Assembly: GCA_900088475.1 (NCBI GenBank)
Contig: FLMG01004723.1
Location: 1 to 64,000, forward strand
Reading direction: 5' to 3'
DNA length: 64,000 nucleotides
Source: Hyphochytrium catenoides
Taxonomy: Eukaryota; Protista; Hyphochytriomycota
Within the stretch, counting starts at the first letter, position 1; every line of letters begins with the position of its first letter. The notes beneath the pieces were generated by a model. It made no database searches, was not told the origin of the DNA, and was given only the letters and a program-made list of their open reading frames with translations. The position numbers were made by a program, and so were the translations under genes. Below are positions 1 to 64,000 of this stretch, piece by piece.

Positions 1-91
1 ATTGATTTGGGTCATCGCTGCACTGACGCCGCCCACATGGAGAGAAGAGTACACAGCTGGCCTCATTCGTCAAAGGGGTCGACAGTGACAA

Positions 92-95
<4 letters not shown>

Positions 96-126
<31 letters not shown>
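96..126. repeat. (AG)n microsatellite
   Basis: Perfect AG dinucleotide run visible in the sequence. Confidence 0.95.
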
Positions 127-132
<6 letters not shown>

Positions 133-301
133 ACTCGAAAGAATATAGAGAGGAAAAGTGAGTTCAAAGACCGCTTCCAAAGGAGAGGAGAGGCCACCAT
201 AAGCTGTTTAACCTGCATCAGAGCTAGGGGACGTGGCCTTAGCCCGTAGACTGTTATTTCTAGGAAACGGAGCTTGAGCTTTAATAACCAGTCCAACAAG
301 G

Positions 302-721
302 ATGAGACGAGTCAATCTCCTAAGCTGCACCGGCCATCTCCAGCGAAGGTCTCGGTCCGCAGTTCCCTCCTTGAACTCTCTGGGCAAAAGGACCAGGCTG
401 TTGTCTGTCTCGTCCTCTCCATCTTCTGTCATCCAGAGTCTGCCTGAAGTGTTAGAGTCTGAGTCCCTCATTCGAGGAGGAAAGGCCGCTTTAGCTCTCT
501 CTCCTCTCTCCCGCGCGATAGAAATTTGCGAGCACTCAATGGGCAGTGACTCAGAGTTCACCTGGGCAGCGCGGACGAGGCTCATTGAGCTCTGCTTCTA
601 TCTAGGGAACTATGAGAGGGTGGACAGGATGCTGGAGGTATCTTGCGGCTTAGTTTCTGCGTTTTGTACCACTTCCCGCGATCTATAGTCTCTCTCTCTC
701 TCTGTCTCTCTCGTCTCTTTT

Positions 722-755
<34 letters not shown>

Positions 756-2048
756 ATCAGGCTCTCCTTACTGGTCCCTTTCCAAGGAACCTGTAGAGCT
801 TCGATCGTCCCTCTACGTTTCTTCTATCAACCTTTCTTCTTTTGAGAGACGCTACATTCCGTGCTTCCCTTCCGTCCCTGTGTGTTAGCCTTCCTCTCTG
901 CCATGACTCCTCTAGCTCATCGTCTGTCTGCTTAACCTCTCACTTGATTCTTGGTCTCTGCTCAACAATCTTTCTGTCCGTCTCTCAATCCTCCTGGCTG
1001 AAGCAGGAGTGCGGGAAGGAGGGCAAACAAGAGATCGTAAACTATCTTGCGCGGTCTTACCTGTTGCAAGGAAGAGCTGAGGAGGCTATCAAAGCGCTGC
1101 AAAAGGCCTCCGACGATTTGTCCTCTTCCTCTCCAGACACTTTCGCGCTGTCACGTTCTCTTCTGGGACTAGCCTTACATGCTCAAGACAGGAGAGAAGA
1201 GGGAGAGAGAGCCTTCAAAGAAAGCGTCTCTTCTAGAGCTCTAGAAGGAGCGTCCTCTCTCACCAAGGCAAAGGTCTGGAATAATTATGCAGTGCGAGAC
1301 TATGTTCTATGGGGAGAAAGACAAGACGAAAAAGAGAGAGGGAAAGCCATAAAAGTGATAGAGCAGGAAGAAAAGGACGATGCGGTCTCCAAGCTTCAGA
1401 CAGGGCTTTCCACACTCTCTGAGAGCGATTTCCACTATCGAGCTCATCTTCTTAGCTCTCTCGGAGAAATAGAGTTGTTAGCGGGAGAGCACGAGAAGGC
1501 ATCGGAGTGGCTGGCCGATGCCATGAAGGCGGAAGAGAAGGATGTGAACCATCTTAGTCTTCTTCTTGGTAAGATTTACTCTTCTCCTGCTTAACACTGC
1601 TTGTTACTCTCTCTCTTCTCTCCTGCACCCTTGTTGCCTATAAAGCTCTCTTTTGTCTCTCCTTGCCGGTGACTCTCCATATCTGTCACTAGCTGTACGC
1701 CGCTCTTCACCTCATTCTGCTCTTACTCCTCGGGGTGGTGTACCCTGTCTACTCCTCTCAGGGCGCATTCTGTTTGGGCTCGCGCGATGCTATCATTCCG
1801 TGGATCAAGCTGTAATGGCCGAAGGACTGTATACCACCAGCATCGAGAAGTATCAAGCTGCTCCTCACCTCTCCCGTGCTGATAGAAGAGACTTCACCGC
1901 TCTCCTGAGCAGTTATGCGCAGCTTCTTGGACAGTGGGAGAGACGACAGACCGAGCAAAAAAGATGGAAAGACAAGGCTCTTGAGCAGGAGAATAAGATT
2001 GCTGAGGAAGGACCATGGACCATCAGCTCCTTAGCGCTCCTAGGCTAA
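302..2048 (+). CDS. TPR-like alpha-helical repeat protein, possibly organelle-targeted; join(302..637,1007..1568,1762..2048)
   Basis: Three ORF pieces join in frame at GT-AG sites: GAG|gtatc...cag|GAG (phase 0) and G|gtaag...cag|GG (phase 1). TPR-like helices include NYLARSYLLQGRAEEAIKALQKA, SLLGLALHAQDRREEGERAF, LSSLGEIELLAGEHEKASEWL and LFGLARCYHSVDQAVMAEGLY. The N-terminus is R/S/L-rich and acid-free, like a mitochondrial presequence (inference). Confidence 0.7.
688..755. repeat. Imperfect (CT)n microsatellite in intron 1 of the TPR-like gene
   Basis: Interrupted CT runs visible in the sequence. Confidence 0.9.
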
Positions 2049-2280
2049 TAAATAAAAATATCTGACTAGAGAGATAGCTTAGGCGTTGCGTGCTATTCAC
2101 TACTGCATTGCAGCTGTCCAAGAGTACACGTGAGGCAAGATGGCCCGAAGTGAGCCCAGAAACTTTTGTCCTCATAACCACGTCATAGGCACCAGTGCTG
2201 CGTGAGGAGCTTTTCTTAAGAGCTTCGGCTTCCTTCCCTCTATTTTGCCACAGTGTGGCCCATCTTCAGAAGCCATAGGC

Positions 2281-4412
2281 TTAACGGCCATGCTTTCTCT
2301 TCTTCTGCTTCATCCACTTCTTTCCGCCTGAAGACTTGGCCTCCTGAACCTCCAAGAACTTCCTCTTCGCATACTTCCGAGTCTGATAATCGTTCATCAG
2401 CTCCTCGAGCATGGTGCCCTTTCTCTCTTTCTTCGTCATTCGAGCGTATGTGAACTCTCCCGCTCCTTCCACCACCGTCCCAATCTGAAAGTGCTTCGGA
2501 GTCTCTTTCCTCTTGATATCAGAAGATTTATAGAAGCGCTTCGGATCAATGAAGTTCCTCATTTTGAGCACTTCCAAGTCTCTCTTCACGGAGGGCGTCA
2601 GCTCAGGAGTGACCATGTCGAACCACTTGGAACCTGCTGTCTGGAGAGCTTTTCCTGCTTTCTTTTCCTTGGTAATCTCCTAATGAGAAAGAGAAAGACA
2701 TGTTGGAAAGGATGTAAGAGGTATGAATAGGGGAAGAAATATGTGAAAGACAGATGCAACGCTCCTTTGTAGTTGTTGGAAAGGATGTAGAGGTATGACT
2801 AGGCGAAGAAAGGGGAACTAAGGAGTGAGAGAGTTCCAAGAAGCAGGACAAGACCAGCCAGGGTAGGGTCGGCATCCTTTTCTTCTAATGCCAACGGCTC
2901 TCCTATGCTAGTTTGCTCGAGGGGCTTACCTGTTGAGAGCTAGCTATCGCAGCAACTGAAGAAGCTTCCGCTTCTGCAAGGACAGAAGAGAAGAGAGAAG
3001 TGCTGACAGTTACAGGTCCCTTGTCCTTTGATTTCAGATAACTAGGCATCTTAAGACCGCTCTTCAGCTGTCGGGGCGCAGCAGTGAGAGGATCATTCCT
3101 GGAGGAGGGCTTGCTGTTCTTCGCTGTCGGAGGCTTAAAAGCTTCAGAAGCGAGGGCAACCTGCAAGCCAAAGAGCGTGATGTCACGGAAAAAGGTGAAA
3201 GTCAGTGGTAGATCAAAAGAGAAAATGAAGGAGCATAAATAACCAAGACCGACAGCTTAAGAGCCTGTCGACGAGAGGAATAACAAAAGAGCTCTCAGAT
3301 GGGAAGCGGGGTATCCCAACGGTGAGTAATCATCAAAGGAAAGAGAGGAGGTACAAGCTCATCGAATCAGTAAAACAGTGCTGAGCGGCGTTGCCTGACG
3401 AAAGGAGTAGGGCCTTGTCGGGACACAAACCTACCAAGTCGTCCAAGTCGTCTTCAGAGCTCTCCTCCTCCTCTTCTGAGCTCGTACTTTCTGGCCGCTC
3501 CTCGTCCGAATTCACCTCTGACGTTCCATCGCTCTTCTCTTTTTCCTGATGTTTAACGTCTTGATTCTCAATACCTTCCACCTTAGATTCTGACGTTTCC
3601 GCCTTAGAGTCCGTCACAGCTTCTGACTCCTCTTGCCGTTTCTGCATGTTGACCAGAGTTGAATCTTGCTCTTCGATGCTCTGTTTCTCCAACGGCTCAG
3701 TCCGTTCTACATCCTTTATCGACAAGCTAATCTCGGCTTGACTGAGGGCTTCACCTGGCTCCGTTATCGGAGAAAAGTGTGCTTCTGTGCTATTAGTGCT
3801 ACTTTGTGCCACTTCTTCCGCTTCAGACTCCTTTCGCCGCCTACTGGAGCGCCTCAGCGTAGGAGTGGCCTTCATTTTTGGTTCCCGCGATGCCTGCCTT
3901 GCCCTTTTCGAAGGAGAGAGTACTCCTTCTGGCAGAACCTCGCCTTCACTGACTCCATTATCACCTATGTGAGCCATATTTTCTAACCCATCAGCGCTAC
4001 TTTCGGGTGCTGACTGGCTTGCTTCAATGTCTTTCTTGATTTGCCTTCGTCCTTTTACCGAGGAGGGAATGCCACTTTGAGCATCCTCAGGTGGCACTAC
4101 CTTATTCTCTTCTATTGGGCGAAGCTTTGTTTCTGTTGCGGTGGCAAGACGTCTACTGGTTCTTCTGACGGGGGTTGTCGTCTGTATGGCCCCAGTGTCC
4201 CCTGCCGCAGCCCTTCTGGTCCTTCTTCTCTGTGTGGGTGTCGTTAAAGATGCAGCTGTCGACACCATGGACTCAGCATCACTGCCAACGTCTGATGTTC
4301 CGCTATTCTGTATTCTGGAGCTCCTCCTCTGGTGAAGATAGATGTGAAGCGTCAGTGGCATGGAAAAGCAGGCGCACCCAAAGACTATGAGAAGGGTCCT
4401 TACCGTCTGCAT
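2281..4412 (-). CDS. FCF2: Fcf2-domain pre-rRNA processing protein (Fcf2/DNTTIP2 family), ~510 aa; complement(join(2281..2679,2930..3160,3435..4328,4404..4412))
   Basis: The C-terminal exon carries the Fcf2 signature AGSKWFDMVTPELTPSVKRDLEVLKMRNFIDPKRFYK...FQIGTVVEGAGEF..RMTKKERKGTMLEELM. The N-terminus is long, disordered and acidic/basic. All three introns are GT-AG, phase 0, and the frames are consistent. Confidence 0.88.
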
Positions 4413-5151
4413 TTTGACAGTATCACCTGGCAGGCTCCGGCCCTATAATGTGGCTCTACCTCTTGCCCAGCGTGACTTCCTTCTGTGTTTGCCAAAGATC
4501 AAATCCGTGACGTAAGCAATGTCCAGAAGCGTCCAACAGTAATACGTTATGGCTTAGACAACAGCCCAAGTGCTTGCAATAGGCTACTATTCGTTGCACA
4601 TCCTCCCGCTTCAATGACCTTCCAGCAAACTCCACATCCTCCCAAGGACTAACGTGCCGCTTCTGTCTTCTGATGTTCAGAAGCTCATGAGCCGCGAAGA
4701 AAACTCATTGGCGGTGGTGATCATCTTCCCTCGTTCTGATTAAGGATGATAAATGTTATTCTCAGGAATAAGCTAATACTAATCTTAGATAGGTACACGC
4801 TGTAGGTTATCATAGAATAGACCACATTGGGGTTTATCAGAGGTTGATCTTTAGAAACACGAAGAAAGGTTCATTTCCTGATAAAGCACCCTAAAACTGT
4901 CTCTATCCTGAATAACCAAACGTTCGTCACTGTAACGGCCGCCATTTAGAATCGTCACCCTGCTGATGCTTCGTCTGAAGCTTCAGAAAGAGCTCGTCCA
5001 AACATCTGCCTGAAGCTTCAGAAGTGAGATTTGCTCTCATTCCGGGTCAGCATGGTAAGAATTGAGACCAAAGCTGAGACGATAGCGACCAACGGACATC
5101 CGGGAGCCCTACTTTGTAGCATAAAAGGTGGTCTATGACCTCTTGTGCACC
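4413..5151. promoter_or_regulatory. Divergent (head-to-head) intergenic region between FCF2 and CCDC96
   Basis: Start codons at 4412 (-) and 5152 (+) point away from each other. The region holds an AT-rich imperfect inverted repeat and two copies of the palindrome CTGAAGCTTCAG. Confidence 0.55.
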
Positions 5152-7530
5152 ATGGAAGACGGTGGCCTAGTTACAGAGGTCAGCCAGGCTGTCGAGAATC
5201 CGGAGAAGGAAATGCCACCTCAGACGCAGCTGAGCCTGGAACAGGAGTCTCTGCCACAAATTGAACATTCCGCTAGTGAGGAAGCTCAGTTACCTCTCTC
5301 AGAATTCAGCACAGATACCAGCGCCTTTGAAGGGACCTTGGCTCCTCCAGACGGTGATCAGCAATCTATCCCACCTTTATTGATTGTTGCCGAGAACACT
5401 GCCTCCACGACCCAATTTTCAGAGTATCCGGCCAGCATCGCGAGCGATGAAGCAGAAGACTCGACCCTTTTAAGCCACCTAAATAGCTCCACAGATATGG
5501 TATCTGCGGCGGTCCTTACTGAAGTGACAGGGACCCCTTTGAGAGAGGAGGAAGACGACGCAGATGGAGGTGAGATAGGTACGACTCAACGGTCGCAGCC
5601 ATCTGAGACCGACCGCAGTGTTGATGCCCTAGCACAGCAACTGGACGAAGAGAGAAATAGAGCTGCTGCCTTACAAGAGGCTAATACCAGGTACTCCATG
5701 CGCTATGGCCTGGCGGCACTAGGATCTAACCGGAACTCCTCGCAGGTTGCAGGGCACTGTCTGCACGATTTTGCAGGTTAAGATGGAAGGCATAGGACTT
5801 ACCAAAACGGGATCAGGGACAGTGGCACCGCCTTGGCCCACTCTCAACGACAGTGATGAAGGCAATCTGGACACGAAAGGCGGTCAGGCAGAGCTCGAGA
5901 AGCGCTACCAAGACAGCTTAGAAATGATCCATGAAGCGCAAAAGGAATACTGCAGAGTCAAAGAAGAATATGAGAAGCAGACTCTAGATCTACAGGTGCG
6001 ATTGCAGAGGGAAGGGAGGGGAAAGACGCGCTGAGCCGCAGAGGACGATGGAAAGACCGGGAGACGGAGAGTGGCCGGACAAGACTTAGGTGGGGGAGGC
6101 AACGAAAGTACAAGCCTGCAAGAATGGGAGCGGTGAGGGTTAACTAAGACGCTCTTGAGAAGAGTCCCTGGTCCCTGGAAAGCAGACTGGTAGATGTTAC
6201 TTAGCAAAAGAAAGAAAGAGAACAAGCAGATTCATGGCGACAATCAAAGAAAGAAATGGGGTTCCGCAGCCTGATGCCTGCTTCCTTGTTCGTTTGCAGA
6301 CGCGACTGGAAACATCTACGGAAAGAGCCGCCAAGATTCACCAGTCGTTCCAAGACTTCAAGCGGGACATAGCCAAGGGTGCACAGAACAGTCGGACAGG
6401 CGCCGCAATATCCGATAAGATGATCAAACAGTTTGAAGCTACGGAGACAGAGAAAGACAAGGAAATAGAGAAGGTATCCACAACTTCATCGAGGCTCCAG
6501 GAAGTCGAATAAGGGATATAAGACGTTGAAGGACACGACACCACTTCGCTCCTGTTCACGTTTCAATCCCTCCATACCATGAAAGATTTTTACCTTTCTA
6601 GCTGCCGGTCGTTTGCCCCTAACCTTCTGGTACGTCACAGCTACGATTGAGGAACATTCACGTTCAGTTCCAAGCTAAAAAGTTAGACGCACAGTTGGCG
6701 GCGAAGGAACAACTTGCCGAGGGCCTTCATCTCATAGACTTTGAACAGGTCAGCCTATCATCTCGCCTGTCCTTGGTCTATTCTGTCCAGAGTCGTACCT
6801 CCTCCCTCTTCGGGTTTTCATATTACTGCCCCCGGTAGCCTGTCATGGGCGTCTCTGACACTCATTGCTCTCTTATTGTGCAAATAGTTGAAGATTGAGA
6901 ACCAGGGACTCACTGAAAAGATAGAGGAGAGAAATGAGGATCTTAATAAGTTAAGAAAGAAGACAACAAGCACTGTTCAGGTAAGTTAATGCCCCTCCAC
7001 TTCTCTCTTCTCTCTCCTCTCCAACCCCAGGAAAAATTTCATATCATAGGCTATTCGCTAATCATCTCTTCTTATTCAATGCTCCTGGTAGGTGTTGACG
7101 CACGTCAAGGAGAAGCTACAGTTCCTCCGCGTTGAAAACAAAGCTTTGAAGGAAGAGCTAGAGCAGCTAGATACGGAACTGTTGAAGGAAAAGGACAAGG
7201 TGACGAAGTCCAAGAAGGAGAGAGAGAGAATCAAGACTGAGAATAAGGCCGCCAGAGTTCAGCAAGGTTTTTCAAAGAATGACTTGCTGGTGGCTGACTA
7301 TGAAAAGAGAAAGGTCAGCATTTTCCTCCTTGCCTCACCGTGACAGCGAAAGAGGAGCGTTGACAATCTTTGTGCCATCACTCCATCGTTTCTTTTCTCC
7401 GATCTAGGCCGAACTAGTTGCGTTAGAGAAGAAGGTGGCAGAGCTCAAACAGAGATACAGCGACCTAACCATGAAGGTCAAGCAGCACCAACAAAACAGC
7501 ACTAAAGCATCAGTGAACCAAAAAGAATAA
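5152..7530 (+). CDS. CCDC96: CCDC96/CFAP184-like (DUF4201) cilia/basal-body coiled-coil protein; join(5152..5690,5746..5995,6300..6473,6641..6748,6888..6980,7092..7313,7408..7530)
   Basis: Splicing rebuilds the family hallmark KEQLAEGLHLIDFEQ|LKIENQGLTEKIEERNEDLNKLRKKTTSTVQ|VLTHVKEKLQF. All six introns are GT-AG with matching phases. The N-terminus is acidic and low-complexity. Confidence 0.9.
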
Positions 7531-7688
7531 AATTATTACTTTTTGAGCTATAAAGCCCGACGAGGTTAAAGCTACCAAGAAAAAGGAAGAGAAGGGAAGA
7601 GAGAGAGCTAGACAAGGAGGAAACCTAAGAGAGAATGCGAGAAGGACCCAAGAGATTTGAGTCCTGCGACAGCTATCGCACACCTTTC

Positions 7689-10600
7689 TTACTTGTGTCC
7701 CTTCTCACCTCGTTTTTTCAAGACTGCTATGGGAGCCTTTGTCATGGCGTGATACTCACTAGAAAGATGCTTATAATCAGCATTTCCTCCTAGATGGTAG
7801 GAGAATATCCCGTTGACGTCTTCGATCACCTCCCATGTCAGTTTGGGCGTTCGCTTTTTTCTCCTTGCGCCCCTACTTAGATCATCAGTAAGCCACATTT
7901 TATAAATAAACCTTAGCCCGTCAAGCCTGTCATTCACAAGCCGCCATCCGTCCTTGAGCTCCTCTGTAGAAAGTGTGAACGTGTGCTCGATCTTGTTGAT
8001 CCCCGGCCTTCCATGACGCTGTATTAGAGAAACGAGTAGAGCGACAGCTTTTACTAGCAAAAGGAAGAGCAGAAATACGAGCTTTTTCACGATCGTCCAG
8101 AGGATGCTTCGAAGCTTGGTACGCGAAGATTTAGATGATGTTCGTTTTCTTTTGTTCGGGCGCCGTGTACTCTCGTCGACTGCTCGCCAATATTGCCAAG
8201 AGAAAGGAGGTAGATCTTGGGGCTGTTCGAAGCCAACCTTACGTGCCACGGTCGTCCATAAGGAGACAAGCCTTAATCGCCATCTTCCCCACGTCAAGGT
8301 CTTGAGTAAGCTAGTCGATATCAGCAGTCCCAAGGCACATAGGAAGATAGTAAGACATAGGAAAGGGAGGATAGCGTTTGACCGCCCAACAGCGACGTTA
8401 GGGAATTTAAGAAAGGCTGCCAGGTAAGAAGAGGAGACAGTCGAGCTGGCGGAAGCCGTAGTAGCAGCTCTTCCTTGTAAGCCGTCAACGATGGAAAACA
8501 ATGCCTGCTCCAAGGCGATGCCTGTCTGGCCGGACTTGTACGGGGTAGATAAGCCAAAGAAATAGGCAGGGAGACAAGGAGCAGAGAATCCAATCAGGGA
8601 GACAATAGCATGGGGAAATAGGGCATACAGAGGCAGTGATGAGAGCGAGGAGAGAAAGCGAAAACGCGGACCGTATTGGTGCTTTCTGAACCCTTTCATG
8701 AGCAGGCGCCTCTCAGAGAGATAGAGGAGAGAAAGAAGAACGGCACTCAAAGGGATTAAAATGGGCATCAAGCCGCAAAGTGTAATAGAAGAGAAGACAA
8801 GGAAGAGTATGGTCCCACAGCGCCTTTCCAGGTGAAGGTCCAGCCCGACGGCCGCCCTGTTCAGGGTGACCTGTTTTATAAGAGGAGAGTATATTGATTA
8901 AAATCAAGGATATAGCCAAGCCTACTTGTTACGTGCTGTGAGACAGTGAGAAGGATAGTCAAGCTGGTTGGATTAATGGCGGAAAAAAAGACAGGCCAGT
9001 AACAGAAAGGCAGGAATGGACAAAGATATGTAAAGAGAAGTATTTGCACATGAGATACCTGGGTCCGGGCCTTCCTCATTATCATACGAACATGCCAACG
9101 CTTAAGAACCAGTGCAAGAAAATCCGACAGGGGAGCGAAGAGCCCAGTGAAGAAAACTATCCAGAAGGTGGTGGGAACCACTGCGCGGTACCACTCTGGG
9201 GAAAATATCGTCCAGTAGCGCTTCTGCTGTCTCTCTTGGCACCACGAATAGCTTTTGCCCGTTCCTCCCTCAGTCTCCAGGACTCTCCCTCGTCCGTCGT
9301 CTACTTCATCAACACCAAGGGAAGCGAAGATCCCAATAAGCAGGGAGCAGCAGCTAGTGATATACGAAAACCCTCCAGTGAGAACCATTGCGACCTTGTA
9401 CTCTTCTTCTCTGAACAGGTACTTAAGCTGAGGCACAACCGCCAAAGAGAGGAAAAGCCCACTCAAGACGTTGCAGAAACCGACAGCGATCCCTAATAAA
9501 AATGGCTGCATGTCGTAGCCAAGCATAGAGAAGTAATAGGGAGAGCATGTCTTGAAATCATTCGTCTTATGGATGTAAGAGAGAGCCAGCCCGGCTCGCT
9601 GGTAGGACTGAGAGAGGTACAGCTTATCGCAATAGCACGACAGAAGGTCACTTGCGGAATAGGTGAAGCACTGTGTTGACGGAGAGAGACAGAGAGGGGT
9701 AAGTTGCTCGGTAAATCTCCTTGCGGGCCAATGTGTTGGCCCTTCTGACCGACATAAGATTAGCAAAGCTACTTGGTTGACGAGTAGAGGGAAGAGTGAT
9801 CGAATTAGACTGCATAAAGAGCTAAAGAGTAAGACGATCCATGAAGAGGTGCAAGAAGGAACGACCCCACGGAAAAACAAACAAGACTGGCCTTACCGGA
9901 TGTGAACCATACTGTGGCTCGCTCCAGGCGGGGACTAGGCAAGCTAATGAAGAGCAAACCTTGGAAGTGCTGGTAAAGCTCGGACAGTAGAGGTTACCAC
10001 ACAAAGAGGAAGGCTTTGCTATTGGTATCTTAGGCTGTGCTGGTGAGGTAACGGATTGGCTGCAAAGATAACATGAAGACGCGGCATAAGGAGACAGACT
10101 TGCTAAGGGAGAAGAAGATGAGAGAGTATTGTTCATCTCTTGTTCTTGGTTTGCAAGAGATGCACCCGTTAATTGTTCTCCTTCAGTTAGTCGCCGGAAA
10201 GGTTGACACCTATTAGCAGAAAGGCACTCTCCACCTTCTATGACAACCTCCGCTTGCTCCTCGCTGCCATTGCTGCGCTTCAGGACCGGAGTAAAGCAAC
10301 TGCAACAACTTTGTCCTCCGTCTCCAATATACTGATGGGCCTTTCCCCCTTCCGCGTTAGCACAGAAAGATCTACAGCTTGTCTTCACTGCTGTGGCTCT
10401 ACAAGAACGCTCCCATGCACCATCAAATGACAAGAAGCCTCCAGCACTTGCGAATGCTCCGCAAAGTGAGTCATTTTCCGCCCTATGTCTGAGCATGATA
10501 GGTGCGGATAGACCAAGAGAGGAGTAGTCGTAGGTGCCAAAGTAGGCAGCAGGGATCTCAGACTCACAATATGAAAGACGATTTAAGAACTCAGTTAAGG

Positions 10601-13600
10601 CCACTTTCCTGGAGCAGTAGCTGAGGATAGAGGGGAAGGTAAGCATGAACAGTAAGAGAAGGACTACTAGTCCAACCAGGCGTCGTAGAAGCAGGGAGAC
10701 CACCCCTGAGCCCATATTGTGCCAGTTGATATCAGCTGGATGAGGAGCTTTGAACACCCAGACTGCGCGGGCACGAATTTTGCCGCGATGAGAACCATCT
10801 GTAGAAGACGAGGGGGCCTGGCTGGATAAAATTGCGGTGGACGAAGAAAGATGCTGAGCAGGCACGGAAGAAGGGGTTGGGTCTGCCCCTTCGCATGGCA
10901 TCTTCTTTTCCATGACTGAAGGCAGGCAAATTCTTCGTAACGCTAGACATTCTTTGGCAGCCTGCTGGTTGTTGAAGGTGACTATAGCAGCCATTGGGCT
11001 TTCCTTCTTCCTCATGGTGGAAAAATGCATGGCGTTGACCTCCACCTCCGTTTGCCGAGTAAAGCGAACGAGCTCCCTATGAACAGACATCGTAAGATGT
11101 TACGGCGAGTTTCCCGCCATGATGCTGGATTTGACTTCTTCCTTCATTCAGGAAGCAAAAACTATGGGATCCATGGAGAGAAGAAAAGGGATGGACAGCA
11201 CAGAGAGGAGAGGGAGACTAAGAAAAGAGAGGTAGATAATCCAGCAGCAGAAGATAATAAGGGAAGCAGGAGGAAAGACAAGAGAAGGAAGATGGAATGT
11301 TGAAAGAGCCTTACAATTCCAAGGAAAATAGCAGCCAAGCCCATCATCAGCGTTTCTTATTATCTACCTTGTCTTTCTTTCTAGTTTTGCATTGAGCTGG
11401 TTTCTCTTTTGCTTCTTGGCTGGTTCCTTGCTGTAGGAATCGTCCCAGGACATCAACTTTACTACGCTCCGCAGTTCTGCATATTCTCTTCTAACCCTCA
11501 TCAGTCCCTCAAGTCGTTGCAAAATGACATCCATATTTCTAGGCAAGTAAGCCACATCTGCCACCCAGCCACCTTTCAACTTGCTTTGAAGACTAGTAGA
11601 GAAACAGTGCGCTTGGTCCTGTACCGAGAGGTGTGGATGCTGCGTGTCTGTCTGTAGCTGATTTAGTATCCGTTTGTTTAGCTCGAACGCTGGGCGATGG
11701 GCGTCGAAGAGGAGGTCATATTCAGGAGAGCACCGGACCTGCTCAATAGCCTTATCGACAGCTGTAGCAACACGATCTCTCACATCACTATTAACCTCAC
11801 TTGGCAATGGTCCTGCACCTTCCGAACGCAGTGGTGTTTCCTCCTTGATCGTTTGCACGGTTCGTTCTTTACCTATTGTAGCACTGGCAGGATTTATGTC
11901 ACTACTTGGGTACGCGCCGGCAGCTACGACGAACCAGCTCTTGTTAGCGAGGTGCCCTTATTTCAACACCAAATCTTCCCCTCACCTAGGTTTTGTCCGG
12001 ACCCATCCCCGTCGGCCCGCGGACAGCTCTTCTCCAAGCGATCAGCTCCCGCCGCTTGGTCTTTTTTATGGTTGCGATAGAACCGTGCTTCTATCTCTGC
12101 GTCAGCCATTTTATCTTGAGGTGGACAGAACTGGTTGCTGAGCGCTACTGCCAGCTCTTCAGCGGGGTAGCCGGCCGGAATGCCCCGAAGTAGAACGGAG
12201 TAATCCTGAGTAGATACATCAAAGTACCTAAAGTGCCGAAGGAAGGCGCCCATATGGCACTTTACGATCAGCGTCCCGATCAAGGCAGCGGCGCAAAAGA
12301 CCAAGTCCAACCGGCTCACGATCATCAGAACGTCCTCCTCTGGGAGAGAAGAATTCAGGATAGAGATTCTCCTCTCCACTTTCTCGACTTCATCGGCTGT
12401 TACACTACTGGGCATCTCATTGTTGTTACGAAGATAAGGAAAAAGGTTCCCAACGGACAAAGCACTTAGGATATCAAACACAGACTTCCTTGGATTAGCA
12501 GAGTAATAGGAACCCCTGGAGAAGATATATAAGGAGGGAACAACCAAGACCGAGAGAACGTAAAAGTAGATGCAGAAAGCTCGCAGAAGTGCGAAATAGG
12601 TCAACAAAGTCCTATCCGCCGCTTCGAGCGTCTTTTTTACGGAGACTTTCTTTTCGGCACCGTATGCGACCGCCTTTCCTATATCGGGAGCTACCCAAGG
12701 CCGATGTTGAAGCTTTGTCATAAGGAAGGTAAACATGAGAGCATACTGAGACTTTTTCCAGCGAAGTCGCGCTTCCTTGTTGGAGAAGAATCCTCTCTTT
12801 CTTAACAATCGGACATCTCTAAACTCGTCCTTTAAGGTACCCAGTAGGCCATCAATGTAAAGCTGCTTTAAGGCGCCCAAAGTGACTGCTTTTTGCTCCC
12901 GTATAGTGGACGTACTCCGCAAGACCTTGAATGGACCTTCACAGCGGATGATCTGCTCTGTAAGCTGCTTTGATTCTTGAGCAACCCACTGATAAGAGAG
13001 AATAAGAGGGAAGCATAACAGCATGAGAAATACTTAGCCCAGGAACTAAAGGAGAAGACTAACCAACAGAACCAAGAGTGGGACACGGAAGAAGAATATG
13101 AAAAAGGCACCGGAAACCGACCACTACTGAAGATGCTGAGGAAATGCTCTAGTATGTGTGAGGTTCACCTCCCAGGGCTTCCCAGGGTTACGAGCAGCCA
13201 GCAGAGCCAGGATGAAGCGAGTAAACTCCTTGACATTAAGCCTGCCATCGCGATCGACGTCCGCTCGCAAAAAGATTTTGTCAATCTCCGAACCTCCCCC
13301 TGCATTCTTGCCGCAAAGATCGTCCCGATGATGCCAACAGTTACTTGGTGTGCAAATGAGCACAGCTCCTGTCGCCTTGTGCTTGTACCATGACATCCCC
13401 GATTCTTTGTCAAACGCTAGAGTGTATTCTGTCAACGACTCTGTGAAGTATTTGCTTCTTGCAAGGAAACGTCTTATTCGGGATTGGATCTTGGTTGCTG
13501 CCTGGTCCTCTCTCTTTCCTCCCCTAGGTAAGAAAGGAACTACCTTTGCGCCTCTACGATGCAAAGCTCCATCACCACCTGTTTCTGGAGGAGGAGTGTC

Positions 13601-14719
13601 GCTTAGGACGACAGAGGTGGTTGCTCCCGGTGTCGGCTTTGATGCCATGGCATGAAGAAGAGCCTCCCCTTCATTCCGTGTTGAAGTACTAGCGGTTGTT
13701 GCAGCCCTGATCGCACCCTCCCGTTCAACGCTTCCTTCGACCTCCTCATCCTCTTCCTCCTGGAAAAAAACGGCTTCGGCTTTCTTTTTCCTTGCCAGAT
13801 TGAGGAGCGCCTCCTTTCTCCGCACCGCTATATTTTTCTCTAAACTTTTCACCTTGGTCTCCAGCCTTCGGCGTTCGTTCAGTGCCATCAGGACAGCGAG
13901 CCTTTCTCTTTGATCTTGGGTCATGATGGCTCCATAAGCTGCCAACTTCTGTCGGCGAATTAGCTCACAGGAAGCCCTGCACATTCTCTCCCTGAATACC
14001 TTCAGCTCGTTGACAATCATCTTGTTGTTCTTCTCTCGTGGTTGGGAGTAGAATTCAGACATCACTGAGGTTTCAGGACAGTCGAAGGACGCTCCACCTG
14101 CTAGTCTCCGCAAGCTACTTTCCAAATCCCTATCTCGTAGGGCACTGCCTTGCGGCCCGACACCTCCGACCTTACTCATTGATCTCAAAGGGTTTTGATA
14201 AGAATTGCTGCTATCGGTTCGTTCTCCGTTCTCTGTGGCTTCAAGGTCGAGGGGTGCCTGCCAGGGTAATTGTTGCTTTAAGTCATTGGACGGGGCAGAG
14301 TCATTTCCTTGTGCTTTACGTAGCGCTTCTCTTGCTTTGCCTTCCTCGTAGCAGGACTGACACCGGTAGCCAAGCTTGGCCACGCCAGGCTCCCCACAGC
14401 CTTTCTTGCAAAAGCGATACACTATGGAAGATGGAATATTGCCGACATCATCCTCATGATCGACTCCTGTTGCCCGGCTGGCTTCTCCTTGTTTTGTAGA
14501 GCCATCCAGAATGCTTGAGGGCTTCTGAGTCTGGTTTATAGGTGCTGCCGTCAACACCTGCACTTTCCTGTTGTCGGCCACCTTATTACGAGGTGAAGTC
14601 GAAGCACCCACAGCTGAGGTAATGGGTTTGTTGTTTCCCTTTTGTTTAGAATCTCGCTTGTTTTCGCTCTCGGGGTTGTTCACCGTCATCCGTCCATTCT
14701 TCTTCTCTGGGGCCGGCAT
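7689..14719 (-). CDS. OSCA/CSC1/TMEM63-like multi-pass membrane protein (putative Ca-permeable/mechanosensitive channel), ~2,027 aa, with N-terminal A20-type ZnF, IQ, WW-like and EF-hand motifs; complement(join(7689..8870,9059..9670,9897..11076,11368..11923,11986..12988,13169..14719))
   Basis: OSCA-type motifs occur in order: LLTYFALLRAFCIYFYVLSVLVVPSLYIF (TM), DVSTQDYSVLLRGIP, AAIVTFNNQQAAKECL, VWVFKAPHPADINWHNMG, further TMs, then RTQ|VTLNRAAVG...CGLMPILIPL. Five GT-AG introns have consistent phases. The donor at 9896 was preferred over an alternative at 9959. Confidence 0.75.
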
Positions 14720-15365
14720 CGTTAGTGAGAGCTGCGCTAGCAACTACCTCACGGCCCCAGTTGATTAGTAGTGTAGCGCCTAGGGCGCAGTCGCAACTAA
14801 ATAAACCTGCAATCGCTTGGGAGAATAATTCTACAGCTAGTTTGCCACTGGCCGCAGCAGAATCGTTAAGAAAGCAGATGTATCCTTGGTACTCTCTCTT
14901 GTTAACGTAGGTACACTGAGTGCCACTGCCGGTGAAGGACCCTGCAATATGCCAGTTGCTTTCAAGAGTAGCTTATAATCATCTGGCTACTCTGCTAGTA
15001 GTAGGAGGCCAAGATGGGATCCTGAGCTCCTTTCAATCACCTCGGGGGCAACTACTACGGCTAAAGTGGAGCACACTTTGTATACGTTCTGCTGCTTTTA
15101 TAATCTTGTTGGCCGTCCGTCCTTTTTGAGGAAGTAGTAGTCAATCTTTCGTGTTTAACCAACCAACGTTGTTTTCTCTTACCTACTATTACATGCCAAC
15201 GAGAACCTCAAACAATATCATCACTCCGCCGGAGGTGGTAAAGATCCTGCCGCCATCGATGTGTGGAGAAGGGCTATGATCGATGGAGGAGGAGGGATGA
15301 TGCTCGGCATCATTGTCTTCCTACTTACCAAAAGTAACAAGTAGAGGAGGTTTGTTGCTGTCGTT

Positions 15366-15650
15366 ATTCCAGCAGCTGGTCGTGCGACTACTGCTATTGC
15401 TGTTGCTGTTGCTGCCTCCTGCCACCGACCACTGCTATTCCCAGCAGGTCGTGCTACTACTACTGCTGTTGCTGTTGTTGCTGCCTGCTGCCTGCTGCCA
15501 CCACTGCCATTCCCAGCAGCTGGTCGTGATACTACTCCTACTGCTGTTGCTGTTGCTGCCTGCTGCCACCACTGCTATTCCCAGCATCCGGCGGTGGTCG
15601 TGCTACTACTGCTGCTGTTGCCGGTGCTGCCTGCTGTCGCCACTGCTGCT
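15366..15650. repeat. Degenerate minisatellite of four ~70-bp units rich in CTG/CTA/GTT triplets
   Basis: Units start at about 15366, 15437, 15509 and 15577. Consensus is ATTCCCAGCAGCTGGTCGTGCTACTACTGCTGTTGCTGTTGCTGCCTGCTGCCACCACTGCT. Spacings are 71, 72 and 68 bp. Confidence 0.85.
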
Positions 15651-16413
15651 GTTGTTGCTGCTCCGGCGGCGGCGGTTAATCCAGTGTCCGAGCTCCATGG
15701 CAGCAGCGGTGGCGCGAGCGGCGACGGAATGAGAAGCTTGAAGCGGCACGAAGCATCACGAAAAGACACGCTGACCAAAACAGGGGGGACAAGCCAAACG
15801 GTTAGATTACGATCTGAAAGCGGTCCTTTGGTTCCACGGCGGTATTCTTGTATTGCTTTTGACGTTTTCAACAAAATCAATTATACTTAACGCTCTTTCT
15901 CCTAACCTTTGAAAACGTAGGATTGCACACGAAGCTGTCATATATCGAATTCAGTGCAAGGTAGCCGTTGGATAATATTAGCCGTTGGGCCCAGACTGCA
16001 GAAAGGCTGGCTGGCCACTTATTATCTCAATCTGCTGGTCTGCTTCTGATCGCAGCAGCTCGCGCGCTTTCCTCCCTCCTGATGACAGCGTCGGGCGGTC
16101 CCATGATGATCATCATCGTACCTCACACCACTCCACCATCGCATCAAGCGTGCTTCCAGCTCCTTTCTTAAGCGTTGGCAGTCCTGCTTATAGACGTTTT
16201 CTAAGGGCACCGAGATCCTGCCTTCGTAGTGAGAGACCAGTGGCACCAACAGGAAGTTAGAAGACCTGTCCCCAGGCCACTAGCTACTGCTTCAATCAAG
16301 CACTTGGAAGTTGCACAATTGTGAACCTGAGAAGAAGGAGCAATTTTATCAACCTAGCAACCTCGTTTCTGATTATAGTCTAGCATATTGGCTGAGAATT
16401 CTGCCGAGATTGA

Positions 16414-17736
<1,323 letters not shown>

Positions 17737-18313
17737 GCAAGAGGTTGGCATTTGCTCTCAACAATAATAGACAAACGCACTCCTCGGCGGTCACATTGCA
17801 CAGATTTTTTTCGTTTCTCTTTTAATTCTCTATGTACATCATAGCCTTCATGTGATAATAATGGACAACTAATGATCAGCTTGTTACCTTTGATGAGAGC
17901 GAGTGGAGCTGGGTGTGGATTCTGCATTCTGCATTTTCTTATTTTGAATAACCTCTGGACACTTGCATGCTATTATGATTCTGTTGCGCACGAATTACGA
18001 ATCCGAGTAAGAAAGACTTAGTGAAAAGAAAGAAAAAAGAATCAGAACTCAATCCCAGCGAGCTTGAGTGCATTGTTGACGCTGTCCAGAACTGGGAACA
18101 AGAACAACCTGGTTTCTCATCACGTAAGCCTTGGCATCATACAGCACTATTTCTGCGGCAAGGGCAGTTCATCTCGGTCGCGTGCCTAGCTAGGTCTTAT
18201 GAAAGAAGTTACCCAGCTCAGAGGACGAAGCTAAACCTGCATGGCTGGAGGAGCTATAAGAAACGGTGGGAAGGAGAGAAAGTGGTACGGTTTGGTGACT
18301 GCTAGTCTATAAA

Positions 18314-19628
18314 ATGAAGCGCTTCCTAGCTGGATCTAGCGGAGAAGAAGATGTCCACGCTCCTCTTTTAGGTAGTGGCTATGGGACCTTTGAAGGTGAA
18401 CAACGAAGCTCCAGAAACAGGGACCTTCTTCCCCCGGACGTGGAGGAGGAAGAGCCCAGATCTGGTGGTGCCGTCTTTGCCGTGATGATGCTGGGAGATA
18501 CGCTAAAGTCTTTTTGCACAAGACACTCTTTAAGCATGGATAAGCTTGAGGCGCTGAACGTTCAAACCTTCAGAACGGTAAGGAGCTATCACTTTCGGCG
18601 GTCGGTTGGTGTCTCTCCGCTCTGTCGTTCCCTTCTCCACTAATGTATCTGCTGAAGCTTGGAAACCGTAATCCAGTAGTAGGACAGGTCCTTGTGGTTG
18701 GCGAAGGTGAAGAGATAACCATTCACCAGCCCGTTTCCGATGATTTGCAAAGGGTGTGGGGTCAGGTAAGATGTCAGTACATAATATAGCCCCCTATTGG
18801 CGCTAACCTGATGGCTGAGCAGTGTCATGTCGTAAGGAAGACGGATTCTCTTGGCTCAATCGCACTAGAGTACAATACAACTCCCAGGCGATTACGGGAG
18901 GACAATCGCCTGATATTCCCAGTTGGGGAGAAGGGAATACTTGCGGCAGGCCAAGTTCTATTTATTAGATATGTAAGGAGATAGCCATGGCTTGTCGCTA
19001 GGAAGAAATGAGCTGACTTGACTGCTTTGGTTTAGATCAATACCGTGGACTCGACCTCACTACATCGATTCCTCGACATCGTAGCTGGCAAAGCAGATGC
19101 TGTCCCAAAGGGCTACCTCCTCCATACCGTGCAAGGGGGGGACACATGGCGTTCACTCATTGAGTCATATAACATGAGCTACAAGACGCTCTTGCAACTG
19201 AATAGGTGAGAGCTACATTAGGCTTAACTAACTCAACAGTGAGGCTATGAGGCTCTTACCATTCTCCTCATCCCATCCAGGCTCTATTTTCCTGTTGGCG
19301 TCCAAGTAAGACTAACTCGGGGACAGAAGCTACTTGTTTTTGATCCAAATGCTCCTCGAATACCCGAGAAGGTAACGGAGGCGGGCTAGCCAGACTCATG
19401 CCTTATACCTAATGAGGCTTGTCATTCTTGCTTTAGGTTCACTATTCCGAGGTTGTCCTCAAACGCCAAATTCACGAAGTAGCTCCTGGGGAGACCCCAG
19501 CCATAATCGCAGAAAGGTATGGCATGACCATGGACGAGTTACGGGACCAAAATCGATGTTACTTCCCCAAGGGTTTTGCTGGACATCTAAAGCCAGGAAT
19601 GAAGCTGGTCGTTATGAGAGATGAATAG
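18314..19628 (+). CDS. Four-LysM-domain protein, 324 aa; join(18314..18577,18658..18765,18823..18972,19036..19205,19281..19371,19437..19628)
   Basis: Hand splicing over five GT-AG introns gives four LysM repeats: AVMMLGDTLKSFCTRHSLSMDKLEALN..GQVLVV; HVVRKTDSLGSIALEYNTTPRRLREDN..GQVLFI; HTVQGGDTWRSLIESYNMSYKTLLQLN..GQKLLV; HEVAPGETPAIIAERYGMTMDELRDQN..PGMKLVV. The ORF track misses most of this gene. Confidence 0.87.
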
Positions 19629-19821
19629 AGGGCTCAGAAGTTCTTTCTTCAGCAGGGGCTTACTTGTGAACACCTAATCAGTAACTACGTCTTTCATTGA
19701 TGTTAAACCTGGGGAAAGTAGGGCTCTTGGGCCACCACACATACTTTCTACTTGCTAAAATACCTACACTTCTACTAAATAATACTACACTGCACAATTT
19801 CTATCTAGCTTGGGTAAAAGC

Positions 19822-22800
19822 TTAGGGGGCAGTAGCGATTGCAGGGTTCTGATGACCGAGACAAGCAAAGTCCCGTCCCAAGGATTGCTGATTACAGGGC
19901 ACCCCTATGCCAACACTGTTGACGGCGGAGACTCGAATGTAATGAGGATTGTTGGGGGGTAAGGTGAGCGTGTAGGAGCAAATGCTGTTCGCACATGCCT
20001 GCGTTGCTGATACATACAGGCTCGACCTTGAGAAGGACGCCCAGCCGTTTGCCTCCGTCGTTGACACATAATCAATGATGAATTGTGTAATCTGAGCTCC
20101 TCCATCAGCAACAACGCCTGCCCCTGACTCCGACGGCCCGCATAAACTAGCACTTGTGATAAAGTGCTCTGGGTCGCCCTGGCATGGATGCCCCGAATGA
20201 GGAATGACGGGCATCATCCAACTCAGGTTGACTTGTCCGCTCAGACCTGGACTGATATGAATATTGGCAGGTTTGCCAGGAGGCTGGGCACTGGGAACAA
20301 CGCCACCTGGAGATGCCACTTGGGCATACCCTCGTCCGGCAGCGTTGACAGCGTAAACCTGAAAGTAGTATACTACTCCTGACTGAAGTCCAATGATGGT
20401 ATGGCAAAGGCGAGTGTAGGACGAAGCGCTAACGTCAATGGGGACAGTGCCTTTCAGTGGATACTTGCTGCTGCTAGTAAAGGTAGGTACCATATCCCAC
20501 TCAATCTGATACGTCCGAATTTTGTCTCCACCATCATCAACCTCTTGCAGAGAACCGGGTGGATTCCAACACACTGTGACCTTGGTTGGAGACACTGCGC
20601 CAGCCAGTACCGATGATGGAGCTCCGGGTACGGTAAACGGATTAAGCGATTGTGGGATGGATGGCTGCCAATTACCTTGTCCCCTTGAGTTGACCGCAGC
20701 AACCCGGACGTAGTACTTGGTCTTGAGATCCAGCGGCTCAACTTGACTCCCTAATAGGGTTGTATATGGTGCCGTAGAGCTAAGCAAGCTGAAAATTGAG
20801 GTCCGAGTGGTTTGGGTGGTAAAGCTGGGGCTGGTACTATAGTGGATCACATAGTTAGTGATCTCATCTCCGCCGTTGTCGATAGGTGGACTAAACAGTA
20901 ATCGCAATTGATAGGCGTTGATAGCTTCAATTGTTACGTCTGTTGGTTTCCCAGGTGTAACCATTGGTCGCTGCGGGCCAGGAGCTAGCGTAGGAGCACC
21001 ATAACCGGCACTATTAGCCGCAAAAACTCGGACGTAGTACATTAATCCAGTCACGAGATTCTGCGTCTTTGGAAGTATCGTTGGTGCTACGCATTCCTGA
21101 TATGTGACTGCCTGCTGCCGAAGCTCCACAGTCACACCAATAGCAGATGTACCCACCTCAAAATACTGCCCTTCTGAGAGGAAAGTAACAGACCACACAA
21201 ATAGACCTGGGGTTGTCGTGGAAACTCGGCTTACAGCCACGTCATAACCGAGATCCCGGAATCTCATTTCCATGGAACCAGCGAACTGGCAGCTGCTGCA
21301 TGCCAGATTGCCATCAAGGGCAGACTCCTCAGCCTTAGAAGCGATAATGTCGTGTGGCATGGGAGCCGTATTGAGCGTAGAAGAATCTCTAGCATCTCTA
21401 ACAGACAGAATAAATGAGCCACCGATAACGCTCGGGCTTGTGTGCACTGTCCATACGGCAAGGGAGGAAGCGGATGGACAGTACACCTCGTCAACATAGG
21501 GCGAATCAAAGGCTGGACTCGTGTCCAGCTCAAAACGGTACTTCAGAATAGCATCACCACCATCCGATAGCGGCCGCATAAAGCTGGCTCTTAGATGATG
21601 TCGGTCTCCCGGCACCACTTCAAGAGCTACATTCATTGGGGGACCAGGTGCTTGCTTGGGAGGTATTACTGCAGATACAGTTCTACGCTGTAAGCCATTA
21701 CCAGCGGCGGATATAGGAGTGACTTGCATCATGTACCCTTTACCAGTCACTAGGCCAGTGACTTCATAGACATGGGTTGCTGCATCCACAGTAGCTGAGG
21801 CGTAGCCGACAGGGCTCTCGCCGACAGTGCAAGGAGGACAGAACAGCTCGCCGGTCAAGGGGTCAAGCACCGTGTTTCCCTCCCTGACCTCAACAGTCGC
21901 AGGAAGTTGTGGATCTGCAGGCACTAAACTTCCCGTGTCTATCAACATTGGTGGTACATCTTGTAGAGTCTCGCTGAAGGTGACCAGGTACGTGGGATTC
22001 ACACTTGATACCTTGGAGACTTGTACTTGCCGGGTGCCAGCTAAACTGTTGAGAACCTCTGCAACATCAGAGGCGGAGGCTGAGGCGCTAATCCAGTCAG
22101 AGAAAGGCGACCCTCCAAATTGCAGGCGGTAGAAGCCTGACATGGTGTTACCAAGGGTAATTTGCTGCACTTCAGCATGTCCTCCAGGACGACTCCCATG
22201 CTGGAGGGTCCCTACAATAAGATCAACATTAGCGCCATCCAGACTATGGCTGGGCCTTAGAGCTGGCACATCTCCGTCGGCAGCGTTGAACGTTACAGTC
22301 CAAGTCCGTGTATTGTCACTGACATAAGAGCCCACAGTGAGATCACCAAGCATAGGACTTGTCCCTTCCAGCAGCATCATAAGGTTATAACGCAGATCTT
22401 GAGCGGATGTAGCTGAAGTCATCATTGCTGTCTGTTGCCCTTTAAGGAACAGGCTCCAAGTACCCCCCGGCGCCACATGGCCGGCGTCCCATCTCATCTG
22501 AATGACTTGAATTTCTGGCCTGCTGCCACTAGACTCCCACCACTCGATGAGGTAACTGCTAATCTTTAAACCCCCCGTAAACTGAGGAGGGGCCCAGGAA
22601 AGGGTTGCGGTAGTAATAGGAAATTCCTGACTTCTCGGCGTTGAGACTTTAAGCAGACTTACGGGACCTGATTTCTGCGAGGGCCTAACGCTCATTCCCG
22701 AAAACACTGGTTGCCCGAATCCGGCTGCTGAAAATGATCGCACTCGCACGTGGTACGCAAGTCCAGGAGTGATATCATCAGAGATGATGTAGAAGAGTCT

Positions 22801-25800
22801 ACCACCATCATCTAGCTTGGAGAGGTTTTCGCGTGGTATACTGCTAACCAGTGGGTTTCCAAAGGCCTTTTCTGTATCCCAGGCTATTTCATAACCTGTG
22901 ATGGCGGTCGCCACATCCAAGCCACTCTTTCCTCGTCCATCATGGTCCGGAGGCATGAATGTCACTGAGATCTTTGAACCCGATCGCGCGTAGACCACCA
23001 AATCTTTTACCACCGAAGGAGGCTTCGGACCAGTCACAACTGCTGAAGCTGGGTGACCCCATTGGGTGTTATCGGGAGGATTGCCGCTGACACTTAGCTG
23101 CTGAGGGATAATATGGTTACGGGCCGCAATCCGGAAGTAGTACTGACCGGCTGTTGGCACTCGAATAACAGCCGAATACGGAGGGCTGCCTGTAGGGGTG
23201 ACCTTGACTGCCTCATACCTCCAAAATCTTATCATCGCGCCTTCTGGATGGAAGGTATCCATGGCTGGACATGGGGAAGAGCTAAATGATGGGGGGGTAA
23301 GGATAATTGTTTCGTGGGTACTGCTATCGACAGTCCGTCTGCATCCATCGAAGAAGAGCTGGTCACCAGGTTTGAAGGAATCTGTTGGGCTATTACCAGT
23401 TGCCAGTCTGATGGTATTCGTGGAGAACGAATAACTGGTGCCACAGCTGTGGCAAAAAACAGCGTTATGTCTAAACCGGTTATCAGTATCAAACTGGATA
23501 TCATAATAAGAGATCTCATAATCTCCAGAAGCTGAAGGATTCTCAGGCGGTGACCAAGTAATGCGAACCTCATCATCAGATAGTGCTTGGAGGTTGATAT
23601 TCAAAGTAGGCCCCGGCAGACCCTGAGGAGTCGCTGTGATTACCGATTCCGTAGGACCCCATCCTTTCTTGTTATTCGCGGAGACGCGCAGATGGTATTG
23701 CCTACCTTGAATCAACCCGTTCGAACCCGCAGGGATATAGTGACACTTCTGGCAATCAATACCCTGAGTTACCACTGTGGCACTACTTGGGAAGACTTCT
23801 ACAGCGTGAGCAGATAACGTTGAGATAGAATCAAGAGGTCCATAAAAGTGGAGAAGCCATTCCCAACCAAAGGTGGCCTGATAGACGACCTCTCTTACAC
23901 TTGTCACACCCTTGTAACTTGTAGGCAAACCATTCAGGTCGCCCAAATACAGTCTGTCTGCTCTCATGCCGTTAGAAGCCGCGTCCGTGATTAGATACAT
24001 GCTGTCCGAGGCCATCCTACTTGATACGGAATCAGGCAGCACCGTGTACCAGGAGCCTCCAACGTATATCTTATCTCCAGGTATACCAAACTGCCCAGCA
24101 GCAAAGTCGCAGATCACGCCTTCCGCGCACTCCAGATAACTCTGGCCGGCAACAGCGCTAACTGCTGTGTTTAGGATTTTAGCCTTTGAAGGTTCTTTGA
24201 TGACCCTTACAGAAATCTTAGGGTCCATGACTGCTTCAAGCGCTATTTGCACGTCGGTAGCTGAGGACCATGCATTTAAATAGACTAGATCTTTTGATTT
24301 ATATGCCAATTGGAACGTTCCCGTTACGACATGTTTGAGGTTGGTCAGAATGCCGGATACGTCAGAGGAGGTGTCACCCGGAATCAGTAGTGAAGTGCCA
24401 GTGCCTGTGAGTAATGACCCATCGAAAGACAAAGTATCCAGATGTTCGAAAACTCTGTGGAAGCGAATGTAGATCCTATTTCCATCGCAAACACGGGAAA
24501 CTGGCGAGTTGGCGTATACCTCAATACCTTCTGTTGGAATTGATGATAACACCTGCAGAGCTTGCCTCACTTCAGCCAAAGATGCAGTTGCCGGTATTCC
24601 TTGAGTAGTCTCTGACTTGAGTGAAACAGTAAATGAGCCTCCTGTGGCGGAACAGACAAAAGTCTTGATGGCCTTCCTAAATGGAGTTCTCCCCGCGACT
24701 ACCTCAACGACGTGGACGTCTGAAGAGCTCGATTCAAGCAGAGGAAGAGGCCCAATCTCTTTGAGAAACGTAATGTCGTAAGGCTGGGCGCTCTGGATAG
24801 TTCCTGTCGCGGGTGTTATCCGGATTCCCCCACTGGATATAGAGCCCAAACTCTCAAGGGCTTCAACCAAATCGTCAATGGTGCTAGATCCAGGCAGAAC
24901 ATGCGCCGTCTCTTCGGTTCTGAACCTTAGATTGAAAGATACAACTCCATTCGCAATGGTAAGCTGTTGAACTGCATAGACCACTTCATAGTGCTGGTGG
25001 TATAGTGCTGTAGGCATTGCCATGACCACTTTCAGGTGCCGCTTAAGCCTTTCTGACTCGTTCAACACTTCACGCCCGTATGCATATGAACGAAAGCTAG
25101 TGCTGGTATCCCATTCCACTTGATATTGGGAAATAAGGTTGCCGTTGCCCTCGCCGGCAAGATGCGAAATCCAGAGCTGCGTGCCCGTAGGACATGCACC
25201 TTTCGTTACCTCGTCGACTGCGACAAGCACTGCTTTCCCAGTGAGTCTCGTTGAGTCCGCCGTCAGAGAAGGGATGTCGCAAGCACCAGACAAATGACCA
25301 TCATAGAATGTAATAAACCATTCATAATCACCCTGCCAACTAAGTGGGCCGTTCTGCGATACAGTTACTGTTCCAATCCCAGGCAAAGCCTCCAGGGCTA
25401 CCTTCATTTCCTCCGCAGTGGCAGAGGCTGAGAGCGGCTTACTCATTGATCCAGATCCCATTTGTAGTCTGAAACTGCCCCCAATTACATTAGCAGCTGT
25501 TAAACGGGTAATGTGAACTGTCGCGTTGATACCAGTCAATCCGTTGACTGCTTCATAATATAGCCCAGGAGCGCTATTCAGGAAGGTGATTACCCATGTG
25601 AAGCCACCTAAGCACCGAAAGCAAGCGGTTAGGAACCATCTCTACACATTGGCTTGATAACCCTTACCTCTTGCGTCCGGTCCTGTGCGCTGCACATCAA
25701 CCTCTTCAATTCCGTGAACCTCTGTTAAAATATCCTCAAAGGTGTGCGGATCAACATTGTAAGGGATGACAGCGCTCTGGAAAACTGCAAAGTGTCCCCC

Positions 25801-28800
25801 TAGATGGTTGCCCCCTCGTATGGTGCGGACGGAGCACTTGGAGGGCCCATCCACGTTACAGACAAGATTTGGTATGTCCGCGAGGTCAGGGTGGAAAACA
25901 AGGGTGATGAGCCTTATATCCTGGCTCTCTCCTAACGGGCTACCCTCAATAACCTCTAATCGGTTTATAGCTGGAAGAACTTCAAGATCTGCACGCAGAT
26001 CAGCCATTGGGGAATCACCAGATAGAGTCTGGAATCTCTTGCTAATCTGAATAAGGAGAATAAGGGGAAGGAAGTAGAGGAAAGAAAATTGTAAGGGTTT
26101 TTCCGTGACGACAGTAAATTGCTAACCACTTACCAGAGTTGCTGCCACCGTAGCTCCGCTGGGAACCATAATATTGTCTTGGACCTTCATGAATGGCTTA
26201 CATATTGAACCAGAGAGTTCAACATTTAGGTCAGGGACATTCCCTGTTACCACCATTTGGTTTCCTGTGAAGTATATCATGTACTCCAAGCCTACTTGAG
26301 ATTCAGACGTGGTTCTTGTACTTGTTACAAAAACGTGATCAACGTTATTTAGGCTGTTGAGCTCTGCCTGAATAACTTCGGCCGCTTCGTTCCATGCAAG
26401 GCACCCCGTGGAAAATGATTGACTGTTGAAGACAACCTCAAGTTGATACTGACCTTCAATCAGCTCACTGTCAGCCAGTACTTGAAGCGAGTATACCGGA
26501 GTATTTGTGCCAACCGCCGGATAAAGCGTGGCGGTGCTAGCTTCCACCAGAATATTCGGACTTGAGGTGCTTATAACTAGCTCTTCAACGTCCCCAGCAA
26601 CTTCAGCTCCAATGAATCGTACCTGATGTTCAAATCCTTGACAAGAATCCTCCAGAAGATCAGACGTCTCAACCTCCACACAGACCGAGGCGAGGCAGTT
26701 CATAGAGTCAAGCTGATTCAATGCTGTGGCCAAGCCCTCTCCAACCAAATCCCAGGCAAGTGGTCCAGTGGTAGAAACAATACCACCGCGGGAAAATGCA
26801 AGACTGAACGTTCCCGTCGCCCCCGGAATCCGGCGGCAGACTCTTATTGTCTGTTCCTCTGGAATACGTAGAGTTATGCTGCCTACGGTAGAGCCCTCGC
26901 CCACAGGAGTAACTCTGACTTGCTGAATCTCGCCAATTGGATCCGCGGTTGTCTGAACTTTTACGACCTCATGAAGTAGCCGCGCATGAGTTGAAACTCG
27001 TTGAACCTCGCGGACGTAGGTTGAAGGCCCAACCTCCAGGTCCATGACGGCTTTGGGTCTATCATAAGCACTACCTATTATGACATTCGATGGGGCGGAA
27101 TACCCAAGTAAGTTTTTGGCTGTTACGCGGAAGTGGTATTGGAGACCCATTTGAAGGTCTTCAAAGAGTGCAGAGGTCGGAAGACCTCCAGGAATTAGTG
27201 CCTTAACGACGACACTCGCATTAAGCCCGCGCAAGCTAGACCGATTCTCGTCGTACTCTAGATCAACCTTTGCCTCATTGCTTGAGAACCTGATGTAGTA
27301 GTTGAAACCAACCTCCTTGTACAAAGTCAGGGTCTTTGGTAGCGGTGCTTCGCCAATAAATGCAGCCATCCTTGTTGGGTCTTTCCATAATCCAAGAGGA
27401 AGAGTATGACCGTCATAAGGCGGAGGTCCGGTGTGCTCGTTGGGAATACATCGCTTCTGACAGGCAAGAGAGATGCTTCTACTTGGCCCATGGAAGCTGT
27501 GTCCTTGTGGAAGGCTTAGCTCTAAAGATAAGTATTTGGGGGTGTTGAAGTAGAGGGAGTAAGTTGAGCCCGCTTCTGGCCTTCCGGGGACCGTCAGTCT
27601 TCTGGTGACCGTTGTCGTGAACTGTAACTCTAGAACTGTAAGAATTGCCTTCTCGATTTCTGCATCGGTGGCGTCCCATGCGAAGGGTCCTACGGTAAAA
27701 CTCTGTCCATCAAAACCTAGTGTCACGGAAAAGTAAGTAGAAGTATCCCCACTGCTAAGCCCATTGAGACTGGTGTCTGTGATAATAATAGTCCATTCTG
27801 GCCGTTCAGTCTTGAAGATGGAGAACATTTGCGGTAGCATAGATATGGAAACCCTTCCTTCAAAATCACCCATGAAAGGCCTATCGAGAACAATTTGGCG
27901 AGACCGCTCTCTTGCCGGAGCATTCCCACCTCGCATTAAAATCTCTGCTCTCACCATACTATTGGCTCCACCCACATGCTGTCCAGTGCTTCCACAAGAA
28001 TCGATACCTAAGTCGACACCAAATCTGGCGGTCAGAGCTTGCGACGTTTGGAGTTCTGGGAATCCGACAAAGAAGACCAAGTACTCATAGGAGGCTTTCC
28101 CCTGGCGAACTGTTTCGACTTTAGAGTGTATATAGCTCTGTAATGGAGCGAGACAAGCATTATCCGAAGGGAGTACAACGAATTCTGGAACGTTGCCTAA
28201 CAGGCGGGCATTCCTCCCTCCTGCCCTGGAACCCTTAAAGTGCAGAGTGTAGCTGTATCCGTAGGCGCTGGACGGACTTCGCAAGTCTCCACTTCTTGTT
28301 ACTACAACTTCATCCAGGGGTCCAAGAAGTCTATTGGAGCTGTCGTTGGTATCCACCATCGACTTGACCGAATCCTCCAACTCAATGGCCGTGGAGCCCA
28401 ATTTGACACATGAGCTGCGATACTCCACACCACCAGTTTGCACGCTTAATCGGTAATATGTGTTATCTGCATCCGTTAAGACGGGCCCCTCACTCGCAAA
28501 GGAGATCTTTTGAATTTCACTGACGGACATACCATCGCCAAACCTGCTGACCATAACTCTGCCGCGACCAGGGTTAGAAAAGGCGGGTAGTTGCTCTAAG
28601 GCATGTTGTACGTCACCAGCTTCTGCACCCCAATTCAGGCATGCTGTCTTCTCATTGCTGCTTTGCGTCAGCACCCATTCCGCTCCTTGCTTGATGTTAC
28701 CAGCATCCACGGCAAGAGTGATCTTTTGCACGGGAGTGTAGCCGCCCTCGACGACAATGGACGCTTCAACCTGAAAGTTAGCATTGGCATGCGCAGACAC

Positions 28801-31800
28801 AGTATTGACAGGAACCGCAGCTGTGATTTTACTCCCCTCAAAGTATATGTTGAAGACAAGGGAACATACAGGCCCTGAGCAATGATTATCAATGCCGGGC
28901 TGTGTAACAATCACTCCACTGTCATCGGTGGCAGTCTGGATCATTTCTTGGAGGGTGGATGCTGTAAGTCCCACGACATCAATGCTATTGACTGCATACG
29001 TGATGTCATTGTGAGTGATGAATAGATCAAAAGTTCCCTGAGGGTTAAGGAGGCTAGAGGCATACGTGATCACCAGCCGCTGTTGCGTCGAACCAGTGCC
29101 AAACACAGTGTAAATATCACCTCCAAGCAGGACCTCCTGGCCTACAACAAGATTGAGAGACATGGATTCGTCTGGAGTGATAACGGGATAACCCCGCTTG
29201 ACGTGGACAAAGCCCGGAACTGCAACGGCACCATCGTGAATAGAGTTTCCACCTCCCACTCGGAACCTGTCACCTTCGGAAAGGTAACGCCGAAGATCCA
29301 CGTCGTGGGAGTAAAACCTGTTCATGTCTCGCGCTACTTCTACCGTCAAAGTTCCGAGAGGCTTAAATAATGGCCGACGGGTGACAGATACTGTACCGAC
29401 CCCATTGAGACTTTCCAGCTCTTGCTTTACAATCGCCGAAGACGCGAAGGCGGGGATGCTGCGAGTTCCCATTTTACCATCTACCAACAAGGCAAAGGCT
29501 CCTTGAAGCGGCGTCGAACCCTCCTTGTGGACGACAACCGATATCCTGCTATTAGTCCCAGTCATTCCAAAGCCTTCCACACTTAGGGTTTGTACATTCC
29601 CGCTCCCTGCTGGAAATGACTCCCCATTAAAGTTTCCACTATTCCTTATGAATCGTATTCTCCACACGTAGCCTCCTTTGGTACCAGCTCTAGCGACTGG
29701 CAAACCATTCCATCCCCCGGAGCAGGTCGCCGCACTGCAACTTTCTGTGGCTGGAAAGGCACTCCGGGTCACAGCCACTCGACCAACCGTCACCAACTGA
29801 TTCAATTTTGCTTCCAAGCGCTCTGCAGACTCATCAAAGGCGGAAATTAGCGGCCCATTTGGCGACGAAAAATCGACGAGGAATGACCCCCCAAGAGGGG
29901 TGGAACCCCTCACAATTTCTTGTGGGGTTACGGTGTACTCCCGAGCGTCAGGCTGGACAAGAACGACTGCAAGGGCGGCCACGTCACCGGCTCCTGGTGG
30001 TACATGGCCAGGATTGCTGACAAATTGGACGGTGAACGTCATCGAACCATATTTGTTGACAGCTTTTCTCGTCACCACGACTTGTCTTCCGGAAAGGCAG
30101 CTTTCAAGGTATGCCTTCAAAACAGATGGCTGAACGTTCCAGGGTAAATTGAGGTTTGAGTCACAGGATCCATCCGTCGCTATTTGAAAAGACGAGAAGG
30201 TGCCCCGCAACACAGTACCGTCCCTTCGAGTTTGCTGTGTCATGCTTGCATCTTTACCCAGCAGCCCAGAATACGTTACCTCCAGCGGTGGCATGTTTCC
30301 TGGAGAATTGCAGCGTCCTCTCTCGTCCTTTTGTTCACAAGTCTTTCCCACGTCATGCAGAAAAGTTATCGACCAGCTGTACGCTCCATTTGTCCGGTCA
30401 ACATTACTTCTTGAGACCTGAACTTTCCCCACATTGGGCATAAGTTCCAAAATTTCCTCCATCGAAGTGCCAGCGCCTCCACTTTCAACCCGGGTAGCAG
30501 GAGCATTATGGGAGATGGGCTCAGAGGTATACCGTCCCCTCACCGATGCCCTACATTCCTCAAAGCCTAAAGATCCACAACTTGACGTATCCAAGGTAAT
30601 TGTAAACGTTCCTCCAAGTGGTGAGGTACCCTTGACGGCAGTTGTCACTAGACAGGAAATATGACCACGCTGCTGAGGGTTGGTCGCTAACAGATTATCT
30701 TTAAGACACTGGATCTCAGCTTGTGGTCCAATATTGCGTCCCCAAGCTCTCGAAAACCGCTGACCGTTGGAATTAGCTGGCCACGTGGCGTCCCAAGTTG
30801 AGGAGCTTCCCCAGAGTGCAGTTGCATACCAGTTCCTATCGTCCAAGTTTGTCATGTGGTCCTGAGTAGGATCTCTCCAGCGTCCAGAACGGAAAGTGAC
30901 CCTCCATTCATAGCTAAGCACTTCAGAGTCTCTTATTGCTCTAGAAACTTTCACGACGCTGGGCTCTATAGATGGCAAGGCGTTGAGAGCCTCTTCTACC
31001 TCTAATGGGTCTGCGTTGTGTGGTAACGGAGACGTCACATAGCCACCAAAAGATAGTGAAAAATGTCCATCGAGCTGATTCCCAGTTACTGTCTCCACTA
31101 TCGAAAGAGATGCCCGAGAAGGGGTATATGCGTCGAGGAGCTTTGCTGTATCAGCCACTGCAAGAGCTCTAACATCCCCGCCGACACTGGGGTGATCGAA
31201 GGTTATTGACCACGAGTATCCAAGAGCCTTCGTTGGACCACTCCGCGATATAGAAACACAATAAGGCACTGCCTTCCAGGTACCTGTTGTCGACATCACT
31301 TGTGACGGACAATTTAAAGGACTTGTAAAGCTGATGACTGATCCTTGCAGTGTCGCAATCACAACTTGGCACACGCTGCTTGATGGTAGATCGGGGAGTT
31401 CTAGAAGTGTGCCTGAAGCGAGTTTCTTCTGCTCAAAGTTGCTAATGGGATCGTCGCACAATATTTTCATGTCCACAGGTTGGAACAGGCACCTAGACAG
31501 CTCGAACCCGAAAAATTTTTCGTTGAAGACCTGGCTAAAAGCATTGGCCGAAAAATGGGCATCAAATTCTGCCACCTTGCTCACGCCATTCTGTAGAAAG
31601 GAGAGTGAAAATTTACTCCCAGGTCGAATCTGATTTCCCTGTGAACACACAGCCGTCAAGCCGCTAGAAGGAGGGCACACGGCAATTGAGGGTAGCACGT
31701 CAGAACCAGGAGTACCCCCATCTAAATTCGCAGCCGAGGCCGTCAAAGGGCTCACGTTGCCTGGATGGTCTGTCCAGGTTATGGCCCAAGAGAACTCTCC

Positions 31801-34800
31801 CGACCACCTGCCGGAAGCAGGAATAACTGGTTGCCTCGTTACAGCCACCGGAGAGCTGTATGCAGTCGAGAGCTGTACACTCATAACTGCTGCCGGGACG
31901 TCCCAAGCAAACTGTAAGGACAATCCAGCCTCAACAATGTCCACCGTAAACATTCCACCCAGCTGAGAACCTTCGATAACCGTCTGGACTTGGCACGTGG
32001 ATGCTGCGTCTGTAGTCAAGCAATTGAGTGGCTTAGCGTCGCCGTGTCGTGAGTGAAACGTTACGGTCCACGCGTAGCCAATCACAGCATCAGTATGGAC
32101 CTCAACTCGGGAAGCTGTAACGGATCCTAGTTCGCTGAGGTACGCTTCTACAGCAGCCGAAGAGGTATCCCAATCCAAACCAAATCCTGGAGAAATAGGT
32201 GGCTGCGTTGGTGACGATGGATAAGATGAAGGATCGTGCAGGTCTTCGACATTATAGGAGAGAGAAAATTTCCCCTGAGGCTGGCCTTCTAAGAGGCTGC
32301 CAGCGTCGTATTGTATTGGATCAGGTCCGAGATATAGGGGGATATTGACTCCACCTTGAGCACAATGAAGGTTAGAGTCATATAATGACACACGAATACC
32401 CACACCGACATAGGCCGCGCGTATGGTGATAGTGATGACCGCATCGTTCCCATTAGTGGTGCTTGTGACCTTAACCGTCGGTCTAGCTAGCTGCCTCTTA
32501 TCTTGAAGGTTCGAAAGACTAGCCAGGCCCTGTTCAATACTCAAATCCGAAGCGACATCAATTGGGGACTGGGAGTTCGTTATTTGAACACTTCTCACAG
32601 CACAGAAGACGCAGAAGCTCTCTGTATCTACACTAAGCCGGAAGGTTCCACCAAGATCGCCTCGAGGGCACGAAGGAAACGTTACTTTCCAGACATCATC
32701 TTTGTGCGGAGCCGTTAGTTTGACCTCCTGAACTTCAGCCAGAGGATTGCTGACTGAGGTTTCCAGCACTTGAATTTGGTATGGCTCCCGGGGTGCATCA
32801 AGATGTACTGTTTGTACTTCATCAACGTCAACGGCCTCGGTGTAAAACGTCTGTTCTTCCTCTACGGCGCTTGCAGCGGACGTAGAGATAACCTGAACCT
32901 CATCAACACCCAAAAATTCAGTTGTCACTGCCTGTACCTCATTGGTTACGTCAACGGTGGCGTAGATCCATTGTTCTTCATTCACTACGTCCGCCGATAG
33001 GGAGAGTAGCTGGACGGTACGGGGAACTGGAACCACTCGACTGGCGTACATACTCGAGTTGAAGGAAGATTCTATATCTCTTTCCAGAATGAACTCGTCC
33101 AGTGCTTTACCACCGTTGGTTCCTGAGAAATTCCACTCGAGAAGAACGGACGCAGAGCTTTTTGGCTCAGCATCTAGGAGCAGAGGAGCAGATGGCACCT
33201 GTGCTCTGGTCCGGACACTTAGCGGCCAAGACACTTGCGGTTCACTTTGACCCAGGGGACTGATGGCTGATACACGAACATAGTACTCCAAGCCCTCCTC
33301 GATCTCCTCACCTTCTTCGGTATGTTGACCCGGTCCTCCGATAACGTAGAAATTCTTTGAGGACACCACCCTGGTGCTTCTAAAAAATGGCGAGCTGAAC
33401 AGCGCGGAAGTGTCCCAATGAACTTCGTAGTGGGTTATCGCAGCACCTCCATCACCTCCATACTCAGGCAATTGTGACGATGGGGGCTTCCAAGTCACCT
33501 CTATGATAGTCGGAGATGGCGAAGTGAGGGTGACCTCAACAGGGGCCCCGGGTGCTTGATTTTGGGCAATAATTGACTGTGGTTTTGAAAATGCTGGAGA
33601 GCTAAAGCCCATCCCATTATGAGCTTTGACTCGTACAAACCGAGGGTTAGCGGCAGATGTGGGGTTGATCTCGATATTGTAAAAAAACTTGCCGCTCGGG
33701 AATAGTTGAGAATCTGAGGGCACGTCGGCTGAAACGCAGCACCCAGCCGATGGAACATTAACAAAGCTAGGATCCGTATCCCATTCTACCCGGTAATAAT
33801 CTATAGTGTCCCCACCATCGTCTGCTGGGCGCATCCAAATAACCTTAATCAGTGATGAGGATAGCGAAGTCAAAAGAACATTCTCTGGCGACCCAGGAGT
33901 CCTTCTGGGGGTTATGCTTTGCACTGTGACAAACTCTCCGGTACCCTCTGAGCTGCGGCTAGCAACTCTAACAGTGTAAGGCACTCCAGCTGTCAAGCCA
34001 ACAATCTCAGCCGCCCCATAGCCCACGATACCGGAAGGAATGCTGAGGAGCGGGTTGCCAGCATTAGAATCACAATAACCGGTGGGTAGCCTGCCGTTGA
34101 CTGTCCGCGTCACATCCATTGTCACATCAATGCCAGCAAGACCTGCGGTATGAACAGCGAGGATATTCTCCTGGGGCCCCAGATCTCCAACGAATGTGAC
34201 TACCCAAGAGACGGTATGTCCATACTGAAATTTCGTAACCTTCACTTTCGAGATAGTTTGAAGCTTATTAAGGGCAGCCTGGAGTGTCTCTGCCGAAACA
34301 TCAAAGGCCAAAGGTGGAGTAATTTGAGAACGCTGGGAGCGCACGATGGAGACTCTAAAGGATCCTGTGACCGGGCTTATGCCCCCAATTTTTCTTTCAG
34401 TATGTAAGAACGGGTTGGTTCCGGACCAGCTGTCGAATCCCTGTGGTACGATGAGCGGTTGACCACCAACGTTGCTGATGAATGTTATGGACCAGCTAAA
34501 GCCGTGAGCATCCCTAAATACTGCTAGCTTCGACCCGCTTATGTCCAACGTAACGTCAAGAGTGACAGCTGAAAGGCTGGCAGCAACGACGGTCAGTTGT
34601 GTATCTTCTAGTCCCTCAAGGAAGATCTTGCTGCCTACGCTCAAGGTACCTCCATTGAGTGTGACAACGGGAGAGCCTTTGGAGACTGTGGCCGTCATCC
34701 CTCCATATCTCTCTAAAGTTCTTGATCTCGTGACCTGTACCGTCCCGATTGCGTCCAGTCTTTCTAGTCTTTCTTTCACAGACGCAAATCCTACCGCTGG

Positions 34801-37800
34801 AGCGTTGTATGCTATAGGTAAGGTCGATTGCCCCATAAAGCTGAGCCTGAAGTAACCGCTCAGATTGTCAACATCTGCACCTGAGCGGACCACTTGCACC
34901 TCAGGGACGCCATCACCACTAGATAAGATGATAGTTTGCTCTTCGGCTTGATAGTTAGATTCCGCTGGCCACCAGTCTACTACAACTGGTAAAGGGTGAA
35001 GCTCCAAAGCCGCCGACTTTGAGCTTGCCCATCGGACCTTAATTGATGTTGAGGAGGTAGACGCAACATCGACACCTCTTGGCGGACTGGGCTTTCCAAG
35101 CAATCTAAACTTGGTAGTTTGTGAAGCAAAGCCCGCACCTCTTGCATTAAACGCCGTGACCCGTGCAAAATAATCAACTTCTTCAGAAAGTCCTGCAATG
35201 GTAATCCTGGATATCAAAATCAAGGAGAAAGGGAAGTGAGATTTGAAAGGCCCCCTAGGTTATCTAGACAAAAGAGTGAGAAATACTATCGCTTCAAGGA
35301 GACTTTACTGAAGATGTGTTTTGACATATCAGCTGGCGCTCCTTACCTATACGGGTCAGTGCCCATGACGATATGGGAGACTTTGACTCCAGGTTCAAGA
35401 CCACTGACGCCAGCGTCGTCCGCTATCAAGAGTGGAATATTGGATCCACTCACTCTTCGATCACGAGACATCTGCGCAAAAGTGATGGTCCAGGAAAAGA
35501 GTCCCAACGTTTTGTCCACAGTGGTTCGCTCGACATGCACCGTTGATAAAGATTGATGAACATCTTCTAGTGTTCTTCGCATATCTGCCGCGGACGCATC
35601 AACGGGTATTGGCTCAGAATGCTTGCCCTCCACATTGAGGACAAATGCTCCACCTACTTCAGTTTTAGAGTAGACTGTAATTGCCTGAACAGCGTAGGTG
35701 TAATCACCTGGAACAATGTCACTTTTGCCAGGCTTAATTTCCTCCACAAGGATTTGTGGATGACTACCACTAAGCTCGGTGCCATCCGCTTCAAGCAAGC
35801 CTAAGTTACCAATTACTCCTTCGAAATAAATGGTCCACTCAGATCCCCTTGCAACGAGCTTCTTACTCACTCTAAGAGGCGAAGGACCGAAGGTCCTGGA
35901 TATGAACAAATCCTGCAAGCTTACTGCCATGTCAGTTGCGTCTATATCATATGGTAGGAGGCCGGTAGTAGACCCCCCAAACGACAGTCTGAAGGCTCCT
36001 CCGGGAGGATCGGCGTCCGTGTTGTCTCCAAAGATAATTGTGACACGCTGAACCTCAGGAATGTATTTTATCTGCCTCAGTCCGTACTGAGGGGATGACG
36101 GTAAGAAGTCCAAATTCGTGTCCCATTCCAGATAGTAGCGTGTGACCTGTGCCCCTCCATCCGAAAATGGTGGCCGGTATCTAACATTTACCATTCCCTC
36201 TCCATAGTGATCCTCTATAACCAAACCGCGCGGAGCAGAGGGTAGAGTTCCAGTAAATGGCGCTGTAGATGCTTTAAGAAGGTTAGACGAAATCCCATAG
36301 CCGTGTTTGGCGTTACCAGATCTTATTCTGACGCCGTAACTCTGTGATTCGCCAAGGGTAATAATGCGGTTGCCGTTGTAGACCGACATTAAACCTTTGC
36401 CCTCTCTGTGGTGGCGAATGCTGAAAGCAGTAGATGATACACTACTTGAAAGCATTGGAATGCTTCTCGACAAAGTAGAACCAACGAATCTGACGGTATA
36501 TACCTGAGCATATTGAGTCGGAGAGGTATACCGGCGTTGGCGAGACAGCTTGACTCCCAGCCCAGGTTCTGAAGAAGAAACCAGCAGACCTAACGCCTCT
36601 TGCAAAGCGTATTCATCCTCTGAGATCTCCCAGGGAAGAGTTGGCGTGACTTTTCCCGCGAACTCAATGAGAAAGCTCACGCCGCTCCCATCTTGTGGTT
36701 CTTCATTTAAGAAACTCATGGTTTGCACCTCAGCGTGGTAGCCTATTGACAGATGATCGGCAGGCCTTGCTAAAGAAATGGTCGTCCCAATTGTTGCACC
36801 GAGGCCCCGCCATGTCCTCTCTGGTATGGCTTGGAAGGATTCCAGCAGTGCATCTTCGTTAAAAAGAACGACATGCCGGAAACCAAAGGCGATTGCCTCG
36901 CCGGGCTCAAACAGTATGTCCCGAGATATGGTGCCCGCAACGGTTACAGAACTCATGGAAACGACTAAGATCATGTACTTCGTGTCAGCAATCCAAATTG
37001 GCTGTCCTGAAGTAAGAATGTCCATGTGGTTGGCGGTCGTTTGTAGTTTGGACGAGCCAGCTTTAGCATAGAAATAACCAGGTAGTTTCTGTCGAGTTCT
37101 TGTAACTTTGCCAACATTGACAGGCACTCCTTCTTGACCCCTGAGAGAAAGAGGACAAGGTATTGTCAAAGACATAGAAGTAGGGCTCATGTAGGCCACT
37201 GTCGCTGAGACATCGCCACATTGAACCACGTCGCCTTGTGCAAAAGTTTGAAGAGGATTGATGGCTGCACCGTATTCAGCGATTGTTATTCCCGATAGCG
37301 TAATGCCGTCCAGTGACACTTTTGACCGCAAGGAAAGGGGAGAACTTCCTTCTTCGTCCTCAAGGAGGAGGGCGCTGCCGAGGCTAGTTAGGTCATTTAG
37401 TGCTGTCTTTACCCTCAGATGAGTAGCGTATGGTGATAGGCTCGCCGTTTCGTCCCCATTATAGTACAACCTGAACGAACCGTCAATTGCTCCGTCCTGG
37501 ACAGCCGACTCTACTATTCCTGCTTCGTAGACCCTCACCGTAACATCAATCCCCCAAATGAAGCGATCATCAATCTCAATCTTCTCATTGAATAGATCCG
37601 TGTCCAGAAGAGTCACAAACCATACCCATCCATTGACCCCAAAGTTGTGAACCTTAACTGACACAAGTCGAATCTCGGGAAGACTCTCCAGCGCTGCCTT
37701 GATATGCCGGTCGGTAGTTGGCAAGTCAATGGTACCAGAGCTCGACCCGCCATAGTGAATTTTCACAGATCCTCGAATCTCAGAGAGGGCATCAAAGACC

Positions 37801-40800
37801 ACGACCTGCGAGCGGGGCTCACCCTTAGCACAAGATCCAGAGAAGGAGACACTGTCTACCGTAACGCTGGTACTTAAATCAGCATCAAAGCCCAAGCAGC
37901 CACCCTGACCCCAGGAGGCTTTCGGCGCCCGTAGGATTGGTGCCTTTTCATCTTCTTGTAGACCACTGAAAACGACGTGGAAGTCATAAGGAAATCCCTG
38001 CGCATACACCGTCCTGCGTCCAGTAAAAGATTCGCAGGGATTGGTAGCATCCGCATCCTCAACCATTAATAACGTGGTTGAGGGCTGGCTCTTCACTACA
38101 AGATAGCACTCCTGCCACGTATCCGAAGTCAAGGAAGTAAGATGCACCTTAGTACCAGCGGCCAGAGTCAAAGGCAGACTGGAGCTGAAGGTCAGTGTCC
38201 CTGGAGTTGATCCGTCAGCAGCCGTGTAGCCAGTGGTCGTAGTTGATATCCCATCAGCAAGAAGAACCTTATATTCAGTTATTCTTCTGACATGAACGGT
38301 TGCTAAACTGGGGGGTTTTATACGATAAAGTTCTTCTTGTATGACGGATGCTTCTGGAATGAAGGGAATACAGGCAGTCTCCTTGCCATCAAGCCAGAGT
38401 TTGAACTGTCCAGTCGTAACAGGGCCTGAAGACTCTAGCGAGAGCCAATTCTCGAAGGACGGTCTTCCGCTTACATACTTCCCGCATTGCTCATTGTCAT
38501 TGTTAATGAAGGCCTCCATAACCTGTGGGTTTCTAGAGCCTTGCCGAATTATGTGGACCTCCGACACCGATACGTCTCCATAGACAGCCAAAACATTACT
38601 TTCCACCAGTTCGAGGGTATGCGTCGCTTCATACAACTCGATTTCCCACATATATCCTCTGGAAAGTCCCATCTCGCATCCCGCACTGCTTACATAGACT
38701 GGTGTCGGGCTCCCAAAAACTCCGATAGGGCAGGAATGCGCCTCTACCTGAACCTCAATTCGCGAGGTTGATGACTGTGGCTTGGCTGCAATAGTGATCA
38801 AACAGTCTATACCTACCACAGCCTTAACACCTTGGACAAGCTTCTGAGCTTCAGATTCTGAAAGAGACTGAAAGTGAAGGGCACGTGGTCCGAGCTCCAC
38901 AGCTTTGCTCCCAAAAAGTGAATAACGTTGCACCACGACTTCATATACGGACGGCAATGCCTGTAACGCAATTGCAACATCGTTGGAACAGGTGTAAACG
39001 TCTATTGCACCAGTCCTTTCCATGCCCACAGCCAGTCCAAAGGACCCACGAAGATCACCCTTCTCCCCATGGATTGAGAAACGATACAGACTGGACTGGC
39101 TGAATTCTAGAGCTGACGCATCGCTTAGCGCTGGGAGCCACTCCAACCGGTAGAAATCCACCTCCATACCCTTGCTGATCCTTGACTGGAAGCTAATTGA
39201 AAGCGTAGAATAACTTGAGAGGCCTTGGGTCAGGTTGATTGGAGGAAGGGGACTGGAGGATGCCTCAAGACTAACAGGAGATATTGCGTAGTTCAAGGAA
39301 GCTGTGGAATCTCCATATCCTGCAGCGGTCAAAGCCTCAATCTTGGAATGGTAAGAGATTCCTGGTTCCAGATTACGCAGGGTCGCAGATGGCCTTGGGA
39401 AGTGGCCATACTGGCTTCTTGTGACCTCTACACTAGTAAGAGGTCCATTGATTCCTGCGCTACAATGGCTTTCAATCTCTATGAGAGGGAGAGGGCCCTG
39501 ATAAGAGCGAAACTCTATCAGAAAACCAAACCCTTGACTCCTTTGTAACCGTTCAACTTTGACCAAACCCGCGGTCGGCAAGAGCGATAAGCCTGTGGCT
39601 AGATCATCAGAGGAGGCATCACATTCAAAACTAGTAGAGACACCATGAAATGATATGACAAAGTACCCATGGAGGTTCACATTAGCGACCTCTAGTTCTG
39701 GAGGTGAGACGAATTCAACCGTTTGGACCTCTGCAATGCCTTTAGGCGTTTCAACAACCATGGCAGACTGCCCAAACTCTGGTGGCATTGCCTTCATTAG
39801 TAAGGCAGATGGGCTATTGAACGGGGAGGTAAACTGAACCTCGCTCTCCTCTGGGCGTCCAAAGAGGCAAGGAGAGTTTGGACAAGCCATTCCCCGACTT
39901 AGAGAGAGAAAAGTCACTATCCAGCGGTAGCAATTCTTTTGATCCGGCCCTTGTCTAAGGACAATAACTTTGCCCAATCCTGGAAGACTCTCAAGCGCGG
40001 CTTTCATAACTTCAGCCGGGGCATCAACCGGCACTCGGACTGAATACCTTTTGAAGAGAGTATTCTTTCCTGGAAGAAAGACATAATTAGTTCCGTGTAA
40101 GTTCAGAGCCCAGGGTCGGATATCAGCATTACCTGTTGATAGAGGGCCACCATCCAGGCTCTGCAATGACAGGCTTGTGGGATTAACACTTTGGACAGTG
40201 AACTCTCTGTCGCCCAGCCGAACGGGGTCACCTGGATCAAGCGACGCAGTCAAATCGATAGATGTACCAATTGTATTGCTGCCCCCTAGTGTCTCCAATA
40301 CTTGAAGCGAGGTGGAATCCTTTCTGATCTGCACGTTATGAACAGTGGCCAGGCTAATTCTGTCCAGTGGCAGGGCATCATCGTCCCACCTCTTTGTTAA
40401 ATGAATGCGAAACTCCTCCCCATTCAACCAGATCCTGTCCCCCCGGCTGAAGTGCTTTCGAAGTTCTGAGCCTAATTCGGAGGATGTTGACAGTAGATAA
40501 CTTCCCGATGACAAGCTGGCGGTTTCAGATCCTTGAAGATCTGTGTCACCCATTGCACCAAGATAGTCAAACGATAGCACGATCGCACCAGACGCTAGTT
40601 GAGAGGTGGTGCCTGTCGATAGTACTACTACCTCTGGGATGAAACCTGCCTGGCCCTTCTGTACCTCATGGACCTTCGCTTTGAAGAGGTCCTCCTCGGC
40701 GGGTGACAAGGGCTCACAGAGGGACCCATCAGAAGCTGTAGACTTGACAACAAGGCTATCCTGGTCGCCATTAGACACCAGCGGTCCATTGAAGGTGATA

Positions 40801-43800
40801 CTGAAGACACTTTCCGAGAGGCCACCAACAGTGGTCTCACTCTTCGTGACAGCTACTCCGTCCACATTTTCTAGTAACTGAAGTTGTCTTGCCACATCTT
40901 CTGCCGTAGAATTCCACCCTATGCAATTTGTTGTTAGTCCGCCAAGGCTAAGTGCAAACTCGCCTGACGTAACGGCATTGCCAGGTAAGGCTACACTCTG
41001 GACCTCATTGATGCGACTTGAAACTGTAACACGATAGTTCTTTACGGTCGCACCCTGACAGCCATAAGGACCACACCCAAGGGGTTTTCCAAATTCAAGC
41101 TCGGCGGTTTTGGTGTCGATGTTCCAAAAGCGACGAGGTGGACCCACAACACTTGCACCACTCATACCAACGATTGTTTCGGGAGTAGAAGAAGTGCTAG
41201 GTGGGCCGTAGAGTTTGTCTCCTTTCATGCTCCGAAATGCTCGAACCCGCACATAAAGAGGGATGCCATCGTATTCTAACGTCACTTCAGCTGCAAGCCT
41301 CTCAGAGAAGGCTTCTAGCTGGTCGTAAGCCACCTCGACGCTCCCTGTTGGAAGGTTCTCGCCAGCAAGGCAACGCTCAGTCGCGCACACATCTTTGTAG
41401 TGACCTCCCCTGCTCCATTCGATAAGGTAACCCCCTATAGGAGGAATCACGTCCTCCTCCGAGGGCTTCTGCCACGACACCCTAAAGCCCAAGGACTGCT
41501 GATCGGTCCTCTGAGAGAGTTCTACGAACATAGGCTTTTGAGGTAAGGAAGTGACTGGCCTTGAGAATAATGGAGTCGAAGTGCCTGGAAGACCATATCC
41601 AATAGAGTTGTAAGCACTGACCCTCGCAAACCAACTCTTCGAGGCATCCAACGATCCCGGAAGAGCGACGGAGTATGATTTCTTCCCAATACGATCCTGG
41701 GTTACGCCCTTAATTTTCTCGGAGGAGACGAATGGCTTCAAAAAAACAGCAATGCTTCCACTAAAGGTGCCACACTTGTCTAAATCTTCAACTGCCAGAG
41801 TTCCAAGGAGTGAGGAGGGCTCTTGGGCGATGGCGTACCGACACAAGTTGGCACCTTGGTCAATTGTTACAACCGCCCCAGTCTTCGCAGCTGAAACAAG
41901 GGGCCTGGCTGTCCAATCGACACCCTTCATTATTCCGTCGCTGACCTCCGTGATGGCCATAAAGTATGGATCAAATCCTGAAACTGATGCATCGACCAAT
42001 GGGACATCGCCCATTCGAGTATGGAAGGTAATATCAAAGTTTGAAGCAAGCGACGAGTCCGGGGAACAGGCAGAGAACGCCCCATTTCTGAACTTGATAG
42101 ACACTAGACCGACTTGTGCCTGAACACTTTCTAACGCCCTTGCAAGCTCGAGTTCGCCTGCGGTGCTGCTAATTGCAATAGAGCTTTCCTGCTCATACAT
42201 TGAGAGTGTTAACTGGACAATAACAGCTGCAGAACCAGAAGTTATATCACTCGGACATTCCGAGAACAGGATTGGAATAGTGGTTGAAGTGCCAGCAACG
42301 AGTGTCACCGCGTCATACTTAATTGTGCATCCTCTCAGGGCACCATCGGGAAGCACTGTTAGCTCAGTGGCGCTTTGAAGCTTTCTAATGTCGCCTGGTG
42401 AGAGAGGGGCAGTTGTCGTGATGAGGTCTGCAGCTATATTTAGGATTTGGGCTTCAATTCTTTCATAGGGCAGTAAAAGACTCAAGCCGAATTGGGTAAG
42501 GCTTGAGAATTCCCAGCACGAGTGCTCAACTTGTAAAGCGCTCTGGCCAGCTTTGGGTTCCAAAACAAGCTTCAGATTGCATGGCGTAGGCCTCATCAGC
42601 ACGAGATTATCTCCTTTGCGAAGTTTATTGGCGTCCTCCACGGATAATGGAGAATTCAGGCTCAGCCAATTGCTTCGAAGACTTAGCCCTTTGGCAACGA
42701 GAGGGATCTCCTCCATTGATGCAATGCAACGAATCGACTGGACCTCCTCTCTGGAACCTACAGCGATAGAAGCTCCTCCACTACTACAGCCACTGCGATC
42801 AATATCACGGCATTGAAGTAGGCCACGCCCATCGGCCATCAGCTTATGGGAGACGGGTTTCTGTAGGCTGGAAAAGTATCTCGTATACTGACTACCTTCT
42901 TCTAGGACTGAAAGAAAGGTGATCATCCAAGTGTAACCTGTCTGCCCGAGCTTGCGCGAGACAGCCACTTCCTCAATGGTCCCTAGCTTTTCAAGATGGA
43001 ATTTCAGGGCGGAAGAGCTTATCTTATAAGACAGAGGTGGAGTCGATTCTCCATCGAAAGAAAGGGTGAAAGTGCCACCCACAAATTTACCGCGCGAGCA
43101 CGAAGTAGTAAGCGATTGCACCTCAAATTCAGGATGCCCTTGTCTAGCTGCCAGCTCCTTCACGAAGTACTCTGGACCGCTAAATAAGGGGGAGGAATCC
43201 CACTCTACTCGATACTTGGTGATTGTTTTCCCTCCAGAGACCTTCGGTGGCACCCATTCCACGACCATTTGACCATTGAAGTTGTTTGAAAGGGAAATCT
43301 CTTCAGGAGGATCAGGCAATCTATAGGCGGGGCGAATAGACGGTGGATTTGTTGGTTTAAAGTCACCGTACCCGATGGTGGGTAGCGGAATTCCCTTTAG
43401 AGGCTCAAAGTACCTCTCGGCGTTTCTCAGCTTCATAGCGTACCGCAAACTAAAGGATGACATGTCATAGAACAAAGAGCCTCCCGTTGTTCCAGGCAAC
43501 AAAATCGATGATAGATTAGTTGCTGGCCCTTGGCTAAAGGGAGAGCTTCTAGCTGCTACGCGAATAAAATACTCTTGCCCTGGCATCAATCTGGAAAGCT
43601 TGAGCCGCTGAACGCTTCGAATGTTCATTTTTGATAAAGGATTTTTTGGGGATTGGCTGGGTACACCATTTGATAAAAGCTGAGGGTGGCTGGACGGATT
43701 GATTCCCTCTGGAAATGTTATTTCCCATCGTACTCCTTCACCGATATTTGAAAGTCTAACATGTACTTGGGAAATTGAAGTTAACCTCTCTAATGCAGCT

Positions 43801-46800
43801 TTAACGTCCTCTGCACTTGAGTTCCACTTGAGGGGCAATGTTGTCTCTGGTTTGAATAAAGGAAGGTACGATGCTTCAACGACGGCGGTTTTGAACGTGG
43901 GTGGCGCCCCTGGAAATGCAGGGCAACCCAGAAGACCTCCATCGCCAAAGCTGACCACCTCTAGGTAAGGCATATTTCCGCGGACATAGAAACCAGAAAA
44001 GGTGACATAGTAGGTGATGTCCATAATATTACCACTATTTGCCCGTGGCGTCACTCGCGCCGTAACGTCTACGTGGTCTATGGAAGTGAGTGCTTCAAGC
44101 GCGGCCTTTACTTGCACAATGTCAAAGGTTAGGTTCCCACTTGTAGGAACCAGGCAGCCCAAGTTCCCTCCGAGGGAGTCCCAGAATGTCACCTCCTCTC
44201 CAAATTTGAGCCGGAATCCACCCGAATTCTCAGATAGGACTACTTCACCTGAATCAGCTGAGAATTTAACTGCCTGTACCTGAAATGACGCCTCGTGAAA
44301 GTCGTTCCAGTCAAGACTCTGAGGCAGGGAAGGCAGAAGGTCCGAAGCAATTGGTATTGCAAGTGCTGATCTTTGTGGGTAGCTACTATCCGTCAATACG
44401 CTGAACCGTCTACCAGTCACTGGATTTCCAACTTGTACGTATTCACCACGTTGGGCTACAATCCGACCATCCAGTAGTGTGTTGTCGTCATCCATTAGAC
44501 CTGGTTGAATTGAGGAATCGCCAACCCCAGCTCCCAATGCCACGCCCATTGATGTCGATAACTTGTACATCGGAACCTCTTGCAAAGAGTTGCCCAACAA
44601 GGGCGCTTTAGACCAAGGGTCATGTAAGTGGCAGAGGGGGATAGCTGCGGGGCCCCATGAAAGGTATATCTTCTCCTCTGTGTAGCTAGGAATGCTGGAG
44701 CAGATATGGCCCGACTTCACGGAGATAAAGGCTGGTAGACCTCCGGTCTCAGATACTACCATGCGACAACCCGCAAGATACAACACAGAGTCCACCGCTA
44801 GAGCCTGCGGAATGTTAGCAGGTCCTACGGTGCCTGTTGGACTTAAGTTTATCACGTTAGTATTGGCATCAAAGCCCGAAAACTTGAGCCCAGAGCCTTC
44901 AAATACGTCTAACAGTATGTCGACGTTTAGGCACACGCGAAATTCCCGATCTCCCAAGCGTACAAAGTCACCCCGAACAAGGCTGCGATCGAGCCTGCTT
45001 GAGCCATAGCCCAGAGAGAGGTCTGGGGCCCTTCGGATCACAAAGTACTCTCGCTCGTACAAGCGGTAAAAGGTCCACAATCCATCATCATCTTGACCAC
45101 CAACCCATTGTGAGTAACCCCCCGGTTGATCTGCAATAGACAGACTGAAGGAGCTATGCTCATTGAATGCCTGACTAGTCGTCGTCGTAGCCGTCAGGGA
45201 TACTTCCTGAATGCTGTTGGATGGCGAGACCGTTCTCCATGCGGGGCTAGGGAAGGTGTGATTGGTATCCCACTCGACACGATAGTCAGCTACTATCCCG
45301 CCCCCAGAAAATAGATCATCCTTGAACTTCACCTCCAACGCGGTGTCTGAGAGGCGGGAAACAATTGCATTAGGAGCAGCGGGTTTCCTTTGAGGCGTAA
45401 TGCTGCCGCTTGGGTATGAATAAGGGCTGCGCTTCCCAAAGGTGTCGAGCACTGTAATCCTTGTTATGTAAGGCATTCCCTCCTTAAGCCCGCTGATTTG
45501 GACGGATGTCTCGTTCGCACCAATTACGCGCCTATGGTAATCTTCTAGGGTTGCTCTGGGCAATTGTACGCTCACTTGGGCACAAGAACCAGCTCGATGG
45601 AGTCCGATGGTGTTTACATATATCTCAGGAGCTTCCATCAATGCCCGGCTAGGGTTCAGAAAGGTAATACCCCAGGTGAACCCTCCATATGAATTCAGCG
45701 CCCTGTTCACCAAAACAGGGCCCACCATCGGTACCTTCTCAAAAGCTTGGCGTAGTTGTTCCGGAGTTGAGTCATGCTCCAAGTCATGCAATGTGGCAGC
45801 AGTTGAAAGTGTCAAATTTGCAGCTGTCGGTCCGCTGTATAGGGCATGACTTGTAGGATCTTCGAAGTCCCCCAATGGCAGGGAATTCGACGCAAAGGTT
45901 TCTTTGACGTGCACGCGGAATTTTTTACTTCCTACTTGGATGGGATCCCCCCGCCGGAGAAGTCCTCTGAAATCGCTGTGAGTCGTCACAACGGAGTCTC
46001 CTGACTTTACGCTTACAGATCCAAGCCTCCTTGCACTTAAGGGACCCAAAGCAACAGAGTAGACACCACCATTTGGAACTGTGTCAGAGGAACAGCCGGT
46101 TGAGAGCTTTACGACGAGAGAGCTGGTCAGGAATGCCAAGTTTGAGCCCTGGGAGAAGCATTCTACCTCATAACTGGCCGCTTCGGACACTGGAGACCAT
46201 GAGATAAAAATGGATGACCCCTCCGGTTTAGCTTGCTTGACATTTAGCCTTGAGGAGGCTGGTGGAAGACTCTTCAACTCGGAGAGAGCCAACGCCCCGG
46301 AGCTCAGGCTGAGTTTACCGTTCGTTGCGAAAGCTCTAACGTAGAGTGGGACACCTTGGGGAAGATTTGCCATTGTGGCGGTCGCCTGAAGAAAGGTGAA
46401 ACTGTAACTTTTATCCACAAAGTTGATGCAGCCATGATTTTCATCGACAATGAGTCGGTTGGCACTATAACTCTTGATCTCCAAGATACAGTTATCCCCC
46501 ACGGATGTGTCTACCCGGAACTTCAATCCTGGGAGCAATAGAGCCCTGTAATCTCGTAATGCCGAGGGGGAGAGCATGAGTACATCGTAGGTCAGAGATC
46601 TCACACAGCTTTGGCAGAGATGTTTTAGCGTGACGGAGGTACCGATAGTACCCAAGGTTAAGCAATGCTGTGCAGAAGCAGCATTTACCGCTAGGTAACT
46701 TGATTGCACCGCATACACCGTGAAGGTACATTCCCCGACGTGAACAACATCCGAAGCTTCTATCAACCCCTTAAGGTCCTTGTTTACAAAGAGTCTGCCG

Positions 46801-49800
46801 CTTGTGGCTGAGTATGACAGTGCACAAGAGTCGCAAACCCTTAAACCAAGCGGCACGTTTGCCATTCCCATAGCGCCGCCTATAGGAGAACTGCTGAATG
46901 ATGGATCTACATCCCATTCCAGATAATAGCCCGTAAGAGGAGCTCCACCTGTATATTCCGGTGGTCCCAAGTATACTCTTGCCGAGTTAAAGGAAACAGC
47001 CTCTAGCCTTGGTGGAAGTTGGGCATTGTACATGTCTGCCGGAGGAAGTGGGGGAAGAATGGGCACCGTGAGTTGGGACTGGGTCGAGAGTACTCGCTTC
47101 CCATAGCCAAAAGAGTTCCCTGAGGCAACTCTGACATGATATGTAAGTCCTGGTCGCAAATTTGAGATTACATGTCTATAATGGGAACTATCCACATCTG
47201 AGATGTCAATGACGGGACACGGACCCTCCAGCGTCAACTCTTTCTGGCTGCCGGTAAATGGAGAGCAATTATGTCCTTTTTGAACTCTTAAAAACGTTGT
47301 GCCCGGATCAGGGGCACTGTAGAGTAGAAGACGACATGGCTGACCACCCCACAGAAAAAGAACAGTGGCAAACTCTAGTTGCGCTGCTTGGTCCCTTGTC
47401 AGAGGAGTTGTAAGGAGGGTATCATAAGGAGCAGGGAGATTCTCAATTGTCAAAGAAATGACGTGGTTAGCAACATCGCCAGAGAAAACGTCACTGTAGC
47501 CTGGACAGTAGGACTTCGTAGGAAAAGTTCCGATTTGTCCGCCGTTTTCTGTCGCAGAGACTTGCACCGTTACGCCGGTTCCAGTAAGGAAGGGGTTTAC
47601 CGTAAAAAGCGGCAGTTGCCCTAAGTCGGTGGTGAAAGTCACCAACCACGTAAAGAGCTTGAGCGCAGCATCACGGGTAATCCTGTTCACAGTCACAATT
47701 CCCACGTTAGGAAGATTATGCAAAACCTCTTCCACTCGGCCGGCAGAAGCGTCTGCTGGAAGGAGAGCTGTGGTATGTCTCTCTTTGACGATGCATGTTC
47801 GACAAAACGTAGTGTCATAAGTCAGAGAGAACCATCCGCCTACGGCGACGGCACCATCTGACCACAAAGCCATAACGTGTTGTCTATAATCTGAAGTCTT
47901 CCAGTCAGCAACGCCATATTCCACAAGTACGCTTGTAGTCTCCCTACCAAATGGATGATAAATATCTACCGCAAGGCTTGTTCCAGCCACGTACGTATTT
48001 GCCTTCTCATTGTCAAATGAGAGAGACTTCAGAGAGACTTCAGAAGGTGGCGGTGCCTTGCTTCCTAATACAACTGGACGGGTAGGTGAAAATTCGCCAT
48101 ACCCAAGCGAATTATGTCCAGAAACGCGAACGTAATAGGTCCCACCAGCGATGAGACCTCTTGCCTCAAAATAGTAAGAGGAGGGTGGTACCATCCGTGC
48201 TCGTTGTGTATAGAGGATAGGAGATGTATTGTGTAAATGGACAGCAGCACTCTGAAGGTTCCAGCCGTTACAGGCGTCCTCTTTCACAGTGATGGTGGTC
48301 TGGCTGATCACGCTTTCCACCGTGAAGACACAATTTGGCTGGACATCAGGGTCTATGGCAAGCCTCGCCCCAACCTCCAGCAAACCGTCCATATTATAGC
48401 TAAAGACGAAGGTTTTGGAAGCAGGGTCAAAATCCTGCACGCAAGCATTGCATACTTGGTAGTTGTACGACGCCGGTCTACCAGCCGTCGAGTCAAAAGT
48501 AGGAGATGTATCGAATTCCACTTTGAAAGCGTCAACCTGTTCCACAATACCTCCCCAGTCTGAGCTGTCTCGGAAGCGCACAAAAAAGGCCGTCGCGGAA
48601 TGGAAAAGCTGCATGCTAGGTCCTGACCCTGTCGATGGAACCTCCAAAATTGGGGATAGTGGAAGTCTACGAGTGCCAATATAGACCGAGCCAGGCGACA
48701 AGGATGCTTGACACGCTTCATTTCCATCTCTGCATATTGGGGAAGCTACCTGAGCTAGCTGGCCCTCTCCCATACTGTTAATAGCACGAACACGAACCAT
48801 GTACTGCTCACCCGGCACCAGATTAGAGATCCGGTGAGAGTATACCCTGGCCGACGCATCAAATTGAGTGATATACTCGTAGTTTCGGGCTAGTAGCCAC
48901 GCTGTTTGCCCTGGAGATGACAAAGAGAACATGTTGCATCGATTCTGTGGCTGCACCGATATGGTGGTGCTGTTCACTACAGAGAGAACTGTGGTGATGC
49001 AGTTATGGCCCAGGACGATGGCGTTGCTGAAGTGCAGTTTGTCGCCCACAGATAATTCTTGAGGTATCTGCTGGTCGAACACGACATGGCTCACGTCAGG
49101 GTCCAGCCGATAAGATAAAATTCCGGAGGAGAGAGGTTGTACCGCTAATTCACGTTGGTCATAACTCCACCACTCAAGGCAATATGAAGTGACAGGTGTG
49201 CCACCGTCACTCGCTGGGGGCCTAAAATGAACATCCAATGCCTGACGATCAGTGTTTACAGATGAAACGGTGACATCTACCGGCTTATCTGGAGTCCCTC
49301 GCGGAATTTCTCTGGGCGGCTGGCTCGCTTGATAGTAACCGATGCCAATCGAATTTCTGGCTGCAACCTTGACGTAGTAGTGCTTTCCTACTTCAAGATA
49401 GCCACCGTGGATCTCCGTGCTGATTGCAACCATCGGTCTCGCTGCTGGTGTTATGGCAGAGCAACTTCCCGTACCGTCGTAGGAGGATACTATAAGCTCC
49501 TCGACATCTCCTTTGAGGTTGGGACCACTGAACGTGATGTGGAACCTGTAACCAAGTCCCGTACTGGGGGTTGCGCTGATAAGCTCCGTCGTCACCCGAA
49601 CGCCTCTCGCGTTAAGAAGAGTCGATAATGATGCTTCTAGGCTTTCCCCAGTGAGTTCATTGACTGTGATGCAATCCGATCTCGGCACGCGGTGCAGACT
49701 CACTCCAGACATTTCTTGAACACATGTCTGATCATTGTGGAAGATGATACGGGTGGCATGAACCTCACGCACCTTAAGGGTACACCCAGTCAGACCACCG

Positions 49801-52800
49801 ACCAGGATCTTTTCACCGTTTCCTAATAGCCCTGAGAAGTCAGCAGTGGTCTGTAGCTCGCCACTTTCCAGAGAAGAGGCGCTCAAGGTCAAACAATAGT
49901 CGCAAAGCTTTTCAGAAAAACCTCCCGCATGAATGCGGAAAGAGCCAGTTATCACCTCAGCGGCCTTGGTGCTAACGATCACAAGACGTTGAATTTCTGC
50001 TCCTAGAGGGAATTGACATGGTGATAGAGAACAGCTACCAGAATCAAAGAACGCGTCCACAAATCGAGGTTGTGAAAAGGAGGCGTCCGTATCCCAAGCA
50101 ACTGAATAGGAGTGAATAGGGATCCCACCATCACCTGAGGTTGTGCTCACAAAGCCATCCTGATTCTCTGTAGGAGCGTACACAATGACGTCAAGTTGGT
50201 TGCTGACGTAGGTGCTGCTGACATCAAGTGCAACTGATGAAGGTGTTCCAGGTAGTCTGTGTGCGGGCCTCACAAAAGCTGGGCTGCTCGGCATGCTGAT
50301 ACCGTAACCGCTAATGTCGTTCGTTCCTGGGATCGCATTCCCGTTATATGCTAGGACTCTGACATAAACCTGTTCTAGCTTAGAAGAGTAAAGAGGAATA
50401 ATAGCTCGCATTGACTCTGAAGATGTTGCGGGAACAACCTGGACATGCAACGCAGCTGCAATCCTTGAAACAGCGTCAGTATGTGCGACCTCATCAAACG
50501 TAGGAGATGTATCCCATTGAATCATGTATTTCGTAATTGGCGACCCGCCATCCGACAATGGAGGTCTCCAGGTTATGCCCACTTCGCTGGAGCTAATGAC
50601 GTACAATTTTACATCTCGCGGGGTAAGTGGAGCTTGTACCTTTAGCCCGATGCCGTCTGACGCGGACCGGTACTCTCTAGCTCTGAACAGGCTGATCGAT
50701 GCAGATGATGTAACTGGAGATTTCGTTACGGTAAGCATTGCTAGGGGCTGGTCCGAGCGGAATGTGATGAGCCATTCCATCTTGAAAGGAGCTGTGCTTA
50801 CGGCGCTGCCATCATAACCGTTGTGAGATCCGTGGTCAAATCGGCGAACGTCAACCATTCCTATACCAGGCAGTTCCTGTAGGGCTACTTGGAGGCTGCT
50901 GCTACTTGCAAATCCGGGAAGCGAGTTGGTTGTCGCCCCATTATAAGTTAACGCGAAGCTCGACTGTCCATTCATTATATCATTGATATTGCTGTCCTCC
51001 ATCACCAGACGGGCGACTTCATATGTGTCTTCAGTGAGCTGGGCAGCTATTGGCACACTGAAGCCGTCGCTGCTCTTGCTTGAAACGCGTACAAAGTATC
51101 TCAAGTTAGGATTCAGGTCCGTGATAATGTAGGAGCAACATGAACTGTCGGCATCCGCAGACTTGACAGTGATTCCAGAAATGCCGTCTTTGAAATCGGC
51201 ACTCGCTGTCCACTCTACGAGATAGCTAAGGCTGGCGACATCCAATGCCGGCATTGTAGATGGACTCCAGGTCACAGCGATACTTGACGGGGACAGAGTA
51301 CGAGCTTGTGGATTATGCGGTGGCGCCGGTGCAGTGGCAGATGGTATGCTAGTCATACGCGCAATGGCATATGAACCTTTTCCAGCTTGGTTGCCATAAG
51401 CGACTCGAAAGAAATACTTTTTTGAGGCCTCTAGCTTCGTAACAACATACCAGGGCCGGAGAACTCCTTGCTCCACGATCTCCACCCTAACCCTAGCCGC
51501 TGAACCTCTCAGCATCGGGCCGGAAGCAGCCGTAGCAAATTTGTCCCTAGACGCCGAAACTAGAAGAGAGGGCACGTCTCCACGAGGATTCAAAAAACTG
51601 ATCAGCCATGTGCGGCCATATCTGGGGAACATAGCAGGTTCAAGAGGGCCATAAGCATCAATGTGGACGACGACCTCTTCAACGGTGAGCAGTTCCTGCA
51701 GCGCTTCTTTCACTTGGACTGCATCCGCCGTGACACTGATGGCGCGGGTTTTTTCACCCATAAAAGACAGACGGAACGTGCCGTGAAGATCCGGACTATC
51801 TGCAGAAACTTCCACTTTTTGCACTGCAGCTCGATGCGACAATTTTACGGCCCCTAAAGGTTGAGGCCGTATACCAGAGGAACCACCATTAAATGGAGGA
51901 TCACTGCCCTTGACCATCTCAGTTATCCTTATCCTTGGCTCTGGTCCAAGCAAGGACTGTGAGGCAATAGTAAGGAGAGGTACGTCACCTCCCGCGGCGT
52001 CAAACGTGACAGCCCAAATGTATCCACTGGTCGTTCTGTCAGTCCTTGAGACAGTCACTCTTCCTGCATTCCACACACCTGCAACTTCAGAGGCTATCTT
52101 ATCCGCGGTTGCTTGATAGGAGATCTCACTCGTGAGACTTCCCTCGAACCCCAGCACGAAAGTGCCTCCGCTGACCCCAGAGGTGGCAACGGTTTGGACC
52201 TCAGCTACGCCAGGAGTAGTGTCCCATTCTACATAGATGTCCTGGTTTTCAGCTCCGCTTTGCTCCTCCGACGGTGGGATCCAACTTATGTTGACAGAGG
52301 ACTTGGAGAGATATCGGACCTCTATAGATGACGGCCTGGTTGGAATGGTCGCAGGACGGACCGTGGGGGGAGTGGAGTACGAAGACGCACCGTACACACT
52401 ACCGATGCCATTGTAGGCTGACACCCGGAAGTGATAAGGCATCCCAGTTCTGAGACCGGTTATCATAGTAGTGATATTCTCGGCCGTCTTAGGAGGGGAA
52501 GGAACTTCCATAGCTCCACCAACACCACTGACAAATGGTGGTAAAGAGCCCTCCGCGATGGTGGTCACAGAGAAAACAGGTGCCCCGACCTGGCCTTGGG
52601 GTGCCGCTACAAATGAGACACTCATTTGAGGTACATTACCCAAAGTTTGGACCATCACAATTAGCCATTGCAGGCCTGTGTCAATGGCACGGTGCTTGAC
52701 AAGTACGGCACCTTTCCCCATCAACGATTCCAAAGCTTCTGTAACTTGTGAGGCGGTGGCACGTAATGGTATTTCTTTTGTTCGCCCTAAAAACGTGTCT

Positions 52801-55540
52801 AGCTGAAATGCACCTTTCATTGCGTTGGTTAGTCCAGAGCATTCTACCAGCTGCTGCTCAAAGCCCAGGAAGCCCTTAATGGCTCGATTGACTGATAACT
52901 CAGCTGCCGTACCGTGTAGTGTGGAGTCTAATGGTGATGAGTCGAAGGTGGATGTAACCAACAGTGGAAGGTCGCCCCACCTTCCTGACAGGGCCAAATC
53001 ATCATTGGATAGAAAGGTTACATACCAAGAATAACCTGGAACTACCGTCCCCTCATCATCTGTTCTTAAAAAGCGGTTGACTTTGACGTCGCCTACAGTG
53101 GGAAGCTCCCTTAAGGCCTGTCGTAGTTTGTCCGCACTCACATCGTGTGAAAGGGAGGAGGTAAACATCCCTTGGAAACCAAGGCGGAAAGTGCCACTAA
53201 GGTCAAACGCTGCTGCAGAGAGAGTGACTACCTGACAGGAAGAGGTTGAGTAGAGTATATCATCTGGAGAAGACGCACCCCAAGGAAGGAGTGCTGGCAG
53301 GTCAAGGAGCTCCCATTCGATGAGATAGGACACCACGTCTGCTCCCCCATTGTCTCTGGCTGGAGGAAAGCTGACAGTGACCGAAGTCGCATTGTTCGTT
53401 GTAACCGATATGTACTTGGGGGGTGATGCAGAAGTCCGAGGGGCTTCACTCGCAGGAACTGACATAGTAGGGCGGTGAGAGAACCCCATGGAATTGTAGG
53501 CGTAGACTCGAACATAGTACTGCTGGCCCAATTTTAACCCAGTGATGACATATCGGCACCCAGTTGGTTCCGAACAGTACCCATCGCCTTCACTGGGATA
53601 ATATTCGTAGCTACCGAGAGCTGATGCTTGGGGAGCTGATGAAAAGCTGGAAGTTACGTCCCACTCTACCAAGTACTTGATGACTCTTGAGCCCCCGTCA
53701 GACTCAGGGCTGGTGAACACAACCGCTAAAGAGGACCCAGAGTCCATCTGCAGCAGTACCCTCCTGGGCGAATCTGGTTTCTGAATAGGCGGAGCCAAAG
53801 ACATTGGCGTTGACACCTGCGGCAGATTGAAACCCTCTTCCGTAAGCGCAGAAACTCTAGCGTAATACGAAACACCTGGAAGCAGCTCTTCAATTAAGTA
53901 GGACCAACTGGGTACCGCTGGATGCGAGGTAGCGTTAATGTCTACTGCTTGAAGGCCTTCTGGGAGTTCACCAGGGAACACATCCAAGGTATAGTGTAGA
54001 GGTTCCAGGGCATCTTCTGTGACGATAACTAGCCTACTACCGCGTCTCGAAGGCACGTCGGCCAGAAACTCTACGGTCCATACATAGTTATTCGATGCGT
54101 GGCTCCTGGTTACGGCCACCCCGTTTATCGTCGTTAGGGCGTTGAGACTGGATTCTACCAATTTTGCCGACGCGTCAATCGGCAAGAAATCGGTAAGCTC
54201 GTCATCAAATGAGATTCTGAATGGTCCTTGGGAGTCAATTAGCGTGAGCTTCTGAATCTCATTTATAGGCAGACTGGTATACCATTCTATTCGATAGCTG
54301 CTCACCCGAGATCCCATAGGGTCCGGTGCCAGCCAAGTCAGTAGCAAAGAGGTTGAACTCTTCCTGACAGACGTGTTGTCATCCGGAAGGATAATCGAGA
54401 GTTGCAGCCCGCTGCCGTAAGAGATTTGCGAGGCATAAGAGCGGGAGACCAGGGAACGGGGTAATGGGAGGCCCCATGCACTCCATCCTACCAAATTCAT
54501 TGCCCTCACACGGAAGAAATATCGCTGCCCAGCTACTAAGCCCTCGATTGTGAGACTAAGAGTTTTCAGCTTTGTCGTATACAGAGGATGGAGAGAGAAA
54601 TCAGACTCCGTTCCCTCGTACCGGCCAAGTGCAGTCCCATTATTTCCACTGTTAAAAGCTTCTTGGACATCCCATTCGACAGCATACAAAGAGGTCTTTG
54701 CGTAATTGTCAAAGGAAGGCGGTTTCCAGGACACTTGGATTGAGGTTGCTGAGCCTGCAATCCTGCGTGTTATCACATCCTGCGGTTGTAACGGAGGAGC
54801 CATCGGATTCTCCTGGACACGTCGAGCTGACCTACTGGAGCCTTTGCTATTCTTGGCACTGACTTGGACGACAAATCCGCAACTTATAGCCAGACATGCA
54901 GGGTAGGATTGAGCAGTTACAGACTCTCGGTCGGAGGACAAGTCGTGCATTTCATAGACAATCGGTTTCAGAGCAGATAAACCGGAGGCATCCAGATAGT
55001 ATGAGAAAACTGAACCGGTAGATCCTTGAGCACTTTCTGAAGCGAGGCATGCCAAAGAAGATCCAGGCACCGCAGCTGCAACCTGTCCTCCACTGCATAC
55101 TCTCACCAAACCCGGCTCGTTGTGTATATCCCGTAAAGAGCTAGAGCTAATGACAACATCAACTAGGTCACCCGGGTTCTCAATGAACGAGATCACAAAA
55201 ACTCGTGAGGTAGCGTCATGCGTGGCTGTTATGGCTGCTGTCCGCACAAAGCTTATGCCCTCAAGGGCCGTTCTGAGATCATTTTCGGTTAGGTCGTAGC
55301 TTAGCGGAGATGTTGCTTCTCCTGCCATCGAAAGAATGAAGGAACCCCTCGTCACTTCGTTGGATATTTTAAGAGTCTGAACTTCAATCGAACCGTATTG
55401 GCCAGCAGGCCACCACTCGATATCATACCCAGCGATGCGCTCTCCCCCGTCGTCAAGGGGTTGCTGAAAGGACAGCTTCAGGGACTTCTCACTGACAATT
55501 GACAGAGAAGGAGACGTAGGCGGTAATGGCTTCACACTGT
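19822..55540 (-). other. FN3-repeat region of the giant protein
   Basis: The pattern P..P..V...S..S..V.W.PP..DGG..I..Y..EWD...I.GL..G..Y..RV.A.N..G.G recurs. About 32 F-strand motifs were counted by hand. Confidence 0.85.
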
Positions 55541-58500
55541 CTATCTCCAACCTAAATGGAGAGCCTGCTATTGGCAATGTATCGTAGAATAGTCGATTTG
55601 TGGGGATGATAGCCCTTGCTTGGGACAAACTAGACCAATAGAGTTTGATACTTGCAGGACCCGTGTTTTCCCTAAACTCCAGCTTGATAGGAGCAAGGCG
55701 ATCATGGCTGAGGGGCACAACCGCGGTACTTGAAGCTGTCTTTGCAGTAGTCGAGTTGGAATCTCTATCAAAATCATCAATGAGAAGCACGTTATCCACC
55801 CAGAGCCGAGCCCCATCGTCATATTCCACTGTGAAAGTAAAATTTTCAGTGAAAGGGGGTTTGACGTAACCTGTCCAGCGGACGCTAATAAAGTCCTTGC
55901 CTGTTTCTGTTATGTGGTCAGAGGTAGTCCAGCTGAAGTCGATTTCTGCATCCACCCTTTCCATGACAGCGTCACCATACAGCCAGCGATTATTGAAATA
56001 GAAGCCGTTCAGACCTCCACCCAAGGCTTGGGAAATTTCAATATCATATACGCCTTTCCGAGGACCCTCGTACTTTACCTCGTACTGCCCGTCTGCTATG
56101 TAGGAGATGTGGACTTGAGCACTTGGAATACCCACAATGTTTCCCACAAAGCTGGGCCCAACTTCCCCGGCAACTGTCTGTACAGGATTGCCAGCAAGAC
56201 CCCCTACAGAACGTGGGCAGTAGCCTCCAACACTTACCATTGGCTGCGGGCCATTGAGCAAGTACCCTTCACCATAAATCTCTTCGGGAGTTGAGCTGGT
56301 AGATTCCAGACTGATAATCCAGCTGCCAGGACCCTTTGACCCTGTGACAACTGAAGCTCGGTGGATGTCAGGTAACGTTCGCAGAGCTGCGGCCACTTCT
56401 TCTTCCGAGCTGTCACTACGGAGGTCCGGAGTGCGTCTGCCATTGTACTCGAGAAAAAAAGAACCAGCTGCATCCGGAGCTCCCTTCGCGATGACCTCTT
56501 GCTGACGATTACGGTCGCAAGAATATATTGATAACAGCGCAGGATCACCTGCTGAGGTCCGTAACTTCTTTCCATCACCTATCAAGTTAGGAACATCACC
56601 AAGCGCAGATGCAAAGGTCACTACATACTGGTAACCCGCGCGAGAGTGCTTGAATACAGCCAGTCCAGTTCGCGAGCGATGAGGGAAGGGCGCATTGAGC
56701 CGGATAATAGTGGGATCAATGCTAACTATAGCGAAGACAGGGCCATCATGACCAATTCGAATCCAATCGTCCACTGCGAACTGATCTGTCAAATCTGAGG
56801 TCGGGCGCACAACGTCTTCCAAGTAAGAGACCGTAACACTCGTTTCCGCTACAAGTATGTTGGCAGACGAAGTAGTGACTTTGACTGCACCGAGCCCGGG
56901 CAAAGTGCCTAGAGCGAGCTGAACTTCCTGAGGGGACGCAGCACAAGAAAGCTCTACCCAGTTTCCGTTATATCCAATCTCAAATGATCCAGTAAGTGTG
57001 TGCGCAGGATTGCCAACTGTTGTTTCAATGACGGCAACTTCCTGGACTGGCCCGTCGAGAATTCTATTTGAGAAGCGATCGAAGCTCTCTATAAAGAAGC
57101 TTGACGTTTGCTTGTATGCCGAGAGCGGAATATCGTTTACCTTCGATCTTTCAGCACTAAGGGGAGCGGGGCGCACGTCGACCTGAAAAGGACAGACTCC
57201 CCTTTGTGAGCCAACTCCGCTGTTGTCCCCAGTGAAGATTTCGACCTCGAGATTTTGCAGTTGTGAGGATTGCACCCCAATGACAGGAAGTGGACCGATT
57301 TGGTAAAAGTCGAGCAAGGAGCTGGTACTTGATAAAAAGGTTACGACAAAGTCATACCCTCCGGCCGCTACTAGATTCCTGGTCACTGACACTGTTCCCA
57401 CTGTCGGCAAGGCGGCCAAGCTATCTGCCAAAGTAGTTGCGGCTTCAGCATCGGTTTTGAGGGCCAAGGCTGCAGCAGATATCTCCTCAGTATGGGCATC
57501 ACGAAAGGTCAGGCGGATGAATCCAGATACTATATAAGGGTCACTAAACGTCAAACGCAAGACTTGTATCTCTGGCAGTAGGACTGATCCAACAGCGGGA
57601 TCCGTCTTGATGTGGTGGCTAACACCTTCGATAAGCGTCCTGGTCATGGAACGGGTCCTCTCGCCAGCTGGAATAAGTTGATCCCGCGATGCTAGTTGAG
57701 GAACGTTCCCAGCACCTAGGAAGGTCACTTCGTAGTAAAAGCCGTTCTTCGCGTCAGCGTCCGCCTCTCGAAGCTCATGACCAAACTTACGACTGACAGC
57801 AACCTTGCCAACTCCATTCAGGGCTTCAAGCGCCTTCTGCATTTCAGTCTCGGAGCAGTCCCATCGTAAGGCCCAGGTCTCTTCCCCCTCAAATTGAAGA
57901 TAAAAATAGCCCCCGCGATCATAAGCTGATGGAAACTTCGTCAAGATGACTTGGACTTCGGGCTGGGTACCATAGGTGATAGCAATGGTATGAACACCCT
58001 GAATGGTAGGGGTAAATGTGACCTTAAACTTGCCATCACCCAGTCTGGTAATGTTACCAACTGTGGCCGACTCCGACCCAGGCCTGGCATTAGGATGAAA
58101 GATATCAACCCGGAAGTGGTCCGAAGTGTCGTTCTCCTGATCGTTCCCGCCTCCATCCTTAGCCTGAATTGTGAAAGTGGACACCTGGCCAGCCTCGCCT
58201 TGATACAGACCCCTTCCATAAGCCGTCGTGACTCCAGCGTCAGTTTGGGCTGACGTCACATTGAACACAATTGGGCCATTGCCAACCGCTGCCGCTTCCC
58301 ATCCCTTGCGAACCTGACGTACCGTCAAAGAAGCCAAATTTCCCCTGAGCTGTGAGCCATCGGCTACCATGGGCTCGAGATCGCCCTCACTAGGAGATCG
58401 AAGGAAGGTGATTGCCCAGGAGCATGTCCTGAGACCATTGTCTGGGCAGTTAAATCTTACCACATCAACGGTGTTCTCAGGCACATTTGACAGTTCTTCG

Positions 58501-61500
58501 AGTGCGGACTTCATATGTACCGCATCAACATTCCAGTCTAGCCACGTAGTCGAACGAGTAACTTTATCGCCAGAGTCATCCATCCCTCGAAACGTTAGCC
58601 GAAACTTACCGCCATTCATGTCTGACAGGGCTGAGGTGGTCACTGCCTGGATCTCAGAGACTAATGACGAGGAAACGTCCAACCGGTAGGTTCCCTTCAC
58701 TTGCGGTGAAAAGTAAATGGAGTATGTACCCGTCCTGCTACCGCCTTTGAAAACATTTACCCCAAACAAATCTGGTCCCTTATAAATGGTTTGCAGAGGC
58801 ACATTGCTTGGGTCGATCACACCAGACTCTTCGCTTACCCGAATAGGTAGGCCTCCATCCAGTAACAAGGTGTCCCCTCTTTTGAGAGTATTTGCGTGAT
58901 TGGTCCAGGTCGCTGGGTAACTCGCCATTCTCAACATCGAGCTACCCTTTAGAAGTATTCCTTTACCCAAATAGATGTAGTCGTTTGCAACGACTGAGCT
59001 CAGAGAATATGCCGAGGATGAAAAGCTCTTGCATTGATGCCCCGACTTGACGTAAATGCTTGTTATACTGTTTCTTGCGGACCATTTAGCGTCCAGAACG
59101 GTGAAGATACATTCTTGACCAAGTAAAGAGATGTCAGGGTTGAAAACTGTGATTCTCATACCAGACTTCACAACAGGGTTAGAGTGCATTTGGAGTGGTG
59201 GGCTACCAACTAGGTTGAGTGCCACTCCCAATACATTGCTCTCCAAGGATACGACGCAGTGCGTACAGATTGAGCTGGGTTCGTAAACGACGGGGCTTAG
59301 AGATACCTCCTCGTTCTTCCGGCCAACAGCTGCCCAACCAGAGATCCCAACAAGACGAACCTGCCATTTCTCTTTCCCACTATTGAAAATCTCATTGCCT
59401 CCAGCGTCCTTCGCAAGAATTTCGGCCTCGAAGACCTCCAGAGCACGGCCACCAAGTAAGCCATCGCCAGTCACCCTCGAATTGGAAGCATTTAGACTTC
59501 CTGGATGGACCTGCACTCTAAAAGGAGAGTTATCTATGTTTCTCTCATACAGCAGGAAAGAGGCTGGAATGGGCCGGATTGTGAAGCTGGAAGAGCTCCA
59601 TTGTAGGTCCAGGTAAGCAGCGCCGCGAATGTGGACGTACTCGACAATAAAGCTGTGTGGATAGGTGCTGTTCAAAGATATTGAGCCCGATACGGCACCG
59701 CCGGTTGTGGTCCGGTTGTTCGAAGAGATGGAGTCCAGGACAATATGCCCAGCTACAGTGAGGCGGACGTGGTCCCCGGCTGTTGCTGCAAAGGTATATA
59801 GGTCCGACCGTGGCACCCTAATCCTTCCTGTGAGCCGAAGGCTAAAATATTCTGCAGGAAAGTTCGGAAGAGGTGATCCCTCATCCCACCTGAGACTTAG
59901 CGAGGAGAACAACGCGCTCGAGTCACAAGGGGTCAACGCAGTCCCTGATAACCGCAATGAGGGAGAAGGACAGTGCCGAGACGAGCCAAGAACAGGTTTC
60001 GTAAAGTTAGTGTTACGAAATAGATTCCCAAGAAGACCGCCCGGACGAGTAATAGTTGCCTGCAGCTGGTGCTCTCCAGTTACCTGAGGAGTAAAGGCCA
60101 AATTGTATCTACCAAGTGCCCTTTGCTTGTGATTCGTTGTTGCTGTACTTGTGCTCATTTGACCAGTGGGATCGCTCACCTTTAGAGACAGAATGTCTTC
60201 CTCTAAAGGGCTTTCAACAGCATTCAAATAGTAGTCTCGTAACTGAACGGAGAATACGCTAGGCTCGTTTACCACACCTACCGGTTTGGCGTCGTGGGTA
60301 CACATTACAGGATCTACCTCGCCAGCCCGCACACGCAGCCCTTTGGCTGTCGACGTTAGAATGTCCTCCTCATTAAAGCTAATTTGGACATCATAGTGCC
60401 CGCTGATCTCTGGCGTGTATGCTACGATTAGGGCCCCGCTGTCATCTTGAGGCAGGATGTAGTCTAGGCCTTGAACACGCTGCTTTATCTCGACTTCAGC
60501 CACAATACCCGTAAGCTGTGAGGCCGTCATAAGTGGCAGGTTTGTGTATCTCTTGAAGTTTATCAAAATCTCCGTGCTATCATCCGGATCGCAGACTGTT
60601 CCCTTAGTGGCGGAAACTGACACAGGGAAGCCAAAAGAGTTAGCTATTTGCTCCTCGAACGCAGATATTGTGGTTCCAGCCAAAATATTAGCAGTAAGGG
60701 TGCTATTGCCAATGCCGAGAGAGAGCAAAAAAGATCCACTACCGGCGCCAGACAATCGGCAATGTAAAGACTGTACTTCGTGGCCCTCAATCCTAACTGT
60801 CCTAGTAGAGTCTCTGGCGCCAGCATGTTCCTCTGAGATCAGGAAGTCCAAATTGGCACTGCTACTAACTGAGGGTAGGTCAACATTGCCAGCATCGGTC
60901 GAATAAATGAGCCTAATCTCAGATGAAGTGCCCGAAGGGCATATTACTGGAAATGCAAGAGACCTGCCCAAAGGTTCAGCAGAAACGCCTAGTGTCCTGA
61001 TGGCATTGTTCAAAGCTTGAACGCTGTCCCGAGCCATAAGACTCACTGAGCCAGAGTTAAATGTGAAAGATATTGCCGCCAGATCACAATTCTCCGACTC
61101 AGGGCAGCGACAAGAAAGGATCTGTGTCTCAGCTAGACCCGGCACATAAGCTTGCATCGACATACGAATGGAGATGGTATCGAGGCTCTCCAACGGTATG
61201 TCATTGCCTACCGTCCCATTTTGCAGTTTCCTCGTCATCACTTGAGGTGGTGCCTGGTCATCCGGATGCTGTATACCATCTGAGAGGACTTGGACAGGCT
61301 CTAGGTTGCCAACCGTCCATTCTTTCTGTCCGTTAAAGACAAGAGTATAGATATTCCAGACGTATGGACTCCGGTCCCTTAGGCGCATTGGATCGAATCC
61401 AACAGAGTCTTTGACAACCGTAACCGAGAGACCGTCTTCCAGCGCGTTGATAGCAGACTGTACAACCTCAGCATCAGCATCCCAGGGAATTCCTTCCGTC

Positions 61501-64000
61501 AACATGCTGCCAAATTTCAGCTGAAATGTCCCCCATATCGGATGTAGCCCTTGGACGACCGGAATCTGTCCCGAATTGTCCTCCACTTCGAAAATTTGAA
61601 CCCCAACTATGGATTTGTAGGCAATCGGGGGCAGGTCCCCAAGGGCATCCTCAAAGCGAATTACAACTCTTAGAGGGTTAGAACTTGCACAGATTACTTG
61701 TGAATGGTCGGAGGGCTGAATGACAGTGACGGGCGTTATCTCCGAAAACACTGATTGGAACCGAGCGATCGAGTCCGTCGCTTCCAGAGTCCGACTTACA
61801 CCTCGGAAACTGACGCTGAAGCGTCCCGAACTGCCCGTGCACTTCAAGCTTTGGATTTCAGGGCGGAAGGAAGAAGCGGCATGAGCAACTCTTCCCTGAA
61901 CTATCGTTTGTACATCATAGAGACGCTGGTCTCGACCTTGCAGCGTGAAGTTTGACAAAACTCCTGCTCTGGCCTGTTCTAGACCAAGGCCGTAGGCTAT
62001 TGAGCTTGCAGCGTCAGGAGGTCCCGGGCGAACATTTATCAAAAAGGGACTGCCTATTACATCTAAACCATCGCTGCTCCTGACACTAAGGGAATAGGAA
62101 CCAGATACGAAAAGCGTGTAACCAATGTCATATACTCCAGACTGTGCAGGTGCTTTCACAGTCAATAGTCCCGCTAAGTTGTTCGACATCTCGACAATCT
62201 CCAAAGGCTTAGCACGCCATGCGTCATAGTCATGGATCCAAGTTATGACCCATTCGACCTTTGTGAGCTTGACACTCTTGGTCACCAGGACAGTGCTCAA
62301 ACCGTCCGAAAGCGAATCCAAGACAACCTTCAATCCGTACCTGGAAATTGAAGGGGAGATTTCGACGGTAGTCATGTCACCATATGAGAGCTTAAAAAAG
62401 CCCTTAGTCACCGTTTTATCCTCAAGGGTTAGCGTTTGAACTGCCGATGACGATAGAAAGCGCCCTGCTTTAGAAGAGAACAGCTCCGCGATAAAGACAT
62501 CTGGCTGCCCTGGGCTAGTCCTCAAGTTTGAGAACTGATCTAAGGCTGATACTCTAAAGAAGCTCTCAACTCCTGAAACAGTTATCGAAAGGCCAGCATC
62601 AGGCGGTACACCGCCGTCAGACACAGTTGAGCTCTGAGGATGGAGATCTCCGTGATGGACTATTAACCCGCCGTACCCTACTTGCTGAGAGCCACAGTTG
62701 TTGATACCGGTGGGGCAAACTTTGATCGGGACACCATCCACTGCTACTTCAACGTCATAAGTACCAGCAATAGTGATGGTGTAACGAATCACATAACTTC
62801 CATCACCGCTGTCGCTGACCTGACCATAGAAGGAAATATGCGAGTCACTCTGTTTTCTAAAGCTGGCAGTAAAATGTGAGCCTCCCCTGTCTAGGTAATT
62901 CCCAAAGCTATCGACAGCTTGGATAGAGAAGACCCCTACCTCCCCTGCCACAGCTGCCAGTAGGCCATTGGGTGAAGGAGACGACAGCGGAGCCGCGTAC
63001 GAAGTAAGGTGTGAAGCTTGAGCCGGGTGGACCTTAAGGTCAAAAGGACTGCACCTTTGCTTCTCGCCCTTTCCGCAATAAATGTCAGTGTCGGCAGACC
63101 TTATGTAGAGCTTGTAGAATCCGCTCTCGTAGACGTTGTAAGTCACTCGGTACTGGCCCGCACCCAGATAGGTAGGAACCATATCGGGCGCCACCTTTCC
63201 AACGGATGACTCGATGTATACCGAAAAGATGTCTCCGCTAGTAGTCTTATTATTTCCGAATTTGTCCTTAGCCTGGATGGTAAATGAAGCTTTTTCCCCT
63301 GCTATGGCCTCATTCAAACCGCTACCGAAAGCGGTTGTATACGGAAAGTCTGCTGAACCAGGCAATATACTGACAGCTGCTGGACTTCCCACAACGTGCA
63401 TGGGATAGTAGAGATAACGGGTCGGTATAATCTGCCTAAGCAGGCTAGGGCTACTCCAGTATAGTTGGCATGCCGCCGGCCCTTGACTGTGAATGTACTC
63501 GATGGCCACATCATGAAAGTTGCCACTTTGCAAGGAAGCTGTAACTCTTAGTTCCCTGAAATCTGGAGTTCCCATGGGTCCCAGTAAGTCATTATCAGCA
63601 TCTAAAAGTAGGTTGTGATCAATCCACAGTCGTACAGCTCCATCCGTGAGGACGTAAAGGGTATAGGTCTCAGTGGTGGGTGCCAATAGTTTGCCATCCC
63701 ATCGTACACTAACAAAGTCTCCAGCATCAGGCGTGAGAAGACCATTCCCCCATTGGAAGTCAATCGATGGGTCCACTCTTTCTTCCACCGGATCCCCTGT
63801 GAACCACTGGTTGTTGAACAAGGTAGCGGTGAGCCCACCCTCCAACAGCTGCCGTGTTACAAGCAAATATTCTCCTGGAACTTTGGGTTTGTAGCTTCCT
63901 CTATAATAGGGCAAACCAAGTACCTCTTTTCTCACATCAAGCGATATCGGCCCCTGAGAAGTTATCGCATTCTGAGAACCATCGACCACCTTGATGACCC
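19822..64000 (-). CDS. Giant modular protein (>=14,629 aa, 5'-partial) with filamin-type Ig repeats, 3 PA14, ~32 FN3 and nested unnamed repeats; complement(join(19822..25607,25668..26046,26134..35206,35347..>64000))
   Basis: The 9548-, 3033-, 121- and 1905-aa ORFs join through three canonical introns: AG|gtaagg 35346..35207 cag|G (phase 2), CTG|gtaagt 26133..26047 cag|ATT (phase 0), and G|gtaagg 25667..25608 tag|GT (phase 1). The joins restore split motifs (PYR-ITIAGL..YFARVTAFN; GPDARG-GFTWVITF). The frame is open to the window edge. Confidence 0.92.
55540..64000 (-). other. Filamin-repeat/PA14 region of the giant protein
   Basis: Filamin/ABP280-type motifs include TTAFGSGLNEAIAGEKASFTIQAKDKFGN, DSGDGSYVIRYT, TAYGRGLYQGEAGQVSTFTIQAKDGGGN and GSPF.I.V. 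PA14 domains lie at about 63405-63840, 59545-60042 and 55580-56022. Confidence 0.8.

What the first reader, a model, noticed from the sequence alone, without database searches (positions are those of the whole stretch)
19822..64000. Giant gene of at least 14,600 aa (roughly 1.6 MDa or more), still open at the window edge
Seen: 43.9 kb of coding sequence, including one exon of at least 28.6 kb. No obvious DNA-level tandem repetition was seen, so the repeats look old and diverged and not like an assembly artefact. Filamin, PA14 and FN3 domains plus many paired cysteines point to an extracellular structural or adhesive role (inference). Automatic annotation would probably call it 'titin-like' or split it into several genes. 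It is a candidate building block of a cell-surface filament, scale, stalk or flagellar appendage (speculative).
Basis: partly seen in the sequence, partly recalled or inferred. Interest (0 to 1): 0.85.

Follow-up and report, generated by a model that had tools for sequence, protein, structure and literature searches.

The report
Giant secreted FN3-repeat protein gene
This is a real four-exon gene in a stramenopile protist that encodes at least 14,629 residues (1.57 MDa) of a probably secreted protein, with about 2,500 more residues expected upstream; it is the near full-length form of a widespread, unstudied family whose only expression record is a water-mould relative switched on during spore and cyst formation.

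Summary
On the minus strand, four open frames joined by three GT-AG introns (140, 87 and 60 nt) give 43,890 nt of coding sequence. That is 14,629 aa with no internal stop, still open at base 63998. Homologues align across the splice junctions. The only allelic indels seen lie in intron 2, and allelic substitutions are mostly synonymous.

The protein holds 3 PA14 domains, about 10 filamin repeats, about 29 FN3 domains and 56 copies of an unnamed ~90-aa module ('EVQ'). About 17 of the FN3 domains are split in one loop by inserted modules. The nearest solved relative of the EVQ module is the tail-tip protein gp23 of mycobacteriophage Bxb1.

The gene is collinear with two giant stramenopile families that databases call 'titin' or 'FN3 protein'. 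In oomycetes these are two genes, and the second has its own signal peptide. Here, in a brown alga, in one MMETSP transcript and in several metagenome contigs, they form one reading frame.

Three things point to a secreted surface fibre or adhesin: signal peptides in relatives, a strong shortage of N-glycosylation sites, and sporulation/cyst-stage expression of the Saprolegnia orthologue. No RNA data were available for this organism, so function is inferred. I rate it a new variant of a known kind, of moderate interest.

The parts
35347..63998 (-). Exon 1 (28,652 nt; residues 1-9550 of the visible protein); the frame is still open at the window edge, so the 5' end of the gene lies beyond base 64000
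   Evidence: collinear with A-type homologues from their residue ~2,150-2,780 onward
35207..35346 (-). Intron 1 (140 nt, GTAAGG...CCAG, changes frame)
   Evidence: 36 homologue alignments span the junction, the five shown without a gap at it
26134..35206 (-). Exon 2 (9,073 nt)
26047..26133 (-). Intron 2 (87 nt, GTAAGT...TCAG, holds an in-frame stop)
   Evidence: the only allelic indels in 5,951 nt (9 nt at 26058 and 1 nt at 26096) lie here
25668..26046 (-). Exon 3 (379 nt)
25608..25667 (-). Intron 3 (60 nt, GTAAGG...TTAG, holds an in-frame stop)
   Evidence: 39 homologue alignments span the junction, the five shown without a gap at it
19822..25607 (-). Exon 4 (5,786 nt) ending in the stop codon 19822-19824; the C-terminus matches the conserved end of B-type homologues
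63426..63836 (-). PA14 domain 1 (residues 55-191)
61803..63338 (-). Cluster of filamin-type Ig repeats (residues 221-732); further filamin repeats occur up to residue ~2655
59580..59906 (-). PA14 domain 2 (residues 1365-1473)
55605..56015 (-). PA14 domain 3 (residues 2662-2798); the best match is to the PA14 of RsgI3
51354..52361 (-). Model unit (residues 3880-4215): FN3 N-half, two EVQ modules, FN3 C-half
   Evidence: alignment A2; model pLDDT 88.5; single FN3 domains align at rmsd 1.7 A over 95 residues spanning model residues 3-336
51891..52208 (-). Reference copy of the unnamed 'EVQ' module (56 copies across the protein)
50691..50729 (-). Point (residues ~4424-4436) where the complete diatom A-type proteins end
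41079..41150 (-). Point (residues ~7617-7640) where oomycete B-type proteins begin, just after their own signal peptide; here it is internal, with no Met-plus-hydrophobic leader

Best explanation
SHOWN: 19822-63998 (minus strand) is most of one protein-coding gene with four visible exons. It encodes at least 14,629 aa. The chain is built from about 29 FN3 domains, about 10 filamin-type Ig repeats, three PA14 lectin-type domains near the N-terminal side, and 56 copies of an unnamed ~90-aa beta-beta-alpha-beta4 module ('EVQ'). About 17 of the FN3 domains are interrupted in one loop, at profile position ~45 (taken to be the C-C' loop), by one or more inserted modules. In the model of one such unit the two FN3 halves close around the insert. 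The gene is collinear with two giant stramenopile families: A (PA14-filamin-FN3-EVQ) and B (FN3-EVQ). They are separate genes in oomycetes but continuous here and in several other lineages. INFERRED: about 2,500 further residues and a signal peptide lie upstream of the window, for a total near 17,000 aa and 1.8 MDa. The protein enters the secretory pathway and is released. There it forms, or is part of, a long surface fibre or adhesive coat. The FN3 and filamin domains would make the axis, the EVQ modules would be side decorations, and the PA14 domains would bind carbohydrate. It is most likely laid down when zoospores or cysts are made. The near absence of N-glycan sites suggests that its surfaces must stay bare for protein-protein packing.
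For: Gene reality: the open frames and splice sites are. Homologues align through junctions 1 and 3 without gaps. The only allelic indels lie inside intron 2, and 24 of 40 listed allelic substitutions are synonymous, with codon positions 9/5/26. Domains. Split FN3: (Z 13.6, 95 aa, rmsd 1.7 A, model range 3..336). EVQ module: model pLDDT 89; Bxb1 gp23 at E 3e-33 and TM 0.72-0.75; no Pfam family. Collinearity: A-type residues ~2,160-6,380 map to ours 1-4,424, and B-type residues ~46-7,328 map to ours 7,617-14,512. The same continuous arrangement is seen elsewhere: metagenome contig L002 (ours 22-8,361 in consecutive same-strand frames), P0031, P0032, P0101, the Choristocarpus protein P0085 and the MMETSP transcript P0078. 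Secretory route: signal peptides occur in A-type (P0002, P0047-49, P0052, P0053/77) and B-type relatives. Sequons number 42 against 85 +- 8.7 expected here, 5 against 57 and 9 against 66 in oomycetes, but are neutral in titin and twitchin. Stage: SPRG_03974 (= P0025, aligned to ours 7,628-12,574) has expression values of 0.03 in mycelium, 6.66 in sporulating mycelium, 16.44 in cysts and 8.30 in germinated cysts, and is listed in the predicted secretome (PMC5771568).
Against: No RNA run could be listed for this organism, so splicing, a single transcript and expression are unproven. The N-terminus lies outside the window, so no signal peptide has been seen for this protein. No TM segment, GPI-like tail or known polymerisation motif was found. 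The stage evidence comes from one paper on one distant relative (~30% identity) and is transcript-level only. Sequon frequency goes the other way (enriched) in Ectocarpus and Aureococcus. About 43% of the chain is not assigned to any module.
Confidence: 0.6

Rival explanations
1. Component of the flagellar surface: it is part of, or an anchor for, the tubular hairs (mastigonemes) of the anterior flagellum that define stramenopiles.
For: The family is spread across flagellated stramenopiles (oomycetes, centric diatoms, brown algae). The orthologue is expressed when zoospores are made. Atlas feature and structure searches place the EVQ module near oomycete EGF-like clusters, scores 0.73-0.84 and TM 0.77; I take these from memory to be mastigoneme-type proteins. 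There is a full-length but insignificant match to OCM6 of entry 9ufe (E 0.06-0.11); from its name I take 9ufe to be an Ochromonas mastigoneme structure, which I did not check.
Against: No piece of the protein matches any 9ufe chain at E <= 0.01. The protein has no EGF-like domains. Expression in Saprolegnia peaks in cysts, after flagella are shed. An A-type homologue exists in Aureococcus, which has no known flagellate stage (my own knowledge).
Confidence: 0.15
2. Two or more separate products: the long frame is transcribed or translated as separate A-type and B-type proteins, as in oomycetes, through internal promoters or cleavage.
For: In oomycetes B is a separate gene with its own signal peptide, starting exactly at our residue ~7617 in at least 7 representative clusters. 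Diatom A-type proteins end at our ~4424.
Against: There is no stop codon in 9,551 codons across both boundaries. There is no Met-plus-hydrophobic leader at the B start here. An MMETSP transcript (P0078) and a brown-alga protein (P0085) run through the same boundary. Post-translational cleavage cannot be excluded.
Confidence: 0.1
3. Gamete recognition or adhesion protein related to plant GEX2 and Chlamydomonas FUS1.
For: Pfam Ig_GEX2_N scores 58 bits summed over weak stretches, alongside filamin repeats. Atlas neighbours carry Filamin plus Ig_GEX2_N.
Against: No single Ig_GEX2_N stretch passes on its own. No transmembrane segment was found; by my own knowledge GEX2 and FUS1 are single-pass membrane proteins. 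The filamin part is under 5% of the chain. Oomycete expression is in asexual spores and cysts. No paper links GEX2 to stramenopiles.
Confidence: 0.06
4. Intracellular titin-like cytoskeletal ruler or spring.
For: Databases name the homologues 'Titin'. FN3 domains match titin at E 1e-25 to 1e-34. Filamin repeats are classically cytoplasmic.
Against: Pfam reported no I-set Ig and no kinase domain. Relatives have signal peptides. Sequon frequency is strongly non-neutral, unlike the titin and twitchin controls. PA14 domains are lectin-type.
Confidence: 0.03
5. Assembly artefact or decaying pseudogene.
For: None beyond the unusual size.
Against: Contigs from DNA runs of 2011 and 2017 cover nearly all of the 5,951 nt laid, with substitutions only, apart from two intron indels. 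Synonymous changes are in excess. There are no DNA repeats that could mis-assemble. The gene is collinear with homologues over its whole length.
Confidence: 0.01

Closest known systems
Oomycete giant 'FN3 domain' proteins, B type: Saprolegnia parasitica SPRG_03974 (P0025), S. diclina SDRG_15222 (P0015), Phytophthora infestans KAF4149257 (P0039), Albugo 'similar to titin isoform N2B' (P0044)
   Same: Collinear at 25-33% identity with our residues ~7,617-14,620, down to the conserved C-terminus. They use the same FN3-plus-EVQ units.
   Different: They are separate ~7,400-aa genes with their own signal peptide. Here the same sequence is the internal and C-terminal part of a chain at least twice as long, with no leader at that point.
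Stramenopile PA14-filamin-FN3 giants, A type: Thalassiosira profunda ACHAXT_009546 (P0002), Cyclotella cryptica HJC23_005096 (P0077), Ectocarpus (P0006), Phytophthora nicotianae 'Titin' KUF76226 (P0035)
   Same: Collinear at 30-38% identity with our residues 1 to ~4,424 (diatoms) or to ~7,100 (oomycetes). They share the same Pfam set.
   Different: They stop after 6,000-7,800 aa, whereas ours runs on into the B part. They carry ~2,500 N-terminal residues that lie outside our window.
Mycobacteriophage Bxb1 tail-tip protein gp23, and the C-terminal domains of its capsid and tail-tube proteins (PDB 9d93, 9d9w)
   Same: The EVQ module matches gp23 at E 3e-33 and TM 0.72-0.75. gp23 also shows N-terminal half-modules in a row followed by C-terminal halves.
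   Different: Only the ~90-aa module is shared. The phage proteins are virion parts of 280-690 aa with no FN3, filamin or PA14 domains.
Insulin / IGF-1 receptor FnIII-2 domain with its insert domain
   Same: It is an FN3 domain that carries a large insertion (in its C-C' loop, from my own knowledge) and still folds as one FN3. It appears among the structural matches that span our split unit.
   Different: The receptor insert is largely unstructured and occurs once. Here the inserts are folded modules (80-520 aa) and the design recurs about 17 times.
Giant bacterial repeat adhesins with a sugar-binding PA14 domain (for example Marinomonas primoryensis ice-binding adhesin, ~1.5 MDa; from my own knowledge, not tested here)
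   Same: A working analogy: a long chain of beta-sandwich extender domains that presents lectin-type PA14 domains.
   Different: No sequence relationship was shown. The repeat types, export route and anchoring all differ.
Titin / twitchin
   Same: Size class and FN3 domains (E down to 4e-34). This is the name automatic annotation gives the family.
   Different: Pfam reported no I-set Ig and no kinase domain. Signal peptides in relatives and the sequon bias point to a secreted protein.

Membership tests
Stramenopile A-type giants (PA14-filamin-FN3-EVQ) | Collinear sequence similarity over thousands of residues | tested here: met
   More than 20 A-type homologues listed align in order to ours, from residue 1-22 to 3,600-4,700 (oomycete forms to ~7,100), at 30-38% identity
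Stramenopile A-type giants (PA14-filamin-FN3-EVQ) | Domain set PA14 + Filamin + fn3 (with weak Ig_GEX2_N and GLEYA) | tested here: met
   (same Pfam accessions in the query and the hits)
Stramenopile A-type giants (PA14-filamin-FN3-EVQ) | N-terminal signal peptide followed by ~2,500 aa of FN3/EVQ units before the first PA14 | not testable with these tools
   This region lies beyond base 64000. It is seen in P0002, P0047-49, P0052 and P0053/77 and in L001 and L002
Stramenopile B-type giants (SPRG_03974 / SDRG_15222 type) | Collinear similarity down to the conserved C-terminal end | tested here: met
   ours 7,617-14,620 against residues ~30-7,400 of 15 or more proteins; the C-terminal motifs align
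Stramenopile B-type giants (SPRG_03974 / SDRG_15222 type) | Own start codon and signal peptide just before the conserved 'PEDVPGxP' FN3 | tested here: not met
   Ours reads '...IVGMSGASVVGPPRRFW' inside a continuous frame with no hydrophobic leader. The oomycete forms have the leader
Titin / twitchin / obscurin | I-set Ig domains and a C-terminal protein kinase domain, cytoplasmic | tested here: not met
   Pfam reports no I-set and no Pkinase. Only the FN3 domains match
GEX2 / FUS1 gamete adhesion proteins | GEX2 N-terminal Ig-like domain plus filamin repeats | tested here: inconclusive
   Ig_GEX2_N scores 58 bits as a sum, but no single stretch passes
GEX2 / FUS1 gamete adhesion proteins | Single-pass transmembrane anchor | tested here: not met
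   No 19-residue window has a Kyte-Doolittle mean above 1.9, and only one (residue 8387, inside a domain) is above 1.7
Stramenopile mastigoneme proteins (Ocm / Sig / PnMas) | EGF-like domains | tested here: not met
   No EGF family appears in Pfam
Stramenopile mastigoneme proteins (Ocm / Sig / PnMas) | Sequence similarity to the solved chain OCM6 (PDB entry 9ufe) | tested here: inconclusive
   EVQ profile against OCM6 gives E 0.06-0.11 over the full module. The whole-piece searches find nothing
Fungal PA14/GLEYA adhesins (Flo, Epa) | N-terminal PA14 lectin on a Ser/Thr-rich stalk with a GPI anchor | tested here: not met
   PA14 and GLEYA are present, but the 'stalk' is made of folded FN3/EVQ domains and the C-terminus has no hydrophobic tail
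Bxb1 gp23-type module (unnamed; the 'EVQ' module) | Profile and fold match to the solved gp23 repeats | tested here: met
   E 2e-27 and 3e-33; Foldseek TM 0.72-0.75; 56 copies in the protein

The most novel reading that the evidence does not exclude
The family is an undescribed kind of eukaryotic extracellular fibre: a nearly glycan-free 'bottle-brush'. FN3 domains would form the axis, and each would carry folded side modules inserted in one of its loops. These modules would be of a type otherwise found on actinophage capsids and tails, which implies ancient sharing between phages or bacteria and stramenopiles. The ~17,000-aa single-chain form seen here would be the ancestral state, later split in oomycetes, and it would build the zoospore or cyst coat or its hairs.
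Probability: 0.15. Interest if true: 0.75.

Novelty: new variant of a known kind. Interest (0 to 1): 0.5.

Why it matters
Giant modular surface proteins are well known, and this family is already in databases, but only as 'titin' or 'hypothetical' entries that appear to be often truncated or split. This window shows most of the chain in one frame: the A and B families of oomycetes and diatoms are parts of a single ancestral-looking gene. It also shows an unusual recurring design, FN3 domains split by inserted folded modules, built on a domain that has no Pfam model and whose only solved relatives are phage virion proteins. For oomycete biology, the composition of cyst coats, adhesive material and hairs is still largely unknown. 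This family is large, probably secreted, expressed at spore stage in the one species with data, and almost free of N-glycan sites, which makes it a concrete candidate to test.

Tried and rejected
- RNA evidence: no RNA run could be listed for the gene. Only DNA runs were found, so splicing was tested indirectly through homologue alignments and allelic indels.
- Finding P0031's own contig: the metagenome scan returned only a 27%-identical relative, L001.
- Neighbourhood of the oomycete A and B genes: the look-up of encoding contigs refuses proteins over 5,000 aa, so I could not test whether A and B are adjacent in oomycete genomes.
- Mastigoneme link: the OCM6 match stayed insignificant even with a richer profile, and no piece matched 9ufe chains. 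I kept it only as a rival.
- GEX2 link: there is no TM segment, only summed weak Pfam hits, and no stramenopile literature.
- Pfam on the ten unassigned stretches of 130 aa or more: nothing. Two of them resemble each other, which may be a third unnamed module.
- The Bxb1 paper (PMC12124961) is not held, so the phage domain's proposed role could not be read.
- Naming the organism: this was not achieved. A tree of the C-terminal 2,650 aa puts our long branch beside an unnamed JGI sequence, next to the oomycetes, with weak support (80-83). No database protein is closer than about 38% identity.
- The window's own gene model did not appear in any protein search.

Full report
OBSERVATION. All long open frames in 19.8-64 kb lie on the minus strand. 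They are 35346-63998 (9,551 codons, running into the window edge), 26125-35259 (3,045), 25645-26121 (159) and 19825-25641 (1,939). Canonical splice sites sit between them: GTAAGG...CCAG (35346..35207, 140 nt, shifts the frame), GTAAGT...TCAG (26133..26047, 87 nt) and GTAAGG...TTAG (25667..25608, 60 nt). Joining the exons gives 43,890 nt including the stop at 19822-19824. That is 14,629 aa, 1.574 MDa and pI 5.3, with no internal stop.

TESTS OF THE GENE MODEL. No RNA run could be listed, so I tested the model in three other ways.
- Homologue alignments: thirty-six and thirty-nine homologue alignments span junctions 1 and 3, and those shown have no gap at the junction (for example 'QRTGPDAR|GGFTWVITF' against 'SRSQPDGQEGYTWLITF'). 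Junction 2 lies in a length-variable stretch.
- Allelic indels: contigs from DNA runs of 2011 and 2017 cover nearly all of 20350-26300 (each has one or two empty bins) and show many allelic substitutions. The only indels, 9 nt at 26058 and 1 nt at 26096, fall inside predicted intron 2.
- Allelic substitutions: of the 40 listed, 24 are synonymous and 26 hit third codon positions. That is the pattern of a frame under purifying selection.
TRF and the repeat finder see no DNA-level repetition, so mis-assembly of repeats is not an issue.

COMPOSITION. Pfam finds PA14 (three copies), Filamin, fn3, GLEYA and a summed weak Ig_GEX2_N signal in the first 4,700 residues. Beyond that it finds only fn3-type hits. 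I built profiles from the protein itself. They give 3 PA14, about 10 filamin and 46 FN3 hits, plus 56 copies of a ~90-aa module that starts with an 'EVQ'-type strand.

THE EVQ MODULE. It has no Pfam family, even at E 1. Its AlphaFold model is confident (pLDDT 89; order beta-beta-alpha-beta-beta-beta-beta). In the PDB its only clear relatives are virion proteins of mycobacteriophage Bxb1. These are tail-tip gp23 (E 2e-27, rising to 3e-33 with a 34-copy profile; TM 0.72-0.75) and the C-terminal domains of the capsid and tail-tube proteins. Atlas neighbours are unnamed diatom, actinobacterial and phage clusters.

SPLIT FN3 DOMAINS. Only 11 FN3 hits are whole. Sixteen N-halves and eighteen C-halves pair up around inserts of 80-520 aa, always near profile position 45. 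I modelled one unit (residues 3880-4215: FN3 N-half, EVQ, EVQ, FN3 C-half) with 25 homologous units as the alignment (pLDDT 88.5). Single FN3 domains of PTP-delta, LAR and neogenin superpose on it at 1.7 A over 95 residues, and the aligned range runs from model residue 3 to 336 (Z 13.6). So in the model the two halves form one FN3 around the 240-aa insert. Insulin and IGF-1 receptor FN3 domains are among the matches; from my own knowledge their FnIII-2 domain carries an insert, which makes them the known precedent. This partly agrees with the 'nested domain' notes on this window, which I did not examine further. About 43% of the chain is unassigned. Ten stretches of 130 aa or more have no Pfam match.

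RELATIVES. Two protein searches found dozens of 5,300-7,900-aa proteins from oomycetes, diatoms, brown algae, Aureococcus and metagenomes. Mapping them onto our chain shows two families.
- A type (PA14-filamin-FN3-EVQ: Thalassiosira profunda, Cyclotella cryptica, Ectocarpus, Phytophthora nicotianae 'Titin'). Their residues ~2,150-2,780 onward align to ours from residue 1. The diatom forms end at our ~4,015-4,436 with a conserved C-terminus. The oomycete forms run on to ~7,100.
- B type (Saprolegnia SDRG_15222 and SPRG_03974, P. infestans, Albugo 'similar to titin'). They align from their residue ~30-60 to our 7,617, and down to our last residues.
In a search of 1.84 billion representatives with our residues 7,400-8,400, at least 14 proteins start their match at query position 216-236 and at their own residues 3-58. 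At least seven of these open with a signal peptide and the motif 'VFYPEDVPGxP'.

THE BOUNDARY IN OUR GENE. Our sequence has no leader at that point and simply continues. The continuous state is not unique to this genome.
- On the 51-kb metagenome contig L002, consecutive same-strand frames are collinear with our residues 22-8,361. The B start lies ~1,000 codons inside an open frame.
- P0031 covers our 2,655-9,838, P0032 covers 5,978-11,762 and P0101 covers 5,610-8,045.
- A protein of the brown alga Choristocarpus covers 5,876-10,382.
- An MMETSP transcript (P0078) covers 6,871-14,603.
So the one-gene form is widespread, and the oomycete two-gene form looks like a fission, though no rooted test was done. 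A-type relatives with complete N-termini have 2,475-2,782 residues before the point where our window begins (offsets; N-termini). The whole protein is therefore probably near 17,000 aa, which is an inference.

LOCATION AND ROLE. No transmembrane segment or hydrophobic tail is present in the visible 14,629 aa. Complete relatives of both types start with signal peptides.

An unplanned observation supports the secretory route. N-x-S/T sequons number 42, against 85 +- 8.7 in block shuffles and 92 for the reversed control motif. Oomycete, diatom and metagenome relatives are even poorer (5 against 57, 9 against 66, 11 against 57, 3 against 64). Ectocarpus and Aureococcus are two-fold enriched. Intracellular titin and twitchin are neutral. 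A frequency this far from neutral implies that the chain meets the ER glycosylation machinery. Why most lineages avoid glycans is unknown; bare surfaces for packing is my guess.

The only paper that names any member lists SPRG_03974, SPRG_19863 (9,440 aa) and SPRG_05384 (6,547 aa) among predicted secreted proteins of Saprolegnia parasitica. For SPRG_03974 it reports expression of 0.03 in mycelium, 6.66 in sporulating mycelium, 16.44 in cysts and 8.30 in germinated cysts. The paper proposes these proteins as candidates for the hooked-hair bundles or adhesive matrix of cysts (PMC5771568). PA14 domains matching the RsgI3 PA14 domain (E 9e-42), which binds carbohydrate by my own knowledge, fit an adhesive or wall-binding end.

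MECHANISM I COMMIT TO (about 0.6 overall). This is a secreted, very long chain. The FN3 and filamin domains form the axis, the EVQ modules project from the FN3 loops, and the PA14 domains bind glycan. It is laid down at zoospore or cyst formation as a coat, hair or adhesive fibre. The gene structure, the module plan and the family relations are shown. Secretion, timing and role in this organism are inferred.

RIVALS.
- A flagellar-hair role (0.15). It rests on taxon spread, weak Atlas links to oomycete EGF-like proteins and an insignificant OCM6 match. Against it, there are no EGF domains and no significant match to any solved mastigoneme chain.
- Separate products from one frame (0.1).
- A GEX2-like gamete adhesin (0.06).
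- A cytoplasmic titin-like protein (0.03).
- An artefact or pseudogene (0.01).

ORGANISM. It was not identified. Runs are coded. A rhizosphere metagenome holds a near-identical 225-nt piece. No database protein is closer than about 38% identity. A tree of the C-terminal part puts our long branch next to the oomycetes with weak support. Unchecked notes of this scan mention mastigoneme-type genes elsewhere in this genome. This points to a flagellated heterotrophic stramenopile near the oomycetes, possibly a hyphochytrid, but that is a guess.

VERDICT. The gene is not a new kind of system. It is the near full-length, unsplit form of an uncharacterised stramenopile family. Its noteworthy features are the unnamed phage-related module, the recurrent split FN3 domains and the extreme sequon bias.

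Noticed in passing
whole gene 19822-63998, and homologues P0002, P0015, P0031, P0039, P0040, P0006, P0060: N-x-S/T sequons are about two-fold depleted here (42 against 85 +- 8.7) and up to 20-fold depleted in oomycete and metagenome relatives. They are two-fold enriched in Ectocarpus and Aureococcus. Titin and twitchin controls are neutral.
   Followed up: partly
window 51891-52208 (one of 56 copies): The unnamed EVQ module has no Pfam model. Its only clear solved relatives are Bxb1 mycobacteriophage virion proteins. Atlas neighbours include Actinomycetota and phage tail and capsid clusters, so the domain is shared between phages or bacteria and stramenopiles.
   Followed up: partly
window 26058 and 26096: A second allele carries a 9-nt and a 1-nt deletion inside intron 2. 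A rhizosphere metagenome contig (run X4) carries the same 9-nt deletion, so the organism or a very close relative lives in soil.
   Followed up: partly
window 20350-26300: About 104 variable sites in 5,951 nt across the two DNA runs (40 listed and 64 not shown). This is high heterozygosity or strain variation, and it fragments the Logan contigs.
   Followed up: no
L002 (ENA ERZ4198739, NODE_518, 51 kb), locus 1-29696: A metagenome contig is filled by one collinear giant gene that the gene caller cut into six back-to-back 'genes' (3,148, 1,402, 3,231, 832, 480 and 3,307 aa).
   Followed up: partly
residues 5962-6053 and 7785-7889 (window ~45840-46115 and ~40332-40646): Two stretches assigned to no module resemble each other (E 6e-6). 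This may be a third unnamed repeat type.
   Followed up: no
EVQ half-hits, e.g. residues 8527-8577, 8837-8874, 11449-11495, 13127-13190 (N-halves) and 4774-4849, 6069-6145, 12663-12734 (lacking the first strand): Partial EVQ hits suggest that EVQ modules are themselves split or nested. Bxb1 gp23 shows the same pattern: three N-halves in a row, then C-halves.
   Followed up: no
window 13127-14743 (minus strand): A neighbouring open frame has an IQ motif and an EF-hand. The other five long minus-strand frames in 3.3-13 kb have no Pfam match.
   Followed up: no

What the first reader, a model, noticed from the sequence alone, without database searches (positions are those of the whole stretch)
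27185..33021. Nine-level Russian-doll nesting: 9 stacked 'EVQ' first strands followed by exactly 9 strand-less domain bodies inside one split FN3 domain
Seen in sequence: elsewhere in this protein the ~100-aa module reads EVQ-strand, G.F.L.F, T..I...AS...V..ALE.L..VG.V.V, Y.W..TF, GD.P.L, V.....G. At 33021-32677, nine ~13-aa first strands occur back to back (RTVQLLSL, NEEQWIYA, NEVQAVTT, DEVQVIST, EEEQTFYT, DEVQTVHL, YQIQVLET, AEVQEVKL, DDVWKVTF). Nine bodies follow, each starting directly at the G.F strand with no EVQ strand of its own (LGGTFRL, PQGKFSL, LGGMFTV, PGSKFSL, LDGHFSL, LGGTFTI, LRGTFSS, LGGSFLV, LQGAFAL). The host FN3 starts at ~33198 (VPSAP..LEW..TNGGKALDEFILERD) and finishes about 1,950 aa later (ALFEDLQMGLQYHFRVTAKNLLG, ~27180-27070). 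Inference: each module is inserted in the strand-1/strand-2 loop of the previous one. The chain would then run out as one extended strand and return through the bodies in reverse order. The result would be a two-chain, shear-clamped rod, similar to pilus donor-strand complementation but in cis, branching off the FN3 backbone. I know of no description of this architecture.
Basis: partly seen in the sequence, partly recalled or inferred. Interest (0 to 1): 0.95.

Follow-up and report, generated by a model that had tools for sequence, protein, structure and literature searches.

The report
Nine-deep nested domains inside one FN3
One fibronectin-type domain of a giant stramenopile surface protein carries nine copies of a small phage-like domain inserted one inside the next, deeper than the six levels that a 2026 survey of 2.7 million domains gives as its deepest example.

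Summary
On the minus strand, 32674-33021 encodes nine EVQ-type first strands at a 13-residue period. Nine domain bodies follow, each with its own C-terminal tail strand but no EVQ strand. All lie between the two halves of one FN3 domain (33064-33204 and 27082-27180).

Three independent lines support reverse-order nesting:
- **Stoichiometry.** Across 153 relatives the number of EVQ strands matches the number of bodies per FN3 host, including hosts with strand clusters. In one homologue the 90 tokens form a perfectly balanced bracket word of depth 14.
- **Structure prediction.** AlphaFold2 with an orthologue alignment places strands 9, 8, 7 and 6 as the first strand of bodies 1, 2, 3 and 4. Strands 1-5 were left unplaced.
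- **Covariation.** Among 18-34 orthologues, covariation at the strand/beta4 ladder positions favours the nested pairing over all but 4 of 362,880 alternatives.

The module is a homologue of the mycobacteriophage Bxb1 CTE domain (PDB 9d93) and also occurs in stramenopile tubular mastigoneme proteins (PDB 9ufe). It has no Pfam family.

Recursive insertion itself is known: six levels in the cyanobacterial RNA polymerase SI3 region, and apparently three levels in Bxb1 gp23. This is therefore a new, extreme variant. The rod shape and any mechanical role are inferred, not shown. The scan had already noted this same stretch once (s1-336248).

The parts
33064..33204 (-). N-terminal half of the host FN3 domain (strands A-C), B674-720
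   Evidence: Own FN3 profile matches positions 3-48 of 95. The same split in the neighbouring host was confirmed structurally: 102 residues aligned to intact FN3 over model range 2..401, Z 14.4.
32674..33021 (-). Cluster of nine EVQ-type first strands (S1-S9), 13-residue period, B735-850. S1 32995-33018, S2 32956-32979, S3 32917-32940, S4 32878-32901, S5 32836-32859, S6 32797-32820, S7 32755-32778, S8 32713-32736, S9 32674-32697.
   Evidence: The cluster recurs in orthologues from oomycetes and a diatom; a loose motif chain gives a modal count of nine units (18 of 33) and a modal spacing of 13 residues.
32281..32655 (-). Body 1 (innermost module, partner S9), B857-981
   Evidence: Contiguous CTE domain of the Bxb1 capsid protein aligns to model range 116..251 = S9 + body 1 (Z 9.0).
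31963..32280 (-). Body 2 (partner S8), B982-1087
   Evidence: Single-domain targets align to model 103..363 = S8 + body 2. S8 is the best-covarying strand for this body.
31627..31962 (-). Body 3 (partner S7), B1088-1199
   Evidence: 9d93_Md, 9d9w and 9d94 align to model 88-91..469-472 = S7 + body 3 (Z 10.6). Covariation rank 1.
31075..31626 (-). Body 4 (partner S6), with an inserted domain after the helix, B1200-1383
   Evidence: 8giu_1, 9cba and 8foy align to model 72-78..655-658 = S6 + body 4. Covariation rank 1.
30619..31074 (-). Body 5 (partner S5 by the nesting rule), B1384-1535
   Evidence: Module profile hit 3e-15. Covariation with S5 gives Z 3.1, rank 4 of 9. Not placed by AlphaFold2.
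30211..30618 (-). Body 6 (partner S4), B1536-1671
   Evidence: Module profile hit 1e-12. S4 is the best-covarying strand.
29896..30210 (-). Body 7 (partner S3), B1672-1776
   Evidence: Covariation Z 5.7, rank 2. K/R at strand position 12 goes with E at beta4 position 74 in several lineages.
29509..29895 (-). Body 8 (partner S2), B1777-1905
   Evidence: Strongest covariation, Z 8.1. E8-R78 against V/I/L8-Y/F/T/S78, and D/E12-R74 against Q/R12-E74; the window itself has Y12-V74.
29365..29508 (-). Body 9, N-terminal part (G.F strand, helix, third strand), outermost module, partner S1, B1906-1953
   Evidence: Module profile hit 1.5e-9, positions 10-58 only.
27334..29364 (-). Large insert in the beta3/beta4 loop of body 9: barrel domains plus further modules that have EVQ-like strands of their own
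   Evidence: Read from the translation and profile hits at B2165, 2301 and 2501. Orthologue token strings show '' units between the eight closes and the last close.
27181..27333 (-). Body 9, C-terminal part (beta4, GD.P-like strand, tail strand), B2631-2681
   Evidence: A beta4-type motif lies just upstream of the FN3 C-half in the window and in orthologues. Covariation with S1 gives Z 3.8, rank 4.
27082..27180 (-). C-terminal half of the host FN3 domain (strands E-G), B2682-2714
   Evidence: Own FN3 profile positions 60-92 of 95.
33814..35106 (-). Neighbouring FN3 host with two EVQ strands and two bodies, used as test case (B40-470)
   Evidence: AlphaFold2 with 32 orthologues: mean pLDDT 90.9, pTM 0.70; both strands predicted as beta strands with pLDDT above 90. 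FN3 split and inner module confirmed by structural alignment.

Best explanation
The segment encodes a recursive domain insertion nine levels deep. The repeated unit is an alpha/beta module of about 100 residues, homologous to the CTE domain of mycobacteriophage Bxb1. Its order of elements is beta1 (EVQ), beta2 (G.F.L.F), helix, beta3, beta4 (Y.W.VTF), a GD.P strand and a tail strand.

In the canonical module beta1 pairs antiparallel with beta4, and the module's N-terminus touches the end of its tail strand. A whole module can therefore be spliced into a loop.

Here each module sits in the beta1/beta2 loop of the one outside it, and the outermost sits in the loop after strand C of an FN3 domain. 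The chain leaves the FN3, lays down beta1 of modules 9 (outermost) to 1 (innermost) as one stretch with a 13-residue period, and turns at the tip. It then returns through bodies 1 to 9, each joined to the next by a short conserved connector of the type EG-S-x-P-L-x-G-x-F. Finally it closes the FN3.

Inferred: the product is an elongated side branch of nine modules, each tied to its neighbours by two short covalent links. The branch is held off the main FN3/filamin/PA14 chain of a giant extracellular stramenopile protein. Its most likely role is structural, as a stiff projecting arm or spacer. Its modules would be shielded from tension along the main chain until the host FN3 opens, and would then be exposed from the outside in.

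Shown computationally: the pairing order. Inferred: the rod shape, cis rather than trans pairing of the outer levels, and the function.
For: Module identity. A profile of 81 modules hits Bxb1 gp23 (9d93) at E 1.5e-46, the Bxb1 capsid CTE at 6.5e-7, and the 9ufe chains 'Tubular mastigoneme protein' at 6e-7 and OCM5 at 3.5e-6. Structural alignment to 9d93 gives Z 14.3, rmsd 1.6 A, 103 residues.

Topology of the canonical module. Mutual information over 392 modules gives the ladder 8-78, 10-76, 12-74 between beta1 and beta4, and contacts 5-109 and 7-111 between the N-terminus and the tail end.

Strand-less bodies and the strand cluster. Split FN3: with a structural precedent in the neighbouring host.

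Conservation. The cluster recurs in orthologues of Phytophthora, Saprolegnia and Thalassiosira, with a modal count of nine units and a modal spacing of 13 residues.

Stoichiometry. Strand and beta4 counts per host correlate at r 0.83. Hosts with a detected run of 7 strands have on average 11.8 strands and 12.2 beta4. Among hosts with 6 or more tokens, 37 of 58 never go negative in bracket depth, against 14 expected and at most 23 in 500 shuffles. P0021 gives a perfectly balanced 90-token bracket word of depth 14.

AlphaFold2 on B725-1900. Strands 6-9 are beta strands with pLDDT about 70. Contiguous single-domain PDB targets align to model ranges 116..251, 103..363, 91..472 and 75..656. Each range starts at the predicted strand and ends at the tail of the predicted body.

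Covariation over 18-34 orthologues. The nested assignment scores 39.5 against 22.9 +/- 3.8 for permutations; 4 of 362,880 are as high, and 2 of 362,880 after rank-1 removal. It is top-ranked for bodies 2, 3, 4, 6 and 8.
Against: - AlphaFold2 left strands 1-5 as coil with pLDDT below 30. It modelled bodies 5-8 at pLDDT 70-88 without them. The whole model is only moderate (mean pLDDT 62, pTM 0.34).
- No coordinates are returned, so pairing was read indirectly from the aligned ranges of a sequential aligner.
- A log-odds score trained on canonical modules did not single out the nesting (rank 18 of 120 for the outer five).
- For bodies 1, 5 and 9 the predicted strand is not the best-covarying one (ranks 5, 4, 4).
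- In the two-level host the covariation test was uninformative, and the partner of its first strand was not read directly.
- No RNA run was listed and there is no experimental structure.
Confidence: 0.75

Rival explanations
1. Strand exchange between molecules. The inner levels fold in cis, but the outer cluster strands complement strand-less bodies of neighbouring molecules (three-dimensional domain swapping). This would polymerise or cross-link the giant protein into a fibre or mat.
For: Strands 1-5 lie 600-1,900 residues from their bodies and were not placed in cis by AlphaFold2. Counts and covariation fit cis and trans pairing of the same partners equally well. The protein looks extracellular and matrix-like (FN3, PA14, filamin).
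Against: Short connectors on both the outgoing path (about 5 residues between strands) and the return path (about 5 residues between tail and next G.F strand) favour a closed linear stack. The inner four levels are modelled in cis. In the two-level host both strands are modelled with pLDDT above 90 as a monomer.
Confidence: 0.12
2. The strand cluster is a separate element, a beta meander or flexible 13-residue repeat linker. The bodies are complete domains in which the preceding tail strand takes the place of beta1.
For: Bodies 5-8 are modelled at pLDDT 70-88 without a cluster strand, and strands 1-5 come out as coil. Each body is directly preceded by a beta strand (the tail of the previous body) at hairpin distance from its G.F strand.
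Against: - Strands 6-9 are placed in bodies 4-1 rather than with each other.
- Strand-specific covariation with the beta4 of the predicted body includes charge swaps between S2 and body 8.
- One strand per body holds across hosts with clusters of 2, 3, 7-9 and 14.
- Canonical modules have both an EVQ strand and a tail strand, so the tail does not replace beta1 there.
Confidence: 0.1
3. Artefact: an assembly error, a decayed pseudogene or a chance run of short repeats.
For: No RNA run was listed for the stretch. Three of the nine units are weak by the generic matrix.
Against: The reading frame is open for 3,033 codons. The same architecture recurs in some 30 colinear orthologues from independent assemblies of oomycetes and a diatom at 30-40% identity. 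Such runs do not occur in shuffled sequence.
Confidence: 0.02

Closest known systems
SI3 region of the cyanobacterial RNA polymerase beta' subunit (rpoC2): recursive insertion of hybrid-motif domains
   Same: Domains of one family are inserted into one another repeatedly, giving a discontinuous, hierarchically nested chain. A survey of 2.7 million classified domains presents it as a six-level nested architecture, its example of the most complex case (PMC13114784).
   Different: Different fold and a cytoplasmic enzyme. Six levels against nine here (ten counting the FN3 host, and depth 14 in homologue P0021). Here the split falls after the first strand only, so the N-terminal pieces are single strands stacked at a 13-residue period. 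The host is an extracellular FN3.
Mycobacteriophage Bxb1 gp23 ('tail tip cage', PDB 9d93) and the CTE domains of Bxb1 capsid gp14 and tail tube gp19
   Same: Same domain family by sequence (E 1.5e-46) and by structure (Z 14.3, rmsd 1.6 A). In gp23 three N-halves are followed by C-halves, and 103 aligned residues span chain 327..567. That suggests this domain is nested in a solved structure.
   Different: In gp23 the split lies in the beta3/beta4 loop, each copy keeps its own EVQ strand next to its body, and the depth is three. It is a phage particle decoration whose function is unknown and which is dispensable (PMC8704799). The gp23 nesting was inferred here from alignments; the primary paper was not readable.
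FN3 domains with an insert in the loop after strand C, such as the second FN3 of the insulin and IGF1 receptors
   Same: FN3 is split at the same region and still folds. Receptor FN3 chains align to the model with about 93 residues spread over more than 200 chain residues (7v3p_B, 6vwj_B).
   Different: The receptors carry one largely flexible insert, not a stack of folded, nested domains.
Donor-strand complementation in chaperone-usher pili
   Same: A domain lacking one edge strand is completed by a strand that lies elsewhere in sequence.
   Different: Pilins are Ig-like and lack the last strand, and the donor comes from the next subunit with the help of a chaperone and usher. Here the fold is alpha/beta, the missing strand is the first, and the donor is most likely in the same chain. 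This is a resemblance in principle only.
Stramenopile tubular mastigoneme proteins (PDB 9ufe: 'Tubular mastigoneme protein', OCM5, OCM6)
   Same: They contain the same module by profile search (E 6e-7, 3.5e-6, 0.04) and come from the same broad group of organisms.
   Different: They are proteins of about 370-720 residues with one detected module each. No strand cluster was seen. The entry's paper was not found.

Membership tests
Fibronectin type III domain (host) | Seven-strand sandwich detectable by an FN3 profile over its full length | tested here: met
   The two halves match complementary parts of an FN3 profile: positions 3-48 at B674-720 and 60-92 at B2682-2714. Pfam fn3 hits flank the region. 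The structural proof is for the neighbouring split host only (Z 14.4 over model 2..401).
Bxb1 CTE-like domain family (the EVQ module) | Significant sequence similarity to the CTE domains of Bxb1 gp14, gp19 and gp23 | tested here: met
   Profile against PDB: gp23 1.5e-46, capsid 6.5e-7, tail tube 0.003. PHROG major tail protein 2e-5. No Pfam family matches.
Bxb1 CTE-like domain family (the EVQ module) | Same fold as the solved domain | tested here: met
   VIA-align Z 14.3, rmsd 1.6 A, 103 residues, 26% identity for the inner module of the two-level host. Z 10.6, 9.0, 8.6 and 8.0 for modules of the nine-level model.
Nested (recursive) domain insertion | A contiguous inner domain lies inside the sequence of a discontinuous outer domain, and the two pieces of the outer domain form one fold | tested here: met
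   For levels 9-6, single contiguous PDB domains align to model ranges 116..251, 103..363, 91..472 and 75..656. These ranges are properly nested intervals.
Nested (recursive) domain insertion | The same holds for all nine levels | tested here: inconclusive
   AlphaFold2 did not place strands 1-5. Covariation favours the full nested assignment, with 4 of 362,880 permutations as high, but per-level ranks for bodies 1, 5 and 9 are 5, 4 and 4.
Chaperone-usher donor-strand complementation | Ig-like pilin lacking its C-terminal strand, completed in trans by the next subunit | tested here: not met
   The fold is alpha/beta with a helix, the missing strand is the N-terminal one, and the modelled partners are in the same chain. 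Analogy only.

The most novel reading that the evidence does not exclude
Stramenopile giant surface proteins may use a general bracket grammar: any number of first strands can be written first and closed later by the same number of bodies. This would yield self-threaded, doubly linked rods of chosen length (2, 3, 9 or up to 14 modules) that branch off an FN3 backbone. Such rods would be a new class of natural mechanical element, with an obligatory outside-in unfolding and inside-out folding order. The module itself is shared with actinobacteriophage particles.
Probability: 0.5. Interest if true: 0.85.

Novelty: new variant of a known kind. Interest (0 to 1): 0.78.

Why it matters
Recursive domain insertion is rare. 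The 2026 survey read here presents six levels as its most complex case. This stretch has nine levels of one family inside an FN3, the arrangement is conserved from oomycetes to a diatom, and a relative reaches depth 14.

The split after a single strand raises a folding problem: the outermost module cannot close until about 1,900 residues have been made and folded. It also predicts a strict mechanical hierarchy that could be tested by single-molecule pulling.

It gives a natural template for building rigid, doubly linked protein rods of set length. It also adds an unnamed domain family with solved structures, found in Bxb1 phage particles, in stramenopile flagellar hairs and in these giant proteins, that deserves a family model.

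Tried and rejected
- **Initial reading dropped.** At first the strand before each body looked like that body's own first strand. Canonical tandem modules have both an EVQ strand and a tail strand, so that strand is the previous body's tail.
- **Regex counts** were too crude and were replaced by position matrices and profiles.
- **Body-N profile** was specific (823 hits, none in reversed sequence) but missed about half of the diverged nested bodies. Beta4 was used as the body marker instead.
- **Log-odds score** trained on canonical modules was inconclusive: best of 24 for four outer levels, but rank 18 of 120 with body 9, and 22% of permutations as high overall.
- **Register control**: shifts of 2 give similar mutual information per pair, so the exact register is not established.
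- **Covariation in the two-level host**: all Z values 1 or below, uninformative.
- **AlphaFold2 of B725-1900** did not resolve strands 1-5.
- **tblastn** of one module against the phage collection found no match.
- **Papers.** The Bxb1 structure paper is not held. No paper was found for the 9ufe entry. A search on 'Russian doll' and 'matryoshka' gave nothing relevant.
- **Sequencing runs.** Only three small DNA runs hold the stretch and no RNA run was listed.

Full report
**Setting.** The minus strand of the window carries one giant gene. Its open pieces are 35343-63989 (9,548 codons, running off the window), 26122-35223 (3,033 codons, called B here) and 19822-25539 (1,905 codons). The first two are separated by a GT..AG intron that cuts through an FN3 domain. 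Pfam finds FN3, PA14/GLEYA, filamin and GEX2-type Ig domains, but nothing for the roughly 100-residue EVQ module. A profile built from the gene's own copies detects about 55 of these modules in the window. Orthologues at 30-40% identity are unnamed proteins of Phytophthora, Saprolegnia, Pythium, Nothophytophthora and the diatom Thalassiosira. The organism is therefore a stramenopile and the protein looks extracellular.

**The observation.** B735-850 (32674-33021) holds nine EVQ-type units with a period of 13-14 residues. Six score 8-20 bits with a matrix from 192 canonical modules. Three are weak but conserved position by position in orthologues. Runs of three or more do not arise in shuffled sequence.

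I first suspected that the strand before each body was that body's own first strand. Canonical tandem modules settle this: each has an EVQ strand at its start and a tail strand (V.V..V.EG) at its end. In the nine bodies the tail of one runs within about five residues into the G.F strand of the next, with no EVQ strand between them.

The host FN3 is split. A profile made from intact FN3 domains of relatives matches B674-720 at positions 3-48 and B2682-2714 at positions 60-92. One correction: body 9 holds a 680-residue insert after its third strand, with barrels and further modules that have EVQ-like strands of their own. Nine is the number of strand-less bodies, not of all bodies.

**What the module is.** A profile of 15 and then 81 modules hits PDB 9d93, chain Ma, the 'tail tip cage' gp23 of mycobacteriophage Bxb1, at E 7e-32 and 1.5e-46. 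[quoted passage not shown] The CTE domains are dispensable, immunodominant and of unknown function (PMC8704799). gp23 is said to carry three CTE-like domains (PMC13252515). In gp23 the profile finds three N-halves followed by C-halves, and a structural alignment puts 103 residues across chain 327..567. This suggests the family is nested in a solved structure, at the beta3/beta4 loop.

Mutual information over 392 canonical modules shows that the EVQ strand pairs antiparallel with beta4 (pairs 8-78, 10-76, 12-74). It also shows that the module's N-terminus touches the end of its tail strand (5-109, 7-111). This geometry lets a module be spliced into a loop.

**Test 1, counts.** Over 153 proteins, the number of EVQ strands per FN3 host tracks the number of beta4 strands (r 0.83). 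Hosts with a detected run of seven strands have on average 11.8 strands and 12.2 beta4, where about six surplus strands would be expected if the cluster were an extra element.

Writing each EVQ strand as '(' and each beta4 as ')' gives these results. Among hosts with six or more tokens, 37 of 58 never go negative, against 14 expected and at most 23 in 500 shuffles. Orthologues of this host read as eight opens, eight closes, a few '' and one last close; the ninth open is below the detection threshold. Homologue P0021, with a 14-strand cluster, gives a perfectly balanced 90-token word of depth 14. Many of these hosts are orthologues of one another, so they are not independent samples.

**Test 2, structure prediction.** The neighbouring host has two strands and two bodies (B40-470). 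With 32 orthologues it gave mean pLDDT 90.9 and pTM 0.70, and both strands are beta strands above pLDDT 90. Intact FN3 domains align to it over model range 2..401 (Z 14.4), which proves the split FN3. gp23 aligns to its inner module at 65..245 (Z 14.3). The partner of its first strand could not be read, because no coordinates are returned.

The construct B725-1900 holds nine strands and bodies 1-8. With 19 orthologues it gave only pLDDT 62 and pTM 0.34. Strands 1-5 came out as coil below pLDDT 30, while strands 6-9 are beta strands near pLDDT 70. Contiguous single-domain PDB targets align to this model over four families of ranges:

| Model range | Content | Example targets |
|---|---|---|
| 116..251 | strand 9 + body 1 | Bxb1 capsid CTE, Z 9.0 |
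| 103..363 | strand 8 + body 2 | 9ki1_1 and others |
| 88-91..469-472 | strand 7 + body 3 | gp23, Z 10.6 |
| 72-78..655-658 | strand 6 + body 4 | phage Patience gp22, Z 7.8 |

Every range starts at the strand the nesting rule predicts and ends at the tail of the predicted body. The four inner levels are therefore nested in the model in the predicted order.

**Test 3, covariation.** I aligned 41 orthologous segments to a profile in window register. For each of the nine strands and each of the nine beta4 strands I summed the mutual information at the three ladder positions (18-34 sequences per cell).

The nested assignment scores 39.5, against 22.9 +/- 3.8 for all permutations, and only 4 of 362,880 reach it. 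After removing row-times-column effects, only 2 of 362,880 do. The predicted strand is the best one for bodies 2, 3, 4, 6 and 8, second for body 7, and ranks 4-5 for bodies 1, 5 and 9.

The clearest pair is strand 2 with body 8. E8 goes with R78 and V/I/L8 with Y/F/T/S78. D/E12 goes with R74 and Q/R12 with E74. The window itself has Y12 with V74. This test reaches the outer levels that AlphaFold2 missed. The exact register is not settled, because shifts of two positions give similar values per pair. A score trained on canonical modules was inconclusive.

**Mechanism.** The chain leaves the FN3 after strand C and lays down the first strands of modules 9 to 1 in one stretch. It turns at the tip and returns through bodies 1 to 9, joined by short conserved connectors. 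It makes the large detour inside body 9 and then closes the FN3.

Because a module's two ends lie together and the insertion site is at its other end (the beta1/beta2 turn), the modules should stack head to tail. They would form a side branch, each tied to its neighbours by two short links. That shape, and any role as a stiff arm or as a hierarchically unfolding element, is inference.

Pairing of the outer strands with bodies of other molecules cannot be excluded. A separate fold for the strand cluster is disfavoured by all three tests.

**Comparison and novelty.** Domain insertion is common and nesting is rare. A survey of 2.7 million domains presents a six-level nested architecture in the cyanobacterial RNA polymerase SI3 region as its most complex case (PMC13114784). 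The same CTE-like family appears to be nested three deep in Bxb1 gp23. FN3 domains with an insert at the same loop exist in the insulin receptor family.

What is new here:
- the depth: nine, or ten with the FN3, and 14 in a relative;
- the split after a single strand, which produces the stacked-strand cluster;
- the conservation of the arrangement from oomycetes to a diatom;
- the bracket-like rule that holds across many hosts.

I class it as a new variant of a known kind. The scan had already noted this stretch once (s1-336248) and the smaller nests nearby (s1-336247, s1-336151).

Noticed in passing
P0021:233-403 and onward (homologue, not in the window): A cluster of 14 EVQ strands. Over the whole 7,591-residue protein, EVQ strands and beta4 strands form a perfectly balanced 90-token bracket word of maximum depth 14 that returns to zero three times. 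No FN3 C-halves were detected in it.
   Followed up: partly
PDB 9ufe chains BA, EA, FA; profile A4: The EVQ/CTE-like module is present in solved stramenopile tubular mastigoneme proteins (E 6e-7, 3.5e-6, 0.04). One unnamed domain family thus links actinobacteriophage particles, flagellar hairs and these giant proteins. No Pfam model matches it.
   Followed up: partly
PDB 9d93 chain Ma, residues about 269-590: Bxb1 gp23 shows three N-halves of the module followed by C-halves. One module of 103 aligned residues spans chain 327..567, which suggests a three-level nest at the beta3/beta4 loop in a solved structure. Whether the authors describe it could not be checked.
   Followed up: partly
window 34480-34740 (B about 162-248) and 27334-29364: A small all-beta 'barrel' domain is inserted in the beta3/beta4 loop of some modules (model residues 123-209 of the two-level host). 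This is the same loop that is used for nesting in gp23. In body 9 such barrels themselves carry further modules.
   Followed up: partly
window 26125-27010 (B2738-3033) and the next exon: A second stack of four EVQ-like strands follows the host FN3's C-half and continues across the intron. Orthologues show the same.
   Followed up: no
window 35208-35346: A GT..AG intron of about 140 bases cuts an FN3 domain between its insert-bearing middle and its C-terminal half.
   Followed up: no
window 49002-63989, minus strand: The upstream part of the same gene has three PA14 domains (one also matching GLEYA), four filamin repeats and GEX2-type Ig domains. These suggest carbohydrate binding and a rod-like backbone.
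   Followed up: no
window 32956-32979 and 29509-29895: Relative to orthologues, the window sequence carries a double change: Y instead of D/E at strand-2 position 12, and V instead of R at body-8 beta4 position 74. This looks like a compensated pair.
   Followed up: yes
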